Positions 1 through 64,000 of a stretch of DNA of 64,000 nt are shown here, in pieces. The stretch lies in the NCBI GenBank assembly GCA_964449285.1, contig CAYUZX010000001.1:67819-131818 (forward strand). The letters are read 5' to 3'. How positions within the stretch are numbered: the stretch's first letter is position 1; each line of letters begins with the position of its first letter. The notes beneath the pieces are model-generated. The model was not told where the DNA came from, did no database searches, and saw only the letters and a program-made list of their open reading frames with translations. The DNA comes from an uncultured Prolixibacteraceae bacterium. Lineage in GTDB: Bacteria; Bacteroidota; Bacteroidia; Bacteroidales; FEN-979. Made by a program: the position numbers and the translations under genes.

Positions 1-1626
1 CAATATATAGCGGAGCGCTCTTCATGGGATGGAAAAAGTAGAGTTTCATCCGTAGTTGTTCAGGCATCCCTGATGGCAGATAAAATGCGCATTGTACAGG
101 GGTCCAGCGATTTTTCCTGACATATGACTCCAGATAGAAGGCCTTGTAACAGGAGAAATCATCCGGTCCCGTCAGATGCCATACAAGACTGGATTCGGTT
201 CTTCTGTCTGTCGACCAAACCCTGGCTGATACCTTTACGATCCTGGTATGGGTTTTAAAGAGGGGAAATGGATCAAGTTCAATCCCAATGCCGTAAGGAT
301 GTTCATCCTCGATGCAGGAGACATGGTTCTCAGAGCTATCCGGAAATGGTTTGAATGTATCCTCATTTCTCCATCCGTTTCCCCATCCCTGCATTGCTTC
401 CATATCATGATTGAAGGTCTTTTCGCTGACGATTCCTTCTCCCGACAGGTAAACCCGTGCTTTGGGATTTATGGAGAAAAATGAGTCCCGGAAGATTTCT
501 TTGGTAATCGTTGTCACAGGGAATATCCATTTCGTAAACTGATAAAACTGGAAGATGTTAAAAAGGATAAGCACTGATATCATGATACTGCAGGTAATCC
601 TCCATGCCTTTGAAGAGTGGATTTGGAACAGGTATAGCAGAAGGATGGCTACAACCGCATAAAAATCAATGAAGACCCTTTGTCCGCATTTACTGGCGTA
701 ATACCACATCCACCAGGAAGAGAGGATATAAATAATAAGGACAAGAAAGGCGAGCAGGGAATAAAACCGGGTTTAATTTATTCTGTATAATCCAGCGAAG
801 CCGGCCATGGATAGAAATGCCAGCGGTGTATAGACAAACCATCCTCTATTGTAACTGAACAGGATACTAAAAAAATGGGGATCAAGAAACTGCATCTTTT
901 CATTCCCATAGGAATAGATCCAGAGTTTTCCGGACTGAATGTAATAGAAAAGGGGTTGAATACAAACGATTAACGTGAAGACCAGTAGGACAAGGATGAG
1001 CCACCCCTTTTTTCGGACAATGAAGATGAAGGTACTCTTCAGCTCTCGGTAGCTCCCTGAAATAAAAGGGAGAAGGATCAGAATCAGACCATTGGTTGGC
1101 CTGATGAGCAGGATCAGGCTATAGATAGAGGTAAGGGCAAGCAACCAATGTAGTTTCCTGGTTTCGAAGAAATGGTATCCGGTCCAGAGAAAAAAGGTGA
1201 TTAATGCAAATGAATAAATGTGAGTCATTGATGGCTCGATCACTGCATAAAAGATGATATTGGTGCCCAGCGCAATCGAAAAGGTAATCAGTGATGCAGT
1301 ATTTATGGATGCTCCAAGTTTACGAAGCAGGTTGAACAGGACCCGACACCCTGCCCAAAGATAGAAGAGTGTTGAGAATGCAATCGCGTACTGGTAGACC
1401 AGGCTATATCCGTCGGCTGGAAGCCCGGTGATCAGGGCGATGAGATGTGCCAACAGAAAAAAAGGCAACCAGATTACGGCAAGCCCCGTGAAGGTCTTGT
1501 TCACAATCCCGCCGTCGATATTCATATAACCCTGTCCCACGTTTGACCAGGATGGTTGAACCCGAAAAAGAGGAGAATGTAGATGACAAGGATACATTCA
1601 GGGGTGAGCAGAAAGAGACGTTTCAT
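1..1626 (-). pseudogene. Polytopic GT-C fold (PMT/ArnT-like) membrane glycosyltransferase, disrupted; runs off the window at position 1
   Basis: ORF 773..1597 is highly hydrophobic with many TM segments. I checked codon by codon that the same minus frame stays open from 772 down to 2 (257 codons) after a single TAA at 773-775. A TM-like segment continues across the stop (..FLSMAGFAGLYRIN*TRFYSLLAFLVLIIYILSS..). A 34-aa N-terminal TM peptide (MKRLFLLTPECILVIYILLFFGFNHPGQTWDRVI*, 1522..1626) starts 6 nt after the rlmB stop but lies in another frame, implying a 1-nt indel. Confidence 0.55.
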
Positions 1627-1632
1627 AGAACA

Positions 1633-2370
1633 CTAAAGATTCCGTTGCCGGTTTATCTCAAAAAGGAAGATCCCTGATGCGACCGAGACGTTGAGTGATT
1701 CAATCTCTCCTGCAAGGGGGATCATGATGTGTTCGTCACACAGACACAACAGTTCTTCGGAGATGCCCTTTCCTTCGGATCCCATAATTAAGAGAAGCGG
1801 ACTCATAAACTCGACCGACGTATAACTCCGACTCCCTTTTTCGGTGGCTGCCATCACTTGCAACCCACTATCTTTCATCAGACTGACAGTCTCTTTCGCG
1901 TTCGCTGTGCGGCACACCGGTATTTTATAGAGAGCTCCGGCTGATGTTTTTATTGCTTCTGAATTGATCAGTGCAGAGCCTTTCAACGGTACGACGATGG
2001 CGTCGACACCTGCGCATTCAGCTGTGCGTGCAATGGCCCCCATATTTCTGACATCGGTGATGCCATCAAGGAGCAGGATGAGGGGCACTTTACCACGTTC
2101 ATAGAGGAGAGGCAGGATATCTTCGATCTTCTGGTAGGATATGTCAGTAACATAGGCAATCACCCCCTGGTGGTTCTGTTTGGAAAGGCGGTTCAACTTC
2201 TCAACCGGTACGAATTGAAAGGGAATGTCAAGCTCGCGGATCAGGTTGAAAAGTTCGCGAAAGGATTCTCCCCGGAGGTTTTTCTGGAGTAAAACCCGTT
2301 CCATCTCTTTGCCCGATTTGATTGCTTCGATAACCGGATGCATTCCGAAAATAAAATTTTCTTTTTTCAT
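1633..2370 (-). CDS. rlmB: 23S rRNA (guanosine-2'-O)-methyltransferase, SpoU/TrmH family
   Basis: 245 aa. N-terminal substrate-binding region (FGMHPVIEAIKSG) and C-terminal SpoU knot motifs (LLIMGSEGKGIS, IPLAGEIESLNVSVASGI). Confidence 0.85.
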   Translation of the reverse strand: MKKENFIFGMHPVIEAIKSGKEMERVLLQKNLRGESFRELFNLIRELDIPFQFVPVEKLNRLSKQNHQGVIAYVTDISYQKIEDILPLLYERGKVPLILLLDGITDVRNMGAIARTAECAGVDAIVVPLKGSALINSEAIKTSAGALYKIPVCRTANAKETVSLMKDSGLQVMAATEKGSRSYTSVEFMSPLLLIMGSEGKGISEELLCLCDEHIMIPLAGEIESLNVSVASGIFLFEINRQRNL

Positions 2371-3713
2371 TCTTCATCAGCATTTTCAATCATTTGCGCG
2401 GGGAGTTCCTTACTGGATTTGGCACCGAGTTCCCGGATTTTTTCAGCCCGTCTGACAAGGTTTCCTTTTCCGGTAGAGAGTTTGTTCAGAGCGGCATCAT
2501 AACTTTTTCGGGTCGAATCCAACTTTGACCCGATGTCGGTAAGGTCATTTACAAAACCAGCTAGTTTATCCAGGAGTTCACCACTTTGCCGGGCAATCTC
2601 CAAAGCGTTTTTATTCTGGTTCTCCACGCGCCAGAGGTTGGATATCATGCGTAAGGCAGCAATCAGGTTGGTGGGACTGATCAGAAGCACCCTTCGTTCA
2701 TAAGCGTAATTCCAAAGACCGGGATCTCCCTGCATGGCAACAAGGTAGGCAGGTTCGACCGGCAGAAACATCATGACGAAATCAAGGCTCTTCAATTGAT
2801 AGAGATCCTGATAGTTCTTGGCACTTAGCTCGTTCACGTGATTTTTGATCGATATCATATGATCACGCAGGGCACCCTCTTGCTCCTCTAAGTGGTCTGT
2901 GGATGCGAACCGTTCATAGGCAGTAAGTGAGACCTTTGAGTCTATGACGACATGCCGGTCGCCAGGGTAATTGACCACGACATCAGGCTGTAGCCGTCGC
3001 CCATGTTCATTGACGTAGGATTGTTGAACAACATATTCCCGGTCTCTCATCAATCCTGACTTTTCGAGGATGCTCTCCAGGATGATCTCTCCCCAATTAC
3101 CCTGAACCTTTGATTGCCCTTTGAGCGCGTTAGTCAGGTTATTTGCCTCTTTGCTGATTTGCTGGTTGAGTTCCGCCAGGTTTTTGATTTCCCTGCCTAG
3201 TGAGAAGCGCTCTTTCGACTCTTTATCGTAAGTCTCTTCAACCTTTTTCTCAAAGTCACGGATCTTTTCACTCAATGGTTTCAGAATCTCATCCAGGCGT
3301 GTTTTATTCTGGTCTGTAAATTTTTGTGTTTTCTCTTCCAGGATTTCATTTGCCAGGTTTTTGAATTCGATTTTGAATTTATCCTGAAGTTGTTCAATCT
3401 CAGTCTTCTGATCGGTGAATTTTTCCGTCATTGCTTTGATCTCAGCCTCTTTCCGTGAAACCTGACTGCTCAGTTCCAGGATTGCACTCTCTTTCTTCTG
3501 AACTTCGCGTGTAACAACCTGGAGTTGTTCTGTCAGCCAGGAGATCTTCTCTTCGGCAACCCTCTTTTGAGAGGTCACCTCCTCCAGTTGTTTATATAAT
3601 TCTTCTATTGATCCAGCTCCCTGACGGGTTGAAGGTCGGTTTAGTTTCCAGAAGATAATACTGAAACCGATGATAAGGATTAAGGCTGATCCACCAATAA
3701 GATACTCTAACAT
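2367..3713 (-). CDS. rmuC: DNA recombination protein RmuC
   Basis: N-terminal TM helix, long coiled coil, then an RmuC nuclease-like core (DVVVNYPGDRHVVIDSKVSL). ATG at 3713 is preferred over the track's TTG at 3749. Overlaps rlmB by 4 nt. Confidence 0.8.
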   Translation of the reverse strand: MLEYLIGGSALILIIGFSIIFWKLNRPSTRQGAGSIEELYKQLEEVTSQKRVAEEKISWLTEQLQVVTREVQKKESAILELSSQVSRKEAEIKAMTEKFTDQKTEIEQLQDKFKIEFKNLANEILEEKTQKFTDQNKTRLDEILKPLSEKIRDFEKKVEETYDKESKERFSLGREIKNLAELNQQISKEANNLTNALKGQSKVQGNWGEIILESILEKSGLMRDREYVVQQSYVNEHGRRLQPDVVVNYPGDRHVVIDSKVSLTAYERFASTDHLEEQEGALRDHMISIKNHVNELSAKNYQDLYQLKSLDFVMMFLPVEPAYLVAMQGDPGLWNYAYERRVLLISPTNLIAALRMISNLWRVENQNKNALEIARQSGELLDKLAGFVNDLTDIGSKLDSTRKSYDAALNKLSTGKGNLVRRAEKIRELGAKSSKELPAQMIENADEE

Positions 3714-3783
3714 ATGGCTCAGGTAAATTCTGTTGATGTAAAAGTACAAATTATTAAGCAGGTGTTACCTCTCATAATTCCCT

Positions 3784-3791
3784 TATTTTTG
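3784..3791 (+). promoter_or_regulatory. Bacteroidota -7 box TATTTTTG, 7 nt before the ATG at 3799
   Basis: Exact match to TAnnTTTG in the divergent spacer; implies a near-leaderless transcript. Confidence 0.4.
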
Positions 3792-3798
3792 TGGAGAG

Positions 3799-4287
3799 AT
3801 GAACGTGGGTATATTGTCGGACACACATGGGTTTTTCCACCATCGGTTACTTGACTTTTTCAAGGATGTCGATGAAATCTGGCATGCTGGGGATATAGGC
3901 AACATGGAAACGTACCTTGCATTGGAAAACATCAAACCCCTTCGTGCAGTATATGGAAATATCGATGGGAAGGATTTGCGGATTCAATGTCCTGAAGTAC
4001 TGTTCTTTAAAGCAGACAAGGCCAACGTATTCTTAACGCACATCGGTGGGTATCCAGGCAGGTATGACAGGGAAGTCAAAGAATTGATCAGGCAAAACAG
4101 CCCAGATTTGTTTGTTTGCGGGCATTCACATATCCTGAAAGTCATGTATGATAAAACCCATGAACTTCTATTTATCAATCCAGGTGCAGCAGGGAAATTT
4201 GGTTTCCACAAATCATACACGGCAGTAAGAATGAGGATTGAAGGGAAAGAATTCAGGGATTTAGAGGTGTTAGATATTCCGAGGTAG
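3799..4287 (+). CDS. YfcE/MJ0936-family metallophosphoesterase
   Basis: MNVGILSDTHG..., GDIGN, GNIDG, CGHSH, INPGA motifs in canonical order. Confidence 0.8.
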   Translation: MNVGILSDTHGFFHHRLLDFFKDVDEIWHAGDIGNMETYLALENIKPLRAVYGNIDGKDLRIQCPEVLFFKADKANVFLTHIGGYPGRYDREVKELIRQNSPDLFVCGHSHILKVMYDKTHELLFINPGAAGKFGFHKSYTAVRMRIEGKEFRDLEVLDIPR

Positions 4288-4330
4288 AGATAGAATTACC
4301 CTGAATTGCACATGACTTGCCATATATTTC

Positions 4331-4351
4331 TTCGTCCTTCGTCCTTCGTCC
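4331..4351. repeat. Heptamer tandem array ttcgtcc x3 (perfect)
   Basis: Read directly: ttcgtcc at 4331-4337, 4338-4344 and 4345-4351, in the convergent spacer 4288-4370. Confidence 0.9.
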
Positions 4352-4370
4352 CAGGTCAAATGTCTTACGG

Positions 4371-4844
4371 TTAACGTAGTCTGTCGGTTGATTTGACGAG
4401 TTCTTCGTCTTTGCGGATAAAGCGATTGGCTAAAATCAGAAAAACGAGTGAGATCAGGGGGAAGAATATACCAAGTTGATACGAAGGCTCGATCTGGGTC
4501 AGTTTTGTGATCTTACTTGAGTAGATGATAAAAACCAGAACCACAAAGCTGACGTTGAGCAGAATATTGAAGGCAACTAGCCGTAACTGGGTTCTCCTGT
4601 TTTTATATAAAAAGATTGAGGTCAGGGTGAGGATCAAAGACGCTCCTGCAGTAAGCCAGAGTGGTGAGTTAAACCAGATTGAGGTAGTCATTTTCGGGTC
4701 GGGATCCATTGATTTCAGCTCCGTTGCAAAAAGCTTGTAATTTCCATACAGTTCATGATAAAAATCAGCCAGTGGAAAATAGAATACCAGTGCACCGGAG
4801 ATCAGAGCCAGCACAAGGAAGATTGTTTGGATACGTTGAATCAT
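4371..4844 (-). CDS. DUF4293-like four-TM membrane protein
   Basis: 157 aa. MIQRIQTIFLVLALI... start and four hydrophobic segments, typical of the Bacteroidota family. Confidence 0.6.
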   Translation of the reverse strand: MIQRIQTIFLVLALISGALVFYFPLADFYHELYGNYKLFATELKSMDPDPKMTTSIWFNSPLWLTAGASLILTLTSIFLYKNRRTQLRLVAFNILLNVSFVVLVFIIYSSKITKLTQIEPSYQLGIFFPLISLVFLILANRFIRKDEELVKSTDRLR

Positions 4845-4900
4845 GGTTTGTCAATTATTCAAGAGTTTGTTATGCGAAATTAGGAAAGAAACTCAAATTT

Positions 4901-4931
4901 TTTGTTAATTGGCTAAGATTAATTATATTTG
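4901..4931 (+). promoter_or_regulatory. rho promoter: TTTG (4901-4904), 19-nt spacer, TATATTTG (4924-4931)
   Basis: Matches the Bacteroidota -33 TTTG / -7 TAnnTTTG consensus with canonical spacing. Predicts a 5' UTR of about 120 nt. Confidence 0.55.
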
Positions 4932-5059
4932 CACAGAATTTGATTCCCATATTTTTCTCTTTAACCCATTCAAGTTATTTCTTTTACCCATTTCAAGGTT
5001 GAAATTTTCTTTTCCGATAGGTTCTTTCCAAAGACAATACAACACAAAACACACATTCA

Positions 5060-6709
5060 ATGTATGACATTATTTCCCTCGACAGTAAAGAGCTGTCGGA
5101 GATTCGTGAGATTGCGAAATCAATGAACATCCCTAAAGTGGATAAGCTCGAGAAGCAAGAGTTGATTTACAAAATACTTGACCATCAGGCGTTGAATCCT
5201 ACCCAGGATGAAATTGCCAACGAAAAACAAGAGGTAAAACGTGGACGTGGACGCCCACCAAAAGTAGAGCGTCCACGTAAAGAAACTGATAAACAAGGTA
5301 ACAGGCCCAAACCCAGACCTCCACAGGAGACACCGAATAAAGTCTCAAGAGAACAGCCTGTGGTCAAAGCAAAGGATTTTAATAACACTCCCGAAAATCG
5401 CATTTTTGAAACAAAAAATGAGGTCCCCAAGGTTATTGAGCCCCCTATTGATCTGTCGACGGAGACCATGAAAGAAGAGCCTGTAACGAGCAGCGAGAAT
5501 ATACCCGCTCAGCGGCCTGACGATAAAAAACATCGTGAGCAACCACGGAAACATATACCGGAACGTCATCGTGAGGAGTACGCCTTTGAATTTGAGGGTA
5601 TCATCAGCACTGAGGGAGTCCTTGAGATCATGGCCGATGGCTACGGATTTCTTCGCTCCTCAGATTACAACTACCTGAACTCCCCTGATGATGTCTATGT
5701 CTCCCAGTCGCAGATCAAGCTGTTTGGCCTGAAAACCGGCGACACAGTACGTGGCACTATTCGTCCTCCGAAAGAGGGAGAAAAATATTTTCCGTTAATA
5801 AAGGTAGAACTGATCAATGGTAAGAAAGCGGAAGATGTCCGTGACAGGATCCCGTTCGATTTTCTCACACCACTCTTCCCGATGAAGAAATTCAAACTTA
5901 CCGGTCATCCAGATTGCACAGCTTCGACCCGTATCATTGACATGTTTGCACCCATTGGATTCGGTCAACGGGGATTGATTGTTGCACAGCCAAAGACAGG
6001 TAAAACAGTTCTATTGAAAGAGATTGCCAATGCAATCGCTGCCAATCATCCAGATGTCTACCTGATCGTATTATTGATTGATGAAAGACCTGAAGAGGTT
6101 ACAGATATGGCACGCAGTGTGAGGGGTGAAGTGATCTCATCAACGTTTGATGAACCAGCCGAACGCCATACAAAAATAGCCAATATCGTTCTTGAAAAAG
6201 CTAAACGACTGGTTGAGTGCGGACATGATGTGGTGATCCTGCTTGACTCTATTACCCGTCTCGCCCGTGCTTACAACACGGTAGCTCCGGCTTCCGGGAA
6301 GGTATTATCGGGTGGGGTAGAAGCCAATGCACTTCAAAAACCTAAACGCTTCTTTGGTGCTGCACGCCAGATCGAAAATGGCGGATCCCTTACGATTATT
6401 GCTACTGCCTTGACCGACACAGGCTCCAAGATGGACGATGTGATTTTCGAAGAGTTCAAGGGAACGGGAAACATGGAACTTCAGCTTGACAGGAAACTTT
6501 CCAATAAGCGGATCTGGCCGGCTGTTGACATTGTTGCTTCAAGTACTCGTCGCGAAGACCTGCTTCTTGAAAAAGATGTCCTGGGACGTATCTGGATCCT
6601 CCGGAATCATTTGGCCGATATGACACCCCTAGAGGCGATGGAGTTCCTAAAGGAGAGGATGAAATTCACAGATTCCAACGAGGAGTTTCTAATTTCGATG
6701 AACAGTTAA
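5060..6709 (+). CDS. rho: Transcription termination factor Rho with a long N-terminal disordered insertion
   Basis: Rho_N ([15 protein letters not shown]), about 120 aa of K/R/P/E-rich low complexity, a CSD-like RNA-binding domain ([14 protein letters not shown]), Walker A (AQPKTGKT) and the C-terminal ATPase. Confidence 0.95.
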
Positions 6710-6719
6710 AAGGGAAAAG

Positions 6720-6751
6720 CGAAGTAACGAGGTAGCGAAATAACGAAATTT
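6720..6751. repeat. Octamer tandem array cgaagtaa cgaggtag cgaaataa cgaaattt
   Basis: The leading c recurs at 6720, 6728, 6736 and 6744. Lies in the convergent spacer between rho and mpl. Confidence 0.8.
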
Positions 6752-6754
6752 TTA

Positions 6755-8101
6755 TTACCGATACAGCTCTTTCAAGTTTATGCCGTCGAAATTTCCGGAG
6801 CTCATCATTAGGTAGACCATGTTTTCATTGGGAAGTTCCAAAAGTCTTTCTTTCAATTTTCCTGAATCATCAAATACTTCCAGAGAGGGTTGACTAAATC
6901 CTGTTCGGATCTGTTCTGCAGTGATCTCCGGCAAACGCTTCAATTGGATTGCATGGTGATTGAAATAGACGATCGCTATGTCGGCTTCCATCATGGATCC
7001 TGAATAGTGGTGTAAAAATCCTTCACTCAGGCTGCTGTATGTATGTAGTTCAAGGCAGGCTACGATCGTTCTCTCAGCAAATTGTTCTTTCACAGCATTT
7101 ATCGTGGCTTTCACTTTAGATGGAGCATGGGCGAAGTCTTTGAACATAGAAAATGTTTCGTTCTGAGCTAACAGCTCCAGCCGTTTGGAAGCGCCGGAAA
7201 AGGTTGTGATGGCCTGGTAAAATGCCAGATCCGAAACGCCGAGCTGGTTGCATACCAGTCGGGCTCCATTCAGGTTCAACAGGTTATGCTGTCCAAAAAT
7301 TTGAAGTGAATAGGAGCTATCCGGTGTAATCAAATGCGTGATGCCTTTTTCAATCCGGTATGGCGGTGTTGTATATGGGAATCGTGTTAAATCTTCCCTG
7401 CCTTCCCTGCAAATTTGTTTCAAGACTTCATCTTCGTCGCAAAATACCAATGTCCCATCCGGAGATATCAACTGGATGAACTCTCTGAACTGATCAACAT
7501 AGTTCTCAAATGTTGGAAATACGTTGATATGATCCCATGCTACACCACTCAGGAGTGCGATGTTGGGGCGGTAGAGATGAAATTTAGGCCGTGGGTCAAT
7601 GGGAGATGTGAGGTACTCATCGCCTTCAAAGATCATGACATCCGCCTCCTTACTGAGTTTAACCATTACATCAAACCCTTCGAGCTGAGCCCCTACCATA
7701 AAATCACAGTCGATCCCGTTCGTTTTCAAAACATGCAGGATCATGGCAGTTATGGTGGTCTTGCCGTGGCTTCCGCCGATGACAACCCGGATTTTATCTT
7801 TAGCTTGTTCGAAGAGGTATTCAGGGTAGGAGAAGATGCGTATTCCGAGTTCTTCAGCTCGTTTTAGCTCCGGATTATCGATTTTAGCATGCATCCCGAG
7901 GATCACGGCATCGAGGCCGGAGTGAATTCGTTCGGTGAACCACCCTTCATCTTGTGGGAGTAACCTCATGGCTGCCAGTCGGCTTTTTGAGGGTTCAAAG
8001 ATCTCATCATCCGATCCGGTAACTGAGTATCCCTTCAGGTGAAGGGCTATTGCCAGGTTGTGCATAGCGCTTCCGCCAATAGCTATAAAATGGACGTGCA
8101 T
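6755..8101 (-). CDS. mpl: Mur ligase family, Mpl-type UDP-MurNAc:tripeptide ligase (murein recycling)
   Basis: N-terminal Rossmann (HFIAIGGSAMHNLA...VTGSD) and P-loop GGSHGKTTITAMI. It stands alone, outside any dcw cluster. Confidence 0.7.
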   Translation of the reverse strand: MHVHFIAIGGSAMHNLAIALHLKGYSVTGSDDEIFEPSKSRLAAMRLLPQDEGWFTERIHSGLDAVILGMHAKIDNPELKRAEELGIRIFSYPEYLFEQAKDKIRVVIGGSHGKTTITAMILHVLKTNGIDCDFMVGAQLEGFDVMVKLSKEADVMIFEGDEYLTSPIDPRPKFHLYRPNIALLSGVAWDHINVFPTFENYVDQFREFIQLISPDGTLVFCDEDEVLKQICREGREDLTRFPYTTPPYRIEKGITHLITPDSSYSLQIFGQHNLLNLNGARLVCNQLGVSDLAFYQAITTFSGASKRLELLAQNETFSMFKDFAHAPSKVKATINAVKEQFAERTIVACLELHTYSSLSEGFLHHYSGSMMEADIAIVYFNHHAIQLKRLPEITAEQIRTGFSQPSLEVFDDSGKLKERLLELPNENMVYLMMSSGNFDGINLKELYR

Positions 8102-8208
8102 AGATTCATGATAAAACTCAAAATTACGATTATTTTACATGCCGAAAGTTGCATGTAGTACAGGGAATTTAGTAATTTCACAAATTGATTAGATTTTCTT
8201 AAGGTGCC

Positions 8209-8916
8209 ATGAAGAACAGATTTGAAACATATATTAACGATGTTAATTCCTTGTCTCCTGTTGATTTGATTGAATTTTTCCTGGAACGGCATCCCGGTAA
8301 GGTTGCTTTTAGCAGTAGTCTGGGACCCGAAGACCAGGTTTTAACGCACATGCTGGCTGGCATCGGGAAACCCTTTAAATTATTTACTCTCGATACAGGC
8401 CGGTTATTGCAGGAAAGTTACGAGTTACTCGAAATCACCAGGCAGCGGTATCAACTTCCATTTGAGGTTTTTTTCCCTGAAGCGTCACATGTGGAGAAGA
8501 TGGTGTATGATAAAGGCATCAACCTTTTTTACGACAGCGTCGAGAACCGAAAAATGTGCTGCCATATCCGTAAGATCGAGCCGTTGAAAAGGGCATTGAC
8601 AGGGATGGATATCTGGATTACCGGAGTTCGCAGAGACCAATCCGTTACGCGGGCTGACATTGGATTGCTGGAATGGGATGCTGATCTTGCCCTGATCAAA
8701 GTCAACCCATTGATTGACTGGAATCATGAGGATGTTTGGACGTTTATCAAGGAGAATAAGGTTCCCTACAATACGCTGCATGATAAAGGTTATCCAAGTA
8801 TCGGATGCCTTCCTTGCACTCGGGCGATTCTCCCGGGAGAGGATATCCGTGCAGGCCGTTGGTGGTGGGAACATCCGGATTTAAAAGAGTGTGGGTTACA
8901 TCTCCCCAAGAAATAA
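8209..8916 (+). CDS. cysH: Phosphoadenosine/adenosine phosphosulfate reductase
   Basis: PAPS_reduct fold with C-terminal ECGLH. Also carries the CC (KMCCHIRK) ... CxxC (GCLPCT) pattern typical of the Fe-S APS-reducing subtype. Confidence 0.85.
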   Translation: MKNRFETYINDVNSLSPVDLIEFFLERHPGKVAFSSSLGPEDQVLTHMLAGIGKPFKLFTLDTGRLLQESYELLEITRQRYQLPFEVFFPEASHVEKMVYDKGINLFYDSVENRKMCCHIRKIEPLKRALTGMDIWITGVRRDQSVTRADIGLLEWDADLALIKVNPLIDWNHEDVWTFIKENKVPYNTLHDKGYPSIGCLPCTRAILPGEDIRAGRWWWEHPDLKECGLHLPKK

Positions 8917-8923
8917 CTTGCTA

Positions 8924-9712
8924 ATGAATTCAATTGACCTTAAAGCGTTTGGAAAGGTGTTCCGGGAGGAATATAACTATCCAACTATCCTGTTTCAGGA
9001 TGCCGGTCATAAGATCTTCTGGCTCGGCGTTCCGGAAGCTACGGCTTTTCGTTCCAACACATACCTGATTGTCGATAATGACGAAGCCATCATCGTTGAT
9101 CCGGGAGGAGCGGGACATTTTGAGTTTGTCAGGAACCGGGTTGCACAGATACTCCCTCCAGAGCGTGTTGTTGCGCAAGTGCTATCCCATCAGGACCCGG
9201 ATGTGGCGGCCTCCTTCCCTCTTTGGGTCGATATAAACCCTTATATCAAAGTAATCGCTTCTGCCCGCACTCATACACTACTATGCCATTTCCGTGATTT
9301 TTTATTTGAATCGGTCAATATTAACGATCATCCGGAATACAGGTTCACCTCAGGAAAGATGATCCGATTCATTCCCTCTCCGTTTCTGCACTCTCCGTGT
9401 GCTTTTACGACATATGATACATTCTCGAAATTTCTTTTTTCCAGTGATATCTGGGCTGCCGTAGATATGGAGTGGAAACTGGTGGTCGATGACTTTGCAA
9501 AGCATCAACTGAAACTCAATCTTTTTCATCTCGATTATATGGCTTCCAGGAAAGCAGCCAGGGGATTTGTAAACCAGATCAAGGATTTGGAGATCGATGC
9601 CATCCTTCCACAGCATGGAAGCATTATTCCGGCTGAGTTTGTCTTGATGGCTCTTAACTACTTGACCCATTTGAATTGTGGACTTGATATCATTTACCCT
9701 GATTTAAAATAA
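8924..9712 (+). CDS. MBL-fold protein resembling a flavodiiron-core-like di-iron domain
   Basis: 262 aa from the ATG at 8924 (MNSIDLKAF); the track's upstream start overlaps cysH. Motifs IVDPGG, SHQDPD and a late PQHGS histidine; no flavodoxin domain. Its stop lies 10 nt before the hybrid kinase. Confidence 0.55.
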   Translation: MNSIDLKAFGKVFREEYNYPTILFQDAGHKIFWLGVPEATAFRSNTYLIVDNDEAIIVDPGGAGHFEFVRNRVAQILPPERVVAQVLSHQDPDVAASFPLWVDINPYIKVIASARTHTLLCHFRDFLFESVNINDHPEYRFTSGKMIRFIPSPFLHSPCAFTTYDTFSKFLFSSDIWAAVDMEWKLVVDDFAKHQLKLNLFHLDYMASRKAARGFVNQIKDLEIDAILPQHGSIIPAEFVLMALNYLTHLNCGLDIIYPDLK

Positions 9713-9722
9713 TCGATATCCT

Positions 9723-11822
9723 ATGTCTGAAGAACTTCACCAACGGATAAAAGAGCTGGAGAACAGGAATAGGATCCTGACTTCAGCTACTGAGCAATGG
9801 AACCATCTGCAAAAGATCTACCTTGAATCTCACGGGAAACTTCAAGAGAGTGAATCCTTCCTGAAAGATATCAAGACCCGGATGGAGCGGGCTTTGACAG
9901 CAGCTGATATGGCCTGGTGGGATTGGGAATATAAAACGGGTGCGATCTATTTTAATCCCGAACGTGCGAGACTCCTTGGCTACACAGAAGGAGAACTCCC
10001 TAAAAACTTCAATGAAGCCATTCAACGGATTTATCCTGTCGATCATGATGAGGCAGTAAGACGCATTCGGATGCATATTGCTGGAGAGACTGAATTTTAC
10101 GAAGCGGAATACCGGTTGCAATCAAAAAGTGGCGAGTGGAAATGGTTTTACGACCGGGGAAAAGTTATTGAGAAGGACATCATGGGAGATCCCATTACAA
10201 TATCAGGTGTGTTAATTGATATCAACGAGCGGAAGGTAGCAGAAAAAGAGCTAACTGAAGCACGCAATCTTGCAGATGCATCCAGCAAGGCAAAAAGCCT
10301 CTTTCTGTCCAACATGTCTCATGAAATTTACACTCCCATGGCGGGAGTTGTTGGCATGGCAGATATCCTTAAACAATCCGGACTTGTTAAGGAGCAGCTT
10401 GAATACATTGATATTATCGTCAACTCAGCTTCAAACCTGATGTCAGTGTTGAACGACATCATGGAATTCATTAAGGTAGAGAACAGGAAAATTAAACTTT
10501 CAATTTCTCCTCTCGCCATCACCCAATTGATGCAGGAAATTGAATCGGGAACCCTTGAGAAGTGTAAGGAAAAGGGGCTGGAACTACTTACCTATATCGA
10601 CACCCAGATCCCGGATCATGTGATGGGTGACCCTAGAAGGTTACGCCAGCTGTTACAGATATTTGTAAACAATGCCGTTAAGTTTACCGATGAGGGAAGG
10701 GTTATTATCGCCATTGAGTTTGCCGGATGGGATGAGGAGATAATCCGGATCCGCTTCAGGGTAACCGACACTGGAATTGGTATTCCGGAACATGAATTGA
10801 AAAATCTTTTTCACTCGTTTACACGCGTCAATACCAAGGAAGGGAAGTATGGAGGAAGCGGCCTTGGACTTGCTATAGCGAAGCATCTGGTCGAACTGAT
10901 GAACGGGGAGATAGCTGTCGAAAGCAAGGAGGCCGCTGGCTCGACGTTTACCTTCACGGTTGAATTTGACCGGCTGGTTGAGCAGGAGACCCATCTCGAC
11001 GTGTCGATGCTTCAGGGCAGAAGGATCCTTCTGGTGGATCAGGACCAGGTACGGAGAACCATTCTGAAGAACTACCTGCTGATATGGGATTGTGAGATTG
11101 AGGAACGGGATTCAATTCCGGAGGCACTTGAATTATTGAAACACAAACTCCAGGCAGGGAAGCCGATTGATCTTACCGTCATCGAATATGATTCGTTGAA
11201 TACTTCGGCAGATCTTGTTTCTGAGTTGTTCAACAAACGCGATTGGCTTCAATTTCCAAGGATATTAATCGCTTCAAAGGATATGGAGCTCCCTTCGGAA
11301 TTGATCAAACAGTCGGGATTCCAGGTTGTATTGCTCAGGCCTTTTCTCCCTGGACAACTGGCAGAAGCAATGCAGATGGCAATTCCCGGGGAAAAATCAA
11401 ACTTCAGGATTATTGGCGACAGCCAGTTTCAGGAAGTATCCGGTTCGGCAAGGAAGGTTTTGAAAATCCTGTTGGTTGAGGATAATCTGATCAATCAAAA
11501 GGTTGCGTTGGTGACCTTAAAAAAACTTGGCCATGAGACCACTCTTGCTGAGAATGGGCTAGAGGCGGTTAACCTGTTTGAGCCGGGTAAATTTGACCTG
11601 ATTCTGATGGATATCCTGATGCCGGAGATGAATGGTTTGGACGCTGCCCAAAAAATAAGGGAGATAGAATCTGATACCAAAATCGATCCCGTGTATATTT
11701 GCGCCATCACGGCCAATATTCATAAGGAGGATGAAGATGCCTGCTATGAAGTAGGGATGAATAATTATATCACAAAACCGTTTAAACTGGAAGAGTTGAA
11801 TATGGTTCTGAGCAATATCTGA
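9723..11822 (+). CDS. Hybrid sensor histidine kinase (coiled coil, PAS, HisKA, HATPase_c, degenerate REC, REC)
   Basis: H-box [13 protein letters not shown] boxes ([21 protein letters not shown]) and a C-terminal receiver ([11 protein letters not shown] ... [10 protein letters not shown] ... KP). Confidence 0.85.
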
Positions 11823-11825
11823 TGC

Positions 11826-13046
11826 TTAGCTAAATCTGATGGCTTTGATCGGACTGATCCGCGTGATGATCATGGAAGGGATGATAAGCATCAGGTAGCA
11901 AACCAGCAATGTCCCCAGGTTCAATATCAGGATATTCCAGCCATCAAGGTGTATTGGCACAACAGACATGTAGTAGGATTCCTGTGGCAGTGTTATCAAG
12001 CCTAAATGTTTCTGAAGAAGCGACAAACCGAAGCCGGCAACGTTACCGAAGAGCATTCCTAACCCAATGATAAATACCGATTGATAGAGGAAAATTTTAC
12101 GTACCGACCGGTTATTCATCCCAAGTGCTTTCAACACGCCAATGGTACCGGTTCGTTCCAGGATCAAAATCAGCAGAGTTGAGATCATCGTTATTCCAGC
12201 CACCAGAATCATCAGGATCAGGATAATAAGTACGTTGATATCCTGCAGGGCAAGCCAATCGAATATCTGGGGGTATAGTTGTTTAATAGTGGATGCATCG
12301 AGGCTGAAACCAATGCTTTGATAGACTGCCTTCCCAAGTTTGTCGATCTCATAAAAATCATCGATAAGGATCTCCAGTCCACCGACTTCTCCCGTTTCCC
12401 AATTATTCAGTCGGCGGATGTGGTGGATATCACCTATTACATACATATTGTCGAACTCTTCAAGCCCTGTCTCATAGATGCCGACAATGATAAATTTGCG
12501 ACCAAGGACGCGGTCATCGGCAATAAAGTACATTCTTAAATCATCGTTGAGCCTCAGGTTGAGTAGGTTACAGAGTTTTCGTGAGATTATCACTTCATCT
12601 GTCCGGCTCGTATCCGTTGGCTGGAAATGCCTTCCTTCCTTGATCTTGCTGTCGAAAAAAGACCAGTCGAAATCACTTCCAATCCCTTTTAGAACCACTC
12701 CCTGGATTTGGTCCTCTGTTTTGATGATGCCCGCTTTGGTCGCAAAAACCTGGATATGTTTGATGCCATTAATGTTTTTCAGTGAGGGAAGAAACTCCTG
12801 ATCTTTTCTGATGGGATTGGGCTCGAACGACTGATTCTCCTCGAAACTGGTGATCTGGATATGCCCACCGAAACCTATCACCTTTTCCCGGATTTCTTTC
12901 TGAAACCCACTGAGGATAGCTATTGAGAGAAACATAACCGACAATCCCAGGGCAATGCTGATGATAGCAATGATCACGATAGGCCTGGAGAAGTTAGCCT
13001 TGTTCCGGGCTATCATCCGGTTGGCGATAAAGAGTTCGGTGTTCAA
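11826..13046 (-). CDS. LolC/E-type FtsX-family ABC transporter permease
   Basis: N-terminus (M)NTELFIANR..., a large periplasmic loop and a C-terminal FtsX domain. The TTG start at 13046 sits 20 nt downstream of a -7 box; the track start at 13142 would leave no promoter space. Confidence 0.75.
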   Translation of the reverse strand: MNTELFIANRMIARNKANFSRPIVIIAIISIALGLSVMFLSIAILSGFQKEIREKVIGFGGHIQITSFEENQSFEPNPIRKDQEFLPSLKNINGIKHIQVFATKAGIIKTEDQIQGVVLKGIGSDFDWSFFDSKIKEGRHFQPTDTSRTDEVIISRKLCNLLNLRLNDDLRMYFIADDRVLGRKFIIVGIYETGLEEFDNMYVIGDIHHIRRLNNWETGEVGGLEILIDDFYEIDKLGKAVYQSIGFSLDASTIKQLYPQIFDWLALQDINVLIILILMILVAGITMISTLLILILERTGTIGVLKALGMNNRSVRKIFLYQSVFIIGLGMLFGNVAGFGLSLLQKHLGLITLPQESYYMSVVPIHLDGWNILILNLGTLLVCYLMLIIPSMIITRISPIKAIRFS

Positions 13047-13066
13047 TGGGAGATGGATTGCTGTTA

Positions 13067-13074
13067 CAAAAGTA
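13067..13074 (-). promoter_or_regulatory. -7 box TACTTTTG for the lolE-like gene
   Basis: The reverse complement of caaaagta matches TAnnTTTG, 20 nt upstream of the TTG at 13046. Confidence 0.45.
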
Positions 13075-13075
13075 G

Positions 13076-13083
13076 TAAATTTG
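13076..13083 (+). promoter_or_regulatory. -7 box TAAATTTG for the namZ-like gene
   Basis: Exact TAnnTTTG, 1 nt from the opposite-strand box, so the two are back-to-back divergent promoters. Confidence 0.4.
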
Positions 13084-13159
13084 TGGAGGAACTTTGTCGA
13101 CTGGTGAGTATTGTCATTACGAGGAATGGAGTGACACGGCAATGGTGAACTTGTGAGTT

Positions 13160-14332
13160 ATGAAAGAGTTATTTCTTCTTTTTATTGTTGGATGGCTTAC
13201 TTCAGCGGTTAGCTTGAATCAGGCTGATGGTCAGGTTCTAACTGGACTTGAGCGAACCGACGAGTATTTACCGATACTCAGGGGGAAACGGATTGGCGTT
13301 GTTGCAAATAATGCTTCTGTGGTTCGAGGTGTTAACACGGTTGACACCCTCATTGCACTGGAGTGTGATGTTGTAAAAATATATTCGCCAGAACACGGAT
13401 TCAGGCGGCAGGTTGAAGCGGGGCTACATTTAGATAACCAGATTGATAGCCTGACAGGAGTTGAAGTGATCTCTCTATATGGGAAAAAACAGAAGCCATC
13501 TCAAGAGGACCTGGAGGGGGTTGATCTTATCGTTTTTGATATCCAGGATGTTGGTGTCAGGTTCTATACTTACATCTCTACTTTGAGTTATGTGATGGAA
13601 GCCTGTGCAGAAAAGGGTATCCCTCTTCTTGTCTTTGACAGACCTAATCCGAATGGTTTTTACATTGACGGGCCAGTGCTCGATTCCCGTTTTTCTTCAT
13701 TTGTCGGGCTTCACCCGGTGCCGGTTGTATATGGAATGACTATTGGCGAGTATGCAAGGATGGTTAACGGTGAAGGATGGTTGAAGGATGGCATTCAATG
13801 CGATTTGGGGATCGTGCCCCTGGTGAACTGGACACATCATACATTTGCCCAGATTCCGGAAGCGCCTTCCCCGAATTTGCCTACGATAAACGCTATCTAC
13901 CTCTATCCGTCACTTTGTTTTTTTGAAGGAACCGATATAAGTATAGGAAGGGGGACGTGTCATCCGTTTGAAGTATTCGGACATCCAGCGATGAAAGGAT
14001 TCGCATTTTCCTTCACTCCTGAGAGTATCCCTGGTAAGAGTCTTCATCCCCCTCATAAGGGTGAATTGTGTCTTGGGTTGGATCTTCGTGAATTCTATAC
14101 AACACATCCTGCCATGTTCGGGCGGATAAACCTAGTCTGGTTGCTGATGGCTTTCAAGGATCTCGGGAGTAGTCCGGATTTTTTTACGGCTTACTTTGAT
14201 AAGCTGGCGGGCACGGATTCCCTGCAGAGACAGATTCTGAACGGATCCACAGAAATGCAAATCCGTCAATCGTGGCAGGACGATATCGAAGCGTTTAAAC
14301 TAGTGAGACAGAAATATTTGCTGTATGAGTGA
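13160..14332 (+). CDS. DUF1343 family protein (NamZ-like exo-beta-N-acetylmuramidase), secreted
   Basis: Signal peptide, then the DUF1343 N-terminus (GLERTDEYLPILRGKRIGVVANNAS), DIQDVGVRFYTYIST and FDRPNPNG. Confidence 0.75.
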   Translation: MKELFLLFIVGWLTSAVSLNQADGQVLTGLERTDEYLPILRGKRIGVVANNASVVRGVNTVDTLIALECDVVKIYSPEHGFRRQVEAGLHLDNQIDSLTGVEVISLYGKKQKPSQEDLEGVDLIVFDIQDVGVRFYTYISTLSYVMEACAEKGIPLLVFDRPNPNGFYIDGPVLDSRFSSFVGLHPVPVVYGMTIGEYARMVNGEGWLKDGIQCDLGIVPLVNWTHHTFAQIPEAPSPNLPTINAIYLYPSLCFFEGTDISIGRGTCHPFEVFGHPAMKGFAFSFTPESIPGKSLHPPHKGELCLGLDLREFYTTHPAMFGRINLVWLLMAFKDLGSSPDFFTAYFDKLAGTDSLQRQILNGSTEMQIRQSWQDDIEAFKLVRQKYLLYE

Positions 14333-14351
14333 GGCTAAAAAGAGAGCCTCA
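14330..14351. terminator. Bidirectional hairpin tgaggct-aaaaagag-agcctca spanning both convergent stop codons
   Basis: 7-bp perfect stem with an 8-nt loop. TGA at 14330-14332 (+ gene) and tca at 14349-14351 (TGA of the - gene) are parts of the two arms. Confidence 0.5.
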
Positions 14352-15545
14352 TTTCCTCCCGGGATAGACTTTCAGCCCCTCTTCCAGACATTTCATGGCT
14401 TGCTTCAAGTGATCAACTTTGAGCACATAACTGATTCTGACTTCATCCTTTCCCCTCCCTGGGGTTGAATAGAAGCCAGTAGCTGGAGCCAGCATCACGG
14501 TTTGATTCTCGTAATTGAAGCTATCCAGAAGCCATTGGCAAAATTTGTCTGAATCATCGATAGGTAAGCGTGCTGTTGCATAGAAAGCTCCGCCCGGATT
14601 AGGACAGAAACAACCCGCCATCCTGTTAATTGATGCTACAACGATGTCGCGACGCTGGACATACTCATTCAGAACAGCTTTCATATAGGCATCCGGTGTA
14701 TCAATAGCCGCTTCCCCGGCAATCTGTCCAAGTGTGGGCGGACTCAATCGTGCCTGGGCGAATTTCATGGCGGTGGCCATAACCTTCTTGTTACGGGATA
14801 TCATTACGCCAATCCGCACTCCACAGGCGCTATATCGTTTTGAAACAGAGTCCAGCAGAATTACATTGTTCTCAATACCCTTCAGGTTCATCACAGAGTG
14901 GTGCTTCTTCCCGTCATAACAAAATTCGCGGTATGCCTCATCAGAGAAAAGAAATAAGTCATACTTCCTGATGATCTCTTTCAGCATCTCCAACTCTTCC
15001 AGTGAGTAGAGGTACCCCGTTGGATTATTTGGATTGCAGATCATGATCGCTTTTGTTCGGGGCGTAATTACTTTTTCGAAAGAGCTGATCGGAGGAAGTG
15101 CGAATCCATCTTCGATGAATGACTCGATGGGTTTGATGACAACTCCAGCTGCAATGGCAAAGCCGTTATAGTTTGCGTAGAAAGGTTCCGGAATGATGAT
15201 CTCATCGCCCGGGTCAAGACAGCTCATCATGGCAAAGAGGATGGCTTCAGAACCTCCGGTAGTGATAATCATCTCATCAGGAGTAATTTCGATCCGGTTA
15301 CGTTTGTAATATTCCGCAAGTTTTTGACGGTAGGAGAGAATTCCTGCGGAGTGGCTGTATTCCAACACCTTCATGTCGATATTTCGGATAGCTTCCATCA
15401 CATTTTGGGGTGTCTCGATATCAGGCTGTCCGATGTTCAGATGATAGACTTTTACTCCTTGGCGTTTCGCCTCTTCGGCATAGGGAACAAGTTTTCGGAT
15501 AGGGGATGAGGGCATATGCTCTCCCCGGGAAGAAATGTTTGGCAT
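14349..15545 (-). CDS. Class I/II PLP-dependent aminotransferase (aspartate/aromatic type)
   Basis: 398 aa. NPNNPTG and the PLP-lysine motif SVSKRYSACGVRIG. Confidence 0.85.
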   Translation of the reverse strand: MPNISSRGEHMPSSPIRKLVPYAEEAKRQGVKVYHLNIGQPDIETPQNVMEAIRNIDMKVLEYSHSAGILSYRQKLAEYYKRNRIEITPDEMIITTGGSEAILFAMMSCLDPGDEIIIPEPFYANYNGFAIAAGVVIKPIESFIEDGFALPPISSFEKVITPRTKAIMICNPNNPTGYLYSLEELEMLKEIIRKYDLFLFSDEAYREFCYDGKKHHSVMNLKGIENNVILLDSVSKRYSACGVRIGVMISRNKKVMATAMKFAQARLSPPTLGQIAGEAAIDTPDAYMKAVLNEYVQRRDIVVASINRMAGCFCPNPGGAFYATARLPIDDSDKFCQWLLDSFNYENQTVMLAPATGFYSTPGRGKDEVRISYVLKVDHLKQAMKCLEEGLKVYPGRK

Positions 15546-15572
15546 AGAAATCAGATCTTAGCGTTAGCTCGA

Positions 15573-16043
15573 TTATTTATTGATTGGTGTTGCTCCAAGG
15601 TCATTCTGTTTTTCGGGAATAGTTTCAACGGGAGGTGCAACCACCTTCCCTTTTATTGAGAGCAACAGTCTGTTTGTCTGAGCATTTGAGTATACCGTCA
15701 CTGTCTTATTGATCGTGCCGATGTTGTTGGTGTTGTATGTCACCTTGATCACATCGCTTTTCCCTGGAAGGATTGGTTCCCGGGGCCATGTAGGGACCGT
15801 ACAACCGCAAGAAGAGATCGGTTTTGAAAGGATCAATGGCTCTTTCCCGGTATTGGTGAATGTGAACTCACATGTTCCGTTACTGCCTTTAACAATGGTG
15901 CCATAGTCATGCACGGTCTTTTCAAATGAAATTTCGGGAGCATTCGGATTACTAACAGGAGAGTTAATAGGATCTGCCTGCTGGGCATTAATGAAAGAAG
16001 CGGACGAAAACAGTAAAATACAGGATAATATCAAGGTACGCAT
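15573..16043 (-). CDS. DUF1573 domain secreted protein
   Basis: Signal peptide, FEKTVHDYGTI and the hallmark SSCGCT motif. Confidence 0.7.
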   Translation of the reverse strand: MRTLILSCILLFSSASFINAQQADPINSPVSNPNAPEISFEKTVHDYGTIVKGSNGTCEFTFTNTGKEPLILSKPISSCGCTVPTWPREPILPGKSDVIKVTYNTNNIGTINKTVTVYSNAQTNRLLLSIKGKVVAPPVETIPEKQNDLGATPINK

Positions 16044-16155
16044 AGGATTGATTTTAGGAGCACAAAATTATACAAATCATGTGGTTCGGCCAATAATTTA
16101 CATTATTTTAACATTTTGTTCGGAAATTGATACATTCACCTTTCTTTATATTTCG

Positions 16156-16163
16156 TATCTTTG
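16156..16163 (+). promoter_or_regulatory. -7 box TATCTTTG upstream of 16213
   Basis: Exact TAnnTTTG, 49 nt before the ATG. Confidence 0.4.
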
Positions 16164-16212
16164 CATGCTGAATAGTATCTTGTTCATCAATGGTACCTGA
16201 AACAGTGACCGT

Positions 16213-16740
16213 ATGAAGAGACTTTTCGTTGTGTCTTTGACTTTTCTGATTTCCGGGGTTTCTCTCATCTCATGCTCCAAAAAAATACAACCTGCTGTAG
16301 CTGCCAAAACTGATTTAAAGGAACATACCGGAGGATCAATGGCATTGGCCCCATGCATCATCTACAAAACGAAAGCGGATTACAAAATATATGTTCCTGT
16401 TTCACTTTCTGAAGATAAGGCGAGGATTACCTCTTATCCTGATGTTACCGATCTTAGGACGCAGGCCATATCAGCTTATCCGGAAGAATTGTCCGGCGGA
16501 TTTTTGTTGGACAACCGGGGCATCGGCCCGGATGTAGCCTTTCTTTCGATCACGTATGATGCTTATGTATCAAAAGCTAAAACCCCGAATGCGGATGATT
16601 TGTTTAAGCAGTTGCTTGATAAAGATCCGCTCCTGGAGATGTATCAATGCGGTAATCGCAATCAATACGTTGACATCATCAGGGAATTGAATGCGATTAT
16701 TGATTCGGGGATACTTTCTGATTGTAAAAAAATTAAATGA
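16213..16740 (+). CDS. Lipoprotein of unknown function
   Basis: Signal peptide with lipobox-like LISC. 4-nt ATGA overlap with the next gene. Confidence 0.5.
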   Translation: MKRLFVVSLTFLISGVSLISCSKKIQPAVAAKTDLKEHTGGSMALAPCIIYKTKADYKIYVPVSLSEDKARITSYPDVTDLRTQAISAYPEELSGGFLLDNRGIGPDVAFLSITYDAYVSKAKTPNADDLFKQLLDKDPLLEMYQCGNRNQYVDIIRELNAIIDSGILSDCKKIK

Positions 16741-18536
16741 ACACAGAAGCTATAAAACTGCGGGAGCTTGACGGAAGTCAGCTTTATTACAGTATAGTCG
16801 CTGGAGCACAGCGAATTTTCGAGCATCAAAAGATCTTGAACAAGATCAATGTTTTCCCGGTCGCGGATGCTGATACAGGTACGAATCTTGCCTCCACGAT
16901 GCGATCTATCGTGGATGCAAAAATTCCTATTGAGAACCTGAAGCAAACGGCATCTGCGATTGCTGATGCAGCGTTAAGTGGGGCTCGTGGAAATTCCGGA
17001 ATCATCTTTGCCCAGTTTCTTTATGGATTCAGCAACGAACTCAAAGCGGACGGAAAACTCGATGTACAGTCTTTTGCTGAGAGTATGAAGAAGGCAGTGA
17101 GTTATGCTTATGATGCTATAGCTAATCCTGTGGAAGGAACAATTCTCACAGTGATAAAAGATTGGGCTGATTATTTGTACACATTGAAGGATATCATTGA
17201 TGATTTTATCAAGATCCTGCTTGAAGCATACAATAAGGCGGTGGAGTCACTCTCTGAAACTACGAATAAACTGGAAGTTCTTGCCAGAACCCATGTGGTA
17301 GATGCCGGAGCAAAAGGGTTTGTCTATTTTTTAGAGGGGATTCTTGATTTCTTCACGAAAGGGTATGACATTACTACAAAAGCTGAAACGGATGACGATG
17401 ATCAATCTGTAGAGGTTGCTGATCTTCATGAAGAGATCACATTCCGTTTTTGCACAGAGGCGATGATTGCCGGTGAGAAACTTGATAAGAAGCTGATTCA
17501 GGATCAGTTACATAGCCATGGGGATTCTATTGTTGCCGCTGGTTCACCCAAAAAAATGCGGGTTCATATTCATTCTGATCATCCTGACGAGGTGTTTGCC
17601 TTATTGAGCGGTTTTGGAGCTATTACTTACCAGAAGGTTGACGATATGGTGATGCAGCAAGAGGTTATGCATAACAGGAAAGCGGATATTGCCATCCTGA
17701 CCGATTCAACATGCGACCTTCCCAAGGAGATTCTGGATCATCACCAGATCCACATGATGCCTTTGAGCGTTCATTTCGGGGATAGTTTTTATCTCGACAG
17801 GTTGAGCATGAACGCTCCTCAATTCTATAAGATGCAACAGCAAAAGGAGGTGCGGCCTACTACTTCTCAACCCACTGTTAAGGATTTTCAGAATAAATTT
17901 GAGTATCTTTCTACGCATTATACGTCAACGCTGGGCTTCTTCATAAGCGAAAAACTCAGTGGCACCTTCCAGAACGGAACGAAGTCTGCCAGGGATATCG
18001 GTCACAGCAGCGGGAAACCATCATATATCTACAATTCTCGCTCTCTTTCTGCTGGCCTTGGTCTGGTTGTCTTACGTGTGGCCCGTGCAGTGGAAGATGG
18101 CATGTCACTTGAGGAGATTCTTCCAAAAATAGATACCTGGATATCAAAGTCTTATATCCGTGTCACCATCCCAACCCTGAACTACATCATTAAGTCGGGG
18201 CGGATCAGTAACTTTAAAAGTTTTGTTGCCCGAACGCTGGATCTGAAACCTGTGATTGAAATCGATAAGGAAGGGAAAGCGGAAATTGCCGGCAAGTCCT
18301 TATCAATTAAAGGATCCCATAAGAAGTTGTTAACTATTGTACGGAAAATTCTTCAAGGAGAGAAGATCTGGGAGTATGCCATCACTCATGCCAACAATCA
18401 AGAAGTAGCTGAATACTATGCCGGTGAGATGGAAAAGCTAACCGGTAAAAAGCCACTTTTTATGGACCATGTCTCTCCAGTGCTCGTTGCCAATGTAGGC
18501 CCTGGCGTTGTGGCTGTTTCATTGATGCTGAAGTAG
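16737..18536 (+). CDS. Fusion of a FakA-like DhaL/DAK2 kinase domain plus middle domain with a DegV (FakB-like) fatty-acid-binding domain
   Basis: N-terminus: NVFPVADADTGTNL and GARGNSGIIF (DhaL/FakA). Middle: FRFCTE...HGDSIV...RVHIHSDHP. C-terminus: ILTDSTCDLP...MPLSVHFGD..YLD...TSQPT...SEKLSGTFQ (DegV). Confidence 0.75.
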   Translation: MNTEAIKLRELDGSQLYYSIVAGAQRIFEHQKILNKINVFPVADADTGTNLASTMRSIVDAKIPIENLKQTASAIADAALSGARGNSGIIFAQFLYGFSNELKADGKLDVQSFAESMKKAVSYAYDAIANPVEGTILTVIKDWADYLYTLKDIIDDFIKILLEAYNKAVESLSETTNKLEVLARTHVVDAGAKGFVYFLEGILDFFTKGYDITTKAETDDDDQSVEVADLHEEITFRFCTEAMIAGEKLDKKLIQDQLHSHGDSIVAAGSPKKMRVHIHSDHPDEVFALLSGFGAITYQKVDDMVMQQEVMHNRKADIAILTDSTCDLPKEILDHHQIHMMPLSVHFGDSFYLDRLSMNAPQFYKMQQQKEVRPTTSQPTVKDFQNKFEYLSTHYTSTLGFFISEKLSGTFQNGTKSARDIGHSSGKPSYIYNSRSLSAGLGLVVLRVARAVEDGMSLEEILPKIDTWISKSYIRVTIPTLNYIIKSGRISNFKSFVARTLDLKPVIEIDKEGKAEIAGKSLSIKGSHKKLLTIVRKILQGEKIWEYAITHANNQEVAEYYAGEMEKLTGKKPLFMDHVSPVLVANVGPGVVAVSLMLK

Positions 18537-18540
18537 AAAC

Positions 18541-18568
18541 CGATGCCGGATGCCTGATGCCGGATTTT
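18541..18568. repeat. Heptamer array cgatgcc ggatgcc tgatgcc ggatttt
   Basis: gatgcc recurs at 18543, 18550 and 18557, starting 5 nt after the stop codon. Confidence 0.85.
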
Positions 18569-18593
18569 GGTTATAACCGTTGTTTTTATTTTT

Positions 18594-18635
18594 AATTTCG
18601 TAATTCGTAATTCGTAATTCGTAATTCGTAATTGA
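18594..18635. repeat. Heptamer array taattcg x4 perfect, flanked by aatttcg and taattga
   Basis: taattcg at 18601, 18608, 18615 and 18622. Ends 4 nt before the ATG at 18640. Confidence 0.9.
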
Positions 18636-18639
18636 TTTC

Positions 18640-19398
18640 ATGTACTGGCAGGTAGCACTCGTTATTCTTGGTTTCATGGTATTGGCCTTCATTGTGGCTT
18701 TACTGATCAAGGACAATTCCATCGTGGATCTTTTCTGGGGACCTGGATTCATCATTGTTACTGCATTCTCACTATCGATGGCTCCCAACCTCGACATTCG
18801 GAAACTCGTTATTGCTTTTCTGGTTTTGATCTGGGGGATGCGGTTGACGATTTATATCTTCCAGAGAAACAGGAGAAAAGGGGAGGATTTCAGGTACAAA
18901 CACTGGCGCGACACATGGAACAATTTTATCCTCAGGAGTTTTTTACAGATATTTCTTCTTCAGGGACTTTTCATGTATATCGTCTCATATCCTATCTGGT
19001 ACATCAACTACAATCCCGGGGAGGTTCTATCCACATTGGATACTGTTGGCCTGGTGATTTTTGGAATCGGATTTATGTTTGAGTCTGTCGGGGACATGCA
19101 GCTCGCCTTTTTTAAACAGAATCCAAAGAATAAAGGGAAACTGATAAATTCCGGATTGTGGAAATACACACGACATCCAAACTATTTCGGGGAAGCTCTT
19201 ATCTGGTGGGGGATCTGGTTTTATGCACTTGGAATCCCTGGTGGTTGGATGACGGTTATCAGCCCTATTTTAATTACCCTGACCCTTCGGTTCGTTTCTG
19301 GAGTTCCGATGCTGGAGAAGAGGCTCAGCGAACATCGTGATTGGGCAGAATATGCCCGGAAGACAGCTCCGTTTGTCCCATTCATTAAGTGGCTTTAG
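18640..19398 (+). CDS. DUF1295 / steroid-5-alpha-reductase-like membrane protein
   Basis: Polytopic, with the C-terminal motif GLWKYTRHPNYFGE typical of this family. Confidence 0.7.
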   Translation: MYWQVALVILGFMVLAFIVALLIKDNSIVDLFWGPGFIIVTAFSLSMAPNLDIRKLVIAFLVLIWGMRLTIYIFQRNRRKGEDFRYKHWRDTWNNFILRSFLQIFLLQGLFMYIVSYPIWYINYNPGEVLSTLDTVGLVIFGIGFMFESVGDMQLAFFKQNPKNKGKLINSGLWKYTRHPNYFGEALIWWGIWFYALGIPGGWMTVISPILITLTLRFVSGVPMLEKRLSEHRDWAEYARKTAPFVPFIKWL

Positions 19399-19404
19399 AC
19401 GGAA

Positions 19405-20307
19405 TTGAATTCGCATCATCAAACCGGATCGACCGAACTCAGCGGTGTCAACAGGGCATTTATCATTGGAATCCTTCTCAACCTTCTGTTTGTTGTCATT
19501 GAGTTTGGCGCCGGGTTTTTTCTAAATTCCCTGGCGCTAATCTCTGATGCCGGCCATAACCTGAGTGATGTAGCCAGTTTGACCCTCGCAATGGTTGCAT
19601 TTCGGTTGGCCAAAGTTAAGCCGAACCAGACATTCACTTACGGTCTTAGAAAGTCCACAATCCTAATCTCTCTTCTAAATGCGGTTATCCTGCTAATCGT
19701 AATCGGGGCCATCGCCTTGGAAAGCATCGCCCGGCTGAAAGAGCCACAGCCGGTTCAGGGAGATTACATGGCTGTGGTTGCGGGGGTCGGGATTATCATC
19801 AATACGGTCACTGCACTGCTCTTTTTCAAGAACCGGGAGAAGGACCTCAACATTAAGGGAGCTTTTCTTCATCTTGCTGCAGATGCGTTTGTATCCCTGG
19901 GAGTGGTAGGTACTGGAATCATCATCGGTTTTACCGCATGGTACTGGCTTGACACCGCTGTCAGTTTTGCAATTGTCATCGTGATCCTTATATCTACCTG
20001 GGGTTTGCTGCGTGACAGTACGATCCTGGCACTTGATGGCGTTCCTCGTGGGATAGACCTGGAGAAGGTGAAAGTTGCCATTTTATCCTCGAAAGAGATC
20101 AAAGATGTGCATCATATTCATGTGTGGGCGATGAGCACAACCGAAAATGCACTAACTGCCCACATTGTAGTAGCCCACAATTTCCCCCTCTCCTCTTTTG
20201 AGCCGTTAAAAACAGAAGTTCAAAAAGCTTTGCTGCAGCAAGAAATTCAGCATTCTACGCTAGAGATCGAGCTGGCCGGAGATCCCTGCGCCACAAATAA
20301 CATCTAG
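19405..20307 (+). CDS. czcD: Cation diffusion facilitator (Zn/Co/Cd efflux)
   Basis: SLALISDAGHNLSD and HLAADAFVS (HxxxD pairs), plus a C-terminal cytoplasmic domain. Apparent TTG start. Confidence 0.85.
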   Translation: MNSHHQTGSTELSGVNRAFIIGILLNLLFVVIEFGAGFFLNSLALISDAGHNLSDVASLTLAMVAFRLAKVKPNQTFTYGLRKSTILISLLNAVILLIVIGAIALESIARLKEPQPVQGDYMAVVAGVGIIINTVTALLFFKNREKDLNIKGAFLHLAADAFVSLGVVGTGIIIGFTAWYWLDTAVSFAIVIVILISTWGLLRDSTILALDGVPRGIDLEKVKVAILSSKEIKDVHHIHVWAMSTTENALTAHIVVAHNFPLSSFEPLKTEVQKALLQQEIQHSTLEIELAGDPCATNNI

Positions 20308-20340
20308 AATCATCAAGGAGTAGTGTCTTGTCCACACTGG

Positions 20341-21354
20341 TCAGCATAATTCCAATACACCCGACAATTTCTCAATCATTGAATCTGACACATCGAGGTG
20401 GGTAACCATGCGGATTGTCTGAGGTCCAAAGCCAATGGCAAAGATCCCTGCCTCTTTTAGCTTGGCAAGAAACAGCTCATTGGTCATCGCTTCGGTAAGG
20501 CTAAAAATAATGATGTTGGTTTCAATGGGTGCAACATGTTTAGCAAATGGACATGTTTGCAAAAGTTTCCCAATCCTGGCCGCCCGAACATGGTCGTCGG
20601 CGAGCCTGGTAATATGATGATCGAGGGCGTAAATCCCGGCGGCTGCGAGGTAGCCCGACTGCCGCATAGCTCCTCCGAAAAGTTTCCGCACCCGCCGGGA
20701 TTGACGGATGAACTTCATGGTACTAAGCAAGAGGGAACCCACTGGTGCACCAAGTCCTTTGGAGAGGCAGATCGATATGGAATCGAAGAGCCCTCCCGTC
20801 TCCAGTGGATCAATGCCGGTAGCCACCATGGCATTGAAGAAGCGGGCGCCATCAAGGTGTAGTTTCAAGGAGCGCTCCCGGCACACAGCGCTGATCCGTC
20901 TTAATTCAGCCGGATCATAACAGCTGCCACCACCGCGGTTGGAGGTGTTTTCGACCACAACAAGTCTGGATACCGGATGGTGGATGTCGTCGGGATTGAT
21001 ATTAACTGCCACTTGTTCTGCAGTTATCCGGCCCCTGTTGCCCTGGATCAGCCTCACCGAGGCTCCGGAGTTGAACGCGATCCCTCCACCTTCATATTTA
21101 TAGACATGGGAATTGGCATCGCAGATAACTTCATCTCCCGGACGGGTATGAACGTTGATGGCAATCTGGTTTGTCATGGTGCCGGAAGGGCAGAATAGGC
21201 CGGCTTCCATCCCAAACATGGCGGCAGCTTTTTCTTCAAGGGCAATGACTGATGGGTCATCTCCAAATACATCATCGCCCACCCTGGCTGAAAACATTGC
21301 CTCAAGCATCCCGGGAGTGGGACGGGTAACGGTATCGCTGCGTAAATCTATCAT
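20341..21354 (-). CDS. ltaE: Low-specificity L-threonine aldolase
   Basis: MIDLRSDTVTRPT..., GDDVFGDDPS and the PLP-lysine context SICLSKGLGAPVGS. Confidence 0.85.
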   Translation of the reverse strand: MIDLRSDTVTRPTPGMLEAMFSARVGDDVFGDDPSVIALEEKAAAMFGMEAGLFCPSGTMTNQIAINVHTRPGDEVICDANSHVYKYEGGGIAFNSGASVRLIQGNRGRITAEQVAVNINPDDIHHPVSRLVVVENTSNRGGGSCYDPAELRRISAVCRERSLKLHLDGARFFNAMVATGIDPLETGGLFDSISICLSKGLGAPVGSLLLSTMKFIRQSRRVRKLFGGAMRQSGYLAAAGIYALDHHITRLADDHVRAARIGKLLQTCPFAKHVAPIETNIIIFSLTEAMTNELFLAKLKEAGIFAIGFGPQTIRMVTHLDVSDSMIEKLSGVLELC

Positions 21355-21407
21355 CGGTTCGTTCCGGTTTAATCAGCGATAAAATTACGAAAATTCTGCA
21401 GGATTAA

Positions 21408-21500
21408 CAGGCTGAATTTAGTGGGAAATCGGTTCTTGCATGACAATCAGGTTGAATTTAGTGGGGTTGTAATTCTTGTCACCGTGACAAACAGGCTTAG
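21408..21500. repeat. Direct repeat with a 40-nt period: cagg(c/t)tgaatttagtggg at 21408 and 21448, partial third copy at 21492
   Basis: Two 18-nt cores identical at 17 of 18 positions, 40 nt apart, in the 142-nt spacer upstream of ltaE. Contains the dyad ttgtcac-c-gtgacaa at 21474-21488. Confidence 0.8.
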
Positions 21501-22618
21501 TTTTTAGGGAAAGTGATCCTGAAATGACTTCCCTGGTCAGGCTGGCTGGAAACCGTGATGGATCCGTGATTCAGATCGATCAGCTTTTTTACGATCGACA
21601 ATCCCAAACCACTTCCCGTAATATCTTTTGTTTTTGAGTTTCTTATCCTGACAAACTCTTTGAATAGTTTCCCAGTCTCTTCTTCACTCATCCCGAGTCC
21701 TGTATCTTCCACATCTATAGTTACTTCCAGAGAATTATCCTCAACCTTAAAAAAAACTTCACCTCCCTCACGGTTATACTTTATAGCATTCGACAGCAAA
21801 TTGTTGAAAATGATCTCGATCTCGGAAAGGTCGGAATTGATGTAGAGAGGTTGATCTCCGGAAAAATGGATTTTTACGGATTTCTGGATTGCCATTGGTT
21901 CCATGGAGTGCATAGCCATTCGGGCAACTTCTGTAATATCAACCCGATTAATGTTCCGTTTTTTCTTCCCACTCTCTATCCTGGTTAGGTCGAGCAGGTC
22001 CATAATAAGGCCGCGCATCCCCTTGATCCGTTCCAGGGATCTCGATACCATAACCTGGTAATCATCGATGTCGTTCCCGGCCTGTTTCTCCTGCATGATC
22101 CTAAGGTATCCTTCGATGGCATTGATGGGAGACTTTAACTCATGTGACAGTACCGAAAGAAACTGAAACCGAACCTGTTTGCCCTGTTCGTTCAGTTTTC
22201 TTGTCATTCGTTTGAGGAAGAGATGTTTGGTGATACTCTCCATAGCAGCTTTCAGCTCCTGCGGCGTAAATGGCTTGGGAACAAAATTAAAGGCGCCATT
22301 ATTGGTAGCTTTCACGGCAAGGTCGAGGGAAGCATAAGAGGTTATCATCATCACCTGGGTATCATATTCCTGCTGCCGGATATATTCCAATACTTCGATA
22401 CCATAGATCCCGGGAAGCTTGTTGTCAAGCAATACGATATCAATGGATTCCTTATCAAGAATCTCGATGGCCTCCTCCCCGGATCCTGTTTCTAACGTTT
22501 CAAAACCGAAGTCGTCATCCATGAATGGAAAACCGACTGTGAAATTCCGCAGAACCCTTGTCACTCCTGTACGAATACCGGGTTCATCATCTACAACCAA
22601 TACTTTCAGCATGTTCAT
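21497..22618 (-). CDS. Receiver-histidine kinase fusion (REC, HisKA, HATPase_c)
   Basis: KVLVVDDEP ... DIVLLDNKLP ... KP receiver, H-box LSHELKSPINAI and DTGLGM/GSGLGLSI ATPase boxes. Confidence 0.85.
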   Translation of the reverse strand: MNMLKVLVVDDEPGIRTGVTRVLRNFTVGFPFMDDDFGFETLETGSGEEAIEILDKESIDIVLLDNKLPGIYGIEVLEYIRQQEYDTQVMMITSYASLDLAVKATNNGAFNFVPKPFTPQELKAAMESITKHLFLKRMTRKLNEQGKQVRFQFLSVLSHELKSPINAIEGYLRIMQEKQAGNDIDDYQVMVSRSLERIKGMRGLIMDLLDLTRIESGKKKRNINRVDITEVARMAMHSMEPMAIQKSVKIHFSGDQPLYINSDLSEIEIIFNNLLSNAIKYNREGGEVFFKVEDNSLEVTIDVEDTGLGMSEEETGKLFKEFVRIRNSKTKDITGSGLGLSIVKKLIDLNHGSITVSSQPDQGSHFRITFPKN

Positions 22619-22636
22619 TGCGTGTTGTTTTTGTGG

Positions 22637-23020
22637 TCAGACTTTCAGGAGTTTGTTGATCTCCCGGTGAAGCTGATCGGGTCGAATCCCTTTTTCAATG
22701 TACTTGTCGGCTTTAATCCAACGCTTGTCATCCTCAGTTTCCAAACTGAATTTCATGCCACTGACTGCTGTTACCGAGGTGACGATGATGACCGGGACAT
22801 CCGGATATTTCTTTTTGATCTTGTAACTGAGAATAAATCCACTATCCTGATTTTCCATCATGAGATCGATAATTGCCAGATCAGGTTTCATGGTTTCTAA
22901 CAGCGATTCTCCCTCTTTCTGGGAAGAGGCGGTGATGGGCTGGTATCCGAATCTTAATACGTGAAACTTCAATTGTTCCAGTTGATCAGGATCGTCGTCG
23001 ACCAATAATATTGTTTTCAT
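22637..23020 (-). CDS. Single-domain response regulator (REC only)
   Basis: 127 aa. ILLVDDDPD, DLAIIDLMM, VTS and a late K. Confidence 0.85.
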   Translation of the reverse strand: MKTILLVDDDPDQLEQLKFHVLRFGYQPITASSQKEGESLLETMKPDLAIIDLMMENQDSGFILSYKIKKKYPDVPVIIVTSVTAVSGMKFSLETEDDKRWIKADKYIEKGIRPDQLHREINKLLKV

Positions 23021-23038
23021 TTGTTACTAATTTTGATT

Positions 23039-25015
23039 TTAATTTCGGGGTATGGTTATCCGGAAACGGGTACCAACTGATCCCTTTAAAGGGTCCGTAT
23101 TCGATTCGACGGTAATTTTCCCTTGATGCATTTTTACAATGCCATAAACGAGTGGCAGTCCCAACCCGGTTCCTTTTCCCAACTCTTTGGTGGTAAAAAA
23201 CGGGGTAAACAACTTTTCAATGTTTTCAGACGATATACCTACTCCGGTGTCAGAGATAGAGATCCGGATCTCATCGGCAGTATCTTTCAGGAGAAGTGAA
23301 AGGATCCCCCCGTCGGGCATCGCTTCCACGGCGTTTTTCTCCAGGTTTGTTAGCACCTGCATAAATTGGTCCTGATCCACCATGGCTAGCGGGTCGAGCA
23401 TCTCTGAACGGAAGTTCATAGATACATTGTCGCTGATAATCACCGATCGAAGGCTTTTTTTACAGAAGGCTTCGATGTCTGTTTCGGTTTTTTTTACCTG
23501 GTTTTTCCTGGCGAAGTTGAGCAACCCTCCAACGATGTTTTTGCACCTGTTTGTTTGTTCAACGATAAGTTCAATGTCTTTCCGCGCAGGATCCTCCGGG
23601 CCAGACTCCTCCAGGAGGATGTTTGCATACATGGTGATTACCCCAAGTGGGTTATTCAGTTCGTGTGCAATTCCTGCTGATAGTTGCCCCATGCCTGCCA
23701 GTTTTTCAGATTGTTTGAGAGCTTGCCTTGCATTGGCTAGTTTCTCATTTGACAGGTTAAGTTCTTTTACCGAAAGGTGAAGTTTTTCGATGGTATATGG
23801 AAGGCACATCTCACTTTCGGCCAGGCCCTCAACGATGGCAATCGCATGTTCGGTGCAGGACGGATATCCGCAAGCACCGCAGTTCAGGTGATCTTCGGGC
23901 CTGGTTTTCCCCATCTCCAGCAAAATATGATCAATCTCCTCCTTTGTGGGAAGCGGAAGTCTTCTGTCCCGGGGGAAGAATTGTTCGGAGAAATCCAGGC
24001 CCGCGAACTTCCTGACATTTTTTTGCCATTCCAGATGGTCGTATTGATCCAGTTTTTTTTTGGCATAGTTGCTTATTTGAGAACGTCGTGAATATTTCTG
24101 GCTGGGCTTGCTCATCCCCGGCCCCATGATGCATCCTTCACAACTGAGAAGTTCCAGGTGATGCTTCAGTGTCCCGCATTCAAATTCCTGAATGGCTTCT
24201 TTGTAGTTTTCTCTCCCTTCGGCAACAACAATATCTCCCTTGAAAATATCGTCACTGTTGTTTACGGTCTGCAGCATACCCCGGCTTACAGGATAAATGG
24301 CTCCTTTCCCGGCAAGAGGAGGGTCGAAACTGGAAGCCATACCTGGTTTTGGAACTACATTATTACGCTTGAACAGTTCCCTGAGTTCTACATAGGTTAG
24401 TACAGCGTCAACTTCTGTGGATTCAGCTTTTTTTGCGATGCAGGGCCCAATAAAAACTACCTTGGTTTCTGACCCATAAAGCTCACGGACAATCCGGGCG
24501 GTGGCGACCATTGGAGAGGCAACCGGAGCCAATGAAGGAACCAGGTTGGGATGATAATGTTCGATATAGTAGACAATTGCAGGGCAATCACTGGAAATAA
24601 CAGACGGATTTTCCGGATTGTCGAAAAGCTTGTTGTATTCCAGGGAGACCATATCGGCTCCGAATCCTACCTCCACCACATAGTCAAATCCAAGCTTGCG
24701 GATCATCTCTACCAACAAAGTATGGTCAGTGATTTCGTTGAACTCGGCAGGAAAACTCGGCGCTATGCAGGCAGCCACCGATCCGGGTGTACGTAATAGT
24801 TCTTCGGCTTCACCCGTAGTGTCCAGGTAGATTTTTGCTCCCTGACTACACACCTTTACACAATTGCCACAGGCAATGCACCGCTCGTTCATCACTTCAG
24901 CCTGGCCGTTATTGATCCGGATTGCCTTTACCGGGCACTCTCTCACACAGGTGAAACAAACCCTGCACCGGTCTTTCACCGTATATACTAATTGCCGTCT
25001 TGCCTGGTAATTCAT
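23039..25015 (-). CDS. Sensory-type [FeFe]-hydrogenase-like domain fused to a histidine kinase (2x[4Fe-4S] ferredoxin, H-cluster domain, Cx2Cx4Cx16C, HisKA, HATPase_c)
   Basis: Two CxxCxxCxxxCP motifs (aa 17-28, 46-57). H-domain motifs are divergent: L1 SSDCP (canonical TSCCP), L2 GPCIAKKAE, L3 ELLSCEGCIMGPG. Then C379-x2-C-x4-C-x16-C404, H-box AHELNNPL and ATPase boxes (DTGVGI, GTGLGLPL). Confidence 0.8.
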   Translation of the reverse strand: MNYQARRQLVYTVKDRCRVCFTCVRECPVKAIRINNGQAEVMNERCIACGNCVKVCSQGAKIYLDTTGEAEELLRTPGSVAACIAPSFPAEFNEITDHTLLVEMIRKLGFDYVVEVGFGADMVSLEYNKLFDNPENPSVISSDCPAIVYYIEHYHPNLVPSLAPVASPMVATARIVRELYGSETKVVFIGPCIAKKAESTEVDAVLTYVELRELFKRNNVVPKPGMASSFDPPLAGKGAIYPVSRGMLQTVNNSDDIFKGDIVVAEGRENYKEAIQEFECGTLKHHLELLSCEGCIMGPGMSKPSQKYSRRSQISNYAKKKLDQYDHLEWQKNVRKFAGLDFSEQFFPRDRRLPLPTKEEIDHILLEMGKTRPEDHLNCGACGYPSCTEHAIAIVEGLAESEMCLPYTIEKLHLSVKELNLSNEKLANARQALKQSEKLAGMGQLSAGIAHELNNPLGVITMYANILLEESGPEDPARKDIELIVEQTNRCKNIVGGLLNFARKNQVKKTETDIEAFCKKSLRSVIISDNVSMNFRSEMLDPLAMVDQDQFMQVLTNLEKNAVEAMPDGGILSLLLKDTADEIRISISDTGVGISSENIEKLFTPFFTTKELGKGTGLGLPLVYGIVKMHQGKITVESNTDPLKGSVGTRFRITIPRN

Positions 25016-25027
25016 TGGTTTGAGGGA

Positions 25028-26752
25028 TTACAGGAGTACATCGCGCTGACAATAGGTTGTATGGAGTAGTTTATGACTTTTCAGACTGAGGGGGCTTCCC
25101 AGGAAGTTCTGATAAAGTTCGAGGACTTCAGGGTTTTTATGGGAGACTTTGATGGTTTCTGTTTCGTCGATCTGATAGAGCGCCTGCATACGTTTCCGGA
25201 TAACATCCGGATGTTTACCAAGTGGCTGGCCACCACCGCCGATACATCCTCCCGGACAAGCCATGATTTCGATAAAATGAAGATCATTTCTCCCATTTCG
25301 GATCTCATCCAGCAATTTTTTTGCATTGGACAATCCATTTACCACCGCTACACCAAGTTGTAAATCGCCAATCTGGATTTTTGCCTCTTTTCGTCCGGCA
25401 CAACCTCTGACTTGCTGGATCCTATACTGCTTCAATTCTTTATTGGTGAGTTTAAAACAGGCTGTTCGCAGCGCTGCCTCCATAACTCCTCCCGAGGCTC
25501 CGAATAGTTTACCAGCTGAACTTCTTACCCCATGTGGCGAGTCAGCCGTTTCGGATTCCAGTTTATCCACTCCGATGCCAAATAGCCGGATGAAATCTGC
25601 CAACTCCCGGGTTGTCAGTACGGCATCGATATCAGAGATCCCTTTCTGCGTCATCTCTTCACGTTGCCCTTCGAATTTTTTCGCCGGGCAGGGCATAATT
25701 GCCACGACGTACAGGTTTTCCGGTTTAATGCCGGAATTTTCGGCATAATAGCTTTTAAGTACAGCTCCCAGCATCTGTTGAGGAGATTTACAACTGGAGA
25801 GGTTCGGGAGAAAATCGCAGGCGAACTCTTCAGCATACTTGATCCATGCCGGACAGCAAGAGGTTATCAAAGGAAGATGATCCTCATCCTTAATCCTTTC
25901 TATAAGCTCAGCCGACTCTTCCATAATAGTCAAATCAGCTGCGAAAGTGGTATCGAATATCCTGTCAAACCCAATTTTCCGAAGTGCAGCATTCAGGAGT
26001 CCGTTCACATCGGTTCCGGGAGCCATCCCAAACTCTTCGGCGAGCGTAACGGAAATGGCCGGTGCATATTGAACCACAACGGTTTTCGATGGATCCCCGA
26101 GAGCATCCCTGATTTCAGCGAAGTGATTTTTTTCAGAGAGGGCTCCCGTCGGACAAACCATGATACATTGCCCGCAGTTAATACAACTTGACGTGTTTAA
26201 CCCTTTGTTAAACGTGGGTCCGATCAGGGTCTGACTGCCCCTGTTGATGAAGTCGATTGCCGACACTTCCATCACTTCGGAGCATACTTTTACGCACCTT
26301 CCACAGAGGATGCATTTGGCCGGGTCGCGCACGATACTGGCACTTGACAGATCAAGGTGATGCCGGTTTTTCTCTCCACTGATTCTGCGTTCGGTGATGC
26401 AGTGTTCCCGGGCAAGATTCTGCAGGTCGCAGTTGCCATTGCGAACACAGTAGAGGCAGTCGTCGGGATGATTTGAGAGCAGCAGTTCAACGATCGTCTT
26501 ACGGGCTTCAATCACTCTGGGGGAGTGCGATTTGATCTCCATGCCCTGTTCCACTGTATAGGAGCAGGCGGTGATGAGCTTTCCTGTTTGTTCATTCTCA
26601 ACCACGCACATCCGGCAAGCCCCTGAAGGGAGAAAACCCTTCATGTGACACAGGGTAGGGATGCGGATTCCTTCTCGTTCCAGTACATCCAGCAGCAGTT
26701 CTCCTTGTTCTGCTTTCACCGGGTTGTTGTTGATCGTTATCGTTAGTTCCAT
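25028..26752 (-). CDS. hydA: [FeFe] hydrogenase catalytic subunit, HydA (multimeric A3-like)
   Basis: N-terminal 2Fe-2S and His-ligated cluster domains, 2x[4Fe-4S], then canonical TSCCPAW, MPCPAKKFE and EIMACPGGCIGGGGQP. Confidence 0.9.
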   Translation of the reverse strand: MELTITINNNPVKAEQGELLLDVLEREGIRIPTLCHMKGFLPSGACRMCVVENEQTGKLITACSYTVEQGMEIKSHSPRVIEARKTIVELLLSNHPDDCLYCVRNGNCDLQNLAREHCITERRISGEKNRHHLDLSSASIVRDPAKCILCGRCVKVCSEVMEVSAIDFINRGSQTLIGPTFNKGLNTSSCINCGQCIMVCPTGALSEKNHFAEIRDALGDPSKTVVVQYAPAISVTLAEEFGMAPGTDVNGLLNAALRKIGFDRIFDTTFAADLTIMEESAELIERIKDEDHLPLITSCCPAWIKYAEEFACDFLPNLSSCKSPQQMLGAVLKSYYAENSGIKPENLYVVAIMPCPAKKFEGQREEMTQKGISDIDAVLTTRELADFIRLFGIGVDKLESETADSPHGVRSSAGKLFGASGGVMEAALRTACFKLTNKELKQYRIQQVRGCAGRKEAKIQIGDLQLGVAVVNGLSNAKKLLDEIRNGRNDLHFIEIMACPGGCIGGGGQPLGKHPDVIRKRMQALYQIDETETIKVSHKNPEVLELYQNFLGSPLSLKSHKLLHTTYCQRDVLL

Positions 26753-26763
26753 GTTCTTATGAA

Positions 26764-28605
26764 TTAAACCATTACAGTGATAGCATCGAATTTACAGGCC
26801 TCTTCGCATGCACCACAGCCGATACATTTATCCTCTATGATGAAGTGGGGCGTTTTTTTCGAGCCAACAATGGCATTCACCGGGCATTTTCGGGTGCACA
26901 CTGTGCATCCGGTGCATTTATTCACATCAATAGTAAACGTCCTCAGCGAGGTGCAGACTCCGGCAGGGCATTTCCGTTCGAAGATATGACTCTCATATTC
27001 ATGCCTAAACCACTTTAACGTACTCAACACCGGGTTAGGGGCAGAGTGCCCCAGGCCGCATAGTGAAGTGTCTTTGATTACTGCACTCAACTTCTCCAAT
27101 TGCATGATCCCCTTGAACCGTTTAAGAGCATCATATCGCTCTCCCTGTGCTGGTTTCCGGGTGATACTTTCAAGGATCTCCAGCATCCTTCGTGTTCCTT
27201 CCCGGCAGGGGATGCATTTGCCGCAACTCTCACGCTGGATAAAGTCCATGAAAAATTTGGCTATATCCACCATGCAAGTCTCTTCATCCATCACCACCAG
27301 ACCTCCCGAGCCCATCATGGCACCTACCGATATCAGGGAATCGTAATCCACTTCAATACCAAGGTTGGCTTCTGTAATGCATCCTCCGGAGGGTCCACCG
27401 ATTTGCACCGCTTTGAATGCTTTATTGTTCCTGATCCCTCCTGCCATATCGAAGATGATTTCGCGGAGGGTGGTTCCCATAGGAATTTCGATAAGCCCTG
27501 TTTGGGAGACTTTTCCTGATAATGCAAATACTTTGGTCCCTTTACTTCGGGCGGTGCCGATAGATGCAAACCAAGAAGCTCCTTTTTCTATGATGGTTGG
27601 AATGTTTGCCAGTGTTTCGACGTTATTGATGACTGTTGGTTTCCCGAACAACCCACTTTCCGAAGGGTAAGGAGGGCGAGGTTTAGGCATTCCCCGTTTC
27701 CCTTCAATACTCTCGAGCAGGGCAGTCTCTTCTCCGCATACAAATGCTCCGGCACCCATCTTGATATGGATCTCAAAGCTGAAATCTGAGCCAAAGATTT
27801 GAGACCCCAGAAAGCCGGCTTCCTTGCTTTGTTCAAGTGCAATCCGCAACCGGGCGATAGCCAATGGATATTCGGCACGGATGTAAACATACGCTTTACT
27901 TGCTCCGATGGCATACCCTGCAATAGCCATGCCTTCGATGAGCCGGTGCGGATCCCCTTCAATCACAGCGCGATCCATAAATGCACCCGGATCCCCTTCA
28001 TCAGCATTGCAAACCAGGTATTTCTGGTCTGCATACTCCCCGGCAGCAAGTTTCCATTTCTTTCCTGTTGGGAATCCACCACCTCCACGCCCCCTGAGTC
28101 CGCTTTGTTCAATTAAATCACATACCTCTTCAGGGGAAAATTCGCGGAGAGACTTTAACAGCGAATCGTATCCACCTGTATTTTGGTAGTCCTGAATACT
28201 GACAGGGTTGATGATCCCACAATTTTTAAGGACCAATCGTTGCTGTTTTGCAAAAAAAGGCAAGTCGTCCATGAAGACTACACCTTCCCAGGCTTTCATC
28301 CCTTCCTCCCTGAATTGTCCCAGAACATTTGAAGTGGGGAGTTTTCCTGTCAATACCTCATCCAGAATATCATTAACTCTATTGCTTGACACCTGTTGGA
28401 GACATAATCTGGTACGCCCTGGAAGGTGGATATCCATCAGGGGCTCTGACGAGCATAACCCGATGCATCCAACTTCAATGAGGTTTGCCTGGATGCAATG
28501 GCTCTCCAGGTATTCATTTACGCTGAGCAGGATAGCTCCTGCGCCGGCTCCTTGTCCGCAGGTGCCCGACCCTATGTAAATGTTAGGAAGCTTCTCTGTA
28601 TTCAT
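26764..28605 (-). CDS. hydB: NuoF-like flavoprotein subunit, HydB
   Basis: N-terminal thioredoxin-like Cys domain, GRGGGGFPTGKKW (FMN), ESCGKCIPCREG (N3 cluster) and a C-terminal 2x[4Fe-4S]. Confidence 0.9.
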   Translation of the reverse strand: MNTEKLPNIYIGSGTCGQGAGAGAILLSVNEYLESHCIQANLIEVGCIGLCSSEPLMDIHLPGRTRLCLQQVSSNRVNDILDEVLTGKLPTSNVLGQFREEGMKAWEGVVFMDDLPFFAKQQRLVLKNCGIINPVSIQDYQNTGGYDSLLKSLREFSPEEVCDLIEQSGLRGRGGGGFPTGKKWKLAAGEYADQKYLVCNADEGDPGAFMDRAVIEGDPHRLIEGMAIAGYAIGASKAYVYIRAEYPLAIARLRIALEQSKEAGFLGSQIFGSDFSFEIHIKMGAGAFVCGEETALLESIEGKRGMPKPRPPYPSESGLFGKPTVINNVETLANIPTIIEKGASWFASIGTARSKGTKVFALSGKVSQTGLIEIPMGTTLREIIFDMAGGIRNNKAFKAVQIGGPSGGCITEANLGIEVDYDSLISVGAMMGSGGLVVMDEETCMVDIAKFFMDFIQRESCGKCIPCREGTRRMLEILESITRKPAQGERYDALKRFKGIMQLEKLSAVIKDTSLCGLGHSAPNPVLSTLKWFRHEYESHIFERKCPAGVCTSLRTFTIDVNKCTGCTVCTRKCPVNAIVGSKKTPHFIIEDKCIGCGACEEACKFDAITVMV

Positions 28606-29044
28606 TTATAATTTTCTTTAACGTATCAACCGTAACTTTTGCATGGAATATCTTGTTGACACAAATTACAGGCGCTAACCCGCAGGCGCCAATGCATGCA
28701 ACAACTTCAATACTGAAGAGACCGTCGCGTGTGGTTTGACCTGCCTTAATCTTTAGGTCTTTCTCCAGGGATTCCAACACTGTTGCGGATCCCAGGACAT
28801 GACAAGCAGTGCCTCTACAAACCTGAATATGGTATTTGCCCTGCGGCTCAAACCTGAACTGGTTGTAAAATGTTGCTACGCCATAGATGCGGCTTGTTGG
28901 CACATGCAGGTGCTTCCCCACTTTAACAATAGAATCTTCAGAGAGATATCCGGTGCGACCCTGTATCTCCTGAAGGATTGGGATCAGGCTCTCTTTGCCG
29001 GCATTGGCGTAGGTGGACAGAATCTCCTCATCAGCAGTTTTCAT
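28583..29044 (-). CDS. hydC: NuoE-like [2Fe-2S] subunit, HydC
   Basis: VCRGTACHV ... VACIGACGLAP pattern. 23-nt overlap with hydB. Confidence 0.9.
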   Translation of the reverse strand: MKTADEEILSTYANAGKESLIPILQEIQGRTGYLSEDSIVKVGKHLHVPTSRIYGVATFYNQFRFEPQGKYHIQVCRGTACHVLGSATVLESLEKDLKIKAGQTTRDGLFSIEVVACIGACGLAPVICVNKIFHAKVTVDTLKKIINEYREAS

Positions 29045-29071
29045 TTGATCCGATTTAGATATGTTTCAGAA

Positions 29072-29572
29072 TCAGGCTTTCAGAAGTTTTGCAATGACTG
29101 GAAGGAGGTTATTGGAATCAACTGGTTTTCTTACAAATCCCTTTACAGGAACCCAGATACTGGTACCCTCTTCCGATAAATAATCTACTCCTGCTTCCCC
29201 TTTCAGGATGTCCTTGACCAAAAGCACCTGTAACTCTTTGTATTTTCTGTCTTTCCTAAACTCTTTGGCCATCTGTTCGACGCTCAGATTGGTGGTTGTG
29301 AGTACGTCGATGGAGGTTTGCATAACGATTGACATAGAGCTTAATTCAGGCGATTCGCTGAATGCTTTTGCCAACTCAAACCCTTCATAATGGGTAGTCA
29401 TCATCACATCGAGGATGGCTAAATCGGGTTTGACATTGTTGGCAATTTCCAGTGCTTCAGTTTTATTGTAAGCAGGATAGACAACGTATCCTTCGTGTTC
29501 AAGGATGGTTTTTAGTACATTGATAACATCACTGTCATCATCGACAATCAGAATTTTTGATTTTGTTTCCAT
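29072..29572 (-). CDS. Response-regulator receiver with an insertion of about 45 aa between beta4 and beta5; first gene of the hyd operon
   Basis: METKSKILIVDDDSD, DLAILDVMM, VMQTS, then 64 residues (about 20 expected) before VRKP. ATG at 29572 is preferred because the track start at 29608 abuts the -7 box. Confidence 0.75.
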   Translation of the reverse strand: METKSKILIVDDDSDVINVLKTILEHEGYVVYPAYNKTEALEIANNVKPDLAILDVMMTTHYEGFELAKAFSESPELSSMSIVMQTSIDVLTTTNLSVEQMAKEFRKDRKYKELQVLLVKDILKGEAGVDYLSEEGTSIWVPVKGFVRKPVDSNNLLPVIAKLLKA

Positions 29573-29612
29573 GACTTTGTGTACAATTATTATTGTTAAT
29601 AAATTCACAAAG

Positions 29613-29643
29613 CAAAAGTATATCCGGATAATACCCTATACAA
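29613..29643 (-). promoter_or_regulatory. hyd operon promoter: TTG (29643-29641), 20-nt spacer, TACTTTTG (29620-29613)
   Basis: Read on the minus strand; 40 nt upstream of the ATG at 29572. Confidence 0.5.
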
Positions 29644-29689
29644 GGGTAAAACCTGCAGCAGAGGTGCCAGGTAAAAACACCTGTATTGA

Positions 29690-29730
29690 GATGTTAACAT
29701 CAAGATAATCAGTAACAAACAAGCTTGATG
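29690..29730. promoter_or_regulatory. Candidate operator: 12-bp perfect palindrome GATGTTAACATC (29690-29701) overlapping inverted repeat CATCAAG (29698-29704) / CTTGATG (29724-29730)
   Basis: Read directly. Lies about 50-90 nt upstream of the -33 element of the hyd promoter. Confidence 0.4.
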
Positions 29731-29781
29731 TGAAGAAAGGAAGGTTCTCAATTTTTTTTACGATTAAATCGTATTAGATTG

Positions 29782-29841
29782 AGAGACTGTTAAATAAAAT
29801 GCATTTTTTTTAAAAAAAAATGATTAGAGAAGAGAGTCTCT
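29782..29841. promoter_or_regulatory. 60-bp imperfect palindrome centred on T8A9 (29804-29820) with outer arms agagact / agtctct
   Basis: Arms lie at 29782-29788 and 29835-29841. The symmetry centre falls exactly at the T/A junction 29811|29812. Confidence 0.5.
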
Positions 29842-29873
29842 TTCCCGAAGCAGGTATTTTCTGCAGGGTTAAA

Positions 29874-29887
29874 AAGCCTGGAGGCTT
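29874..29887 (-). terminator. Weak intrinsic terminator after the LuxR-type regulator (AAGCC-UCCA-GGCUU followed by UUUAA)
   Basis: 5-bp stem, 4-nt loop and a short U tract on the minus-strand transcript, 27 nt after the stop at 29914. Confidence 0.35.
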
Positions 29888-29913
29888 AACAAAAGGAGGG
29901 GGTATAAACAGTA

Positions 29914-30555
29914 TCAGGTCTTGATTAACCCATTTTTTATTGCATACATTACCAGGTGTGGAGCATTTTTTGCCCCTGTTTTTTCGAATAAGTGTGCTCT
30001 ATGCCCATCAATAGTCCGTTGACTCAGGCCAAGGTGTTTTGAAATTTCGGCATTCGATTGCCCTTTGCATATCAGTTCAAGAATTTCCTTTTCGCGGGAA
30101 GTTAAAACGATTTCCGGTTGTTTGCGTTGTTGCAGAACAGGTTGTTTCTGCATTCCACTCATGAACTCCTCCGAAAAGTAGTGTTCATCACATACTACAG
30201 CAAAGATGGCTTTCTCCAGTTCGTCCTGGGTGGTTTTTTTAAGAAGGAAACCGGTGGCTCCCACCTCTATCATTTTATTGAAATAGCTGATTTCTTCATG
30301 CATTGTAAGTGCAATAATTCGAATATCCGGATATTGGACCACTATTTTCCGTGTTGCCTCGATGCCATCCATCTTTGGCATCTTGATATCCATCAGAATT
30401 ACGTCGGCAGGTGTTTTCTTGAGTAAGTCCAGTAGTTCATAACCGTTTGCTGCTTCTCCAACCACTTTGATTTGATTAATCTCGTTTAGGATGGTAAAGA
30501 GTCCTTTCCTGAAAATGACATGATCGTCGGCAATGATGACTTTAATGATATCCAT
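29914..30555 (-). CDS. NarL/LuxR-family response regulator
   Basis: REC (IIADDHVIFR, DVILMDIKMP) plus a C-terminal HTH (LTSREKEILELICKGQSNAEISKHLGLSQRTIDGHR). Confidence 0.9.
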   Translation of the reverse strand: MDIIKVIIADDHVIFRKGLFTILNEINQIKVVGEAANGYELLDLLKKTPADVILMDIKMPKMDGIEATRKIVVQYPDIRIIALTMHEEISYFNKMIEVGATGFLLKKTTQDELEKAIFAVVCDEHYFSEEFMSGMQKQPVLQQRKQPEIVLTSREKEILELICKGQSNAEISKHLGLSQRTIDGHRAHLFEKTGAKNAPHLVMYAIKNGLIKT

Positions 30556-30565
30556 AATCGTTGAT

Positions 30566-32668
30566 CTATTCGTTCTTTAATTTCACGGAGATGGTCATGA
30601 ACATCCCTTTACCTCTGGTTGTATTCAGGTCACAGGTACCGTTGATGGTCTTGACTTTATTTAATATATTGTATAGTCCCAGTCCCGACCGGTTCTTCAT
30701 CGCGGCATCCTGATCAAAACCGGTTCCATCATCCCGGTAATAGAAGATGATTTGGCTGTCAATACTCTTCAGATCAATGAGCACGTTTTTGGCTTGTGCA
30801 TGACGCAACGTGTTGTTGATAAGCTCTTTGGTAACCTGAAACAGGATCGACTCCTCAATACCCCGTTTTGCAATCGTATATTGTTCGGTGCGTAAATCAA
30901 TTTTAATTGATTTAGCTTCGTTGATGAAGCTGCAAAACTCGGTGATCGCTGCAGCCAATCCAAAATCCTGGAGAACGTTGGGGCGGATCCTGTTGGATAT
31001 TTCACGGCTGGTTCTGATTGCTATATCGATCAGTTCATTGATATTTTCAACGGTCTCCCCTTTGTCTATATTTTTATGATCTCCTCGCTTGAGGACATCA
31101 GTATAGAGCTTGATGGTTGAGAGAATGGGACCGAGATCGTCGTGGAGATCGGCGGCAAACCGCTGTCGTTCGCTTTCTTCCGTAGAGATAATCGCTTTCA
31201 GGATACGTTCCTCCACCTCTTTCCTTTCAGTGATATCGCGTGCAATACTTAAAATACGTTTTTCTCCATTGTACTCAATTACCCTGCTTTTCATCTCTAT
31301 CGGGATCACATTCCCTGCTCTGGAAACATTCTCCGTTTCGTAGCGATACTGGCCAAAATGTTTGATCATATCCAGATTTTTCTGTACATCCCGGCGATAT
31401 TTTTCGGATCTCAGTTCACGGAAATGTTTGCCGATGAGCTCTTCGCGGGAATAGCCCAGGTTGTCGCAGCTCACCTGATTCACTTCAAGGATGAATCCAT
31501 CAAAGTCACCGATAAATATCTCATCGCTGGAGCTGTTGAAGATGGTTCGGAATTGCTCTTCCGATCGTTCAAGCGCCTCCCTGATGGAGGCAAGCTGTTT
31601 ATCGGTCCGCTCAATTTGCAGGAGGTATTTATAGAGATTTTTCTTCGTGAGGATATAGATAAACAATGAAAACAGGATAATGGTGATCACCGCAATGATT
31701 AGAGCATTTCGAATAATCGTTGTCGTAAGCTGACGGGACTCATTTGTAGGGTCGATGGCCGCACAGATATATAATTTGAAGTCAGGAAAATATTCAAACG
31801 CGACCTTTTTTTTCTGTTCATCCTCCGGAAACAAAATAGTTACCAACCCGGATTGTTTCCCCTGGACCTGCTGGAGAAGATCGGATGGGATTTGTTCTCC
31901 CTGGAGCTGCGGGTGAATGACGAGTGTACCAGTTTCGTTGAATGCAAACACATATCCAGTCTTGCCTATTATCACGTTGTTGAGGATTGTCCTCAACTCG
32001 CCCAGGTCCTTCTCCAGATCGCCCATATAGAGCATCCCAACCACTGCTCCATTCCAGAAAATCGGCTCGTAGGTGGTGACGTACCAGTCATTGACAACAA
32101 AGGCCCGTCCAAAATATGTTTTACCCTGTTTCACAGTTTGAATGACAGGCGAGTCGTTCGGGATGAACGTCCATGCAGCCCTTTTTCCGCTATCATTCAA
32201 CACGTTGGTCGAAATTCGGACAAACCCGCTGTCAATTTTCTGGAATATGGTTGTCGTGCCACCGACCAGCCAATGAATACGATCAACAAAAGAGGAGTCC
32301 CCATTTAACAGGATGCCATCGAGGTACCATAGATTCAATTCTTCTGATTGAGTGCCATGCGTGATCTGGTTGGTGACCTCTACGCTGGTTTTGTGTGATG
32401 ATATCCTCAAATTATTACTATAGAAAAGCGAATGAAGAACGTTCAGATCTCGTGATACTTTATCGAGTTTAAGGCTCCTTTCCCGTTCGAACATCCTGGC
32501 TATGGTACTGACCTCAATTCGAAGATTGTTATCAATGATCCGCTGAATTTCACGTTTCGACATCCGGATACTGACCCAGGTTAGAATCGATACCGCGATT
32601 ATGATTCCCAGTAAAACGGGGGAGAAGAGTTTCAGTTTAACCAACAATCCGACAAAACGGCCGTGCAT
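30566..32668 (-). CDS. Sensor histidine kinase (TM, Cache-like periplasmic domain, TM, PAS, HisKA_3, HATPase_c)
   Basis: Two TM segments flank about 300 aa. PAS ([16 protein letters not shown]), HisKA_3 H-box (AADLHDDLGPILS) and a C-terminal ATPase. Confidence 0.85.
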   Translation of the reverse strand: MHGRFVGLLVKLKLFSPVLLGIIIAVSILTWVSIRMSKREIQRIIDNNLRIEVSTIARMFERERSLKLDKVSRDLNVLHSLFYSNNLRISSHKTSVEVTNQITHGTQSEELNLWYLDGILLNGDSSFVDRIHWLVGGTTTIFQKIDSGFVRISTNVLNDSGKRAAWTFIPNDSPVIQTVKQGKTYFGRAFVVNDWYVTTYEPIFWNGAVVGMLYMGDLEKDLGELRTILNNVIIGKTGYVFAFNETGTLVIHPQLQGEQIPSDLLQQVQGKQSGLVTILFPEDEQKKKVAFEYFPDFKLYICAAIDPTNESRQLTTTIIRNALIIAVITIILFSLFIYILTKKNLYKYLLQIERTDKQLASIREALERSEEQFRTIFNSSSDEIFIGDFDGFILEVNQVSCDNLGYSREELIGKHFRELRSEKYRRDVQKNLDMIKHFGQYRYETENVSRAGNVIPIEMKSRVIEYNGEKRILSIARDITERKEVEERILKAIISTEESERQRFAADLHDDLGPILSTIKLYTDVLKRGDHKNIDKGETVENINELIDIAIRTSREISNRIRPNVLQDFGLAAAITEFCSFINEAKSIKIDLRTEQYTIAKRGIEESILFQVTKELINNTLRHAQAKNVLIDLKSIDSQIIFYYRDDGTGFDQDAAMKNRSGLGLYNILNKVKTINGTCDLNTTRGKGMFMTISVKLKNE

Positions 32669-32682
32669 GAAGTTCCTTTTTG

Positions 32683-32690
32683 CAAAGGTA
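32683..32690 (-). promoter_or_regulatory. -7 box TACCTTTG, 14 nt upstream of the kinase ATG at 32668
   Basis: The reverse complement of caaaggta matches TAnnTTTG. Confidence 0.4.
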
Positions 32691-32728
32691 TGGAAAGTTC
32701 GTATTTTCGCTAGCTAATCTTTCGGTTT

Positions 32729-34792
32729 ATGATTAACGAACAACTACTCAACCCCCGCAGCATTGTTGTCGTTGGAGGCTCAAACGACAAGGAGAAACCA
32801 GGTGGTGCGGTGCTCAGGAATTTGATCGAACAGAAATTCAGGGGAGATCTTTTTGTTATCAATCCAAAGGAGTCGGCTGTTCAGGGAATCCGCAGTTATC
32901 AGGACCCATCGCAATTGCCGAATGTAGACCTGGCAATTCTAGCTATTGCTGCAAAATATATCCCAGCAACGGTTAAGCTGCTTGCAAGGCTCAAAAATAC
33001 CAGAGCTTTTATCGTATTATCAGCGGGTTTCAGTGAAGAGAGTGAAGAAGGAAGGACTCTCGAACACGATCTGGTTGAAGCAGTAAATTCGGTGAATGGA
33101 GCTTTGATCGGTCCTAATTGCATTGGCGTGCTTACTCCCGACTATGCCGGTGTCTTTACAAAACCAATTCCTATTCTCGATCGTAGTGGCTGTGATTTCA
33201 TCTCCGGGTCGGGAGCAACCGCCTGTTTTATCATGGAGGCGGGAATCCCTATTGGCCTGACATTTTCCCGGGTATTTTCGGTCGGTAACAGTGCCCAAAT
33301 GGGGGTGGAGGAGGTCCTGAAATACATGGATGAGACGTATGATTCTGAGCTGAGTGCACGGACCAAATTGCTTTACATGGAGACCATCTCCAAGCCACGG
33401 ATGCTCCTGAGACATGCCTCCTCGTTGATTCGTAAAGGGTGCCGGATAGCCGCCATCAAAGCCGGCACTTCCGAAGCGGGAAGCCGTGCCGCCTCTTCCC
33501 ATACCGGCGCTCTGGCCAGTTCGGATGTAGCGGTGGAAGCACTATTCCGGAAAGCAGGCATCGTGAGATGTTATGGACGAGATGAATTGATCAATGTGGC
33601 ATCTATCTTTCAATACCCGGCATTGCAGGGTAAGAATATGGCAATCATCACTCATGCAGGAGGACCAGCTGTGATGCTCACGGATGCCCTTTCGATGGGA
33701 GAAATGGCAGTTCCGAGGATAGAAGGAGAGGCGGCAGATGAACTTTTGCATCAACTGTATCCTGGTTCGTCGGTAACCAACCCGATCGATTTCCTGGCAA
33801 CTGGAAATGCTGAACAGCTTGGAACTATCATTGATTTTGTTGAGAATCGGTTTGATAACATTGACGGGATGGCTGTGATTTTCGGAACTCCCGGACTCAC
33901 CCGCGTATTCAACGAGTATCGCGTGCTGGATAAGAAAATGAAACAATGCAAAAAACCAATCTTCCCTATCCTGCCTTCGATTCTCACTGCAGAAGAAGAG
34001 ATTGATGAATTTATAGGGAGGGGACATACCTATTTCCCGAAAGAGGTCCTCTTTGGGAATGCACTCTCGATGGTTATGCATACACCTCCTCCCTCCAACC
34101 TTGATCCTGATCTTCCCGAAGTTGATACGAAAGCCATCAGGAAAATTATTGATAGCACGCAACCAGGGTATATCTCTCCTAAAGAGATTCAGGGATTGCT
34201 CGATGCATGCTGGATTCCCAGGGCTGGCGAGACAGTGGTGGCCACAGCCGAAGATGCTAAATTGGCAGCGAATGAACTGGGCTTTCCTGTTGTGATGAAG
34301 GTGGTTGGGCCGGTCCATAAATCGGATGTTGGTGGGGTTGTATTGAATGTCACAACTGAAGAGAGGTTGCTGAACGAGTTTCACCGGATGATGCAAATCC
34401 CCTATACTACTGGCATTTTGTTCCAACCGATGCTCTCAGGAATAGAACTCTTTATTGGAGCCAAATACGAGACGGGCTTTGGGCATCTGATCCTCTGCGG
34501 GTTGGGTGGGATTTTTATCGAAGTGCTTAAGGACACCTCGGCAGGACTCTCGCCGCTTGACCAGGAGGAAGCCCTGGCGATGATCCGGCGCCTGAAAAGT
34601 TATAAAATAATCCAGGGCGTACGTGGCCAGAAAGGAGTCAACGAGTATAAGTTTGCCGAAATCATGTTAAGACTATCTTCCTTGCTTCAGGCTGCGCCCG
34701 AGATTGTCGAACTTGATTTCAATCCCTTGCTGGGAAACGGGGATTCGATTATAGTAGTTGATGCACGGATACGCATTGAACGAGGGAAGTAA
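32729..34792 (+). CDS. ADP-forming acetyl-CoA synthetase (fused alpha/beta; CoA-binding, succinyl-CoA-synthetase-like and ATP-grasp domains)
   Basis: N-terminal SIVVVGGSNDKEKPGG, ligase-CoA region with SHTGALAS (phosphohistidine loop) and a C-terminal ATP-grasp (GFPVVMKVVGPVHKSDVGGV). Confidence 0.85.
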   Translation: MINEQLLNPRSIVVVGGSNDKEKPGGAVLRNLIEQKFRGDLFVINPKESAVQGIRSYQDPSQLPNVDLAILAIAAKYIPATVKLLARLKNTRAFIVLSAGFSEESEEGRTLEHDLVEAVNSVNGALIGPNCIGVLTPDYAGVFTKPIPILDRSGCDFISGSGATACFIMEAGIPIGLTFSRVFSVGNSAQMGVEEVLKYMDETYDSELSARTKLLYMETISKPRMLLRHASSLIRKGCRIAAIKAGTSEAGSRAASSHTGALASSDVAVEALFRKAGIVRCYGRDELINVASIFQYPALQGKNMAIITHAGGPAVMLTDALSMGEMAVPRIEGEAADELLHQLYPGSSVTNPIDFLATGNAEQLGTIIDFVENRFDNIDGMAVIFGTPGLTRVFNEYRVLDKKMKQCKKPIFPILPSILTAEEEIDEFIGRGHTYFPKEVLFGNALSMVMHTPPPSNLDPDLPEVDTKAIRKIIDSTQPGYISPKEIQGLLDACWIPRAGETVVATAEDAKLAANELGFPVVMKVVGPVHKSDVGGVVLNVTTEERLLNEFHRMMQIPYTTGILFQPMLSGIELFIGAKYETGFGHLILCGLGGIFIEVLKDTSAGLSPLDQEEALAMIRRLKSYKIIQGVRGQKGVNEYKFAEIMLRLSSLLQAAPEIVELDFNPLLGNGDSIIVVDARIRIERGK

Positions 34793-34803
34793 GACGTGTG
34801 AGG

Positions 34804-34838
34804 AGGGAGAAGGGAGAAGGGAGAAGGGAGAAGGAAAT
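34804..34838. repeat. Heptamer array agggaga x4 perfect, then aggaaat
   Basis: Units at 34804, 34811, 34818, 34825 and 34832, preceded by the degenerate units cgaggga agtaaga cgtgtga (34781-34801). Confidence 0.9.
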
Positions 34839-34845
34839 GAAAACA

Positions 34846-34873
34846 ATCTGGCATCTGGCATCTCGCATCTGAT
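34846..34873. repeat. Heptamer array atctggc atctggc atctcgc atctgat
   Basis: Units at 34846, 34853, 34860 and 34867. Abuts the stop codon of the rhomboid gene (34873-34875). Confidence 0.85.
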
Positions 34874-35496
34874 CATATCGTTATCCCAAATCCAAGCTGG
34901 TTCAGGAAGGAGAGAACGATAGCTGGTTTTATGGCGATCGTAAATACAAGTCCGAATAAGGCTCCCCACAGATGGGCATCGTGCCCGATGTTGTCTTTTG
35001 CTCTCCGGCTCATCCAGTATTCATAGGCAACGTAGAGCATGCCAAATAGAATGGCTGGGATGCCGATTGGTATAAAGAAAAGGTAGATCTTCTGCAGGGG
35101 AGCGATGAGGATGCTGCTAAATAAAATCGCAGAGACTGCCCCTGAAGCGCCCACTGAACTGTAGAAAACATCGTTTTTATGTTTTCCGAATGAAGGGATG
35201 ACGGATAGTAATAGCGCTCCGATGTAGAGTAGTAGAAAATAGAGGATGTATTTGCTGCTGAAATAGTATTTGTACGCTTTTTCAACCATCCCTCCGAAAG
35301 AGTAGAAGACAAACATGTTGATAAAGAGATGAATCCAACCGGCGTGCAAAAAACCGTATGTAAAGAACCGATACCATTGTCCGCTGTGCTTGACATCATA
35401 AGCATTGAATTTACACTTGTTAAATAGAATGTCGTTGTTAAATCCAAGGATAGATAACAGTACGGTTACAGCAATAATAGCGATCGTAATTTCCAT
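34873..35496 (-). CDS. Rhomboid-family intramembrane serine protease
   Basis: Six TM segments, the catalytic motif GASGAVSA and a downstream AHLWGALFG histidine. Confidence 0.8.
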   Translation of the reverse strand: MEITIAIIAVTVLLSILGFNNDILFNKCKFNAYDVKHSGQWYRFFTYGFLHAGWIHLFINMFVFYSFGGMVEKAYKYYFSSKYILYFLLLYIGALLLSVIPSFGKHKNDVFYSSVGASGAVSAILFSSILIAPLQKIYLFFIPIGIPAILFGMLYVAYEYWMSRRAKDNIGHDAHLWGALFGLVFTIAIKPAIVLSFLNQLGFGITI

Positions 35497-35519
35497 AATA
35501 AATTCTAAATTTCAGACAG

Positions 35520-36347
35520 TTATTCCGCAGCTTCTGTCTTCGGGCCCTCTTTGGTATAATCTATTTCAGAGCCGAGAACGCTGTGAGGGACCATATAGAC
35601 AACAAACAGGACTATGGCCGCAGCAACAGCCCATCCCTTCTTCTCTCTCTTCCATATCTGATATATAAGAGCTACGATCCAGAAGATAAATGCTAGCAGC
35701 GATTTATTGTCGGTGAGGTCATGTCCGAATGGCCATCCTGTCCAATAGGCATCAAACGCATATTTCTGGATCACAGGACCGAGGATCATGCCTCCCAAAG
35801 CCAGGAAAATCACAGTGAGCCACGTATAGAGATAGGAGTATTTTAATTTGAAGATTACTTCGAAAGCGGTCCTGGTGCTGAACAGCATAGCCAGGAAGAT
35901 GGTGATGATATGCGTGAATAACACGCCACGTGGCACGAACCCTTTGAATCGGATGATAGCCGGTTCTTCATTAAGCAGGTAACTCCTTCCATCTTTTATC
36001 AACGTTACATGATACATCACTTTCCCAGCCATCTCCTGATGAGGGATGTAGCCGACCAGATTTTCACCTTGACGTTCCATGGATTTGGTATTCCATTCAT
36101 CATGGCTTTTATATCGTTTTAATTTCAGCTCTCCAGTTATATCAGGATCGGAAATTTTGATCATGATAGGAGCATCATCATTTCCATCGTATGTACGAAT
36201 AAGCATGTATTTATAAGGCTGACCATCAATCATAGTTTTCCCGCGAATTTCATAGGTCGGACCAGTTGTACGCTGATAGTAACCGGCAGCAACTGTGATT
36301 AAAAAAGCAAACACCCAAAGAAAAAAAGATTTCAGTTTCGGACTCAT
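35520..36347 (-). CDS. Membrane protein of unknown function (N-terminal extracytoplasmic domain plus about four TM segments)
   Basis: Long ORF with coding-like composition; no family recognised. TAATTTTG box 4 nt upstream of the ATG. Confidence 0.5.
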   Translation of the reverse strand: MSPKLKSFFLWVFAFLITVAAGYYQRTTGPTYEIRGKTMIDGQPYKYMLIRTYDGNDDAPIMIKISDPDITGELKLKRYKSHDEWNTKSMERQGENLVGYIPHQEMAGKVMYHVTLIKDGRSYLLNEEPAIIRFKGFVPRGVLFTHIITIFLAMLFSTRTAFEVIFKLKYSYLYTWLTVIFLALGGMILGPVIQKYAFDAYWTGWPFGHDLTDNKSLLAFIFWIVALIYQIWKREKKGWAVAAAIVLFVVYMVPHSVLGSEIDYTKEGPKTEAAE

Positions 36348-36392
36348 ATCTCAAAATTAAATAGGTATATAATTTTACGTTTGCAAAAGTAA

Positions 36393-39335
36393 TCAATTCC
36401 CAATTTCTTTTTCGAGGATCTCATACATCTTCTGGTGGATGGTTGTGCGAATATTCATCCGGGAAATTTTTGAATTGGCGGCATCAGGGTAAATCCTGTT
36501 TGATAGAAAGACGTAGATCAGCCCGTTTGCCGGATCACCCCAAATATAGGTGCCTGTAAAACCAGAGTGGCCGAAACTGGTTGAAGATGCTGACTGGCAG
36601 GTTGGGCCGTTGGGATCGTATTCAGTCATCGGTTTGTCGAATCCCATGCCCCGGCGGCTATCTTTGCCCGGAAACTGCTTCCTGGTGAACTCCAGGATAG
36701 TGGATGGGAGCAGGTATTGTTTGCCTCCGTACTCTCCGTAATTCATCAGCATCTGAAGGATCACTGCCAGGTCGAAGGCATCACTGAATAATCCGGCATG
36801 ACCTGAAACGCCACCAAGCATGGCTGCGCCCGGATCATGCACATCTCCACGGATGACCTGTTTGCGGAAGAGCGTATCATTTTCTGTAGGCATGATCCTG
36901 GTGATCGGAATCTTGTCCAGTGGATGAAAACCAAGTGTGGTCAGCCCTAACGGGCGGTAGAAGGTGTTTTCAAGGTATTCGGGGAAGGATTTTCCCGTTT
37001 TTCGTTCGACCAGTTTCTGTAACAGGTAGAATCCGAGGTCGCTGTATTTATACTCTTTTGTATGCCGGAGTTCTGATTTGATGATCCATGTAAAAATGCT
37101 GTCATAGTAATCCCGTTTCATGTAGAGATCTTCAGCTACCCGAATAGGGTAAAAAGGAGAAAAGATGGTATCGTAGATCTGCCTATCCGACAAACTATCC
37201 CCGATCGTTAATTGATAAAATGGGATCCAGGCCTGAAGTCCGGCCTGATGGGCCATCACTTCTCTGATAGTGATCCGCTCTTTATCCGTACCCCTCAATT
37301 CGGGAAGGTGGATGGAAAGCGGATCATCCGGATGAATCTTTCCCTCCTCATAGAGTTTCATCATGGCGAGTGTTGTGGCTGCCAGTTTCGTCAGGGATGC
37401 AATATCATAAAGATCTGTTCTGGTCACGCAGGTTGTATCCTCGTAGGTGGGATTTCCGAAGGCTTTATAATAGAAAATTTTCCCATCTTTTGCGAAGAGA
37501 ACCTGGCAACCAGGATAGGCCGCAGAGTCGATGCCATTGATGACCAGGCTGTCGATGGAGGCAAGGTCTTCAGATGGAATACCGAGCTCTTCCGGGACTA
37601 CGAATTCGAGCCGTGATTTCTCTAATCTCACCCCGATGCCGGATCTGAATCCATCAGCAGTGACTGGCAATTCGCCATCAGCAGCAACACCTCCGAAAAT
37701 TATCTCTGCTGCAACTTCTTCTGCTTCAGGCTGATCCTGGTATGTGACCACGATTGCTTCCAGGTTGGAGCTGTTCTTAAGGGATTGGAGGAGGTATGGG
37801 TTACCAAAGATAGACAGGATGGATCTTTTTTTTCGGCTAATGTCACCGATGAAATTAAAAACCTGGTCAGGATTTCCAAACTGGTTGGCTGGATAGAGGT
37901 TATTTTTATGGAGTCCCATAATGATGATGTTATATGGGGCTAGTTTCTGTAAAAGTTCGTCGAACTCTTCTGATGATGCCTGTTTTGATATTTGAAAATG
38001 GGTTATCGGTGCATACCAGCTGAGAAATTCCTGAAATGGAGTGAGTTGCGTTTCACCGATAGAGACACTGGCTATCTGGCGGCGCTGGAGGAGGGTCAGT
38101 GGAAGGAGGTTGCTCTCGTTTCTGGCCACTGTGATAGCCGATTTGTAGATCCTGCTGGTGATTCCCATGGAGGAGGCCGGATTCAGTTCGGCTGTGAGGT
38201 TTTCGAGCGCTACCGGTTGGTAAAAATCGAATCCCAGATCAAATTTGAGCCGGAGCATCTTGAGACATCGTTCGGCGATGACCGTTTGTGGGATGACTCC
38301 CTCATCGACTGCTTTACGAATTGAGTTCACGGCTAAAGATACATTCCTGGGAAGCAGGAGGATATCGTTCCCAGCCAGGAGCGCTTTCACTTCGATCTCC
38401 CCAGGGGGAAAGAAACTGGTTACCCCTTTCATGTCGAGGGCATCAGTGATGACCACTCCCTGAAAGTTCATCTCTTCTTTCAGGAGGTTGGTTACAACAG
38501 CAGGAGAGAGGGTAGAGGCTAGGTTTGGAGTAGTATCAAATGCAGGCATGTAAAGATGCGCGATCATAATGCCGCTGATACGGTTTTTAATCACCTCCCT
38601 GAAGGGATAGAGTTCAACTGACTCCATCCTCTCTTTAGGGTGGTGGATAACGGGCAGATCCCTGTGGGAGTCGGTGTCGGTATCACCGTGGCCCGGAAAG
38701 TGCTTTGCGACTGCAACGATCCCGCTATTCTGCAACCCTTTCATGTAACTTACCCCTTTCCGGGCCACGGTGATAGGGTTTTCTCCGAACGATCTGAAAT
38801 TGATCACCGGATTCTGCGGGTTGTTGTTCACATCCACCACCGGAGCAAGGTTCATATGGATACCCATCCGTTTACAATCCCGGGCGATAGCGGCAGCCAT
38901 TTCATAAGTCAGAGAATCATCCCGGCTTGCTCCAAGGGTTATCTGAAAAGGAAAATCGTGGACGCTATCTAGCCGCATCCCTAATCCCCACTCGGCATCG
39001 ATGGCAATCAGAAGTGGGGTCCTGGCTTCCTGTTGCCACCTGTTCGTAAGTGTTGCCTGGGCAACCGGACTTCCCTGGAAAAAACAGACTCCACCAATAT
39101 TATACGTTCGTATTAGGTCGGCCATGCTGTCATTGTATAAGTTGTCGCGGTTGGAGTAAGCCCTCACCACCAGAAGCTGGGCAATTTGTTCGTTGAGTGA
39201 AAGGGATCGAAATACAGAGTCAACCCACTCCTCTTTCCTGATTGTATTGTGATCGAGAGATTGATCTGCCTTGCCGGAGCTGATATCTTGGTGAAAGCCA
39301 AGAAGAAGGAGAATGAGGATGCTTAAAATTTTCAT
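36393..39335 (-). CDS. GH3 beta-N-acetylhexosaminidase (NagZ-like) fused to a serine hydrolase / beta-lactamase-family domain
   Basis: Signal peptide, GH3 motif KHFPGHGDTDTDSH and a C-terminal SxxK motif (ASLTKLAA). Confidence 0.85.
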   Translation of the reverse strand: MKILSILILLLLGFHQDISSGKADQSLDHNTIRKEEWVDSVFRSLSLNEQIAQLLVVRAYSNRDNLYNDSMADLIRTYNIGGVCFFQGSPVAQATLTNRWQQEARTPLLIAIDAEWGLGMRLDSVHDFPFQITLGASRDDSLTYEMAAAIARDCKRMGIHMNLAPVVDVNNNPQNPVINFRSFGENPITVARKGVSYMKGLQNSGIVAVAKHFPGHGDTDTDSHRDLPVIHHPKERMESVELYPFREVIKNRISGIMIAHLYMPAFDTTPNLASTLSPAVVTNLLKEEMNFQGVVITDALDMKGVTSFFPPGEIEVKALLAGNDILLLPRNVSLAVNSIRKAVDEGVIPQTVIAERCLKMLRLKFDLGFDFYQPVALENLTAELNPASSMGITSRIYKSAITVARNESNLLPLTLLQRRQIASVSIGETQLTPFQEFLSWYAPITHFQISKQASSEEFDELLQKLAPYNIIIMGLHKNNLYPANQFGNPDQVFNFIGDISRKKRSILSIFGNPYLLQSLKNSSNLEAIVVTYQDQPEAEEVAAEIIFGGVAADGELPVTADGFRSGIGVRLEKSRLEFVVPEELGIPSEDLASIDSLVINGIDSAAYPGCQVLFAKDGKIFYYKAFGNPTYEDTTCVTRTDLYDIASLTKLAATTLAMMKLYEEGKIHPDDPLSIHLPELRGTDKERITIREVMAHQAGLQAWIPFYQLTIGDSLSDRQIYDTIFSPFYPIRVAEDLYMKRDYYDSIFTWIIKSELRHTKEYKYSDLGFYLLQKLVERKTGKSFPEYLENTFYRPLGLTTLGFHPLDKIPITRIMPTENDTLFRKQVIRGDVHDPGAAMLGGVSGHAGLFSDAFDLAVILQMLMNYGEYGGKQYLLPSTILEFTRKQFPGKDSRRGMGFDKPMTEYDPNGPTCQSASSTSFGHSGFTGTYIWGDPANGLIYVFLSNRIYPDAANSKISRMNIRTTIHQKMYEILEKEIGN

Positions 39336-39430
39336 GAATGGCGCAGGTTGACGTGCAGTATTGCAAAAATAACGTTTTAAATCTTATCCATTTTTATTAA
39401 CAGCGGACTGGCTGAAAAAAGTAAAAGGTC

Positions 39431-39438
39431 TATCTTTG
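39431..39438 (+). promoter_or_regulatory. -7 box TATCTTTG upstream of tkt-N
   Basis: Exact TAnnTTTG. It overlaps the track's TTG start (39436), which argues for the ATG at 39475. Confidence 0.45.
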
Positions 39439-39474
39439 AAACGTAAGGTTAATTATTTAAATATATCATTTTCA

Positions 39475-40320
39475 ATGTTATCTACCAAAGATTTATCAAA
39501 CATTGCATCACAGGTCAGAAGGGATATCATCCGTATGGTAAATGGTGCATCATCAGGCCATCCGGGTGGATCGCTTGGGGCGGCCGACTTTCTGGTAGCA
39601 CTCTATTTTGCTTTCATGAAGCCTGACCCCAATAAATTCTCTATTGACGGAACTAATGAGGATATCTTTTTCCTTTCGAATGGCCATATTTCTCCAGCAT
39701 GGTATAGTGTTCTTGCACGGTATGGCTATTTTAAACTGGCTGAACTTGAAACATTCAGGAAGCTTGATACCAGGTTACAGGGTCACCCTTCAATCCTGGA
39801 TGAGACACCTGGAGTACGAGTGGCATCCGGATCCCTGGGGCAGGGATTATCTGTAGCACTGGGTGCAGCCATCAGCAAAAAACTGAATGGCGATCCCCGA
39901 ACGGTTTACTGCCTTACGGGAGATGGAGAGTTGCAGGAAGGACAGAACTGGGAAGCACTGATGTATGGTGCCGCCAAAGGAGTTGATAACATAATTGCTA
40001 TCGTCGATTACAATAAAAAACAGATAGATGGCCAGGTTGAAAAGGTCCTTTCCCTGGGAGATTTGAGAGCCAAACTGGAGTCGTTTGACTGGCTTGTAAT
40101 GGAGATGAACGGGAACGACATGGCTGAAATTCTGGAACAGTTGACAGCTGCAAAACAACAATTAAACCGAGGAAAACCCGTTATACTCATCATGCACACC
40201 CAGATGGGTTATGGTGTGGACTTTATGCTCGGTAATCATGAGTGGCACGGTGTACCCCCTAACGATGAACAGGCAGAAAGGGCTCTTGCACAGTTGGAAG
40301 AGACGATGGGAGACTTTTAG
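39475..40320 (+). CDS. tkt: Transketolase, N-terminal (TPP-binding PP) subunit
   Basis: GHPGGSLG and GDGELQEGQNWEA motifs. 281 aa, typical of a split transketolase. Confidence 0.9.
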   Translation: MLSTKDLSNIASQVRRDIIRMVNGASSGHPGGSLGAADFLVALYFAFMKPDPNKFSIDGTNEDIFFLSNGHISPAWYSVLARYGYFKLAELETFRKLDTRLQGHPSILDETPGVRVASGSLGQGLSVALGAAISKKLNGDPRTVYCLTGDGELQEGQNWEALMYGAAKGVDNIIAIVDYNKKQIDGQVEKVLSLGDLRAKLESFDWLVMEMNGNDMAEILEQLTAAKQQLNRGKPVILIMHTQMGYGVDFMLGNHEWHGVPPNDEQAERALAQLEETMGDF

Positions 40321-40360
40321 CAATTACCAACCGGAGAGAACTGGAGGTCGGCATAGCCAA

Positions 40361-40388
40361 TAACGAATGAGGAATTACGAATGATAAA
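40361..40388. repeat. Heptamer array taacgaa tgaggaa ttacgaa tgataaa overlapping the VWA start codon
   Basis: Period 7, read directly. The ATG at 40381 lies across units 3 and 4. Confidence 0.65.
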
Positions 40389-41751
40389 AAAGCCTGTCAC
40401 GGTGCTGTTGTTCCTTTTGTCTTGTGTCATCTATGGCATCGCACAGTCACAGACTGCGAAGGAGATGGATATTCCCAAACCTGTGACGAGGATCCTCTTT
40501 GTGTTTGACGCATCGGAAAGCATGGCTGAGCACTGGCAGAGTGATACGAAATACAGGACTGCCGTTAAGGTGCTTTCTGGAATCCTCGACAGTTTGCAGG
40601 GAAACAAGAACCTTGAGCTCGGGCTGCGGGTTTACGGCCCGAAAAGGGCTCCAGGCCCCGATTGTGAGGCCTCTTTTATCATGGTACCGTTCGGTACGGA
40701 TAATTTCTTGTCAATCAAGTCTGTTCTTGGCGGATTGAGTCCTGGTGGGACTACGCCTATTGCCTTTTCACTTGAGCAGGCAGCTTCGGATTTTACTCCA
40801 TGCATCAGTTGCAGGAATGTAGTCATCCTTATAACTGATGGACTGGAGGCTTGTGGAGGGGATCCCTGCCAGGTTTCAAAGAGCCTTCAGCAAAAAGGTA
40901 TCTTCCTGAGGCCTTTTATCGTAGGGATTGGGGAGGACATACTGACCCAGTTCAATTGCATGGGAAATTACTTCAATGCTGCAAATGAAAAAGACTACAA
41001 GCGTGCCCTTGAAACGATTGTTGCCACAACATTTAAAGAGGCTTCAGCCCAGATAAACCTGTTGGACCGGTTGGGTAATCCTACGCAAACAGATGTTCAT
41101 GTTACACTATACAACACTGTTACAGGTACTGCAGCATACAGCTTCATTCACACATTAAACAAATATGGGCTCCCCGATACGCTTAAGCTGGATCCGTTGG
41201 TGACGTATGATGTGGTTGTCCAAACAATACCTCCGCTGAGAAAAGAAGCGGTTTGGATTGAGCCTGGAAAACATAATGCCATTTCTCTCGATGCGCGTCA
41301 GGGCTTCCTCAGTTTTATCAGTGAAGGGGATCAGATAGTCTCATGCATCGTTCGCAGGAGTGGGACAGGTGAGGCCATCCATGTTCAGCCCAGCAACCGT
41401 AAAGAGAAGTATCTGGCTGGAAGCTACGATATCACGGTATTGACCATGCCAAGGATGAATTTCAACAATGTGGAGATAGAGGCAGATATCTTAACCCAAC
41501 TCAGGATACCTCTAACAGGGATTGTCAACCTAAAACATACGGTGCCAGTAGTTGGTTCAATCTATATGGATACAGGAGGAGAGTTGTTGTGGGTCGATCA
41601 TCTCCTGCCGGATCAGATAGATGAAACAAGGCGCTTTCAGCCAGGGAGTTATGTTGCTGTCTATCGTTTGGAATCATCAGCCCTGCAGGAGGATACAAAG
41701 GAGAAAAGGTTTTCGGTTGAGGCTGGAAGAAAGATAGAAGTAGAATTATAG
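40381..41751 (+). CDS. Secreted von Willebrand factor A domain protein
   Basis: Signal peptide, MIDAS DASESM, ...GGTTPIA..., ILITDG and about 230 aa of C-terminal beta-rich region. Confidence 0.75.
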   Translation: MIKKPVTVLLFLLSCVIYGIAQSQTAKEMDIPKPVTRILFVFDASESMAEHWQSDTKYRTAVKVLSGILDSLQGNKNLELGLRVYGPKRAPGPDCEASFIMVPFGTDNFLSIKSVLGGLSPGGTTPIAFSLEQAASDFTPCISCRNVVILITDGLEACGGDPCQVSKSLQQKGIFLRPFIVGIGEDILTQFNCMGNYFNAANEKDYKRALETIVATTFKEASAQINLLDRLGNPTQTDVHVTLYNTVTGTAAYSFIHTLNKYGLPDTLKLDPLVTYDVVVQTIPPLRKEAVWIEPGKHNAISLDARQGFLSFISEGDQIVSCIVRRSGTGEAIHVQPSNRKEKYLAGSYDITVLTMPRMNFNNVEIEADILTQLRIPLTGIVNLKHTVPVVGSIYMDTGGELLWVDHLLPDQIDETRRFQPGSYVAVYRLESSALQEDTKEKRFSVEAGRKIEVEL

Positions 41752-41757
41752 GGCAGG

Positions 41758-41792
41758 GTAGGATGTAAGATGTAAAATGTAAAAAGTAAAAT
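41758..41792. repeat. Heptamer array gtaggat gtaagat gtaaaat gtaaaaa gtaaaat
   Basis: Five units at 41758-41792, filling the spacer between the VWA stop (41751) and the tkt-C ATG (41796). Confidence 0.9.
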
Positions 41793-41795
41793 CCA

Positions 41796-42758
41796 ATGAT
41801 TAATTACACTAACCTCGGTTCCAAAGATACACGGTCCGGCTTCGGAGAGGCGCTTGTGGAACTTGGCAGGGAGAATGAGAACATCGTAGCTCTTTGTGCA
41901 GATCTTACCGGATCGTTGAAGATGAATGATTTTGCCAGGGAGTTCCCTGAACGGTTTTTTGAGGTGGGAATTGCGGAGGCTAACATGATCGGGCTTGCAG
42001 CTGGAATGACTATCGGAGGGAAGATTCCATTTACGGGCACCTTCGCCAATTTCTCAACCGCCAGGGTGTACGACCAGATCAGGCAATCGGTTGCCTATTC
42101 GAAGAAGAATGTAAAGATCTGTGCATCTCATGCCGGCGTAACACTGGGAGAGGACGGGGCGACACATCAGAGCCTGGAAGACATAGGAATGATGAAGATG
42201 CTCCCGTTTATGACCGTGATCAATCCATGCGACTTCAATCAGACCAAAGCAGCCACTAAAGCGATAGCTGCTCATATTGGCCCTGTTTACCTTCGGTTTG
42301 GCCGCCCCAAGGTAGCTAACTTCACGCCACCGGATCAGGAGTTTGTGATAGGAAAGGCTCTGATGCTGGAGGAGGGGAGTGATGTAACGATCTTTGCGAC
42401 CGGACACCTGGTTTGGAAAGCGCTGGAAGCTTCCAGGATACTTTTTGAAGAAGGCATCCATGCTGAAGTGATCAATATCCACACAATCAAACCGCTCGAT
42501 AACGAAGCGGTATTAGCTTCTGTGAAGAAAACGGGGTGTGTAGTTTCAGCGGAGGAGCACATGCGTAATGGTGGATTGGGCGACAGTATCGCTCAACTCC
42601 TGGTACATCATCATCCGGTACCGATGGAGATGGTGGCAGTAGACGATAAATTTGGGGAAAGCGGAAAACCTGAAGAGCTTCTTGCACGATACGGACTCGA
42701 TACACCGGATATCGTAAATGCTGTCCACAAGGTGATCTCCCGAAAAGCTGATCAATGA
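41796..42758 (+). CDS. tkt: Transketolase, C-terminal (pyrimidine-binding) subunit
   Basis: FFEVGIAEANMIG and GEDGATHQSLEDI motifs. Confidence 0.9.
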   Translation: MINYTNLGSKDTRSGFGEALVELGRENENIVALCADLTGSLKMNDFAREFPERFFEVGIAEANMIGLAAGMTIGGKIPFTGTFANFSTARVYDQIRQSVAYSKKNVKICASHAGVTLGEDGATHQSLEDIGMMKMLPFMTVINPCDFNQTKAATKAIAAHIGPVYLRFGRPKVANFTPPDQEFVIGKALMLEEGSDVTIFATGHLVWKALEASRILFEEGIHAEVINIHTIKPLDNEAVLASVKKTGCVVSAEEHMRNGGLGDSIAQLLVHHHPVPMEMVAVDDKFGESGKPEELLARYGLDTPDIVNAVHKVISRKADQ

Positions 42759-42765
42759 TAGGTTG

Positions 42766-44730
42766 TTACGTGTGTTTTTTCTTTTCCTGGGAAGTCAGAA
42801 GCACTGGAATATCCTTGTCTACGTAAAGAGGAACCGTTTCAATGGTTACGTTACTGGTATCAAGCCCTAGCGCCCGCACTTCACTGATGCCGAATTTCTT
42901 GAAGATAGCATACATATCCATGATAAACTGCTCTTTAGGCGGGAAATCAAAGTCGTAATTCTGTATCCGGTCAATGACGATAAACCGGAAATCACTCATA
43001 ATGTGGAACTTTCTGAGAGAGTCGTATTTACTTACCAGGTCGATTTCATTATTCCGGCTCATCTCCTCTAACACTTGGTGGAAGAACAGGTTCACGCGTG
43101 GTTGCACCTTGAACCCAATCTTGAAATCAACCTTGATCATAATATCAGGGATCAGATGCGTAATCTTGTATTCAAGCACATGTGGTTCATCAAGGATATC
43201 AACATGAAGCAACCAGTATACATCAGCACGCTTTGGTTGCTTGTTAAGCATGGAATAAATGATCTTGGTTTCTACATCTGTTGTCTTATCTGCCTTGGTA
43301 AGAAAAACCAGGTGAGTCGCGCATTTTGGGATAGACTCATCCGTGTGAAGCTCCGTAATGATTTCGGCATAGTTTTCGACTTTGGCAAATTCGATGAAGG
43401 AGTTCTTTATTTTCCGGCCGCTGAACCAGACATACATCACCACAAATAACAAACTGCCGAGCATGAAGGTGAACCATCCACCGTAGATAAACTTATTGAG
43501 ATTTGCAACCAGGAAGGCTCCTTCAATGAAGAGGTAGACAGCCAGGAAGAGAGCGATCAGGTATACTGGCACCTTCTTATAGTACAAGTAAACGCTTAAT
43601 AGAAGGGTAGTCATCAGCATCGTGATGTTGATGGTAAGTCCGTATGCGGCCTCCATATTTGCTGATTTCTGGAAGAAGAATACCACGAAAACACAACAGA
43701 AGTAGAGGATCCAGTTGATGCTGGAGATGTACATCTGCCCTTTGATATTAGTGGGGTAATTAATCTTGATTTTGGGCCAGAAATTCAGGGAGATTGCTTC
43801 ACTGATCAGCGTAAAAGAGCCAGTGATCATGGCCTGACTTGCAATGACGGCAGCAACCGTGGCGATACCGATCCCGAACATCAGGAACCAGGGTGGCATG
43901 ATAGCAAAGAAGGGGTTAGTCCATTCGTTTACATTATCGACATTGATAAGGATCCAGGCTCCCTGGCCGAAATAGTTAAGTAATAGCGTTGTTTTTACGT
44001 AGGTCCATGAGATCCGGATATTTTTCACACCGCAGTGACCCAGGTCGGAATAGAGTGCATCAGCACCAGTAGTACAGAGGAACACAGCTCCCAACAATAG
44101 GAATCCTTCCGGGAAATGAGTCAGGAAATAGTATCCATAATAGGGATTGAGTGCTTTAAGGATCATGGGGTACTGAACGATCTGAATTAATCCCAGTGTC
44201 CCCAGCATCGTAAACCATACCAGCATAATAGGGCCAAATGAGTTGCCAACGACTTTGGTGCCATATTTCTGAATAAAAAATAGTATTGTAATGATAATCA
44301 GTGCAATAGGCACGACTGGAATACGAGGATCGACAATGATTAAGCCTTCAACGGCCGACACGATGGTAATGGCGGGAGTGATTACGCCATCAGATAAAAG
44401 GGTGCATCCTCCAATCATGGCAAAGAGAAAGGCCCATTTGGCTCGTTTCCGGATGAGGGCAAAAAGGGCGAAAATACCTCCTTCACCTTTATTGTCTGCA
44501 CGAAGGGTAATGGTGATGTATTTGATGGTAGTTTGCAGAGTTAGCGTCCATACTACTAGTGACAATCCACCAAGGATGAACATTTCGGAGATTGTATCGG
44601 CTCCATGGATGATGGCTCGCATCACATAAAGAGGGGAGGTTCCTATATCTCCATAAATAATTCCAAGGGTAATGAGTACTCCGGCGGTGGAGGCACCAGT
44701 AATCTGACTTTTATGACCCGAACGGCTCAT
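42766..44730 (-). CDS. kup: KUP/HAK/KT potassium uptake transporter
   Basis: LGIIYGDIGTSPLYV near the N-terminus, 12 TM segments and a cytoplasmic C-terminal domain. Confidence 0.9.
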   Translation of the reverse strand: MSRSGHKSQITGASTAGVLITLGIIYGDIGTSPLYVMRAIIHGADTISEMFILGGLSLVVWTLTLQTTIKYITITLRADNKGEGGIFALFALIRKRAKWAFLFAMIGGCTLLSDGVITPAITIVSAVEGLIIVDPRIPVVPIALIIITILFFIQKYGTKVVGNSFGPIMLVWFTMLGTLGLIQIVQYPMILKALNPYYGYYFLTHFPEGFLLLGAVFLCTTGADALYSDLGHCGVKNIRISWTYVKTTLLLNYFGQGAWILINVDNVNEWTNPFFAIMPPWFLMFGIGIATVAAVIASQAMITGSFTLISEAISLNFWPKIKINYPTNIKGQMYISSINWILYFCCVFVVFFFQKSANMEAAYGLTINITMLMTTLLLSVYLYYKKVPVYLIALFLAVYLFIEGAFLVANLNKFIYGGWFTFMLGSLLFVVMYVWFSGRKIKNSFIEFAKVENYAEIITELHTDESIPKCATHLVFLTKADKTTDVETKIIYSMLNKQPKRADVYWLLHVDILDEPHVLEYKITHLIPDIMIKVDFKIGFKVQPRVNLFFHQVLEEMSRNNEIDLVSKYDSLRKFHIMSDFRFIVIDRIQNYDFDFPPKEQFIMDMYAIFKKFGISEVRALGLDTSNVTIETVPLYVDKDIPVLLTSQEKKKHT

Positions 44731-45392
44731 GAAGTTTTTTTATATTTCCTATTCTCGAGGTATCTTTTTACACCTGCAAAAATCATAGGAAGAATAGATA
44801 CAAAGATAATCCCTAAAATAGCGATGGTAAAATTATTTTTAATCAATGGGATATTCCCAAAGAAATACCCAGCAAGGGAAAAGAGTGTCACCCATAATAT
44901 ATTACCGATAATACTGAAGGATACAAACCGAATGTAAAGCATGGTTCCCACACCAGCTACAAAAGGGGCGAAGGTGCGGATAATTGGCAAAAACCTGGCG
45001 ATGATGATGGTGATCCTGCCGTGTTTTTCATAGAACTTCTGGGTTTGATCCAGGTATTCACGTTTGATAAGTTTGTAGTTGTTCTCATAAACCTTGTGCC
45101 CCAGAAACTTTCCTATGAAGTAGTTGGTATTGTCTCCCAGGAATGCAGCGGTGATGAGCAACGGGATAATCACCCAAACACTTAACGGATTGCCTGTCAT
45201 GGCAGCGATTGTGCCAGCGGCAAACAGCAGGGAATCACCTGGCAGAAAAGGGGTGACCACAAAACCAGTCTCCATGAAGATGATGGCAAAAAGGATCAGG
45301 TAAGTCCAGGTCTGATAGTCACCGACTATTTGCAGCAAGTGTTTGTCGATATGGAGGATAAAATCGAGCAGATACTTCAGCAGATCTAACAT
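44727..45392 (-). CDS. dedA: DedA/SNARE-associated family membrane protein
   Basis: FLPGDSLLFAAG motif and RFLPIIRTFAPFVAG. 4-nt overlap with kup. Confidence 0.85.
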   Translation of the reverse strand: MLDLLKYLLDFILHIDKHLLQIVGDYQTWTYLILFAIIFMETGFVVTPFLPGDSLLFAAGTIAAMTGNPLSVWVIIPLLITAAFLGDNTNYFIGKFLGHKVYENNYKLIKREYLDQTQKFYEKHGRITIIIARFLPIIRTFAPFVAGVGTMLYIRFVSFSIIGNILWVTLFSLAGYFFGNIPLIKNNFTIAILGIIFVSILPMIFAGVKRYLENRKYKKTS

Positions 45393-45430
45393 GCTTTCTT
45401 CGATTCGTAAGGGCGCAAAGTTAAACTTTT

Positions 45431-46675
45431 TTATCTCCTGATACCACCGTTCTTATGTTCCGCGTATCGAAATGCAAACTTCAAAAGAATCGGGGTGACT
45501 AAGGTAGTTATAAGTGCTATCAAGACCAGAATCGAAAAGAGATTTAATTCGATCAGGTTTTTATTCAGGGCAATGTTGGCAATTACCAGCGCCATCGCCC
45601 CACCGGCATTGATCCCAATCCCCAGGGTAAAAGCATCTCTTACTATCATGCCCGAAAGCCGCCCACCGAGATATCCACCCAAAATTTTACTGGTGAATAC
45701 AACTCCTAACAAGACGAATAATAGAGTAAAATCATCCAGTGCAGCAAGACTGAATGAGGCACCCATCGCCGCAAAAAATATTGGGGTTAGAAATCCTGAT
45801 GTTATTCCTGAAGCCGCTTCTTTGACACGTTTGAAATCATTCCTTGATACAACGGTTCTGGGAATTAATATAGTTCCAAAAAAAGCCCCTACCATGAAGT
45901 ACATACCGAGAAGTTCAGAGATACTGGCAAAAACTAGAATAAACAACATCACGATGGCAAACATTGACTCTTTTCCCTTGAGGAAAAGGAGCAACCGATC
46001 GAGCTGGTTGCTTAAGAAATCCAGTTTTTTTGAGGCAAACTTTATCAAATGATACGCTGTGTACAACAATGTAATTAGCAGAATCAGTTTCAGGATTGTT
46101 ATTCCGAGTGAAATGGCGAACTGCTGGATTGAATTGGCCTCTCCTGGATAATCAAGTAAAATTCCAAGTATCAAGAGAGAGGCTACATCGTTGAAGATGG
46201 CCACGGAGATGATCTGCTGTCCGATGGATGTCTGCAGTTTTCCGAGGTCCATCAAAATCCGGATCGTCACTGGAAGAGCTGTGATGGAGATACAAAGTCC
46301 CAGGAACATCGCAAAGAAGGGATTGTAACCCATCAGGCAGCCAACTGCAACACCACTAATAAACGGGATCGAGAACCCAAAAACGGCTAACCAAATGGTC
46401 TTCGGCTTCAGGGATTTTCGAATTTCTTCTGGAGATATCTCCATCCCGGCCATGACGATTAGCAGGAAAACAGCAAGATCTGATATGACATTTAGTTCCT
46501 GGGATGGGCCGATCAGGTTGATCATCGATGGTCCAAGGAGTACCCCGGCCAATACTTCCCCGACCATGGCGGGGGCCCCAATCCGTTCGAAAAGTTCACC
46601 CAGTACCCTTGCCGACAATAATAGCAGCAGCAATGTTACAATTAAAGGCAACTGCAGGTGGGGTATGGGCAGCAT
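45431..46675 (-). CDS. Cation:proton antiporter (CPA2/Kef-like)
   Basis: About 12 TM segments and an N-terminal LLLLLSARVLGELFERIGAPAMVGEVLAGVLLGP signature. ATG at 46675 is preferred, 24 nt downstream of a -7 box. Confidence 0.8.
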   Translation of the reverse strand: MLPIPHLQLPLIVTLLLLLLSARVLGELFERIGAPAMVGEVLAGVLLGPSMINLIGPSQELNVISDLAVFLLIVMAGMEISPEEIRKSLKPKTIWLAVFGFSIPFISGVAVGCLMGYNPFFAMFLGLCISITALPVTIRILMDLGKLQTSIGQQIISVAIFNDVASLLILGILLDYPGEANSIQQFAISLGITILKLILLITLLYTAYHLIKFASKKLDFLSNQLDRLLLFLKGKESMFAIVMLFILVFASISELLGMYFMVGAFFGTILIPRTVVSRNDFKRVKEAASGITSGFLTPIFFAAMGASFSLAALDDFTLLFVLLGVVFTSKILGGYLGGRLSGMIVRDAFTLGIGINAGGAMALVIANIALNKNLIELNLFSILVLIALITTLVTPILLKFAFRYAEHKNGGIRR

Positions 46676-46699
46676 AAAAGAAATATGGGGAAATCTATG

Positions 46700-46707
46700 C
46701 AAATTTA
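46700..46707 (-). promoter_or_regulatory. -7 box TAAATTTG for the antiporter-dedA-kup operon
   Basis: The reverse complement of caaattta; it overlaps the track's TTG start. Confidence 0.45.
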
Positions 46708-46752
46708 AACCATTTCCTACTTTTACTGTCTAATTACTTCTTTATAATTATT

Positions 46753-47301
46753 TTGTCAGAGACAACCGACAATCAACTCCTGGATCTGATCCAGCAACCC
46801 GAGAGCCGCAGATATGGGTTTAACCTTTTGGTGCGTAAATACCAGGAGCGGATCTACTGGCTTGTCAGACGGATGATCCTTAACCATGACGACACTGACG
46901 ATGTAGTACAGAACGTTTTTTTGAAGGTGTGGGAGAACCTTGATCGATTCCGGGGCGACTCCACTCTCTATACCTGGATCCATCGGATTGCTGTAAATGA
47001 AGCATTGAAGTGGTTAAGCAGAACCCGTCTTCGGCAGTTTGTTTCCTTCAGCACGGTGGAACGCAAGTTAGAAGAGAGCCTTACTGATGATCACTATTAT
47101 ACAGGCGATGAGATCCATGTCGCCTTACAGAAGGCGATGCTCAGGTTGCCGGCTAAACAGCGACTTGTCTTTCAGATGAAATATTTCGATGAGATGAAGT
47201 ATGAAGAGATATCGAAGATCCTGGGAACCTCTGTTGGAGCATTAAAGGCTTCCTACCACCATGCAGTGAAAAAAATTGAACAATTCATAAGGGATTATTA
47301 A
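46753..47301 (+). CDS. ECF-type RNA polymerase sigma-70 factor
   Basis: Region 2 (DDTDDVVQNVFLKVWENLDRFRGDS..YTWIHRIAVNEAL) and region 4 (MKYEEISKILGTSVGALKASYHHAVKKI). Confidence 0.85.
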   Translation: MSETTDNQLLDLIQQPESRRYGFNLLVRKYQERIYWLVRRMILNHDDTDDVVQNVFLKVWENLDRFRGDSTLYTWIHRIAVNEALKWLSRTRLRQFVSFSTVERKLEESLTDDHYYTGDEIHVALQKAMLRLPAKQRLVFQMKYFDEMKYEEISKILGTSVGALKASYHHAVKKIEQFIRDY

Positions 47302-47329
47302 ACCATTGAGAAGAATTTTAATCCAACGA

Positions 47330-47818
47330 ATGATGAATGAGTATTTTACAAAAAGAAATGATTTCCACGTGCCGGAGGAATATTTTGATGAGCTCCCTTC
47401 GAGGATTCACCAGCGGATAGAAGGAAAGAAAAAGACACGATCGAACGTATTCACTTCCTTTCCACGATCAATCCGGCTGGCTTCAGTCCTGGCAACCTTA
47501 TTCCTGGTTGCTCTGGTCACTACCTTCCTCTTGGTTCCCGCTATTATAAATCGGCCTCCTGATCCAAATGGAACAAAGGGGATATCATATACTGAGTTGA
47601 CTGAGTACTTCAACGTTGATGAGTCGGCAGTGATTGAAGTGATGACTACTGAGATTCCATCCGAACTGCTGAGTTTTAACGGGAATATATCTCCGGAGAT
47701 TGAGATGAACGGAGAGATGTTCAACCGTGATGATCTTATCGAGTACCTGGTTGAGAAGGACCACCCTGAAATGGCTGTAAATTCATTGAGTATTTCTGAA
47801 ATTATCAATCCTAACTAA
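47330..47818 (+). CDS. Putative single-pass anti-sigma factor
   Basis: Immediately downstream of the sigma gene. Short cytoplasmic N-terminus (FHVPEEYFDELPSRI) and one TM segment (LASVLATLFLVALVTTFLLV). Confidence 0.5.
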   Translation: MMNEYFTKRNDFHVPEEYFDELPSRIHQRIEGKKKTRSNVFTSFPRSIRLASVLATLFLVALVTTFLLVPAIINRPPDPNGTKGISYTELTEYFNVDESAVIEVMTTEIPSELLSFNGNISPEIEMNGEMFNRDDLIEYLVEKDHPEMAVNSLSISEIINPN

Positions 47819-47825
47819 TTGAGAC

Positions 47826-48311
47826 ATGAAAACATATTTGTTTATTCCGCTGACAATCTCCCTGGTGCTCATAACCTTGTGTTCATCAGGACAACGGTTT
47901 ACTCCTGGCGATGAAATGCCACCTGCCAGGAAAGAGCAATGGGAAAAAATTGAATCCTTTCGGATAGCTTATTTTACGGAAAAACTGGATTTGTCACCTG
48001 CTGAGGCTGAAACGTTCTGGCCACTGTACAATGAGTATAGAAAGACCATGGAACTCAATTCAAATGAAGGAAGACGGAGACCAGGGAACGATCTTGAGCC
48101 CGATCCGATGACCGATCAGGAAGCGTTGGCTATTGTTGACAAGGCAATCAGGCAAATACAGGAGAGAAGTAAGCTCACACAGCAATTTTTTACGAGTCTG
48201 AAACAGGTATTGCCACCTAAAAAAATCGTTCTGTTTTTAGATACTGAACGATCCTTCAAACATGAGTTGTTAAGAAAGCTTGAACAGTATCGTTCCCGCG
48301 AAAAAAAGTAA
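47826..48311 (+). CDS. Periplasmic helical protein associated with the ECF module (Spy/CpxP-like)
   Basis: Signal peptide and helical K/E-rich repeats (FRIAYFTEKLDLSPAEAETFWPLYNEY). Confidence 0.5.
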   Translation: MKTYLFIPLTISLVLITLCSSGQRFTPGDEMPPARKEQWEKIESFRIAYFTEKLDLSPAEAETFWPLYNEYRKTMELNSNEGRRRPGNDLEPDPMTDQEALAIVDKAIRQIQERSKLTQQFFTSLKQVLPPKKIVLFLDTERSFKHELLRKLEQYRSREKK

Positions 48312-48351
48312 CTCTTTGAGCCTTCAGGGTTACATCCTTATCATTTTCGAA

Positions 48352-48359
48352 TATCTTTG
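48352..48359 (+). promoter_or_regulatory. -7 box TATCTTTG upstream of pnuC
   Basis: Exact TAnnTTTG, 25 nt before the TTG at 48385. Confidence 0.4.
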
Positions 48360-48384
48360 TGGGTAACAATCCAATTATCCCAAT

Positions 48385-48999
48385 TTGCTGACAGATCCAT
48401 TCATTATTCTGGGAACCCAGACAACCATCCTGGAGATTTTTGCTATCCTGTGCGGTCTCTCCAGTGTATGGTTCATGAAGAAGGAGAATATTCTTGTATA
48501 CCCACTTGGCATCATCAATGTATTGATTTACGTATATATCTGCTATACCTCCAAGTTATATGCCTATGCCGGAATCAATGTGTTTTATGCAGTGATGAGT
48601 GCGTATGGTTGGTATAATTGGTTGCGGAAAAACGAACAGGATGAACGGATCCGGGTAACTCATCTTACAGTAAAAATGATTTTGGTCTATACGTTGCTAA
48701 TCATTGGATTCTTCTTCCTGGTAAGATATTTTCTTGACCATTTTACCGATAGTGAAATACCATCATGGGATGCGTTAACCACAGCTATTTATATCATTGC
48801 CATGTGGTTGCTGGCTCAGAAAAAGATCGAACACTGGATTCTCTGGATCATCGGAGATGTGATCTCAATCGGGATGTTTGCCTGGCTGAATCTCTACTTC
48901 AGTTCCTTCCAATTCCTGGTTTTTACTATAATTGCTATTTTTGGGTTTATTGAATGGAGAGGGAAGCTGGCTACGAGGGTCGAGGGACGAAGGACGTAA
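48385..48999 (+). CDS. pnuC: Nicotinamide riboside transporter PnuC
   Basis: ILEIFAILCGLSSVWFMKKENILVYPLGIIN and later W-rich TM segments. The last 9 codons (ATRVEGRRT) are encoded by the heptamer array. Confidence 0.85.
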   Translation: MLTDPFIILGTQTTILEIFAILCGLSSVWFMKKENILVYPLGIINVLIYVYICYTSKLYAYAGINVFYAVMSAYGWYNWLRKNEQDERIRVTHLTVKMILVYTLLIIGFFFLVRYFLDHFTDSEIPSWDALTTAIYIIAMWLLAQKKIEHWILWIIGDVISIGMFAWLNLYFSSFQFLVFTIIAIFGFIEWRGKLATRVEGRRT

Positions 49000-49043
49000 G
49001 ACGTTAGACGTTAGACGTGGAACTGCCCACTGCCCACTTTGAT
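48974..49043. repeat. Ten-unit graded heptamer array cgagggt cgaggga cgaagga cgtaaga cgttaga cgttaga cgtggaa ctgccca ctgccca ctttgat
   Basis: Read directly at exact 7-nt register. Contains the pnuC stop (48997-48999). Confidence 0.9.
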
Positions 49044-49046
49044 GAT

Positions 49047-49583
49047 ATGATCAGAAGAATTGCAATCACCGGACCCGAGTCAACTGGAAAGTCGTCGCTT
49101 GCCAGGCAGTTGGCAGATCATTATAAGTCAGTCTGGGTTCCTGAGTACGCCAGAGAATATATCGATCATTTGGGAAGGCCATATGAAGAGAGCGATATTC
49201 TGGTGATTGCTCAGGGGCAACTGAAGCTGGAGAAGGATGCGGAGGTGATCATAAAAAAAGGAAAGAAGAATGAGGACTATCTTTTCTGCGACACCGAGTT
49301 TCTTGTTCCCAAGATATGGAGTGAAGTGAAGTTCAGCCGCTGTGATCCCTGGATTCTGCACCAGATTGAAACACGCGTGTATGATCTTTACCTATTATGT
49401 TATATCGACATTCCATGGGAGTATGACCCACAGCGCGAGCATCCTGAGTTGCGCGAGCACCTGTTCAACCTGTACCATGAAGAGTTACTTGAACGCAACA
49501 GGAACTTCCGCGTTGTTTCTGGCCTTGATGAGGATCGATTGAACAATGCAATAAAATTTGTTGACGAATGTTATACTAGATAG
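49047..49583 (+). CDS. NadR-like AAA ATPase / ribosylnicotinamide kinase domain protein
   Basis: P-loop ITGPESTGKSSLARQLA. Adjacent to pnuC. ATG at 49047 is preferred over the array-encoded GTG at 49017. Confidence 0.75.
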   Translation: MIRRIAITGPESTGKSSLARQLADHYKSVWVPEYAREYIDHLGRPYEESDILVIAQGQLKLEKDAEVIIKKGKKNEDYLFCDTEFLVPKIWSEVKFSRCDPWILHQIETRVYDLYLLCYIDIPWEYDPQREHPELREHLFNLYHEELLERNRNFRVVSGLDEDRLNNAIKFVDECYTR

Positions 49584-49646
49584 TTTGATGCCGGATGACG
49601 GATGATTCCTCATTCGTAATTTGTAATTTTGCCCCATGCCTGCCCA
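49584..49646. repeat. Composite heptamer array tttgatg ccggatg acggatg attcctc attcgta atttgta attttgc cccatgc ctgccca
   Basis: Nine units in register. Spans the whole spacer and the start codon (49636) of the glycosyltransferase. Confidence 0.8.
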
Positions 49647-50814
49647 TCCCCGGAACATTCTTTTTCTTCCCCGCTGGTATCCTCACCGGTATGATCCGAT
49701 GCCGGGATTGTTTATTCAGAGGCAAGCTGAGGCGCTTGCATCCAATAATCATGTAGTAGTGCTTTATGTTCATCCTGATCCCGATTGCCCGAGTGAATTC
49801 GAGATCGATTATACGGAGGTGAATGGAGTTATTGCCATTAGGGTCTATTACAAGATTCCTGAGATCGTTCTTCCGGGCATCTACCAGGCTATGAATATGA
49901 TAAATTTTTACAGGGCTCACATAAGAGGGTTGGAGATTGTCGGCGATTTCACTCCTGACATCATTCACACGCATATTCTAACCCGTGAAGCAGTGATCGG
50001 ACACCTTCTGAGCCGGCGACACCATGTCCCTCATGTGATCTCGGAGCACTGGTCGCGGTATTTCTCACAGAATGGTTCATACAGAGGGTTAATCAGGAAG
50101 TTGATTACACGATATGTGGTTGGGAAGGCAGCTGCTGTGATAGCGGTTTCGGAGGTATTGAAAGATGCAATGATTTCCTGTCATCTGGCTAACAAGCAGT
50201 ATTTTGTAGTCCCTAATGTGGTAGATTTACCTCAGTTGATAGAGATGCCTAAGAAGAGACCTGACTCCCGGAAGCAGTTCCTGCATGTCTCCTGTTTTGA
50301 TGACCGTGCCAAGAATATCTCCGGATTACTTGAAGCTATCTCGAAACTTTCCAAAAAAAGATCAGATTTTCTATGTCTGCTGGCAGGAGAGGGCCCCGAT
50401 CTGGAGAGTATGCAGCAACTGGCCAGGAAGCTTGGGCTGACGGGAAAAACAGTCATCTTTACCGGTCTTAAAGGAGGTCAAGATCTCACAGTGTTATATG
50501 AGGAGGCTGACTTTACTGTGCTTTCGAGTCGGTATGAGACCTTTGGTACTGTGCTTGTCGAGAGTCTGGCCTGCGGTACTCCGGTGCTCTCAACAGCGGT
50601 TGGAATTGCCCCGGAGATTATCAATAACAGAAATGGAATACTTATACCGCCGAATGACAACGATGCGCTTGTGGAAGCAATCGACCTTATGCTGGATATG
50701 AACAGCTCATTAGACCGGGAAGCCATAAGGAAAGAAGTAATCGATCGGTACACTTCTCAATTGGTAGGCAGCCAGCTCTCAGCGATCTATTCACAAATCG
50801 CGGGAGATGTTTAA
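49636..50814 (+). CDS. Glycosyltransferase family 4 (GT-B)
   Basis: NILFLPRWYP N-terminus and a C-terminal EtFGtvlvESlacGtPV motif (E-x7-E). Confidence 0.8.
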   Translation: MPAHPRNILFLPRWYPHRYDPMPGLFIQRQAEALASNNHVVVLYVHPDPDCPSEFEIDYTEVNGVIAIRVYYKIPEIVLPGIYQAMNMINFYRAHIRGLEIVGDFTPDIIHTHILTREAVIGHLLSRRHHVPHVISEHWSRYFSQNGSYRGLIRKLITRYVVGKAAAVIAVSEVLKDAMISCHLANKQYFVVPNVVDLPQLIEMPKKRPDSRKQFLHVSCFDDRAKNISGLLEAISKLSKKRSDFLCLLAGEGPDLESMQQLARKLGLTGKTVIFTGLKGGQDLTVLYEEADFTVLSSRYETFGTVLVESLACGTPVLSTAVGIAPEIINNRNGILIPPNDNDALVEAIDLMLDMNSSLDREAIRKEVIDRYTSQLVGSQLSAIYSQIAGDV

Positions 50815-52099
50815 AAAAATAGTAGGCACGATCTTTACCCGGTTTCTGGCAGCTATCCTGATGCTGACTATCGTGGTGCTAAATGCGCGTTATCTCGGGG
50901 CCGAGAAGGTGGGTGTGATCAGCCTGATCATACTGGCTGTTACGATCGTTCAGATGGTAAATAACTTTATCGGTGGTGCGGCCCTGGTTTACCTGGTGCC
51001 CAGAACCCCGTTGCTAAAACTGTTTATCCCTTCCTATATCTGGGGAGTGATAGCTTCCATTATTTGTGCGGTAGTACTCTATCTCACCAGCTCCATTCCA
51101 CAGGGTTACTTCGTACATGTAATGATCCTCTCCACACTGCATTCCCTCTTTACTGTTAATACGATGATTCTCCTGGGTCAGGAGCGGATCAAGTCAATCA
51201 ATGTTCTTACAGTTGCCCAGATTACCTCCCTTGTTGCTGTTCTGCTGGCATTCTTCATATTTACTTCCAATAGGGAGGTGATGGTTTATATTTATGCCAT
51301 GTACGTCTCATATGTCATCATGTTTGTGGGTAGTTTTGCCCTGATCACAAACCGGTTAAAACGAGGTGATTTGAGTGGCATGAAACAGGTTATCCGCGAG
51401 ATTCTTGCATTCGGAAGCTGGGCCCAGACAGCCAATATTTTCCAGCTCTTCAACTACAGGTTGAGTTATTACTTCATTGAGCATATTATTAGCAAAGCCG
51501 CACTCGGAGTCTATTCTACTGGTGTTCAGCTCTCGGAGGGTGTATGGATTATTCCACGCAGCATCTCGATGGTTCAGCTTTCACGAATAAGCAATGAGAA
51601 GAGATGGGACTATGCTGTGAAGGTCACCCTTATCTTCAGCAAAGTGGGATTGCTGGTTTCAATGATACTTGTTGGATTGATCCTTCTTTTACCAACCGGT
51701 TTCTTTGTTTTTGTATTCGGCCCTGAATTCAGCGGTGTGAAGCCTGTGATCATCAGTCTGGCTGTTGGTATTGTCACCCTCTCTTTTTCTATCCTCCTCA
51801 GCGCTTTTTTTTCAGGAATGGGAAAACCCATGCACAGTGCTATTGCCTCCGGCATCGGACTGGTATTCACCATTATTCTCACCCTGTGGCTTATACCCAT
51901 ATATGGAATCATTGGAGCTGGAATTGCCGCTTCGTGCTCTTACTTGTCAGCTACTATTTATCAGTTGATAACTTTTGTGATTCTGGCAAGAGTCAAAGCC
52001 AAAGATTTCCTGATAAAAAAGGATGAGATCAGGATACTGGTGAAGGAGATAAAAGTTATGTTGAAACAAACAAAATTAGATCCATTTTTTCTGAAATGA
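50807..52099 (+). CDS. Polysaccharide/oligosaccharide flippase (MOP/Wzx-like)
   Basis: About 12 TM segments and 430 aa. Overlaps both neighbours by 8 and 4 nt. Confidence 0.7.
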   Translation: MFKKIVGTIFTRFLAAILMLTIVVLNARYLGAEKVGVISLIILAVTIVQMVNNFIGGAALVYLVPRTPLLKLFIPSYIWGVIASIICAVVLYLTSSIPQGYFVHVMILSTLHSLFTVNTMILLGQERIKSINVLTVAQITSLVAVLLAFFIFTSNREVMVYIYAMYVSYVIMFVGSFALITNRLKRGDLSGMKQVIREILAFGSWAQTANIFQLFNYRLSYYFIEHIISKAALGVYSTGVQLSEGVWIIPRSISMVQLSRISNEKRWDYAVKVTLIFSKVGLLVSMILVGLILLLPTGFFVFVFGPEFSGVKPVIISLAVGIVTLSFSILLSAFFSGMGKPMHSAIASGIGLVFTIILTLWLIPIYGIIGAGIAASCSYLSATIYQLITFVILARVKAKDFLIKKDEIRILVKEIKVMLKQTKLDPFFLK

Positions 52100-53757
52100 G
52101 AACTCTCAGGTTTGCAGTTATGTGTTCGGGACCCGTTGTTCAGCGATGGCAAGCGGAGGCTATTCGACTGACAATCAAGAATGGCCATCAGCTGGAATTG
52201 ATCATCCAGGATAGTCGTATTGCGGAAAGAGAAGGCTTTCTTAACAAGTTAGTCTCATACCCCTGGCACAGAGTGGTGGCAAATCTATGTCACAGATACC
52301 TATTTCACCCCGCAGCGAAGAATCCGGTGGATATGACGCCAGAATTTCATGGTATTCCTATACTGAAGTGTCCCATAATTAAAAAAGGATATTCTGAGTA
52401 TTTTTACGATCAGGAGATCCGGGAAATTAGCTCCTATCATTTGGATTTTATCATCCGGTTTGGCTTCCATATCATCCGGGGGGATATTCTGAGTGCAGCC
52501 AAATATGGCGTATGGTCTTATCATCATGATGATGAAATGATTTACCGGGGGGGGCCTTCCGGGTTTCGGGAGATCCTCTTCAATGATCCGGTTAACGGCG
52601 CTATTCTTCAACGGTTGACCAATGATCTGGATAATGGTATTGTTTTAAAAAAAGGGTGGTTTCGTACGGTTAACCACTCCTTTAAAGCCAACACAGAAAG
52701 GTTACTTTCCGAGACTGTTTCATGGGTATCTCAGGTGGCAAATGACATAGGGAACGATCTTCCCATCAACACTGAACCTTCCAATTCGCAAGCTAAACTA
52801 TTCAGAGGAGCAGGTAATCTCCTTATGGTTCGCTTTTTAATCAAACTGCTGGTCAATAGAATGCGATTCCATTTTCGGGAGATCTTCCTTGCTGAAAAGT
52901 GGTCTATTGCTTTGCTGAAAGGTCCGATAGAAGGCTTTTTTGCAGCCGATTTCTGGAAGGATACAACCCCCCGCTGGGTTCCTTCAGCACCCCAAAACAG
53001 CTATTTCGCCGATCCCTTTATGTTCAGGTATTCAAATGAACTCTGTATCCTTGCAGAATGTTACTCCTATGCAACCCAGAAAGCTGGCCTCTCCTGTATT
53101 ACAATGTTTGATGAAGAGAACACAGAGAAAGGGTCGATAGGCTCTTTCCTGGATTCCGATGTACATGTTTCATATCCTTATTTGGTTGCCGAGGGAGACC
53201 AATTATATTGTATTCCTGAATCCCACCAGAACCGCAGGGTTGATCTCTATACGGTGGATAAGGAAATGAAATCTCTCAAATTTAAAAAAATCATGCTGGA
53301 TGATATTGATGCAGTAGATCCTACATTATTCAGATTCAATGATTTGTGGTGGTTGTTCTTCACCCGAAGGCATTTATCCGATACACACCTCTGGGCTTAT
53401 TATGCCAGCAGTATCGATGGGGAATTCCAGTCTCATACGAACAATCCGGTTAAATCTGATATTCGCGGCTCCAGACCAGCAGGAACACCATTTATATACC
53501 AGGGAGATCTTTACCGGCCCGCCATGGATTGTTCCCGAACCTATGGATGGAGAATAGCTATTCAAAAGATTCTGACTTTATCCCCAATCGAATTTGCTGA
53601 AACTACCGTTAACGTGATAGGACCCGATCCCCGGTCAGGGTATCCACATGGGATCCATACAATTAGCCACATCGATGGCTATTTTGTGCTCGACTCCAAG
53701 CGATACACGTTTTATAAATCAAGTTTTATCCACCAGATAAAAAGACGGTTAACCTGA
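52096..53757 (+). CDS. Formyltransferase-like N-terminal domain fused to an unassigned C-terminal domain of about 300 aa
   Basis: N-terminus: LDFIIRFGFHIIRGDIL...GVWSYHHDD..YRGGPSGFREI resembles the Fmt/ArnA N-domain. The C-terminus is W/F/Y-rich (DLWWLFFT), possibly a beta-propeller. Confidence 0.5.
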   Translation: MRTLRFAVMCSGPVVQRWQAEAIRLTIKNGHQLELIIQDSRIAEREGFLNKLVSYPWHRVVANLCHRYLFHPAAKNPVDMTPEFHGIPILKCPIIKKGYSEYFYDQEIREISSYHLDFIIRFGFHIIRGDILSAAKYGVWSYHHDDEMIYRGGPSGFREILFNDPVNGAILQRLTNDLDNGIVLKKGWFRTVNHSFKANTERLLSETVSWVSQVANDIGNDLPINTEPSNSQAKLFRGAGNLLMVRFLIKLLVNRMRFHFREIFLAEKWSIALLKGPIEGFFAADFWKDTTPRWVPSAPQNSYFADPFMFRYSNELCILAECYSYATQKAGLSCITMFDEENTEKGSIGSFLDSDVHVSYPYLVAEGDQLYCIPESHQNRRVDLYTVDKEMKSLKFKKIMLDDIDAVDPTLFRFNDLWWLFFTRRHLSDTHLWAYYASSIDGEFQSHTNNPVKSDIRGSRPAGTPFIYQGDLYRPAMDCSRTYGWRIAIQKILTLSPIEFAETTVNVIGPDPRSGYPHGIHTISHIDGYFVLDSKRYTFYKSSFIHQIKRRLT

Positions 53758-54582
53758 TTTTCTGACAACAAGCAGCGAATTCACCGTTGTCGCAAAATCG
53801 CTTGTTTTGTTCTTCTCCAAGAGGTAGATGAACATCCCTATTACTGAAAGAAAGGGTTGAAAAAGCAGGATGAAGAGAAAGATTACCAGGGAAGTGAGTT
53901 TATGGATTGGATGTTTTCTGGAAGCAATTACTGCTGGGTAATTACGCCAATATTTCAGGATGATACTATATAGGGTGGTAAGGATGCTTCCGTAACTTTC
54001 CTGTGCTACGAGCGAAAATCCCGTCTTTCCCGCAATTTTATTTAGCCCGTTAGGAGTGTGCCTCAGTATGTCGATATCGCTCCATTCGGGATACATGAAA
54101 TTGGTCGCTACCATGAATAATCCATCCTGGATCAGCACCCGGTGAACTTCACGAAAAAAAAGATCTGGGTTTTCAAAAACAGGGAGTACCTGGTAGGAGA
54201 CAACGCAATCGAAACTTTCATCCTGAAAAGGGAGAGATGTCCCATCCTCAATCCAGTAATCTGTAAAACGTTCAATTTGTTTTCTCATCTGTGAATCATA
54301 TCCGGTTGCCGTATTGGTTCCTATATAAGATTCGACCTTGGTAAAAAGATTTTCATATGGTTTATCACCTGCTCCGATATCGAGCAAGTGACCTGTGAAA
54401 AGATGTTCATATTTCCTTGTTTTATCTTTCGTAAGCCGGGTGTCGATGTAGAACTGGAATTTGCGGAAATACAGACTGATGAGATCAGGAAGAATCTTTT
54501 TAAGTTTAATCATCGTGGCAGGATTGGATAACGAAAGTACAAAAACTGTGTGTAACTTTTTGAAAACTCTTTGCTTTGTCAT
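53749..54582 (-). CDS. Class I SAM-dependent methyltransferase with a C-terminal membrane anchor
   Basis: Motif [12 protein letters not shown] and a hydrophobic C-terminal segment ([24 protein letters not shown]). The start is uncertain; an alternative ATG lies at 54513. Confidence 0.65.
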
Positions 54583-54605
54583 ACTTCGCTGCAGGCCGTT
54601 TCCGT

Positions 54606-54613
54606 TATCTTTG
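54606..54613 (+). promoter_or_regulatory. -7 box TATCTTTG upstream of parE
   Basis: Exact TAnnTTTG, 22 nt before the ATG at 54636. It lies inside the track's extended ORF. Confidence 0.45.
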
Positions 54614-54635
54614 CACCGCAGAAAAAAAAAGAAGC

Positions 54636-56492
54636 ATGTTTCAGCCAGAAAATTATACCGACGATACCATTCGTTCCCTCGACTGGAAGCAACATATTCG
54701 TTTGCGTCCTGGCATGTATATCGGGAAGTTGGGTGATGGTGCTTCTCCCGATGATGGCATCTACGTTTTGATCAAAGAGATCCTTGATAACTCTGTGGAT
54801 GAATTTGTGATGGGTTCTGGAAAGACGATTGAAGTGACCATTCACGATCAGCAGGTTTGTGTGCGTGATTACGGACGCGGAATGCCATTGGGAAAGGTAG
54901 TGGAGTGTGTCTCAAAAATCAACACCGGGGCGAAGTATGATTCAAAGGTTTTTAAGAAAGCAGTTGGTCTCAATGGTGTGGGAGCTAAAGCAGTAAATGC
55001 GCTTTCAAGCTATTTCAAAGTGCAGTCGGTCCGCAACGGCCGCACTAAGATCGTAGAGTTTCAACGGGGGAGCCTGCTGAATGATGAAAAAGAGAAGGCG
55101 TGCGAACTCCGGAATGGAAGTCTGGTAACATTCACTCCCGATGATGAATTGTTTGGAAATTTCCACTTTATCCCAGAGTACGTTACCAAGATGCTGTGGA
55201 ACTACGTCTACCTGAACAATGGGCTGACGATTATCTTTAACGGAGAGAAGTTCTACTCTTCCAATGGGTTGCTCGATTTACTGAAGAGCAACCTTGACTC
55301 CCCGGTTATTTACCCCATTGTACACGTAAGGGAAGGCGATTTTGAATTTGCATTTACGCATTGCGAAATGTATGGGGAAGAGTATTACTCGTTTGTCAAT
55401 GGCCAGCATACTACGCAGGGTGGCACGCACCAGGCTGCCTTTCGGGAAGCATTGGTGAAGACGATCCGCGAGTTCTATAAGAAGGACTTTGATACCAATG
55501 ATATCAAAGCATCACTACTGGTTTCACTGAGCATCAAGGTTCAGGATCCCATTTTTGAATCCCAGACAAAGACCAAGCTGGGTTCTCAACTGATTGAACC
55601 TGATGGGCAGACGATCCGCAACTACATCATGGAAATCGTAAAACGGCATCTGGATAATTACCTTCATATAAATTCCGATACGGCAGAATCTCTACTGAAG
55701 AAGATTCTTCAGAGTGAGAAAGAGAGAAAGGAGCTTGCCAATATAAAGAAGATTGCCAAAGAGAGTGTGAAGAAGGTGAGTCTCCACAACAAGAAACTTC
55801 GCGATTGCCGTATTCATTACAACAATCATGACGATCGGAAATTTGAGACGACGATCTTCATCACCGAAGGGGATTCGGCTAGTGGTTCCATCACCAAAGC
55901 AAGGGATGTCAATACGCAGGCAGTATTTTCACTAAAAGGGAAACCGCTAAATGTCTACGGCTTGAGCAAGCGTGTGGTTTATGAGAACGATGAATTCAAT
56001 CTTCTGCAATCAGCGTTGAATCTTGAAGAGGGTCTGGAGAATCTCCGTTATAACCATGTTGTGGTTGCAACCGATGCTGATGTTGACGGTATGCATATTC
56101 GGTTGTTACTCCTTACGTTTTTTCTGCAGTTTTATCCCGATCTGGTGCGTAACGGCCATCTGTTTATTTTGCAAACACCTCTCTTTCGTGTCCGCAATAA
56201 ACAGAAAACATACTATTGCTATTCTGATGAGGAAAAGCAACAAGCGATTGAAAAGCTGGGTAATAATCCTGAAATTACACGCTTTAAAGGGCTGGGGGAG
56301 ATATCTCCGGATGAGTTCAGCCATTTCATCGGAACCAATATCCGACTTGACCCGGTCCTCCTTTCCAAAGATTCCTCAATTCAGGAGGTACTCGCTTTTT
56401 ACATGGGGAAAAACACACCAGAGAGGCAGGGCTTCATCATCGACAATCTCAGGATGGATAATGACATTTTGCTCAATCCACAATTAAATTAA
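54636..56492 (+). CDS. parE: Type IIA topoisomerase subunit B (topoisomerase IV ParE-type, about 618 aa)
   Basis: [51 protein letters not shown] and [10 protein letters not shown]. Confidence 0.85.
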
Positions 56493-57070
56493 TCCTCTTT
56501 CCTTTGTAGTGGCCAGAAATGAGTTGAGAAACTCATACTCTTTTCACGTTTTTTAATAAGATCTTTTAATTCGAACAGCATATGTGAATTTACTTCTGCT
56601 GCCATCGGGATAACATATTCTTTTGTCTCTTCAATGTATCTTTTGATAAACTCCTTATCAAATGTATCTGAATGCAGGTCGATGATGTTACTGATGCGGT
56701 CGGCACATTTCAGTATTTTGGCGGTGGTGGAGCCCTCCATCAAAATACGTTTGAGAAACTCCGGCTTGGATTCGTTGTTCTTCCGGGAAACCTCAATAAC
56801 CAAATCATATACTTGTGGCCCATCCTCGTCGAGACTCATAATCTCCTCTTTGGTAACCCATTTTACATCTTCAAACACATCATGAATCATCGCTGCTTTC
56901 AATAGCACCGGGTCGATGTAGTGATAATCCAGAAGAATTGCAAACGTGCTGAATGCATGCCGGAACTGATTTCCTCCGACATACCTGTACTTTCCTCGCA
57001 GAGCGGTACTTTTTTGTACATAAGGCGCCAGAACCAGTTTTTCCAGCGCTTTTTCTTCAAAATTCTCCAT
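56489..57070 (-). CDS. HD-domain phosphohydrolase
   Basis: H...HD pattern (RHAFST..., [10 protein letters not shown]). Confidence 0.65.
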
Positions 57071-58583
57071 AAAGCGAAAGAAATGCGTTTCCGATGTTAT
57101 TGATGATATCGTTGGCCGTAAGGGCCTCCTGGCCGTTGACTTTAGCGGCCATATCTCCTGCTAAACCGTGCAGATATACACCCAGCAAAGAGGCTTCAAG
57201 TGGAGGGTAATGCTGGGCAACAAGTCCTGTAATGATCCCGGTAAGCACATCACCGCTTCCTCCTGTTGCCATCCCAGGATTCCCTGTTGTGTTGAAGAAA
57301 CATCGTCCGTTAGGTGTTGTGATGGCTGTATAGGCCCCTTTCAATACAATATAACAGGCGTATTTACGTGAGAGTTCCCGCTGAAGTTGATTGCGTTGAA
57401 AGTCGTCTGATGTCTTACCAGCGATCCGTTCAAACTCTTTGGGATGTGGTGTGAGAATGCAGCCAGGCGGAAGAAAACTAAGCCAGGTTTTGTTTTCACC
57501 AAGGATATTGATGGCGTCAGCATCAATGATCAAGGGTAATCCTGTCTGGATCAGATGTTTGAAGCCATCACCGGTCGTTTTATTCAGGCCGATACCCGGT
57601 CCAATGCCGACGGCAGTATACCCATCCAGTTTAGGCAACGAGCTGAAGCACATTTCATCCGGATCGATTGATAGCATGGCTTCAGGTACGGCAGTTTGCA
57701 AAATATCCACCCCCGATAAAGGAACCAGCACAGTGACAAGACCGGAACCCGACCTCAGGCAAGCTTTTGCAGCCAGGACGGCGGCTCCCATTTTTCCTCT
57801 CATGCCGCAGATCAGCAGGGAGTGACCGAATGTCCCTTTGTGGGCGAATTTCTTACGTTTACGGAGGAGGGGTTTAATACTGGCAACAGTGACCATAAAA
57901 TTATTCACGTCAGCTTGTATAAGATACTCTTCTGAAAGCCCAATGTCGAGCAGAATCCACTCTCCGATATAGGGGTCGTTTTCGGGGAAGAAGAAGGCAA
58001 GTTTTGGCGGAGCAAAAGTGAGAGTATAGTCTGCCATGATGACAGCCGGATGGTTCTCACTATTTATTGTCTCATCAATCAAGAGACCAGAAGGGACATC
58101 GATGGAAACAACCAGTGATTCAAGTTTGTTGACGAACTGAATGAGCTCGGCGAAGAATCCAGTGGCTGGACGGGTCAATCCGCTTCCGAACAGGGCGTCG
58201 ATAACCAGGGTCTCATCCCCAACTCCTTCCCAATCGGGGAGGGTGGAGGGGTGCTCAGTTAAAAGGCATCGGTCGTCGCACAGCAGTTTGTACCGCTCCA
58301 GGTTAACTTTACAACTGGGTGATAGACGGTCCTGTGAACCGGCAAGGAGTAATTCAACATGGTAATCTTTCTCAGCAAGCATTCTTGCAATTGCTAGCCC
58401 GTCACCGCCATTATTTCCTGCTCCGGCGATAACCTTAACGGAGCGGGAAGAGGAAATATGCTGATAAAGCCATTCAAAACACTTACGGGCAGCCCGTTCC
58501 ATCAGATCTATGTCCTTAATCGGCTCGTGTTCAATGGTGTACGCATCGGCTTCGCGGATTTTTTCGACAGGTAGAATCTTCAT
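57057..58583 (-). CDS. nnr: Bifunctional NAD(P)H-hydrate repair enzyme (epimerase/dehydratase)
   Basis: YjeF_N (AGAGNNGGDG) and a carbohydrate-kinase domain (GGSGDVLTG). ATG at 58583 (MKILPVEKIREAD) is preferred. Confidence 0.85.
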   Translation of the reverse strand: MKILPVEKIREADAYTIEHEPIKDIDLMERAARKCFEWLYQHISSSRSVKVIAGAGNNGGDGLAIARMLAEKDYHVELLLAGSQDRLSPSCKVNLERYKLLCDDRCLLTEHPSTLPDWEGVGDETLVIDALFGSGLTRPATGFFAELIQFVNKLESLVVSIDVPSGLLIDETINSENHPAVIMADYTLTFAPPKLAFFFPENDPYIGEWILLDIGLSEEYLIQADVNNFMVTVASIKPLLRKRKKFAHKGTFGHSLLICGMRGKMGAAVLAAKACLRSGSGLVTVLVPLSGVDILQTAVPEAMLSIDPDEMCFSSLPKLDGYTAVGIGPGIGLNKTTGDGFKHLIQTGLPLIIDADAINILGENKTWLSFLPPGCILTPHPKEFERIAGKTSDDFQRNQLQRELSRKYACYIVLKGAYTAITTPNGRCFFNTTGNPGMATGGSGDVLTGIITGLVAQHYPPLEASLLGVYLHGLAGDMAAKVNGQEALTANDIINNIGNAFLSLYGEF

Positions 58584-58585
58584 GA

Positions 58586-58951
58586 CTAATCGATCATTCC
58601 CCAAAAGGGCATGGTAGCAAGAATTCCGAATATGACCAGAATGATGATCACAAAAAAGATGATGGCGACCGTAAGGCCAATAAATGCACAGATTCGTCCC
58701 GCTTTCAGGTTGTTAAAGGAACTCAGCGTATATCCAGAACTGTTGGAGGTGTAGAGGGCCATATCCTTAGCTGATAAAACAAGGGCTACAATGCTTAGGA
58801 TTACGCCAATGATCGAAACATACCAGATGCTGAATACGATGGAGAGGATTCCGAGGATCAAGACTGATGTTGAGTTGGGGAGATTTTGCTGCGTTGGTTG
58901 TGAGAACAGGTTATCCTGACCAAGTGCAGGATGTGCATGTTGTTCTTCCAT
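58586..58951 (-). CDS. Small membrane protein with two or three TM segments (DUF4190-like)
   Basis: 121 aa: a polar N-terminus followed by hydrophobic segments. Confidence 0.5.
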   Translation of the reverse strand: MEEQHAHPALGQDNLFSQPTQQNLPNSTSVLILGILSIVFSIWYVSIIGVILSIVALVLSAKDMALYTSNSSGYTLSSFNNLKAGRICAFIGLTVAIIFFVIIILVIFGILATMPFWGMID

Positions 58952-59005
58952 AATGCTGAATTTTTGGTGAAAAGCAAAGGTAAAGGTAGGAATTTTTTAA
59001 ACACT

Positions 59006-59956
59006 TCAAAAGTAGAGAGGGTGAAATTTGAACTGACCTTTTGTATTGTATTCAAGAGCGGGGAAGGGGATCTTAACCAGGTTTAGAATGGTGAAGATCC
59101 CTTTTAATACCTTTGACTTGGTTCGGATCTTTGTGAGGTCCACATCCAGCGACAGATAGAATTTTCGATATCGGTCAAACTCCGGAACATTAACCCCCAT
59201 GCCTTCTGCCCCATATCCTACTGCCACATTTAGCCATCTAGGGAATTTAGCGTGTTTTGGCAGGAACGAATGGATATTTCCCGAGACCCAGATTGACATT
59301 CCGTTATAATCCTTTACCAGGTTCTGGATGATGTTTGTGCCAAGAAGTTCAGGATTATACTGTGGGTACTTACTTGGATGATAAGAGTATTTGAGTACAA
59401 AACGTTGTTCATGCCATCCGAATTGTTGCCCCAGGAAGAGGAGGCATCCTGCTGTATTGGCAGTGAGGTCACCCAATGAGAAACCCCACCCGGCAGAGAA
59501 TCCATCCAGGATCTCAATATTGAGCATGAAGGCATAGGAGAGCAGGCTCCCGAAAATGATGGCTTTCTTCTCTTTCACTCCCGCCCAGCGATATGATGCA
59601 TATACAATGCTGCTGAGGTAGTAGGAGGAGAATAAATGGCCCGTTTTGTCCATCTGGAGCCATTCGGTGTTGTCGTTGAAAAAATGAAACTTACTCTGAG
59701 CATAATCTTTGTACCAGAGAAAATAGAGCCCGGTGAGGGAACCGGCATAGATTGCTCCCTGGGCTGTAAGAACACCGATGAGCCGGCCTTGGTGGAGAGT
59801 GTCCGGATAGAGGGGGTTAGGCTCTATATACCGCCGTTTATTCAGGGTCTGCTTCTCTGAGACCTGAGGAATAGCATCTGTCGAGTCCGAAACCTGTTGA
59901 CCCATGCTATTCAGCTGAAACAGCGACAGAATACACACAACAAGCAATCCCTTCAT
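59006..59956 (-). CDS. DUF2279-like secreted/outer-membrane-associated protein
   Basis: Signal peptide MKGLLVVCILSLF from the ATG at 59956 and the motif NDNTEWLQMDKTGH. The track's 26-aa extension is array-encoded. Confidence 0.6.
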   Translation of the reverse strand: MKGLLVVCILSLFQLNSMGQQVSDSTDAIPQVSEKQTLNKRRYIEPNPLYPDTLHQGRLIGVLTAQGAIYAGSLTGLYFLWYKDYAQSKFHFFNDNTEWLQMDKTGHLFSSYYLSSIVYASYRWAGVKEKKAIIFGSLLSYAFMLNIEILDGFSAGWGFSLGDLTANTAGCLLFLGQQFGWHEQRFVLKYSYHPSKYPQYNPELLGTNIIQNLVKDYNGMSIWVSGNIHSFLPKHAKFPRWLNVAVGYGAEGMGVNVPEFDRYRKFYLSLDVDLTKIRTKSKVLKGIFTILNLVKIPFPALEYNTKGQFKFHPLYF

Positions 59957-59962
59957 CTTTAT

Positions 59963-59990
59963 TAATTCGTAATTCCTAATTCTTAATTCG
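59963..59990. repeat. Heptamer array taattcg taattcc taattct taattcg
   Basis: Four units in exact register. Contains the mltG stop (59976-59978) and its last four codons. Confidence 0.9.
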
Positions 59991-61016
59991 ATTAAGCGCC
60001 TCCTGATACCGCTTTGCATTTCTGTTGTGTTCAATCAGGGTAGAGGAAAAAATATGGTATCCAGAGAAATCCTCTTTGGCACAAAAGTACATATACTGAT
60101 GATTCCGGTAGTTTAACACTGCATCGATCGAGGAGATTGATGGGAGACAGATCGGGCCCGGAGGAAATCCAGGGTTTTTATAGGTATTGTAAGGGGAAAT
60201 GATCTCTTTGTGTAAGTCAAGGACTCGTTTGATCGTGAAATCATTCCATGCATAGATCAGGGTTGGGTCAGCCTGAAGAGGCCATTTTTTGTGAAGGCGG
60301 TTGATATAGACTCCAGCAATCATAGGTTTTTCATCATTCTTCGAAGTCTCTTTTTCAATGATTGACGCAAGTATCACCACTTCAGGGATGCTTAAACCGA
60401 TTGAGTCAGCTTTCTTTGCTCGATTTCCCTGCCAGAATTTCGTGGATTCTGTTGCCATGCGAGCTACAAACTCTTCCGCGGTAGAGTTCCACCACATCTC
60501 ATACGTGTTGGGAATGGTCATCGTGAAAAGGGTCAATGGAGTGATATTGTATTGAGTGAGGAAATTTTCATCTGAAAAAAGTTTCAGCAAACTCAGGCTA
60601 TCTGCTTCGATTTGGCGGGCGACCTTTCCTGCGAGTTCGTCACGCTTCCTGATACTATGAAACGAAACCTTAACAGGAGTTTGCAGCCCCCGGATGAGCA
60701 TATTAACCAGCTCATGGGCACTCATCCTGTTCTTAAGCAAATACCTGCCGGGCTTGAAGTATTGATCGTATTTTCCTAACTCAACGTAGTTCTCAAAGAG
60801 TTTTTTCTTACTGACGTAATCATGACTATACAGGCTGTCTTTCACCTGATTGAACCCTCCCCCGGAAGGAATATATAACCAGGCATGGTCCAGATCTCCC
60901 AGGTTAATGACTGCGCTGTGGATTCTGAAATAGAGACGTTCAACACCCACTAACAGGAAAATAAGGATAAGGAATGGAGTGATACGCAAAAGAAGAATCT
61001 GAAGGAATAGACGCAT
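59976..61016 (-). CDS. mltG: Endolytic murein transglycosylase MltG (YceG-like)
   Basis: N-terminal TM segment, ILASIIEKE catalytic region and NTYKNPGFPPGPI. Confidence 0.85.
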   Translation of the reverse strand: MRLFLQILLLRITPFLILIFLLVGVERLYFRIHSAVINLGDLDHAWLYIPSGGGFNQVKDSLYSHDYVSKKKLFENYVELGKYDQYFKPGRYLLKNRMSAHELVNMLIRGLQTPVKVSFHSIRKRDELAGKVARQIEADSLSLLKLFSDENFLTQYNITPLTLFTMTIPNTYEMWWNSTAEEFVARMATESTKFWQGNRAKKADSIGLSIPEVVILASIIEKETSKNDEKPMIAGVYINRLHKKWPLQADPTLIYAWNDFTIKRVLDLHKEIISPYNTYKNPGFPPGPICLPSISSIDAVLNYRNHQYMYFCAKEDFSGYHIFSSTLIEHNRNAKRYQEALNRIKN

Positions 61017-61021
61017 AAGAG

Positions 61022-61558
61022 TTACAGAATCCGTTGGTACATATATTCATCCAGCCACTCTTCACCGGCATTAATCCATTGTTTTTTCTGTCCGCAACGG
61101 ATGAAACTATTCCTTTCAAATAAGCGGATACTGACGAGATTATCTGATGAAATGTTACAAAATAGTTGATTCAGGTGAAGGCCTTCAGAGGCATACCGGA
61201 CCAAGGTATTCAAGGCTTCTGCAGCATACCCTTTTCCTCTGAACTCCTTGGCGATCATAATCCCCACGCCGGCCCGAAGATGCACCGGGTCAAATTCGAA
61301 CAAGTCGATGGTCCCGATAGTAACAGAAGCAGCCTCTTCCTTTGGCAGAGAGATCATGAGCCTAAGTTGTTGGGCAGAAAAAATATCCCGTTTGGCATTC
61401 AGTACATATTCCTCAATCTCAAAGCGTGAAAACGGAGTAATGGTGTTACTTACTTTCCATACGGAGATATCGTTCTCCCATTCAAGCAGCAGGTCAACAT
61501 CTGAAGGTTCAACTGCTCGGAGGATGAGGTTAAGGCCGGTTAATAGGTCATTGGTCAT
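61022..61558 (-). CDS. GNAT-family N-acetyltransferase
   Basis: RGKGYAAEAL acetyl-CoA motif. ATG at 61558 (MTNDLLTG) is preferred; the upstream 12 codons are array-encoded. Confidence 0.8.
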   Translation of the reverse strand: MTNDLLTGLNLILRAVEPSDVDLLLEWENDISVWKVSNTITPFSRFEIEEYVLNAKRDIFSAQQLRLMISLPKEEAASVTIGTIDLFEFDPVHLRAGVGIMIAKEFRGKGYAAEALNTLVRYASEGLHLNQLFCNISSDNLVSIRLFERNSFIRCGQKKQWINAGEEWLDEYMYQRIL

Positions 61559-61565
61559 AGTTGTT

Positions 61566-61651
61566 GGTTGCTGGTTGCTGGTTTCAGGTTTCAAATTTCA
61601 AGTTTATGTCTGCTGAATTTCGTATTTCCGTATTTCATATTTCTACATTTC
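61566..61651. repeat. Period 7/8 array ggttgct ggttgct ggtttca ggtttca aatttca agtttat gtctgct gaatttc gtatttc cgtatttc atatttc tacatttc
   Basis: Twelve units fill the entire dapF-GNAT spacer and include the dapF stop (61643-61645). Confidence 0.85.
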
Positions 61652-62485
61652 CATCTCTCCTGAAAACACAAACTCAGCCGGGCCTTCCAGCCAGATATTC
61701 GTGAATGCTCCATTTTCAAACTGGAAGGAGACGGCCAACTGACCGCCAAGAGTTTCAATTTTAATGTTGGATGCCTGAGGAGTTTGTTTCGTCACTTTGT
61801 TCCTTGCAATGACATGATTGCCCCCTGCAAACTGCGAACTACCAACTGCGAGAGCCGCTGCCGTCACCCCGGTCCCGCAGGAGAGGGTCTCATCCTCCAC
61901 ACCCCGTTCATAGGTTCTGACAAAAAGCCCGTTATCCATTTTCTCTACAAAATCGACGTTGATTCCATCAGGAGCATATTGTGAATCATACCGAAGCTTT
62001 CGTCCTTCAATAACGACATCTATCTCTCTCACATGATCCTTGAAGAGAACCAGGTGGGGAGAGCCGGTATCAATTTGAAATTCGAAATTTGGAATGCGGT
62101 ATGCATCTGGAGAGACATCCGACATTCGTAATTTTACCAATGTTATATTCCCTTCTTCATTCAAAACTTCAGCCGTATGGTCCCCATCGATGGCCAGGAA
62201 TGTGGCATGTTTATCAAGAATCCCCAGCGAATTTGCGAATGCAGTAATACACCTGCCACCGTTTCCGCACATGGTGCTCTCTTTTCCATCGGAGTTATAG
62301 TACTTCATGCCGAAATCATATCCAGTCTCGGAGATAAGGAATATGAGCCCATCGGCTCCGATACCGAAATGACGGTCACAGAGATGTACAATATCCCCGA
62401 TTGACAAGTGGATACTGGCTTCACGGTTGTCGATGAGGATGAAGTCGTTCCCTGTGCCGTGGTATTTGGAAAAAGTCAGTTTCAT
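61643..62485 (-). CDS. dapF: Diaminopimelate epimerase
   Basis: GTGNDFILID and the two catalytic Cys motifs MCGNGGRC and LSCGTGVTA. Confidence 0.9.
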   Translation of the reverse strand: MKLTFSKYHGTGNDFILIDNREASIHLSIGDIVHLCDRHFGIGADGLIFLISETGYDFGMKYYNSDGKESTMCGNGGRCITAFANSLGILDKHATFLAIDGDHTAEVLNEEGNITLVKLRMSDVSPDAYRIPNFEFQIDTGSPHLVLFKDHVREIDVVIEGRKLRYDSQYAPDGINVDFVEKMDNGLFVRTYERGVEDETLSCGTGVTAAALAVGSSQFAGGNHVIARNKVTKQTPQASNIKIETLGGQLAVSFQFENGAFTNIWLEGPAEFVFSGEMEM

Positions 62486-62490
62486 TGCTG

Positions 62491-62516
62491 CAAATCTAAC
62501 GAATTAAATAATTTTG
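62491..62516. promoter_or_regulatory. Divergent -7 boxes: TAGATTTG (minus, 62498-62491, 5 nt from the dapF ATG) and TAATTTTG (plus, 62509-62516, 10 nt from the ATG at 62527)
   Basis: Both are exact TAnnTTTG matches. Confidence 0.45.
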
Positions 62517-62526
62517 CAGCGAATAA

Positions 62527-62703
62527 ATGCAGATGAAAGGCGATCCAAGGCGCTACACGATCCTTGATGAGTTGAACATAACGTTTGACCAGATCAGTTT
62601 CCATCCCTGTGTCAATACGGCTTCGTTAGTGGTCCGGTATCCCGACTTTGAGAAATTTCTCAAGTATTGTGGGAATACCTATGAGTATTTGGAGCTGTAC
62701 TGA
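62527..62703 (+). CDS. Small hypothetical protein, 58 aa, below the ORF-track cutoff
   Basis: My translation: MQMKGDPRRYTILDELNITFDQISFHPCVNTASLVVRYPDFEKFLKYCGNTYEYLELY. Balanced composition, its own -7 box, and it fills an otherwise empty 280-nt spacer. Confidence 0.4.
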   Translation: MQMKGDPRRYTILDELNITFDQISFHPCVNTASLVVRYPDFEKFLKYCGNTYEYLELY

Positions 62704-62708
62704 ATAGT

Positions 62709-62778
62709 GAAGTATCGAAGCGAAATAAACGGATATCCATAATCTCGAATTGCATATAGCCAATCGGTTAACCGTTAA
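62709..62778. repeat. Degenerate period-7 tract (tgaagta tcgaagc gaaataa acggata tccataa tctcgaa ttgcata tagccaa tcggtta accgtta)
   Basis: 7 of 10 units start with t and 9 of 10 end with a. Shares agcgaaataa with the array at 6720. Ends in the palindrome cggttaaccg (62765-62774) over the trmJ-like stop. Confidence 0.45.
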
Positions 62779-63454
62779 ACCGCTTTTCCAGTTTATCCAG
62801 GAAAGAGAGCACCAGATTCACATCATCATCAGATAACAGGGCCAGCCGCTCAAAAATCCTGGGATAGATGTTCGAATCCTTTCTGAAATTGATCTCTTTC
62901 ATTGTGGTTTCAAACATATCAATCATCTTCTGATATTTACCTGTTGGAGTCTCTTTAGGTTGTCTCCATGTAGCTGTGGAGAAAGGAGAGAGGACATAGG
63001 CATAAAGCATCACAGCATGTGAGAGGTTGAGCGAAGGATATTTCTGTCTCATCGGGATGAATGAGATGATGTCGCATAGAGCAACCTGCTCATTGGAGAG
63101 GCCGCTCTCCTCTCCTCCAAAAACGATTGCGATTCGTTTCGCTGAATATTTTTTTGCATCCAGAATCTCAGGCAATCGCTCAATATGATGATAGTCATGT
63201 CTCACCGATCGCTTTTTCATGGATGTGGCTATGCTGAAATCAATGTCCTTCAGGGCAGTTTCCAGATCGGAGCAGATAGCAGCTTTTTCCAGTATCTCTC
63301 GTGAGCCATGGGCAACATGAAACGCTTTTTCCTGGGGGAAATTCGGAGAATTCACCAGCCTGAGTGATTCAAATCCCATGGTGTTGATCGCGCGTGCAGC
63401 TGCTCCGATATTTTCGGGCAGTGCAGGTTCAACCAGAATGAATGTAATGTTCAT
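62768..63454 (-). CDS. SpoU-family tRNA/rRNA 2'-O-methyltransferase (TrmJ-like)
   Basis: MNITFILVEPALPENIGAAARAINTMGF and FGGEESGLSNE. ATG at 63454 lies 10 nt downstream of TATTTTTG (63472-63465). Confidence 0.8.
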   Translation of the reverse strand: MNITFILVEPALPENIGAAARAINTMGFESLRLVNSPNFPQEKAFHVAHGSREILEKAAICSDLETALKDIDFSIATSMKKRSVRHDYHHIERLPEILDAKKYSAKRIAIVFGGEESGLSNEQVALCDIISFIPMRQKYPSLNLSHAVMLYAYVLSPFSTATWRQPKETPTGKYQKMIDMFETTMKEINFRKDSNIYPRIFERLALLSDDDVNLVLSFLDKLEKRFNG

Positions 63455-63543
63455 AAGCCTTCGGCAAAAATACAAATTCCGGAATTCACCGTGGAAAAAC
63501 GGGTATCTACCGAAACGATGTTTTCGAAACGATTCTCATAGAA

Positions 63544-63551
63544 TAATTTTG
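63544..63551 (+). promoter_or_regulatory. -7 box TAATTTTG upstream of the last gene
   Basis: Exact TAnnTTTG, 4 nt before the ATG at 63556. Confidence 0.4.
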
Positions 63552-63555
63552 CTTC

Positions 63556-64000
63556 ATGAAAAAATGTCTAACTTTAAAATCTGAAACTATGAATTCATTC
63601 GTTGAAAAACAATTCGGAGACAATTCGGAAAAATACTCAAACTGCAGGCGTATGAAGAAATATGCACTTGGAGGGGTTGCTATCCTGGCTGGTTTGGTCC
63701 TTCTAGGCTTAAACACTGGATTTATTCCAATTACTTGGAAATCAATTATTTTTTCATGGCAGATGCTATTGATTGCTATTGGTGTGATAAGTATTTTCGG
63801 AAGAGATAGTTATGTCCCAGGGATCATTCTTATCCTGGTTGGCGGAATCTTTATCATTCCAAAATTTGGTTTCTTACCCTTTAGTATCCATAGCCTATTT
63901 TGGCCGGCGATTCTGATTGCTGTGGGATTGATTGTTTTGTTCAAAGGATTCCGGAGACCTATTGGCCCGCGCTGGAACAAAGATAACCTGGTCCTGGATG
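63556..64000 (+). CDS. Membrane protein with a LiaF/DUF5668-like TM region (partial, continues past the window)
   Basis: My translation from 63556 (or the in-frame ATG at 63589): ...MNSFVEKQFGDNSEKYSNCRRMKKYALGGVAILAGLVLLGLNTGFIPITWKSIIFSWQMLLIAIGVISIF... No stop before 64000. Confidence 0.45.
   Translation, partial: MKKCLTLKSETMNSFVEKQFGDNSEKYSNCRRMKKYALGGVAILAGLVLLGLNTGFIPITWKSIIFSWQMLLIAIGVISIFGRDSYVPGIILILVGGIFIIPKFGFLPFSIHSLFWPAILIAVGLIVLFKGFRRPIGPRWNKDNLVLD

Follow-up and report, generated by a model that had tools for sequence, protein, structure and literature searches.

The STRR heptamers of heterocystous cyanobacteria, with the words CCCCAGT, TTGGTCA, and CAACAGT, were reportedly described by Mazel et al. 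in 1990. The contingency simple-sequence repeats (SSRs) of host-adapted pathogens have units of 1-5 nt and lie in the promoters or the 5' coding parts of genes for surface antigens, whose expression they switch. Direct repeats of the heptamer TAACTGA occur in marine Beggiatoaceae, cyanobacteria, and five Bacteroidetes, in 2-40 copies, mostly intergenic and frequently just upstream of starts (MacGregor 2015, PMC4679880). The TAACTGA system consists of a single word, with related heptamers seldom repeated, and "other heptamer direct repeats" share spacers with it in Gramella and Aequorivita (PMC4679880). As summarized there, heptanucleotides are the commonest class of long SSRs (Mrazek 2007), and scattered lineages are rich in such repeats with 5-11-nt units (Mrazek, Guo and Shah 2007); the ten richest genomes in that summary include no Bacteroidota. 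Polymerase slippage, with a contact of ~7 nt, is the proposed cause of long SSRs (PMC4679880; PMC4060949), and the 7n3 class reaches the top scores among the SSR rows considered from Table 3 of Huang and Mrazek 2014 (PMC4060949).

Here, we analyzed a 64-kb stretch of DNA (the window), for which an earlier note had proposed degenerate heptamer arrays that form a dispersed family, drift from unit to unit, and have words in common. TRF, runs of lag-7 identity, and unit listing bear out such a family. It had also been held that no described Bacteroidota element resembles the arrays, which the heptamer direct repeats reported in five Bacteroidetes contradict (MacGregor 2015, PMC4679880). The arrays add one more example to the heptamer repeats already recorded in cyanobacteria and a small number of other bacteria, and they are not a novel kind of element.

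Heptamer arrays in the window

We found 13 period-7 arrays, two of them of period 7/8, across ten spacers of the window, instead of the twelve spacers previously counted. TRF reported 3.1-5.3 copies with 75-100% matches, and compound arrays comprise up to nine units. The arrays are given below, with the strand where one is assigned.

4330-4351: array (CTTCGTC)x3.1, in the convergent spacer 4288-4370; TRF and lag-7 run
6720-6749: period-8 array (CGAAATAA)x3.8, 77% matches, weak (TRF score 32); in the convergent spacer directly after the rho gene (5060-6709; Rho Pfam domains)
18542-18565: array (GATGCCG)x3.4, beginning 6 nt past the stop of a Dak2/DegV gene; TRF
18597-18633: perfect array (TTCGTAA)x5.3, ending 6 nt upstream of the ATG at 18640; TRF
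34800-34834: array (GGGAGAA/GAGAAGG)x5, in the convergent spacer 34793-34872; TRF
34846-34871: array (ATCTGGC)x3.7, in the same convergent spacer as the preceding one; TRF
40361-40381: degenerate array of three units (ACGAATG AGGAATT ACGAATG), adjoining the ATG at 40381; below the TRF threshold and recognized from the sequence
41758-41792: array (GTAAGAT to ATGTAAA)x5, filling the spacer 41752-41795; TRF and lag-7 run
48973-49038: nine-unit compound array with a single register (ACGAGGG TCGAGGG ACGAAGG ACGTAAG ACGTTAG ACGTTAG ACGTGGA ACTGCCC ACTGCCC), spanning the last codons of a PnuC-like gene, its stop (48997-48999), and the adjoining spacer; TRF and unit listing
49587-49635: compound array (GATGCCG GATGACG GATGATT CCTCATT CGTAATT TGTAATT TTGCCCC), which takes up the spacer as far as the ATG at 49636; TRF and unit listing
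59963-59990: array (TAATTCG)x4, which takes in the stop codon of YceG/MltG (gene at 59976-61016, minus strand) together with the spacer leading to DUF2279; TRF
61560-61605: array (GTTGTTG GTTGCTG GTTGCTG GTTTCAG GTTTCAA ATTTCAA) at the dapF/GNAT junction; TRF and unit listing
61617-61651: period 7-8 array (ATTTCGT / ATTTCCGT), immediately past the dapF stop; TRF
61825-61851, minus strand: degenerate period-7 tract inside dapF (61643-62485, minus strand); TRF, 75% matches

The period-8 array at 6720 was thus detected as claimed, and a weaker tract formerly placed at 62709 gave no detectable array. The words proposed to be shared between loci were all found where they had been placed, except that one coordinate reads 40370 instead of 40369. 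Along the arrays, the drift between units stays in register. The arrays at 48973 and 59963 extend into coding 3' ends and provide the stop codons, and those at 18597, 40361, 41758, and 49587 end 0-10 nt upstream of a start codon.

The period is specific. Identity at lag 7 in the intergenic DNA of the window is 0.309 vs. ~0.265 at neighboring lags, with further elevation at lags 14 and 21, and the coding DNA of the window shows no lag-7 excess. We counted nine lag-7 runs scoring at least 10, compared with a mean of 0.15 and a maximum of 1 in block dinucleotide shuffles; at the other lags (4-10 apart from 7, and 12), the window contains no such run. With at least three head-to-tail copies, and commoner than composition predicts, the arrays are SSRs. 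CRISPR, with repeats of ~23-50 nt and unique spacers of similar size, was rejected, as the earlier note had done, because the units are 7-8 nt long and directly adjacent.

Copy number among strains

The two longest perfect arrays vary by whole 7-nt units among metagenome strains. The array (TTCGTAA)n at 18597 has five copies in the window and in L001-L003, four in L005, and three in L006; the -7 and -14 nt changes in (TTCGTAA)5 are the sole indels in ~200 kb of strain alignments with 99.6-100% identity. At 34800, (GGGAGAA)n has four vs. three copies, the spacer measuring 80 nt in the window, L033, L035, and L038 and, with one unit fewer, 73 nt in the two contigs L034 and L037. Several contigs break inside the arrays (L004 and L007 at 18597; L008 and L036 at 34800). 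The array at 4330 is unchanged in copy number in the four other contigs compared. Whole-unit changes of copy number between close relatives are the signature of slippage.

A trait of one Bacteroidales clade

The closest genomes are MAGs of Bacteroidales or "Prolixibacteraceae", and the clade inhabits anoxic lake and Black Sea water. Among the sampled relatives (65-81% YceG identity), ten clade loci totaling 213 kb carry 65 arrays at lag 7, compared with 13 at lag 8, six at lag 9, four at lag 10, and one at lag 6, which makes period-8 arrays the second commonest class. All ten loci bear arrays, at 1.4-5.4 per 10 kb. In contrast, the outgroup Bacteroidota L043, L044, and L045 (the last one syntenic) contain none in 62 kb, nor does L344. 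The trait is genome-wide and limited to one clade of uncultured anaerobic Bacteroidales.

The junction between the YceG and DUF2279 genes, at 59963 in the window, also carries arrays of related words in L021, L027, and L024, and a different word, (AAGAGGT)17, in L020. The dapF/GNAT junction is arrayed in six of seven clade genomes, and the two genes overlap in L045. L045 genes overlap or abut where the clade junctions hold 20-200 nt of arrays, indicating that the arrays are additions and not replacements of regulatory DNA. That the same junctions stay arrayed across 65-81% YceG identity is a long persistence for neutral repeats and counts against the explanation we prefer below. In L027 and L026, the arrays ahead of the GNAT start codon consist of repeated copies of the gene's native start region, CCAATGACCAA, which indicates local seeding.

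Exclusion from constrained DNA

The earlier note had stated that purely divergent spacers lack arrays, which is true for the window: none of nine divergent spacers has one, compared with eight of the other 24, a difference reaching only p = 0.07. With the relatives' loci added, the ratio becomes 26/82 vs. 1/26 (p = 0.0035), counted on crude ORF-based gene calls, a basis that weakens the spacer-type statistics as support for our preferred explanation. The TAnnTTTG boxes ascribed to divergent spacers were present in 10 of the 11 checked and missing from one. The divergent LiaF|SpoU spacer is conserved and free of arrays in all species, as is the tandem DUF2279|MpPF26 spacer, which carries a conserved promoter.

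Confinement to spacers with a gene 3' end, another part of the original claim, does not hold. In relatives, arrays lie in frame inside dapF, where they encode heptapeptide repeats, and these, together with the array-free DUF2279|MpPF26 spacer, show that the rule is exclusion from constrained DNA rather than association with 3' ends. DapF comprises 260-265 residues in ordinary Bacteroidota but 270-332 in the clade, whose proteins carry heptapeptide-repeat insertions at two loops according to alignments. Judging from the DapF alignments and the DNA of L027 and L020, the window tract at 61825 is the degenerate remnant of an in-frame array at a loop shared with relatives. One dapF loop holds two unrelated word families depending on the sublineage, of the TCGTCCT and the CGAAAAT type, and both are also used at other sites. 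The dapF array of L020 contains a break in the reading frame, possibly a variant or an error of assembly.

A shared vocabulary of words

Word classes of the window recur in the relatives' loci. The class of the 4330 array (ACGAAGG/TCCTTCG) is present in five relatives at different positions, and that of the 18542 array (ATCCGGC) in L021, L026, and L343. Within the window, ATCTGGC of the 34846 array is a single base away from GATGCCG read on the other strand, the array at 40361 has 13-mers in common with 49605 and 59965, and one word runs in one orientation at 18597 and 49605 and in the other at 40363 and 59963. The dominant clade words are ACGAATT, ACGAAGG, ACGAGGG, GAGACGT, GAGAGGT, GGGCAGT/GGACTGC, and GATGCCG, with AATTCGT the commonest and TCCTTCG the second; they occur either way round relative to transcription. 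Identical canonical words link 51 pairs of clade arrays vs. 3.0 for letter-shuffled words. Within the same genome and >1 kb apart, seven pairs lie at a distance of at most 1, compared with 2.9 expected; a count as high as seven arises in 3 of 200 shuffles. If seeding were purely local, a recurring vocabulary of this kind would not be expected. The non-random vocabulary and the two word families in one dapF loop fit our preferred explanation less well.

In IMG/VR, (AATTCGT)3 occurs in 57 stretches of 29-66% GC, vs. 4 and 7 for matched control heptamers, another observation that sits uneasily with the explanation we favor. These arrays are found on ~50 unrelated viral or prophage contigs and are also common in cyanobacterial contigs. 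For TCCTTCG, IMG/VR gives no excess over a control heptamer (5 vs. 7), and TAACTGA arrays account for 107 stretches.

Origin of the arrays

The arrays probably represent slippage-driven heptanucleotide SSRs of the STRR/LSSR kind, filtered by selection, as a clade-wide trait; of the roles first suggested, that of filler generated by slippage agrees best with the data. When DNA is replicated or repaired, strand slippage would add or remove whole 7-nt units, and subsequent mutation of units would create the in-register gradients of words. Selection would purge arrays from promoters and most coding DNA, and they would therefore accumulate where the sequence is free, past stop codons and between co-transcribed genes. 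Within genes, arrays whose length is a multiple of 21 nt would accumulate in the surface loops and tails of the proteins, and none of the arrays would need a function of its own. We infer both slippage as the enzymatic cause and the neutrality of the arrays.

It is unlikely, though the vocabulary speaks for it, that the words were instead seeded non-locally, by ectopic template switching or gene conversion between arrays or by a dedicated templated or mobile system, with slippage only expanding the inserts and the vocabulary being inherited and spread. The reuse of words across unrelated loci and species, dapF included, the two families in one loop, and the wide occurrence of AATTCGT, including a Nostoc-related prophage, and of TAACTGA would agree with such seeding. 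However, we saw neither a candidate enzyme nor terminal repeats or target-site duplications. The local origin of at least one array family (the one at the GNAT start region) is plain, in-register drift makes words interconvertible by point mutation, and TCCTTCG shows no excess in IMG/VR. We likewise regard as rather unlikely a broader proposal that a small heptamer set (AATTCGT, TAACTGA, TTGGTCA, and ACGA-core words) forms a cross-phylum vocabulary, planted at new sites including protein loops and forming arrays in unrelated bacteria, prophages, and phages. If true, random local slippage would be insufficient, and the words would have to be either planted by a novel mechanism, such as templated insertion or template switching from array to array, or recognized by a conserved factor.

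The arrays could alternatively be cis-elements, multivalent sites for an RNA- or DNA-binding protein that tune downstream translation or mRNA stability; candidate binders would be a nucleoid protein or Csp/S1-type translational regulators, which have been suggested for TAACTGA repeats. Many arrays end just ahead of a start codon, the same junctions are arrayed in most clade members, the vocabulary is restricted, and the arrays are unstructured, as expected of single-strand binding sites. In IMG/VR contigs, TAACTGA arrays favor one orientation (89:20) and a distance of 21-30 nt to the next start, and some heptamer repeats thus behave like functional sites. AATTCGT arrays in IMG/VR lack both preferences (25:19 before starts, 38:27 after stops), clade words occur in both orientations, and identical words are found within coding loops. 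Moreover, at one junction neither sequence nor copy number is retained from species to species, and the syntenic outgroup copes with overlapping genes and zero arrays, so that we find a cis-element function quite improbable for the clade's arrays. Least credible by far is the suggested role as transcription termination or 3'-end signals replacing intrinsic terminators. Arrays do follow stop codons in convergent and tandem spacers, and the region shows no excess of hairpin-plus-T sites (19 vs. 16.9 expected), so other signals might be needed. However, the lack of dyad symmetry reported earlier was confirmed, the array spacers folding no better than shuffles (z -1.65 to +1.52, mostly at or above 0), and any consistent strand bias or C-rich bias is absent. 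Unstructured and without orientation preference, the arrays are not terminators. They also occur inside dapF and between genes that overlap in the outgroup and are hence probably co-transcribed. Intrinsic terminators and REP-type palindromes were rejected as element classes, since no stable hairpin arises from dyad symmetry.

Implications

A well-delimited clade of uncultured Bacteroidales thereby joins the few lineages saturated with heptanucleotide repeats. The array-free syntenic outgroup makes the trait tractable, as gene-content comparison across this boundary could reveal the cause of heptamer-proneness. In practice, arrays fragment metagenome assemblies, shift start and stop calls, endow conserved enzymes such as DapF with heptapeptide repeats, and can introduce frameshifts into MAG gene models.

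Comparison with known repeat systems

Like contingency SSRs, the arrays differ in unit number between closely related strains, but their units are 7 nt long, and they are kept out of promoters and lie after or between housekeeping genes. Their density (3-5 per 10 kb), their shared vocabulary, and their in-frame occurrence in a housekeeping enzyme exceed what the Mrazek survey describes according to the summary. With the TAACTGA repeats they share intergenic heptamers often abutting starts and a tendency of contigs to break in them. Unlike that system, the clade employs dozens of words, no TAACTGA doublet is present in the window or the ten clade loci, and AATTCGT arrays have no orientation or distance preference in IMG/VR contigs. 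The cosmopolitan AATTCGT and the orientation-biased TAACTGA suggest that the term "heptamer repeats" spans neutral and functional cases.

The analogy with STRR repeats drawn in the earlier note is sound: several distinct tandem heptamer words per genome, recurring at many dispersed, mostly intergenic loci, are a lineage-wide trait in both. The host phylum here is Bacteroidota instead of the heterocystous cyanobacteria, and the three classical words are not dominant in the clade, where TTGGTCA forms one exact doublet (L027) and the consensus of one array (L336), and doublets of CCCCAGT and CAACAGT are missing from the clade loci. GCAGTCC is one substitution away from a rotation of CCCCAGT, and on a Nostoc-related prophage contig, the clade's own AATTCGT forms arrays beside TTGGTCA-type arrays.

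Heptamer arrays in the window

The degenerate 7-nt, sometimes 8-nt, tandem arrays in the spacers of the window are real, but the "12 spacers" of the earlier note become 13 arrays in 10 spacers. The words it had described as shared between loci were all found in place. Its observation is largely confirmed, and its interpretation is supported in part. Direct sequence reading agrees with the arrays from Tandem Repeats Finder and provided the array at 40361, but no convincing array was seen at 62709.

Tandem arrays in the window (position, type, detection)
4330, period-7 array, Tandem Repeats Finder
6720, period-8 array, Tandem Repeats Finder
18542, period-7 array, Tandem Repeats Finder
18597, period-7 array, Tandem Repeats Finder
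34800, period-7 array, Tandem Repeats Finder
34846, period-7 array, Tandem Repeats Finder
40361, three-unit degenerate array, direct sequence reading
41758, period-7 array, Tandem Repeats Finder
48973-49038, period-7 array, Tandem Repeats Finder
49587, period-7 array, Tandem Repeats Finder
59963, period-7 array, Tandem Repeats Finder
61560-61651, period-7 array, Tandem Repeats Finder
61825, period-7 array, Tandem Repeats Finder

The arrays amount to 447 nt of the ~3,570 nt of intergenic DNA in the window, where base identity at lag 7 is 0.309 versus ~0.265 at adjacent lags and is likewise elevated at lags 14 and 21; the coding DNA of the window lacks the lag-7 peak. The window contains nine lag-7 runs scoring at least 10, compared with 0.15 on average after block dinucleotide shuffling. 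At the other lags from 4 to 12 there are zero runs except two at lag 11, which are due to the two-copy exact 11-nt direct repeats TGAAGGATGGT and ACAATTCGGAG at 13771-13791 and 63609-63629. An assembly artefact is ruled out, because the arrays are shorter than typical short reads (at most 46 nt for simple arrays, 66 nt for the single compound tract), are the same whichever independent sample or assembler a contig comes from, and are found in 10 genomes.

As a separate observation, a split transketolase has its halves, at 39436-40320 and 41796-42758, on either side of a gene for 456 amino acids (40381-41751), whose sole domain match is a weak VWA and whose flanking spacers both carry heptamer arrays. 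This arrangement prompted the idea of arrays as markers of gene-insertion junctions.

Copy-number instability of perfect arrays

We aligned 19 near-identical contigs to the window, ~200 kb in total. The alignment contains two indels, both inside the perfect (TTCGTAA)5 array at 18597, where contig L005 lacks one unit and L006 two. An additional look-up found the (GGGAGAA)n array at 34800 shorter by one unit in contigs L034 and L037. The starts of contigs L004, L007 and L008/L036 fall inside (TTCGTAA)n or (GGGAGAA)n arrays, as would be expected of a heterogeneous population. Imperfect arrays are unchanged among the near-identical contigs. Whole-unit steps of 7 nt in perfect arrays, together with invariant imperfect ones, are the classical signature of strand slippage.

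Distribution of arrays in the clade

The proteins of the window are present on metagenome contigs 99.6-100% identical to it (JGI 3300028176 and others, ENA ERZ272489xx, Logan SRR84372xx). Among genomes, the nearest are MAGs that carry the labels Bacteroidales, Bacteroidetes or "Prolixibacteraceae"; they come from the Black Sea, Powell Lake and comparable sites, and their YceG/MltG proteins are 65-81% identical to that of the window. Scanning metagenomes for relatives of intermediate divergence returned these same 65-81% relatives and no others.

We compared eight MAG loci from a genome scan (L020-L027) and one locus found via its DapF homologue (L046). Every one of them is rich in period-7 arrays, the longest reaching 17 units, with 2.3-5.4 arrays per 10 kb versus 1.4 in the window. 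Nine more metagenome loci of the clade have a similar array content, except the short locus L339 with none. Over 213 kb of the clade we counted 65 runs at lag 7, 13 at lag 8, six at lag 9, four at lag 10 and one at lag 6. Zero lag-7 runs were found in three outgroup Bacteroidota loci (62 kb), nor were there any in locus L344. The gene order of the window, LytTR-HisK-LiaF ... DapF-GNAT-YceG-DUF2279-MpPF26-YjeF-HD-ParE, is shared by one outgroup, L045, there with DapF and GNAT overlapping, GNAT abutting YceG and a LytTR-HisK gap of 2 nt. In the clade, the DapF/GNAT and LytTR/HisK spacers measure 20-200 nt and are mostly arrays, and GNAT/YceG, at 5-11 nt, is short and lacks arrays. The arrays have therefore been added to an ancestral arrangement that was compact.

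Placement of arrays in spacers and within dapF

Comparing orthologous spacers across the clade, we found arrays in most species at PHP/LytTR, LytTR/HisK, DapF/GNAT, YceG/DUF2279 and ParE/PSsynt, with words and lengths varying by species. The divergent LiaF/SpoU spacer, 134-162 nt long, has a conserved sequence and no array, and arrays are absent from very short coupled junctions. The tandem DUF2279/MpPF26 spacer within a co-directional gene run (window 58952-59005 and orthologues) has no array in 7 of the 7 species compared. The spacer is conserved and promoter-like, AAAAAAT..CTACCTTTACCTTTG, and carries a conserved promoter-like motif, TACCTTTACCTTTG.

The earlier note had reported arrays to be missing from divergent spacers. 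For the window this holds (arrays in 0 of 9 such spacers versus 8 of 24 with a gene 3' end), but with p = 0.07; the window and its relatives together give 1 of 26 versus 26 of 82 (p = 0.0035), with crude gene calls. The TAnnTTTG boxes noted in divergent spacers are present, TAnnTTTG being the Bacteroidetes -7 promoter element. The claim that arrays lie only where a gene ends is not supported, as they also lie inside genes, namely dapF. The rule is therefore better put as "wherever sequence is unconstrained".

dapF genes considered (coordinates, description)
L027 8331-9329, dapF with in-frame arrays (two fixed loops and C-terminus)
L024 6902-7876, dapF with in-frame arrays (two fixed loops and C-terminus)
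L021 8427-9293, dapF with in-frame arrays (two fixed loops and C-terminus)
L020 8425-9335, dapF with in-frame arrays (two fixed loops and C-terminus)
Window 61643-62485, dapF

The dapF product comprises 332 residues in L027 versus 280 in the window. The L027 gene contains (TCGTCCT)4 in one loop, (GCAGTCC)12, or 84 nt, coding for AVRSPQS repeats 3' of the catalytic CGTGVTAAALA motif, and (ACGAGGG)4 as the C-terminal tail. DapF of the clade measures 270-332 residues. A homologue search found lengths of 260-265 residues in ordinary Bacteroidota and 270-332 in the ~20 closest homologues, which have variable insertions at the same two loops with the heptapeptide repeats SFVLRPS, ENRKSKI, AVRSPQS and SQLTSHV. 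The weak tract at 61825-61851 in the window is a decayed remnant of the second insertion. In L020, the array at this loop breaks the reading frame through a stop and a change of frame, which reflect true variation or else a mistake of assembly.

Just upstream of dapF, five relatives (L021, L023, L024, L026 and L027) carry an inverted-repeat element of ~80-100 nt (AGAACACTGAT ... ATCAGTGTTC, e.g., L023 579-683) with internal CTGAT/ATCAG words; at this site the window has instead a 56-residue ORF on the opposite strand (62533-62703).

RNA structure and orientation

Compared with their own shuffles, array spacers show no gain in folding (z from -1.65 to +1.52, mostly positive), terminator-like sites in the 33-52 kb region number 19 versus 16.9 expected, and Rfam gave zero matches across the window. 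A terminator or REP reading was rejected, the array spacers having no RNA structure. AATTCGT is in sense orientation at 18597 and 49605 and antisense at 40363 and 59963, and the ACGAAGG class likewise uses both strands. The arrays are not terminators and show no orientation preference.

Elsewhere in the window, a 305-nt spacer between two minus-strand genes (29609-29913, minus) has a minimum free energy of -68.1 versus -48.8 for shuffles (z = -5.35). It matches nothing in Rfam and may be a structured RNA or leader not previously described. A 658-residue protein (23039-25015, minus) combines ferredoxin, [FeFe]-hydrogenase large-subunit, HisKA and HATPase_c domains, suggesting a hydrogenase-like sensor kinase. 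Its gene adjoins a hydrogenase/NADH-dehydrogenase-like cluster and response regulators.

Origin of the arrays and their shared words

In compound arrays the register stays constant as the unit drifts, e.g., ACGAGGG TCGAGGG ACGAAGG ACGTAAG ACGTTAG ACGTTAG ACGTGGA ACTGCCC ACTGCCC at 48973, and arrays of L020, L024 and L026 drift comparably. Such in-register drift is consistent with units that duplicated locally and then acquired point mutations. We consider the best explanation, and a fairly probable one, to be slippage-driven heptanucleotide repeats filtered by selection: the repeats would arise through slippage, and selection would then filter their placement.

Slippage alone does not explain the recurrence of words. 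AATTACG-class arrays occur in six loci and AAGGACG-class arrays in five, and further words recur too. Identical canonical words join 51 array pairs versus 3.0 with letter-shuffled words, an excess due in part to orthologous positions. The excess nevertheless persists within single genomes, where seven pairs more than 1 kb apart lie at a distance of at most 1 versus 2.9 expected, matched by 3 of 200 shuffles. A single dapF loop is occupied by two unrelated word families, depending on the sublineage. This recurrence beyond slippage speaks for non-local seeding of words, which we nevertheless consider unlikely. In L027 and L026, the arrays ahead of the GNAT start codon are the native CCAATGACCAA in multiplied form; it is single-copy in relatives, which points to local seeding. 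That the arrays have a binding function also appears doubtful to us. Slippage filtered by selection remains our preferred explanation.

Some words also occur outside the clade. (AATTCGT)3 matched 57 stretches of IMG/VR with 29-66% GC versus 4 and 7 for composition-matched controls; they are mostly single arrays, on viral and prophage contigs (L167-L217). Six loci contain inverted AATTCGT pairs at most 80 nt apart, and those inspected (L178 5825-5899, L190 1488-1562, L185 4782-4857) fold into long hairpins that lie between phage genes of the same direction. One of these contigs, L186, also carries TTGGTCA-type arrays, and named relatives of its DUF2213 protein come from Nostoc and Coleofasciculaceae. 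ACGA-core arrays are widespread in IMG/VR at all GC contents among the matches listed. A universal preference for TCCTTCG was rejected ((TCCTTCG)3, five IMG/VR matches versus seven for the control). A literature search for the array word strings found no paper containing them, and searches on STRR sequences and on small dispersed repeats gave only irrelevant matches.

Comparison with known heptamer repeats

The closest multi-word analogue is the STRRs (short tandemly repeated repetitive heptamers) of heterocystous cyanobacteria. Among long simple sequence repeats (SSRs) of prokaryotes, heptanucleotide units are the commonest class, with polymerase slippage put forward as the cause, according to the summary of Mrazek 2007 in PMC4679880; the 7n3 rows in PMC4060949 also bear on such repeats. 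TAACTGA repeats were described in five Bacteroidetes, their spacers also holding "other heptamer direct repeats" and contigs ending in repeats (MacGregor 2015, PMC4679880). The clade differs in having no TAACTGA doublets. In IMG/VR, (TAACTGA)n occurs in 107 stretches (L229 onward), almost single-word and strongly biased in orientation (89:20) with respect to the following gene, with 21-30 nt as the preferred distance to the start of that gene, whereas AATTCGT arrays (25:19) lack such a bias. Because heptamer repeats have already been described, including in Bacteroidetes, the clade arrays belong to a known class of repeats. Beyond it, they add three points of interest: the sharp delimitation to one clade, a housekeeping enzyme containing in-frame arrays, and a vocabulary partly shared across phyla.

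Follow-up and report, generated by a model that had tools for sequence, protein, structure and literature searches.

We identified a protein, here called hydS-HK (658 aa; positions 23039–25015, minus strand), in which a putative sensory [FeFe]-hydrogenase and a histidine kinase are joined, at the end of the H2-producing, bifurcating-type hydCBA cluster of a Bacteroidota fermenter, within the 64-kb window that comprises the whole stretch of DNA analysed. The protein is probably a cytoplasmic, hydrogenase-derived H2-sensor kinase with three accessory [4Fe-4S] clusters that signals through partner receivers. The open reading frame, its translation, and Pfam support the fusion, with Fer4 dicluster, Fe_hyd_lg_C, FeS (PF04060), HisKA, and HATPase_c domains. 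It appears to be a typical member of the kinase-linked putative sensory group C of HydDB, a class already catalogued, with a function that is putative. The architecture is no rarity but very common: 118 full-length homologues share at least 61% identity, 973 cluster representatives match the sensor module (E < 1e-30), and Bacteroidota homologues number in the hundreds.

All genes of the cluster lie on the minus strand. The first is a stand-alone receiver of 166 aa with an insertion of ~50 aa (REC166; 29072–29572; Pfam REC, translation), directly upstream of hydC (28583–29044; NuoE-like [2Fe-2S] subunit, Pfam 2Fe-2S_thioredx). It is followed by hydB (26764–28605; NuoF-like FMN/NADH subunit, Pfam Complex1_51K, NADH_4Fe-4S, and Fer4) and hydA (25028–26752), encoding the catalytic [FeFe]-hydrogenase large subunit, which scores 806 bits against NCBIfam NF040763 (cut-off 765) and has, as first reported, canonical L1–L3 motifs (TSCCPAW, MPCPAKKFE, and EIMACPGGCIGGGGQP). 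The ORF coordinates confirm that three genes lie 3' of hydA with gaps of 12, 18, and 18 nt, namely hydS-HK, a 127-aa receiver (22637–23020), and a 373-aa receiver-histidine kinase hybrid (REC-HK; 21497–22618). Gene callers place the start of REC-HK at 22612. Judged by gene spacing and motifs, REC166 through REC-HK, seven genes in all, probably form a single transcript. Beyond REC166 lies a companion two-component pair (29914–32668, minus strand; Pfam) of a Cache-PAS-HisKA_3 kinase (30566–32668) and a LuxR/NarL-type response regulator (29914–30555), the only DNA-binding protein retained near the cluster in this sub-lineage. Neither hydEFG nor rex is found within the 64-kb window.

Much of this arrangement is shared by 84 related loci (numbered with the prefix L), where hydCBA, sensor-kinase, receiver, and receiver-kinase are kept together in about 80–87%. 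HydA is immediately upstream of the sensor-kinase at 55 of 65 loci, a small REC adjoins it at 51 of 63, and REC-HK is downstream at 55 of 63, with a median intergenic gap of ~18 nt and 4-nt overlaps in several gene pairs. REC166 orthologues stand upstream of hydC in L001–L003, L014, L015, L017, L045, L094, and L095, while orthologues of the companion pair are upstream in L001, L003, L014, L015, L017, and L045 and downstream of hydGFE in L094 and L095. Either hydG or hydE occurs within 27–28 of the 84 loci and rex within 30, and in L094 and L095 hydG/E/F are clustered with the system.

The sensor module opens with two [4Fe-4S] ferredoxin motifs (24848–24967), whose eight Cys are invariant in all 118 homologues. 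Both had been described as CxxCxxCxxxCP, which is correct for the first (aa 17–28), while the second (aa 46–57; CIACGNCVKVCS) ends in CS and reads CxxCxxCxxxCS. The H-domain follows (aa 80–299; 24119–24778; Fe_hyd_lg_C, PF02906, E 2.6e-43), and in an AF2 model of hydS-HK as a cofactor-free monomer (pLDDT 94.1) it adopts the [FeFe]-hydrogenase fold by Foldseek. It contains the three divergent signature motifs noted previously: SSDCP (aa 141–145; 24581–24595), GPCIAKKAE (aa 190–198), and L3, ELLSCEGCIMGPG (aa 288–300), whose CxxC spacing falls one residue short of the canonical CxxxC. Alignment to the window's HydA, together with invariance, points to C144, C192, C292, and C295 as candidate cluster ligands and places D143 at the proton-relay Cys position, where Asp is fixed in every homologue of at least 55% identity; G190 and L290 stand in place of Met353 and Met497 (CpI numbering). 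Across the wider family, the position of Cys299 is hypervariable, being occupied by T, P, A, S, N, H, or D. A Cx2Cx4Cx16C motif (aa 379–404), found at 23804–23881 as first described and covered by Pfam FeS PF04060 at aa 377–406, closes the module and is invariant among 130 diverse representatives. Overall, the reading of the domain as a divergent sensory-type hydrogenase is borne out, as it is a non-group-A [FeFe] homologue with all structural hallmarks of the putative sensory (group C/D) enzymes.

A leucine-heptad signalling helix (aa 405–450; 23666–23803) joins C404 to His451, and in the AF2 model aa 405–470 form one unbroken helix. Leu recurs at every seventh position (405, 412, 419, 426, and 433), and these positions are 98–100% hydrophobic. 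The distance from the last cluster Cys to the phospho-accepting His is 47 aa in 208 of 235 relatives, and the remaining short lengths (33, 40, 54, and 68) follow 47+7n. By Pfam, the Cys motif leads straight to HisKA and HATPase_c with PAS absent, and the transmitter (23045–23689; HisKA aa 443–505, HATPase_c aa 547–657) carries the expected H-box AHELNNPL at aa 450–457, in which H451 is invariant. Foldseek matches the kinase core to ZraS, and among proteins of known structure ZraS (E 2.4e-32) and KinB are its nearest relatives. The HisKA kinase, fused directly to the hydrogenase homologue, is apparently functional. FixL and the engineered LOV-FixL kinase YF1 (PDB 4gcz) also join a cofactor domain to the DHp by a coiled-coil linker, and their kinase core and linker align to hydS-HK from residue 423 onward. 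The linker lengths of hydS-HK relatives follow a heptad rule, as linker variants of YF1 reportedly do. In contrast to these kinases, the input of hydS-HK is an Fe-S/H-cluster module, and its helix begins right at a cluster ligand.

Both downstream partners have the domains first assigned to them. The 127-aa receiver consists of REC only (Pfam; D8-D9-D10, D52, T81, and K110), with key residues invariant or near-invariant in 62 orthologues, and REC-HK comprises REC (D65), HisKA (H159), and HATPase_c (Pfam), with D65 and H159 invariant in 57 orthologues. Pfam detects no Hpt and no DNA-binding output domain in the triad of hydS-HK, REC, and REC-HK. A His-Asp-His-Asp phosphorelay to transcription is therefore only one of several possible wirings, and the multi-step relay feeding back on expression that the initial annotation proposed is unproven. 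Kinase-to-REC-kinase cascades include CheA3-CheS3 of Rhodospirillum centenum and RedCDEF of Myxococcus xanthus, in which, as in the triad, an initial kinase is encoded together with a stand-alone receiver and a receiver-kinase hybrid, with no Hpt. Homology is limited to generic two-component domains, and the wiring of the triad is putative.

Within the family, the sensor module of hydS-HK falls in a clade with the shortened L3 (CxxC), whose members are fused to HisKA/HATPase (40/69), sigma-54 activators (13/69), or GGDEF (4/69), a spread of outputs expected of an input domain. HydDB group C1 is labelled "histidine kinase-linked (putative)" (Søndergaard, Pedersen & Greening 2016, PMC5037454), and a Bacteroidales example, Petrimonas mucosa ING2E5A_0849, adjoins hndABCD (PMC7768429). 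C1 shares with hydS-HK the divergent H-domain, two N-terminal [4Fe-4S] motifs, C-terminal four-Cys motif, histidine kinase link, position beside a bifurcating-type group A hydrogenase, and putative function, but its kinase is merely adjacent, whereas that of hydS-HK is fused. The C1 label is heterogeneous, since the one C1 reference compared, from T. wiegelii (WP_014062652.1), has ISSACP, SPCAAK, and CxxxC and scores only ~150 bits against each of the clades found. Just two putative sensory [FeFe]-hydrogenases have been characterised, the HydS of Thermotoga maritima (TmHydS; M2f, group C) and that of Thermoanaerobacter mathranii (TamHydS; M2e, "group D") (PMC8163306). They belong to other clades than hydS-HK and resemble it in having two N-terminal [4Fe-4S] clusters, the Cx2Cx4Cx16C motif, genes by HydABC, and a replaced proton-relay Cys, although the replacement is Asp in hydS-HK and a non-protic residue in the other two. 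Met353 and Met497 are replaced by G and L in hydS-HK, G and S in TmHydS, and S and L in TamHydS. The L3 is CxxC in hydS-HK and CxxxC in TmHydS and TamHydS, the canonical form also seen in a TamHydS-like HydDB reference; TmHydS has a PAS domain, whereas hydS-HK lacks one and has its kinase fused directly via the coiled coil.

Across 82 kinase-fused homologues (42–100% identity), the residues A85-P86-S87, S167-P168, K195, and E198 and the four Cys are invariant, and the counterparts of the non-Cys residues hold the CN- ligands in CpI. This conservation points to an H-cluster pocket under selection, and from sequence we infer H-cluster binding and H2 sensing by hydS-HK. The shorter C292-x-x-C295 loop could alter or block attachment of the 2Fe subcluster. 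It is possible, though unlikely, that the protein is instead a redox sensor kinase for the ferredoxin pool or electron flux, its H-domain holding only a [4Fe-4S] cluster in the manner of Nar1/NARF and its four clusters reporting the reduction state of ferredoxin or HydABC to the kinase. The shortened L3 and divergent L1–L3, the hypervariable Cys299 position, the absence of maturase genes from the window, and a survey that barely found the P1–P3 motifs in group C1 and doubted H2 sensing (PMC11406978) all fit such a role. However, K195, S87, P86, P168, and E198, which in CpI hold the diatomic ligands of the 2Fe subcluster, are invariant over that identity range, and since a plain [4Fe-4S] site would not need this, it counts against such a role, as do the frequent presence of hydG/E/F in the same cluster (L094 and L095 among them) and the H-clusters bound by related sensory enzymes (PMC8163306).

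Two further roles appear much less plausible. It is very improbable that hydS-HK serves HydABC as an additional subunit for catalysis or electron transfer (a "T subunit") with a structural or ATP-dependent, non-signalling kinase-like domain, given the intact H-box with its invariant His, the receivers with intact Asp that always accompany it, the same sensor module on signalling outputs (sigma-54 activators and GGDEF), and the loss of the proton pathway that turnover requires. This holds even though a gap of 12 nt separates the gene from hydA and it keeps company with hydCBA, group C proteins have been handled as the "T" subunit of Bfu complexes (PMC11406978), and a metabolic role has been raised (PMC8542988). 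Least probable is that the protein senses another H-cluster or Fe-S ligand (CO, O2, or NO) and serves the oxygen-labile hydrogenase as a stress-related or protective switch. The neighbourhood contains no oxidative or nitrosative stress genes, and the tight, ancient linkage is with hydABC, maturases, and Rex, against the facts that CO binds to H-clusters and O2 reacts with them and that both reactivities are altered in sensory-type enzymes (PMC8163306).

In the H2-sensor kinase that we favour, the H-domain would hold an H-cluster reacting slowly with H2. The alignment shows that the canonical proton pathway is dismantled, with Asp143 alone remaining by the active site, so that electrons would shift the redox state of the accessory clusters instead of sustaining turnover. 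Among substitutions at the proton-relay site, Cys-to-Asp alone keeps the H-cluster and 30–80% activity (PMC6226526, PMC9563086), and TmHydS and TamHydS have sensor-like properties (PMC8163306). Cys404, which provides the C-terminal cluster with its fourth ligand, caps the leucine-heptad helix, which runs in fixed register over the 47 residues to His451; a redox-linked change at this cluster may move the coiled coil and turn autophosphorylation on or off. Phosphoryl groups might then pass to Asp52 of the stand-alone receiver, Asp65 of REC-HK, or both, and His159 of REC-HK may relay or integrate the signal to a response regulator. Possible targets are HydABC, as an NADH-dependent hydrogenase, or those fermentation branches that rely on it. 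The [NiFe] HoxBC-HoxJ-HoxA system (HupUV-HupT-HupR; HydDB [NiFe] group 2b) follows the same logic, with a crippled hydrogenase serving as H2 sensor and acting via a histidine kinase on hydrogenase genes. It differs in its unrelated metal centre and fold, its separate sensor and kinase polypeptides, and its defined NtrC-type output regulator, which the hydS-HK triad lacks.

A candidate promoter precedes the cluster (29593–29620, minus strand), with a Bacteroidota -7 box (TACTTTTG; 29613–29620) followed by a Rex-like operator (TTGTGAATTTATTAACAA; 29593–29610). The window shows an excess of the -7 motif (62 observed versus 40 ± 5.9 expected), and on the coding strand of 21497–29620 just one such box precedes a gene start. 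No other Rex-like site occurs in the window besides this operator, which is conserved in L001, L003, and L014; the regions upstream of hydC are enriched in Rex-like sites. Pairing this Rex-like (NADH-sensing) operator with an H2 sensor would thus allow H2 back-pressure and NADH/NAD+ to tune the targets jointly. The palindrome CAGGT-N6-ACCTG (29668–29683), ~50 nt 5' of the -7 box, is another candidate regulator binding site and the only perfect one of its kind in the window; it is degenerate in L001 and conserved in L003 and L014.

The hydrogenase cluster consists of seven genes called as ORFs on the minus strand: REC166, a stand-alone receiver (29072-29572), hydC (28583-29044), hydB (26764-28605), hydA (25028-26752), the 658-aa hydS-HK (23039-25015), the 127-aa stand-alone receiver REC127 (22637-23020) and the 373-aa receiver-kinase REC-HK (21497-22618), with intergenic gaps in that order of 27, -23, 11, 12, 18 and 18 nt. 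No Shine-Dalgarno sequences were seen upstream of these genes. Judged from its sequence, the best-supported role for hydS-HK is that of a sensor kinase responsive to H2, within the putative sensory [FeFe]-hydrogenase group, and the locus is a genuine, correctly described and typical member of an already catalogued class. All motif coordinates quoted in the initial annotation were recovered; of its two ferredoxin motifs of the form CxxCxxCxxxCP, the first holds and the second ends in CS, not CP. Pfam places in the protein a 4Fe-4S dicluster domain, Fe_hyd_lg_C (PF02906; aa 80-299, 148.9 bits, E 2.6e-43), the four-Cys "FeS" domain (PF04060; aa 377-406), HisKA (aa 443-505, 51.4 bits) and HATPase_c (aa 547-657, 83.6 bits), and it detects no PAS domain, in agreement with the earlier reading that the kinase domains follow the four-Cys motif with no PAS between. 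No NCBIfam model reached its cut-off for the fusion protein. HydA clears the NCBIfam cut-off for NADH-dependent [FeFe]-hydrogenases, and inspection of its motifs upheld their canonical form.

That the H-domain belongs within the [FeFe]-hydrogenases is borne out by the PF02906 match and by the hydrogenase fold recovered with Foldseek (E about 1e-17 to 1e-20 against CbA5H, TkHydA, DdH and CpI). The protein carries the features of groups C and D: two [4Fe-4S] motifs at aa 17-28 and 46-57, as in the published description of these groups (PMC8163306); a Cx2Cx4Cx16C motif at aa 379-404 (PF04060) that is invariant in 130 representatives; D143 in place of the proton-relay Cys, with G190 and L290 replacing the framing Met residues (Met353 to Gly and Met497 to Leu in CpI numbering); and a group A HydABC-type partner, with hydA ending 12 nt upstream. 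In place of the group A motifs TSCCP, MPCxxK and ExMxCxxGCxxG are SSDCP, GPCIAKK and ELLSCEGC. The protein also departs from the TmHydS-type (M2f group C) enzymes, which have a PAS domain C-terminal to the four-Cys motif, whereas hydS-HK has a single helix there (aa 405-470) and no PAS by Pfam; its L3 motif has CxxC rather than CxxxC spacing, one residue shorter than canonical.

Under the main rival explanation, hydS-HK would sense redox state and lack a 2Fe subcluster; the conservation of its pocket weakens this reading. The candidate [4Fe-4S]H ligands and [2Fe]H bridge, C144, C192, C292 and C295, are invariant in sets of 118 and 82 homologues. Also invariant across the 82 kinase-fused homologues, which range from 42 to 100% identity, are A85-P86-S87, S167-P168, K195 and E198, whose CpI counterparts line the 2Fe site and hold its cyanide ligands. 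Linkage to maturase genes weakens the rival further: hydG and hydE are present in 27-28 of the 84 related loci (42-87% identity) that make up our synteny set. Searches of the 64-kb window with proteins from related loci returned no hydE, hydF, hydG or rex, so the maturase linkage comes from other genomes only. We infer that hydS-HK binds an H-cluster and responds specifically to H2.

The proton pathway known from CpI, C299-E279-S319-E282-R286, is dismantled in hydS-HK: E279 is replaced by Y127, S319 by A163 and R286 by L130, and E282 is deleted. The proton-relay position itself is highly variable in the wider family (T, P, A, S, N, H and others). It is Asp in 40 of 40 homologues with at least 55% identity and never Asp below 53%. 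In engineered enzymes, Cys-to-Asp is the only change at this site that leaves the H-cluster in place along with 30-80% of the H2-evolution activity, and the carboxylate is hydrogen-bonded to the bridgehead amine (PMC6226526; PMC9563086). The same substitution has become naturally fixed in this Bacteroidota lineage.

We found 118 full-length homologues with at least 61% identity, nearly all labelled Bacteroidales or Bacteroidota. The nearest genomes are Prolixibacteraceae/Bacteroidales MAGs at 87% identity, and an identical protein is present on 23 metagenome contigs. The sensor part alone (aa 1-440) retrieved 973 cluster representatives at E<1e-30 from a library of 1.8 billion proteins. Representatives of the sensor module split by their L3 motif into a CxGGC and a CxGC group. 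Members of the former have the canonical L3, are about 575 aa long and are the TmHydS-like type; a PAS domain was found in at least 22 of 58 proteins scanned, a set that included three longer CxGC-type proteins. The window protein belongs to the CxGC (CxxC L3) group; of 69 representatives of this group, 40 have the module fused to HisKA/HATPase, 13 to a sigma-54 activator with HTH_8 and 4 to GGDEF, a few having an extra PAS domain. Because the module has been recombined with three different signalling outputs, it behaves as an input domain, and among sequence-based arguments this is the strongest for a sensory role. The sigma-54- and GGDEF-fused modules (among representatives P0121-P0270), built of two Fer4 domains, an H-domain with CxxC L3 and the four-Cys domain, would act as one-component transcription factors and cyclases that respond to H2 or to redox state; our literature search found no paper on them.

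An AlphaFold2 model built from 69 diverse sequences (pLDDT 94.1, pTM 0.76) suggests how the two halves of hydS-HK may be coupled. Its N-terminal 400 residues match [FeFe]-hydrogenases and its C-terminus the ZraS kinase core, with no sensory hydrogenase among the top matches. The kinase core, which matches ZraS at E 2.4e-32, carries the expected HisKA-kinase motifs AHELNNPL, NLEKNAVEA, DTGVGI, FTPFFTTK and GTGLGL. In the model, aa 405-470 form one continuous helix that includes His451 and begins right after Cys404, the predicted final ligand of the C-terminal cluster. Of 235 distinct kinase-fused relatives, 208 place the His exactly 47 residues from this Cys, and the remaining short spacings, 33, 40, 54 and 68, equal 47±7n. 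Only four proteins are off register, and longer spacings reflect inserted PAS domains. Positions 405, 412, 419, 426 and 433 are Leu, Ile, Val or Met in 98-100% of sequences. This heptad register is the hallmark of a signal passed along a coiled coil; FixL-type and LOV-FixL kinases, with cores that align with that of hydS-HK, work in this way. The sensor would be coupled to the kinase by a rigid coiled coil.

Pfam confirmed that the second gene of the triad encodes a bare receiver and the third a REC-HisKA-HATPase_c protein. The key residues of REC127 (D8/D9/D10, D52, T81, K110) are invariant or nearly so in 62 orthologues, as are those of REC-HK (D10/D11, D65, T93, K115, H159) in 57. By inspection, REC166 is a receiver with the same set of key residues and an insertion of about 50 residues. 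The initial annotation had suggested a multi-step relay. A strict His-Asp-His-Asp phosphorelay is not supported, as neither the triad proteins nor REC166 contain an Hpt or output domain by Pfam and NCBIfam, leaving no Hpt between the receivers and no terminal output regulator. REC-HK has a full catalytic domain and is therefore a kinase rather than a transferase. A cascade running from the sensor kinase to the receiver-kinase fits better than a phosphorelay; the small receiver would be a side branch or a phosphate sink. The direction and target of phosphotransfer are inferred. The nearby LuxR-type regulator was rejected as a firm candidate for the triad's output because its own HisKA_3 partner kinase adjoins it. 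This Cache_3-Cache_2/PAS/HisKA_3 kinase and the regulator lie in the 29914-34792 region, flanked on one side by the hyd cluster and on the other by a divergent ADP-forming acetyl-CoA synthetase-like gene (32729-34792). The regulator's best NCBIfam resemblance is to MctR, below the cut-off. The pair accompanies hyd clusters in other Bacteroidota (related loci L094 and L095) and may sense a fermentation acid.

Gene order around the sensor is conserved. HydA lies directly upstream of the sensor-kinase in 55 of 65 loci. Among the 63 loci with enough sequence, a REC-kinase follows in 55, a small receiver adjoins in 51 (in some lineages before the sensor-kinase, not after it) and both are present in 49. 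The median gap in related loci is about 18 nt, with 4-nt overlaps in several gene pairs. Thirty of the 84 loci include rex, which often comes next after the REC-kinase. Genomes at 62-63% identity share the order REC, hydCBA, hydS-HK, REC, REC-HK, hydG(F)E, Cache-PAS kinase and LuxR regulator; the window differs in having its orthologous Cache kinase and LuxR regulator upstream of the hyd cluster. The conserved set would comprise a sensor kinase, a receiver-kinase and either one or two stand-alone receivers, probably co-expressed with the NADH-dependent HydABC and under additional Rex control.

A scan for sigma-70 promoters and intrinsic terminators across 20300-33000 gave counts equal to those in shuffled sequence. 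As such a scan is uninformative for a Bacteroidota genome, we used the Bacteroidota -7 motif TAnnTTTG instead. This motif is enriched in the window (62 occurrences vs 40 ± 5.9 in shuffles) and often lies 15-45 nt upstream of start codons, making it useful for operon calls here. The coding strand of 21497-29620 has just two copies, one at 29613-29620, 41 nt ahead of REC166, and the other within the REC-kinase gene. A single upstream -7 box is consistent with one seven-gene transcript. Directly 3' of this box and before REC166 is a Rex-like operator, TTGTGAATTTATTAACAA (29593-29610), with no second site of this kind in the window. It departs at one position from the Rex operator consensus, TTGTGAA-N4-TTCACAA, and is kept in three orthologous promoters (loci L001, L003 and L014) despite diverged flanks. 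In 11 of 43 loci, the 900 nt upstream of hydC contain a Rex-like site with at most two mismatches, vs 16 of 860 background segments. A second candidate operator, the perfect palindrome CAGGT-N6-ACCTG (29668-29683), sits some 50 nt 5' of the -7 box. A search of the window returned it as the single perfect site, and it is kept in L003 and L014; it may serve the neighbouring LuxR-type regulator or another dimeric factor.

Members of this class have been catalogued before. The HydDB entry for group C1 reads "histidine kinase-linked (putative)... may sense H2" (PMC5037454), Hydrogenedentota encode C1 proteins with HATPase_c domains, with doubts expressed about their motifs (PMC11406978), and a 2026 preprint keeps the wording "putatively sensory" for C1 (10.64898/2026.06.24.733704). 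In Petrimonas mucosa, a C1 gene of Bacteroidales lies beside hnd genes (PMC7768429), which by analogy lends indirect support to a C1 assignment for hydS-HK. The single C1 reference that we compared, Thermoanaerobacter wiegelii WP_014062652.1 (HydDB Supplementary Dataset S1, PMC5037454, sheet "Last fixes"), resembles TamHydS and is remote from the CxxC clade, so the C1 label is heterogeneous. Since the TamHydS-like type is called M2e or "group D" elsewhere, "C1" and "group D" overlap in published usage, and a separate name may be warranted for the kinase-fused CxxC clade. A limited literature search found no biochemical study of a kinase-fused or sigma-54-fused sensory [FeFe]-hydrogenase, and no earlier account of the triad's conservation, the fixed Asp or the linker of 47 residues.

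A more specific proposal, which we consider unlikely, is that these proteins form a mechanistically distinct subclass of H2 sensors in Bacteroidota. The natural Asp at the proton-relay site, having no onward proton pathway, would act as a terminal proton acceptor, so that H2 would be split stoichiometrically, not catalytically. The resulting reduction of the C-terminal cluster would be read out mechanically by the register-locked coiled coil leading off from a cluster ligand, and the signal would exit through the output-less receivers and the second kinase. It would then act on proteins, such as HydABC or the Cache kinase/LuxR pair, and not via a dedicated DNA-binding partner.

The protein hydS-HK is a good experimental handle on the signal output of [FeFe]-type sensory hydrogenases. 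The two sensory enzymes studied so far have no assayable output; the sensor-kinase fusion would offer a simple read-out, namely autophosphorylation in response to H2 and phosphotransfer to two or three defined receivers, and the heptad-locked 47-residue linker and the fixed Asp are precise mutational targets. Proteins of this type are abundant in anaerobic Bacteroidota of sediments, digesters and guts. Fermentation products there are set by H2 back-pressure, so the system probably matters for the community H2 economy.

Several other elements were observed in and around the cluster. No canonical terminator was found in the spacer between the REC-kinase stop and a threonine-aldolase-like gene; the spacer contains an 18-nt direct repeat, CCCACTAAATTCA[A/G]CCTG, with copies 40 nt apart (21408-21465), and a 15-nt palindrome, TTGTCACGGTGACAA (21476-21490), that begins 7 nt beyond the stop. 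A T9/A9-type palindrome, CATTTTTTTT-A-AAAAAAAATG (29802-29822), in the spacer following the LuxR-type regulator gene may be a terminator or a bendable element. A second, kinase-less HydS-like gene is absent from the window. In many related loci (L016, L018-L020, L022, L024, L027-L029, L031-L034, L036, L037, L040-L042, L046, L079 and L081), such a gene, encoding about 620-640 aa, lies upstream of hydC on the opposite strand and is divergent from it. In P0144, a sensor-module representative of this size class, H-cluster cysteines have been lost (ASNDP, GPDIASK).
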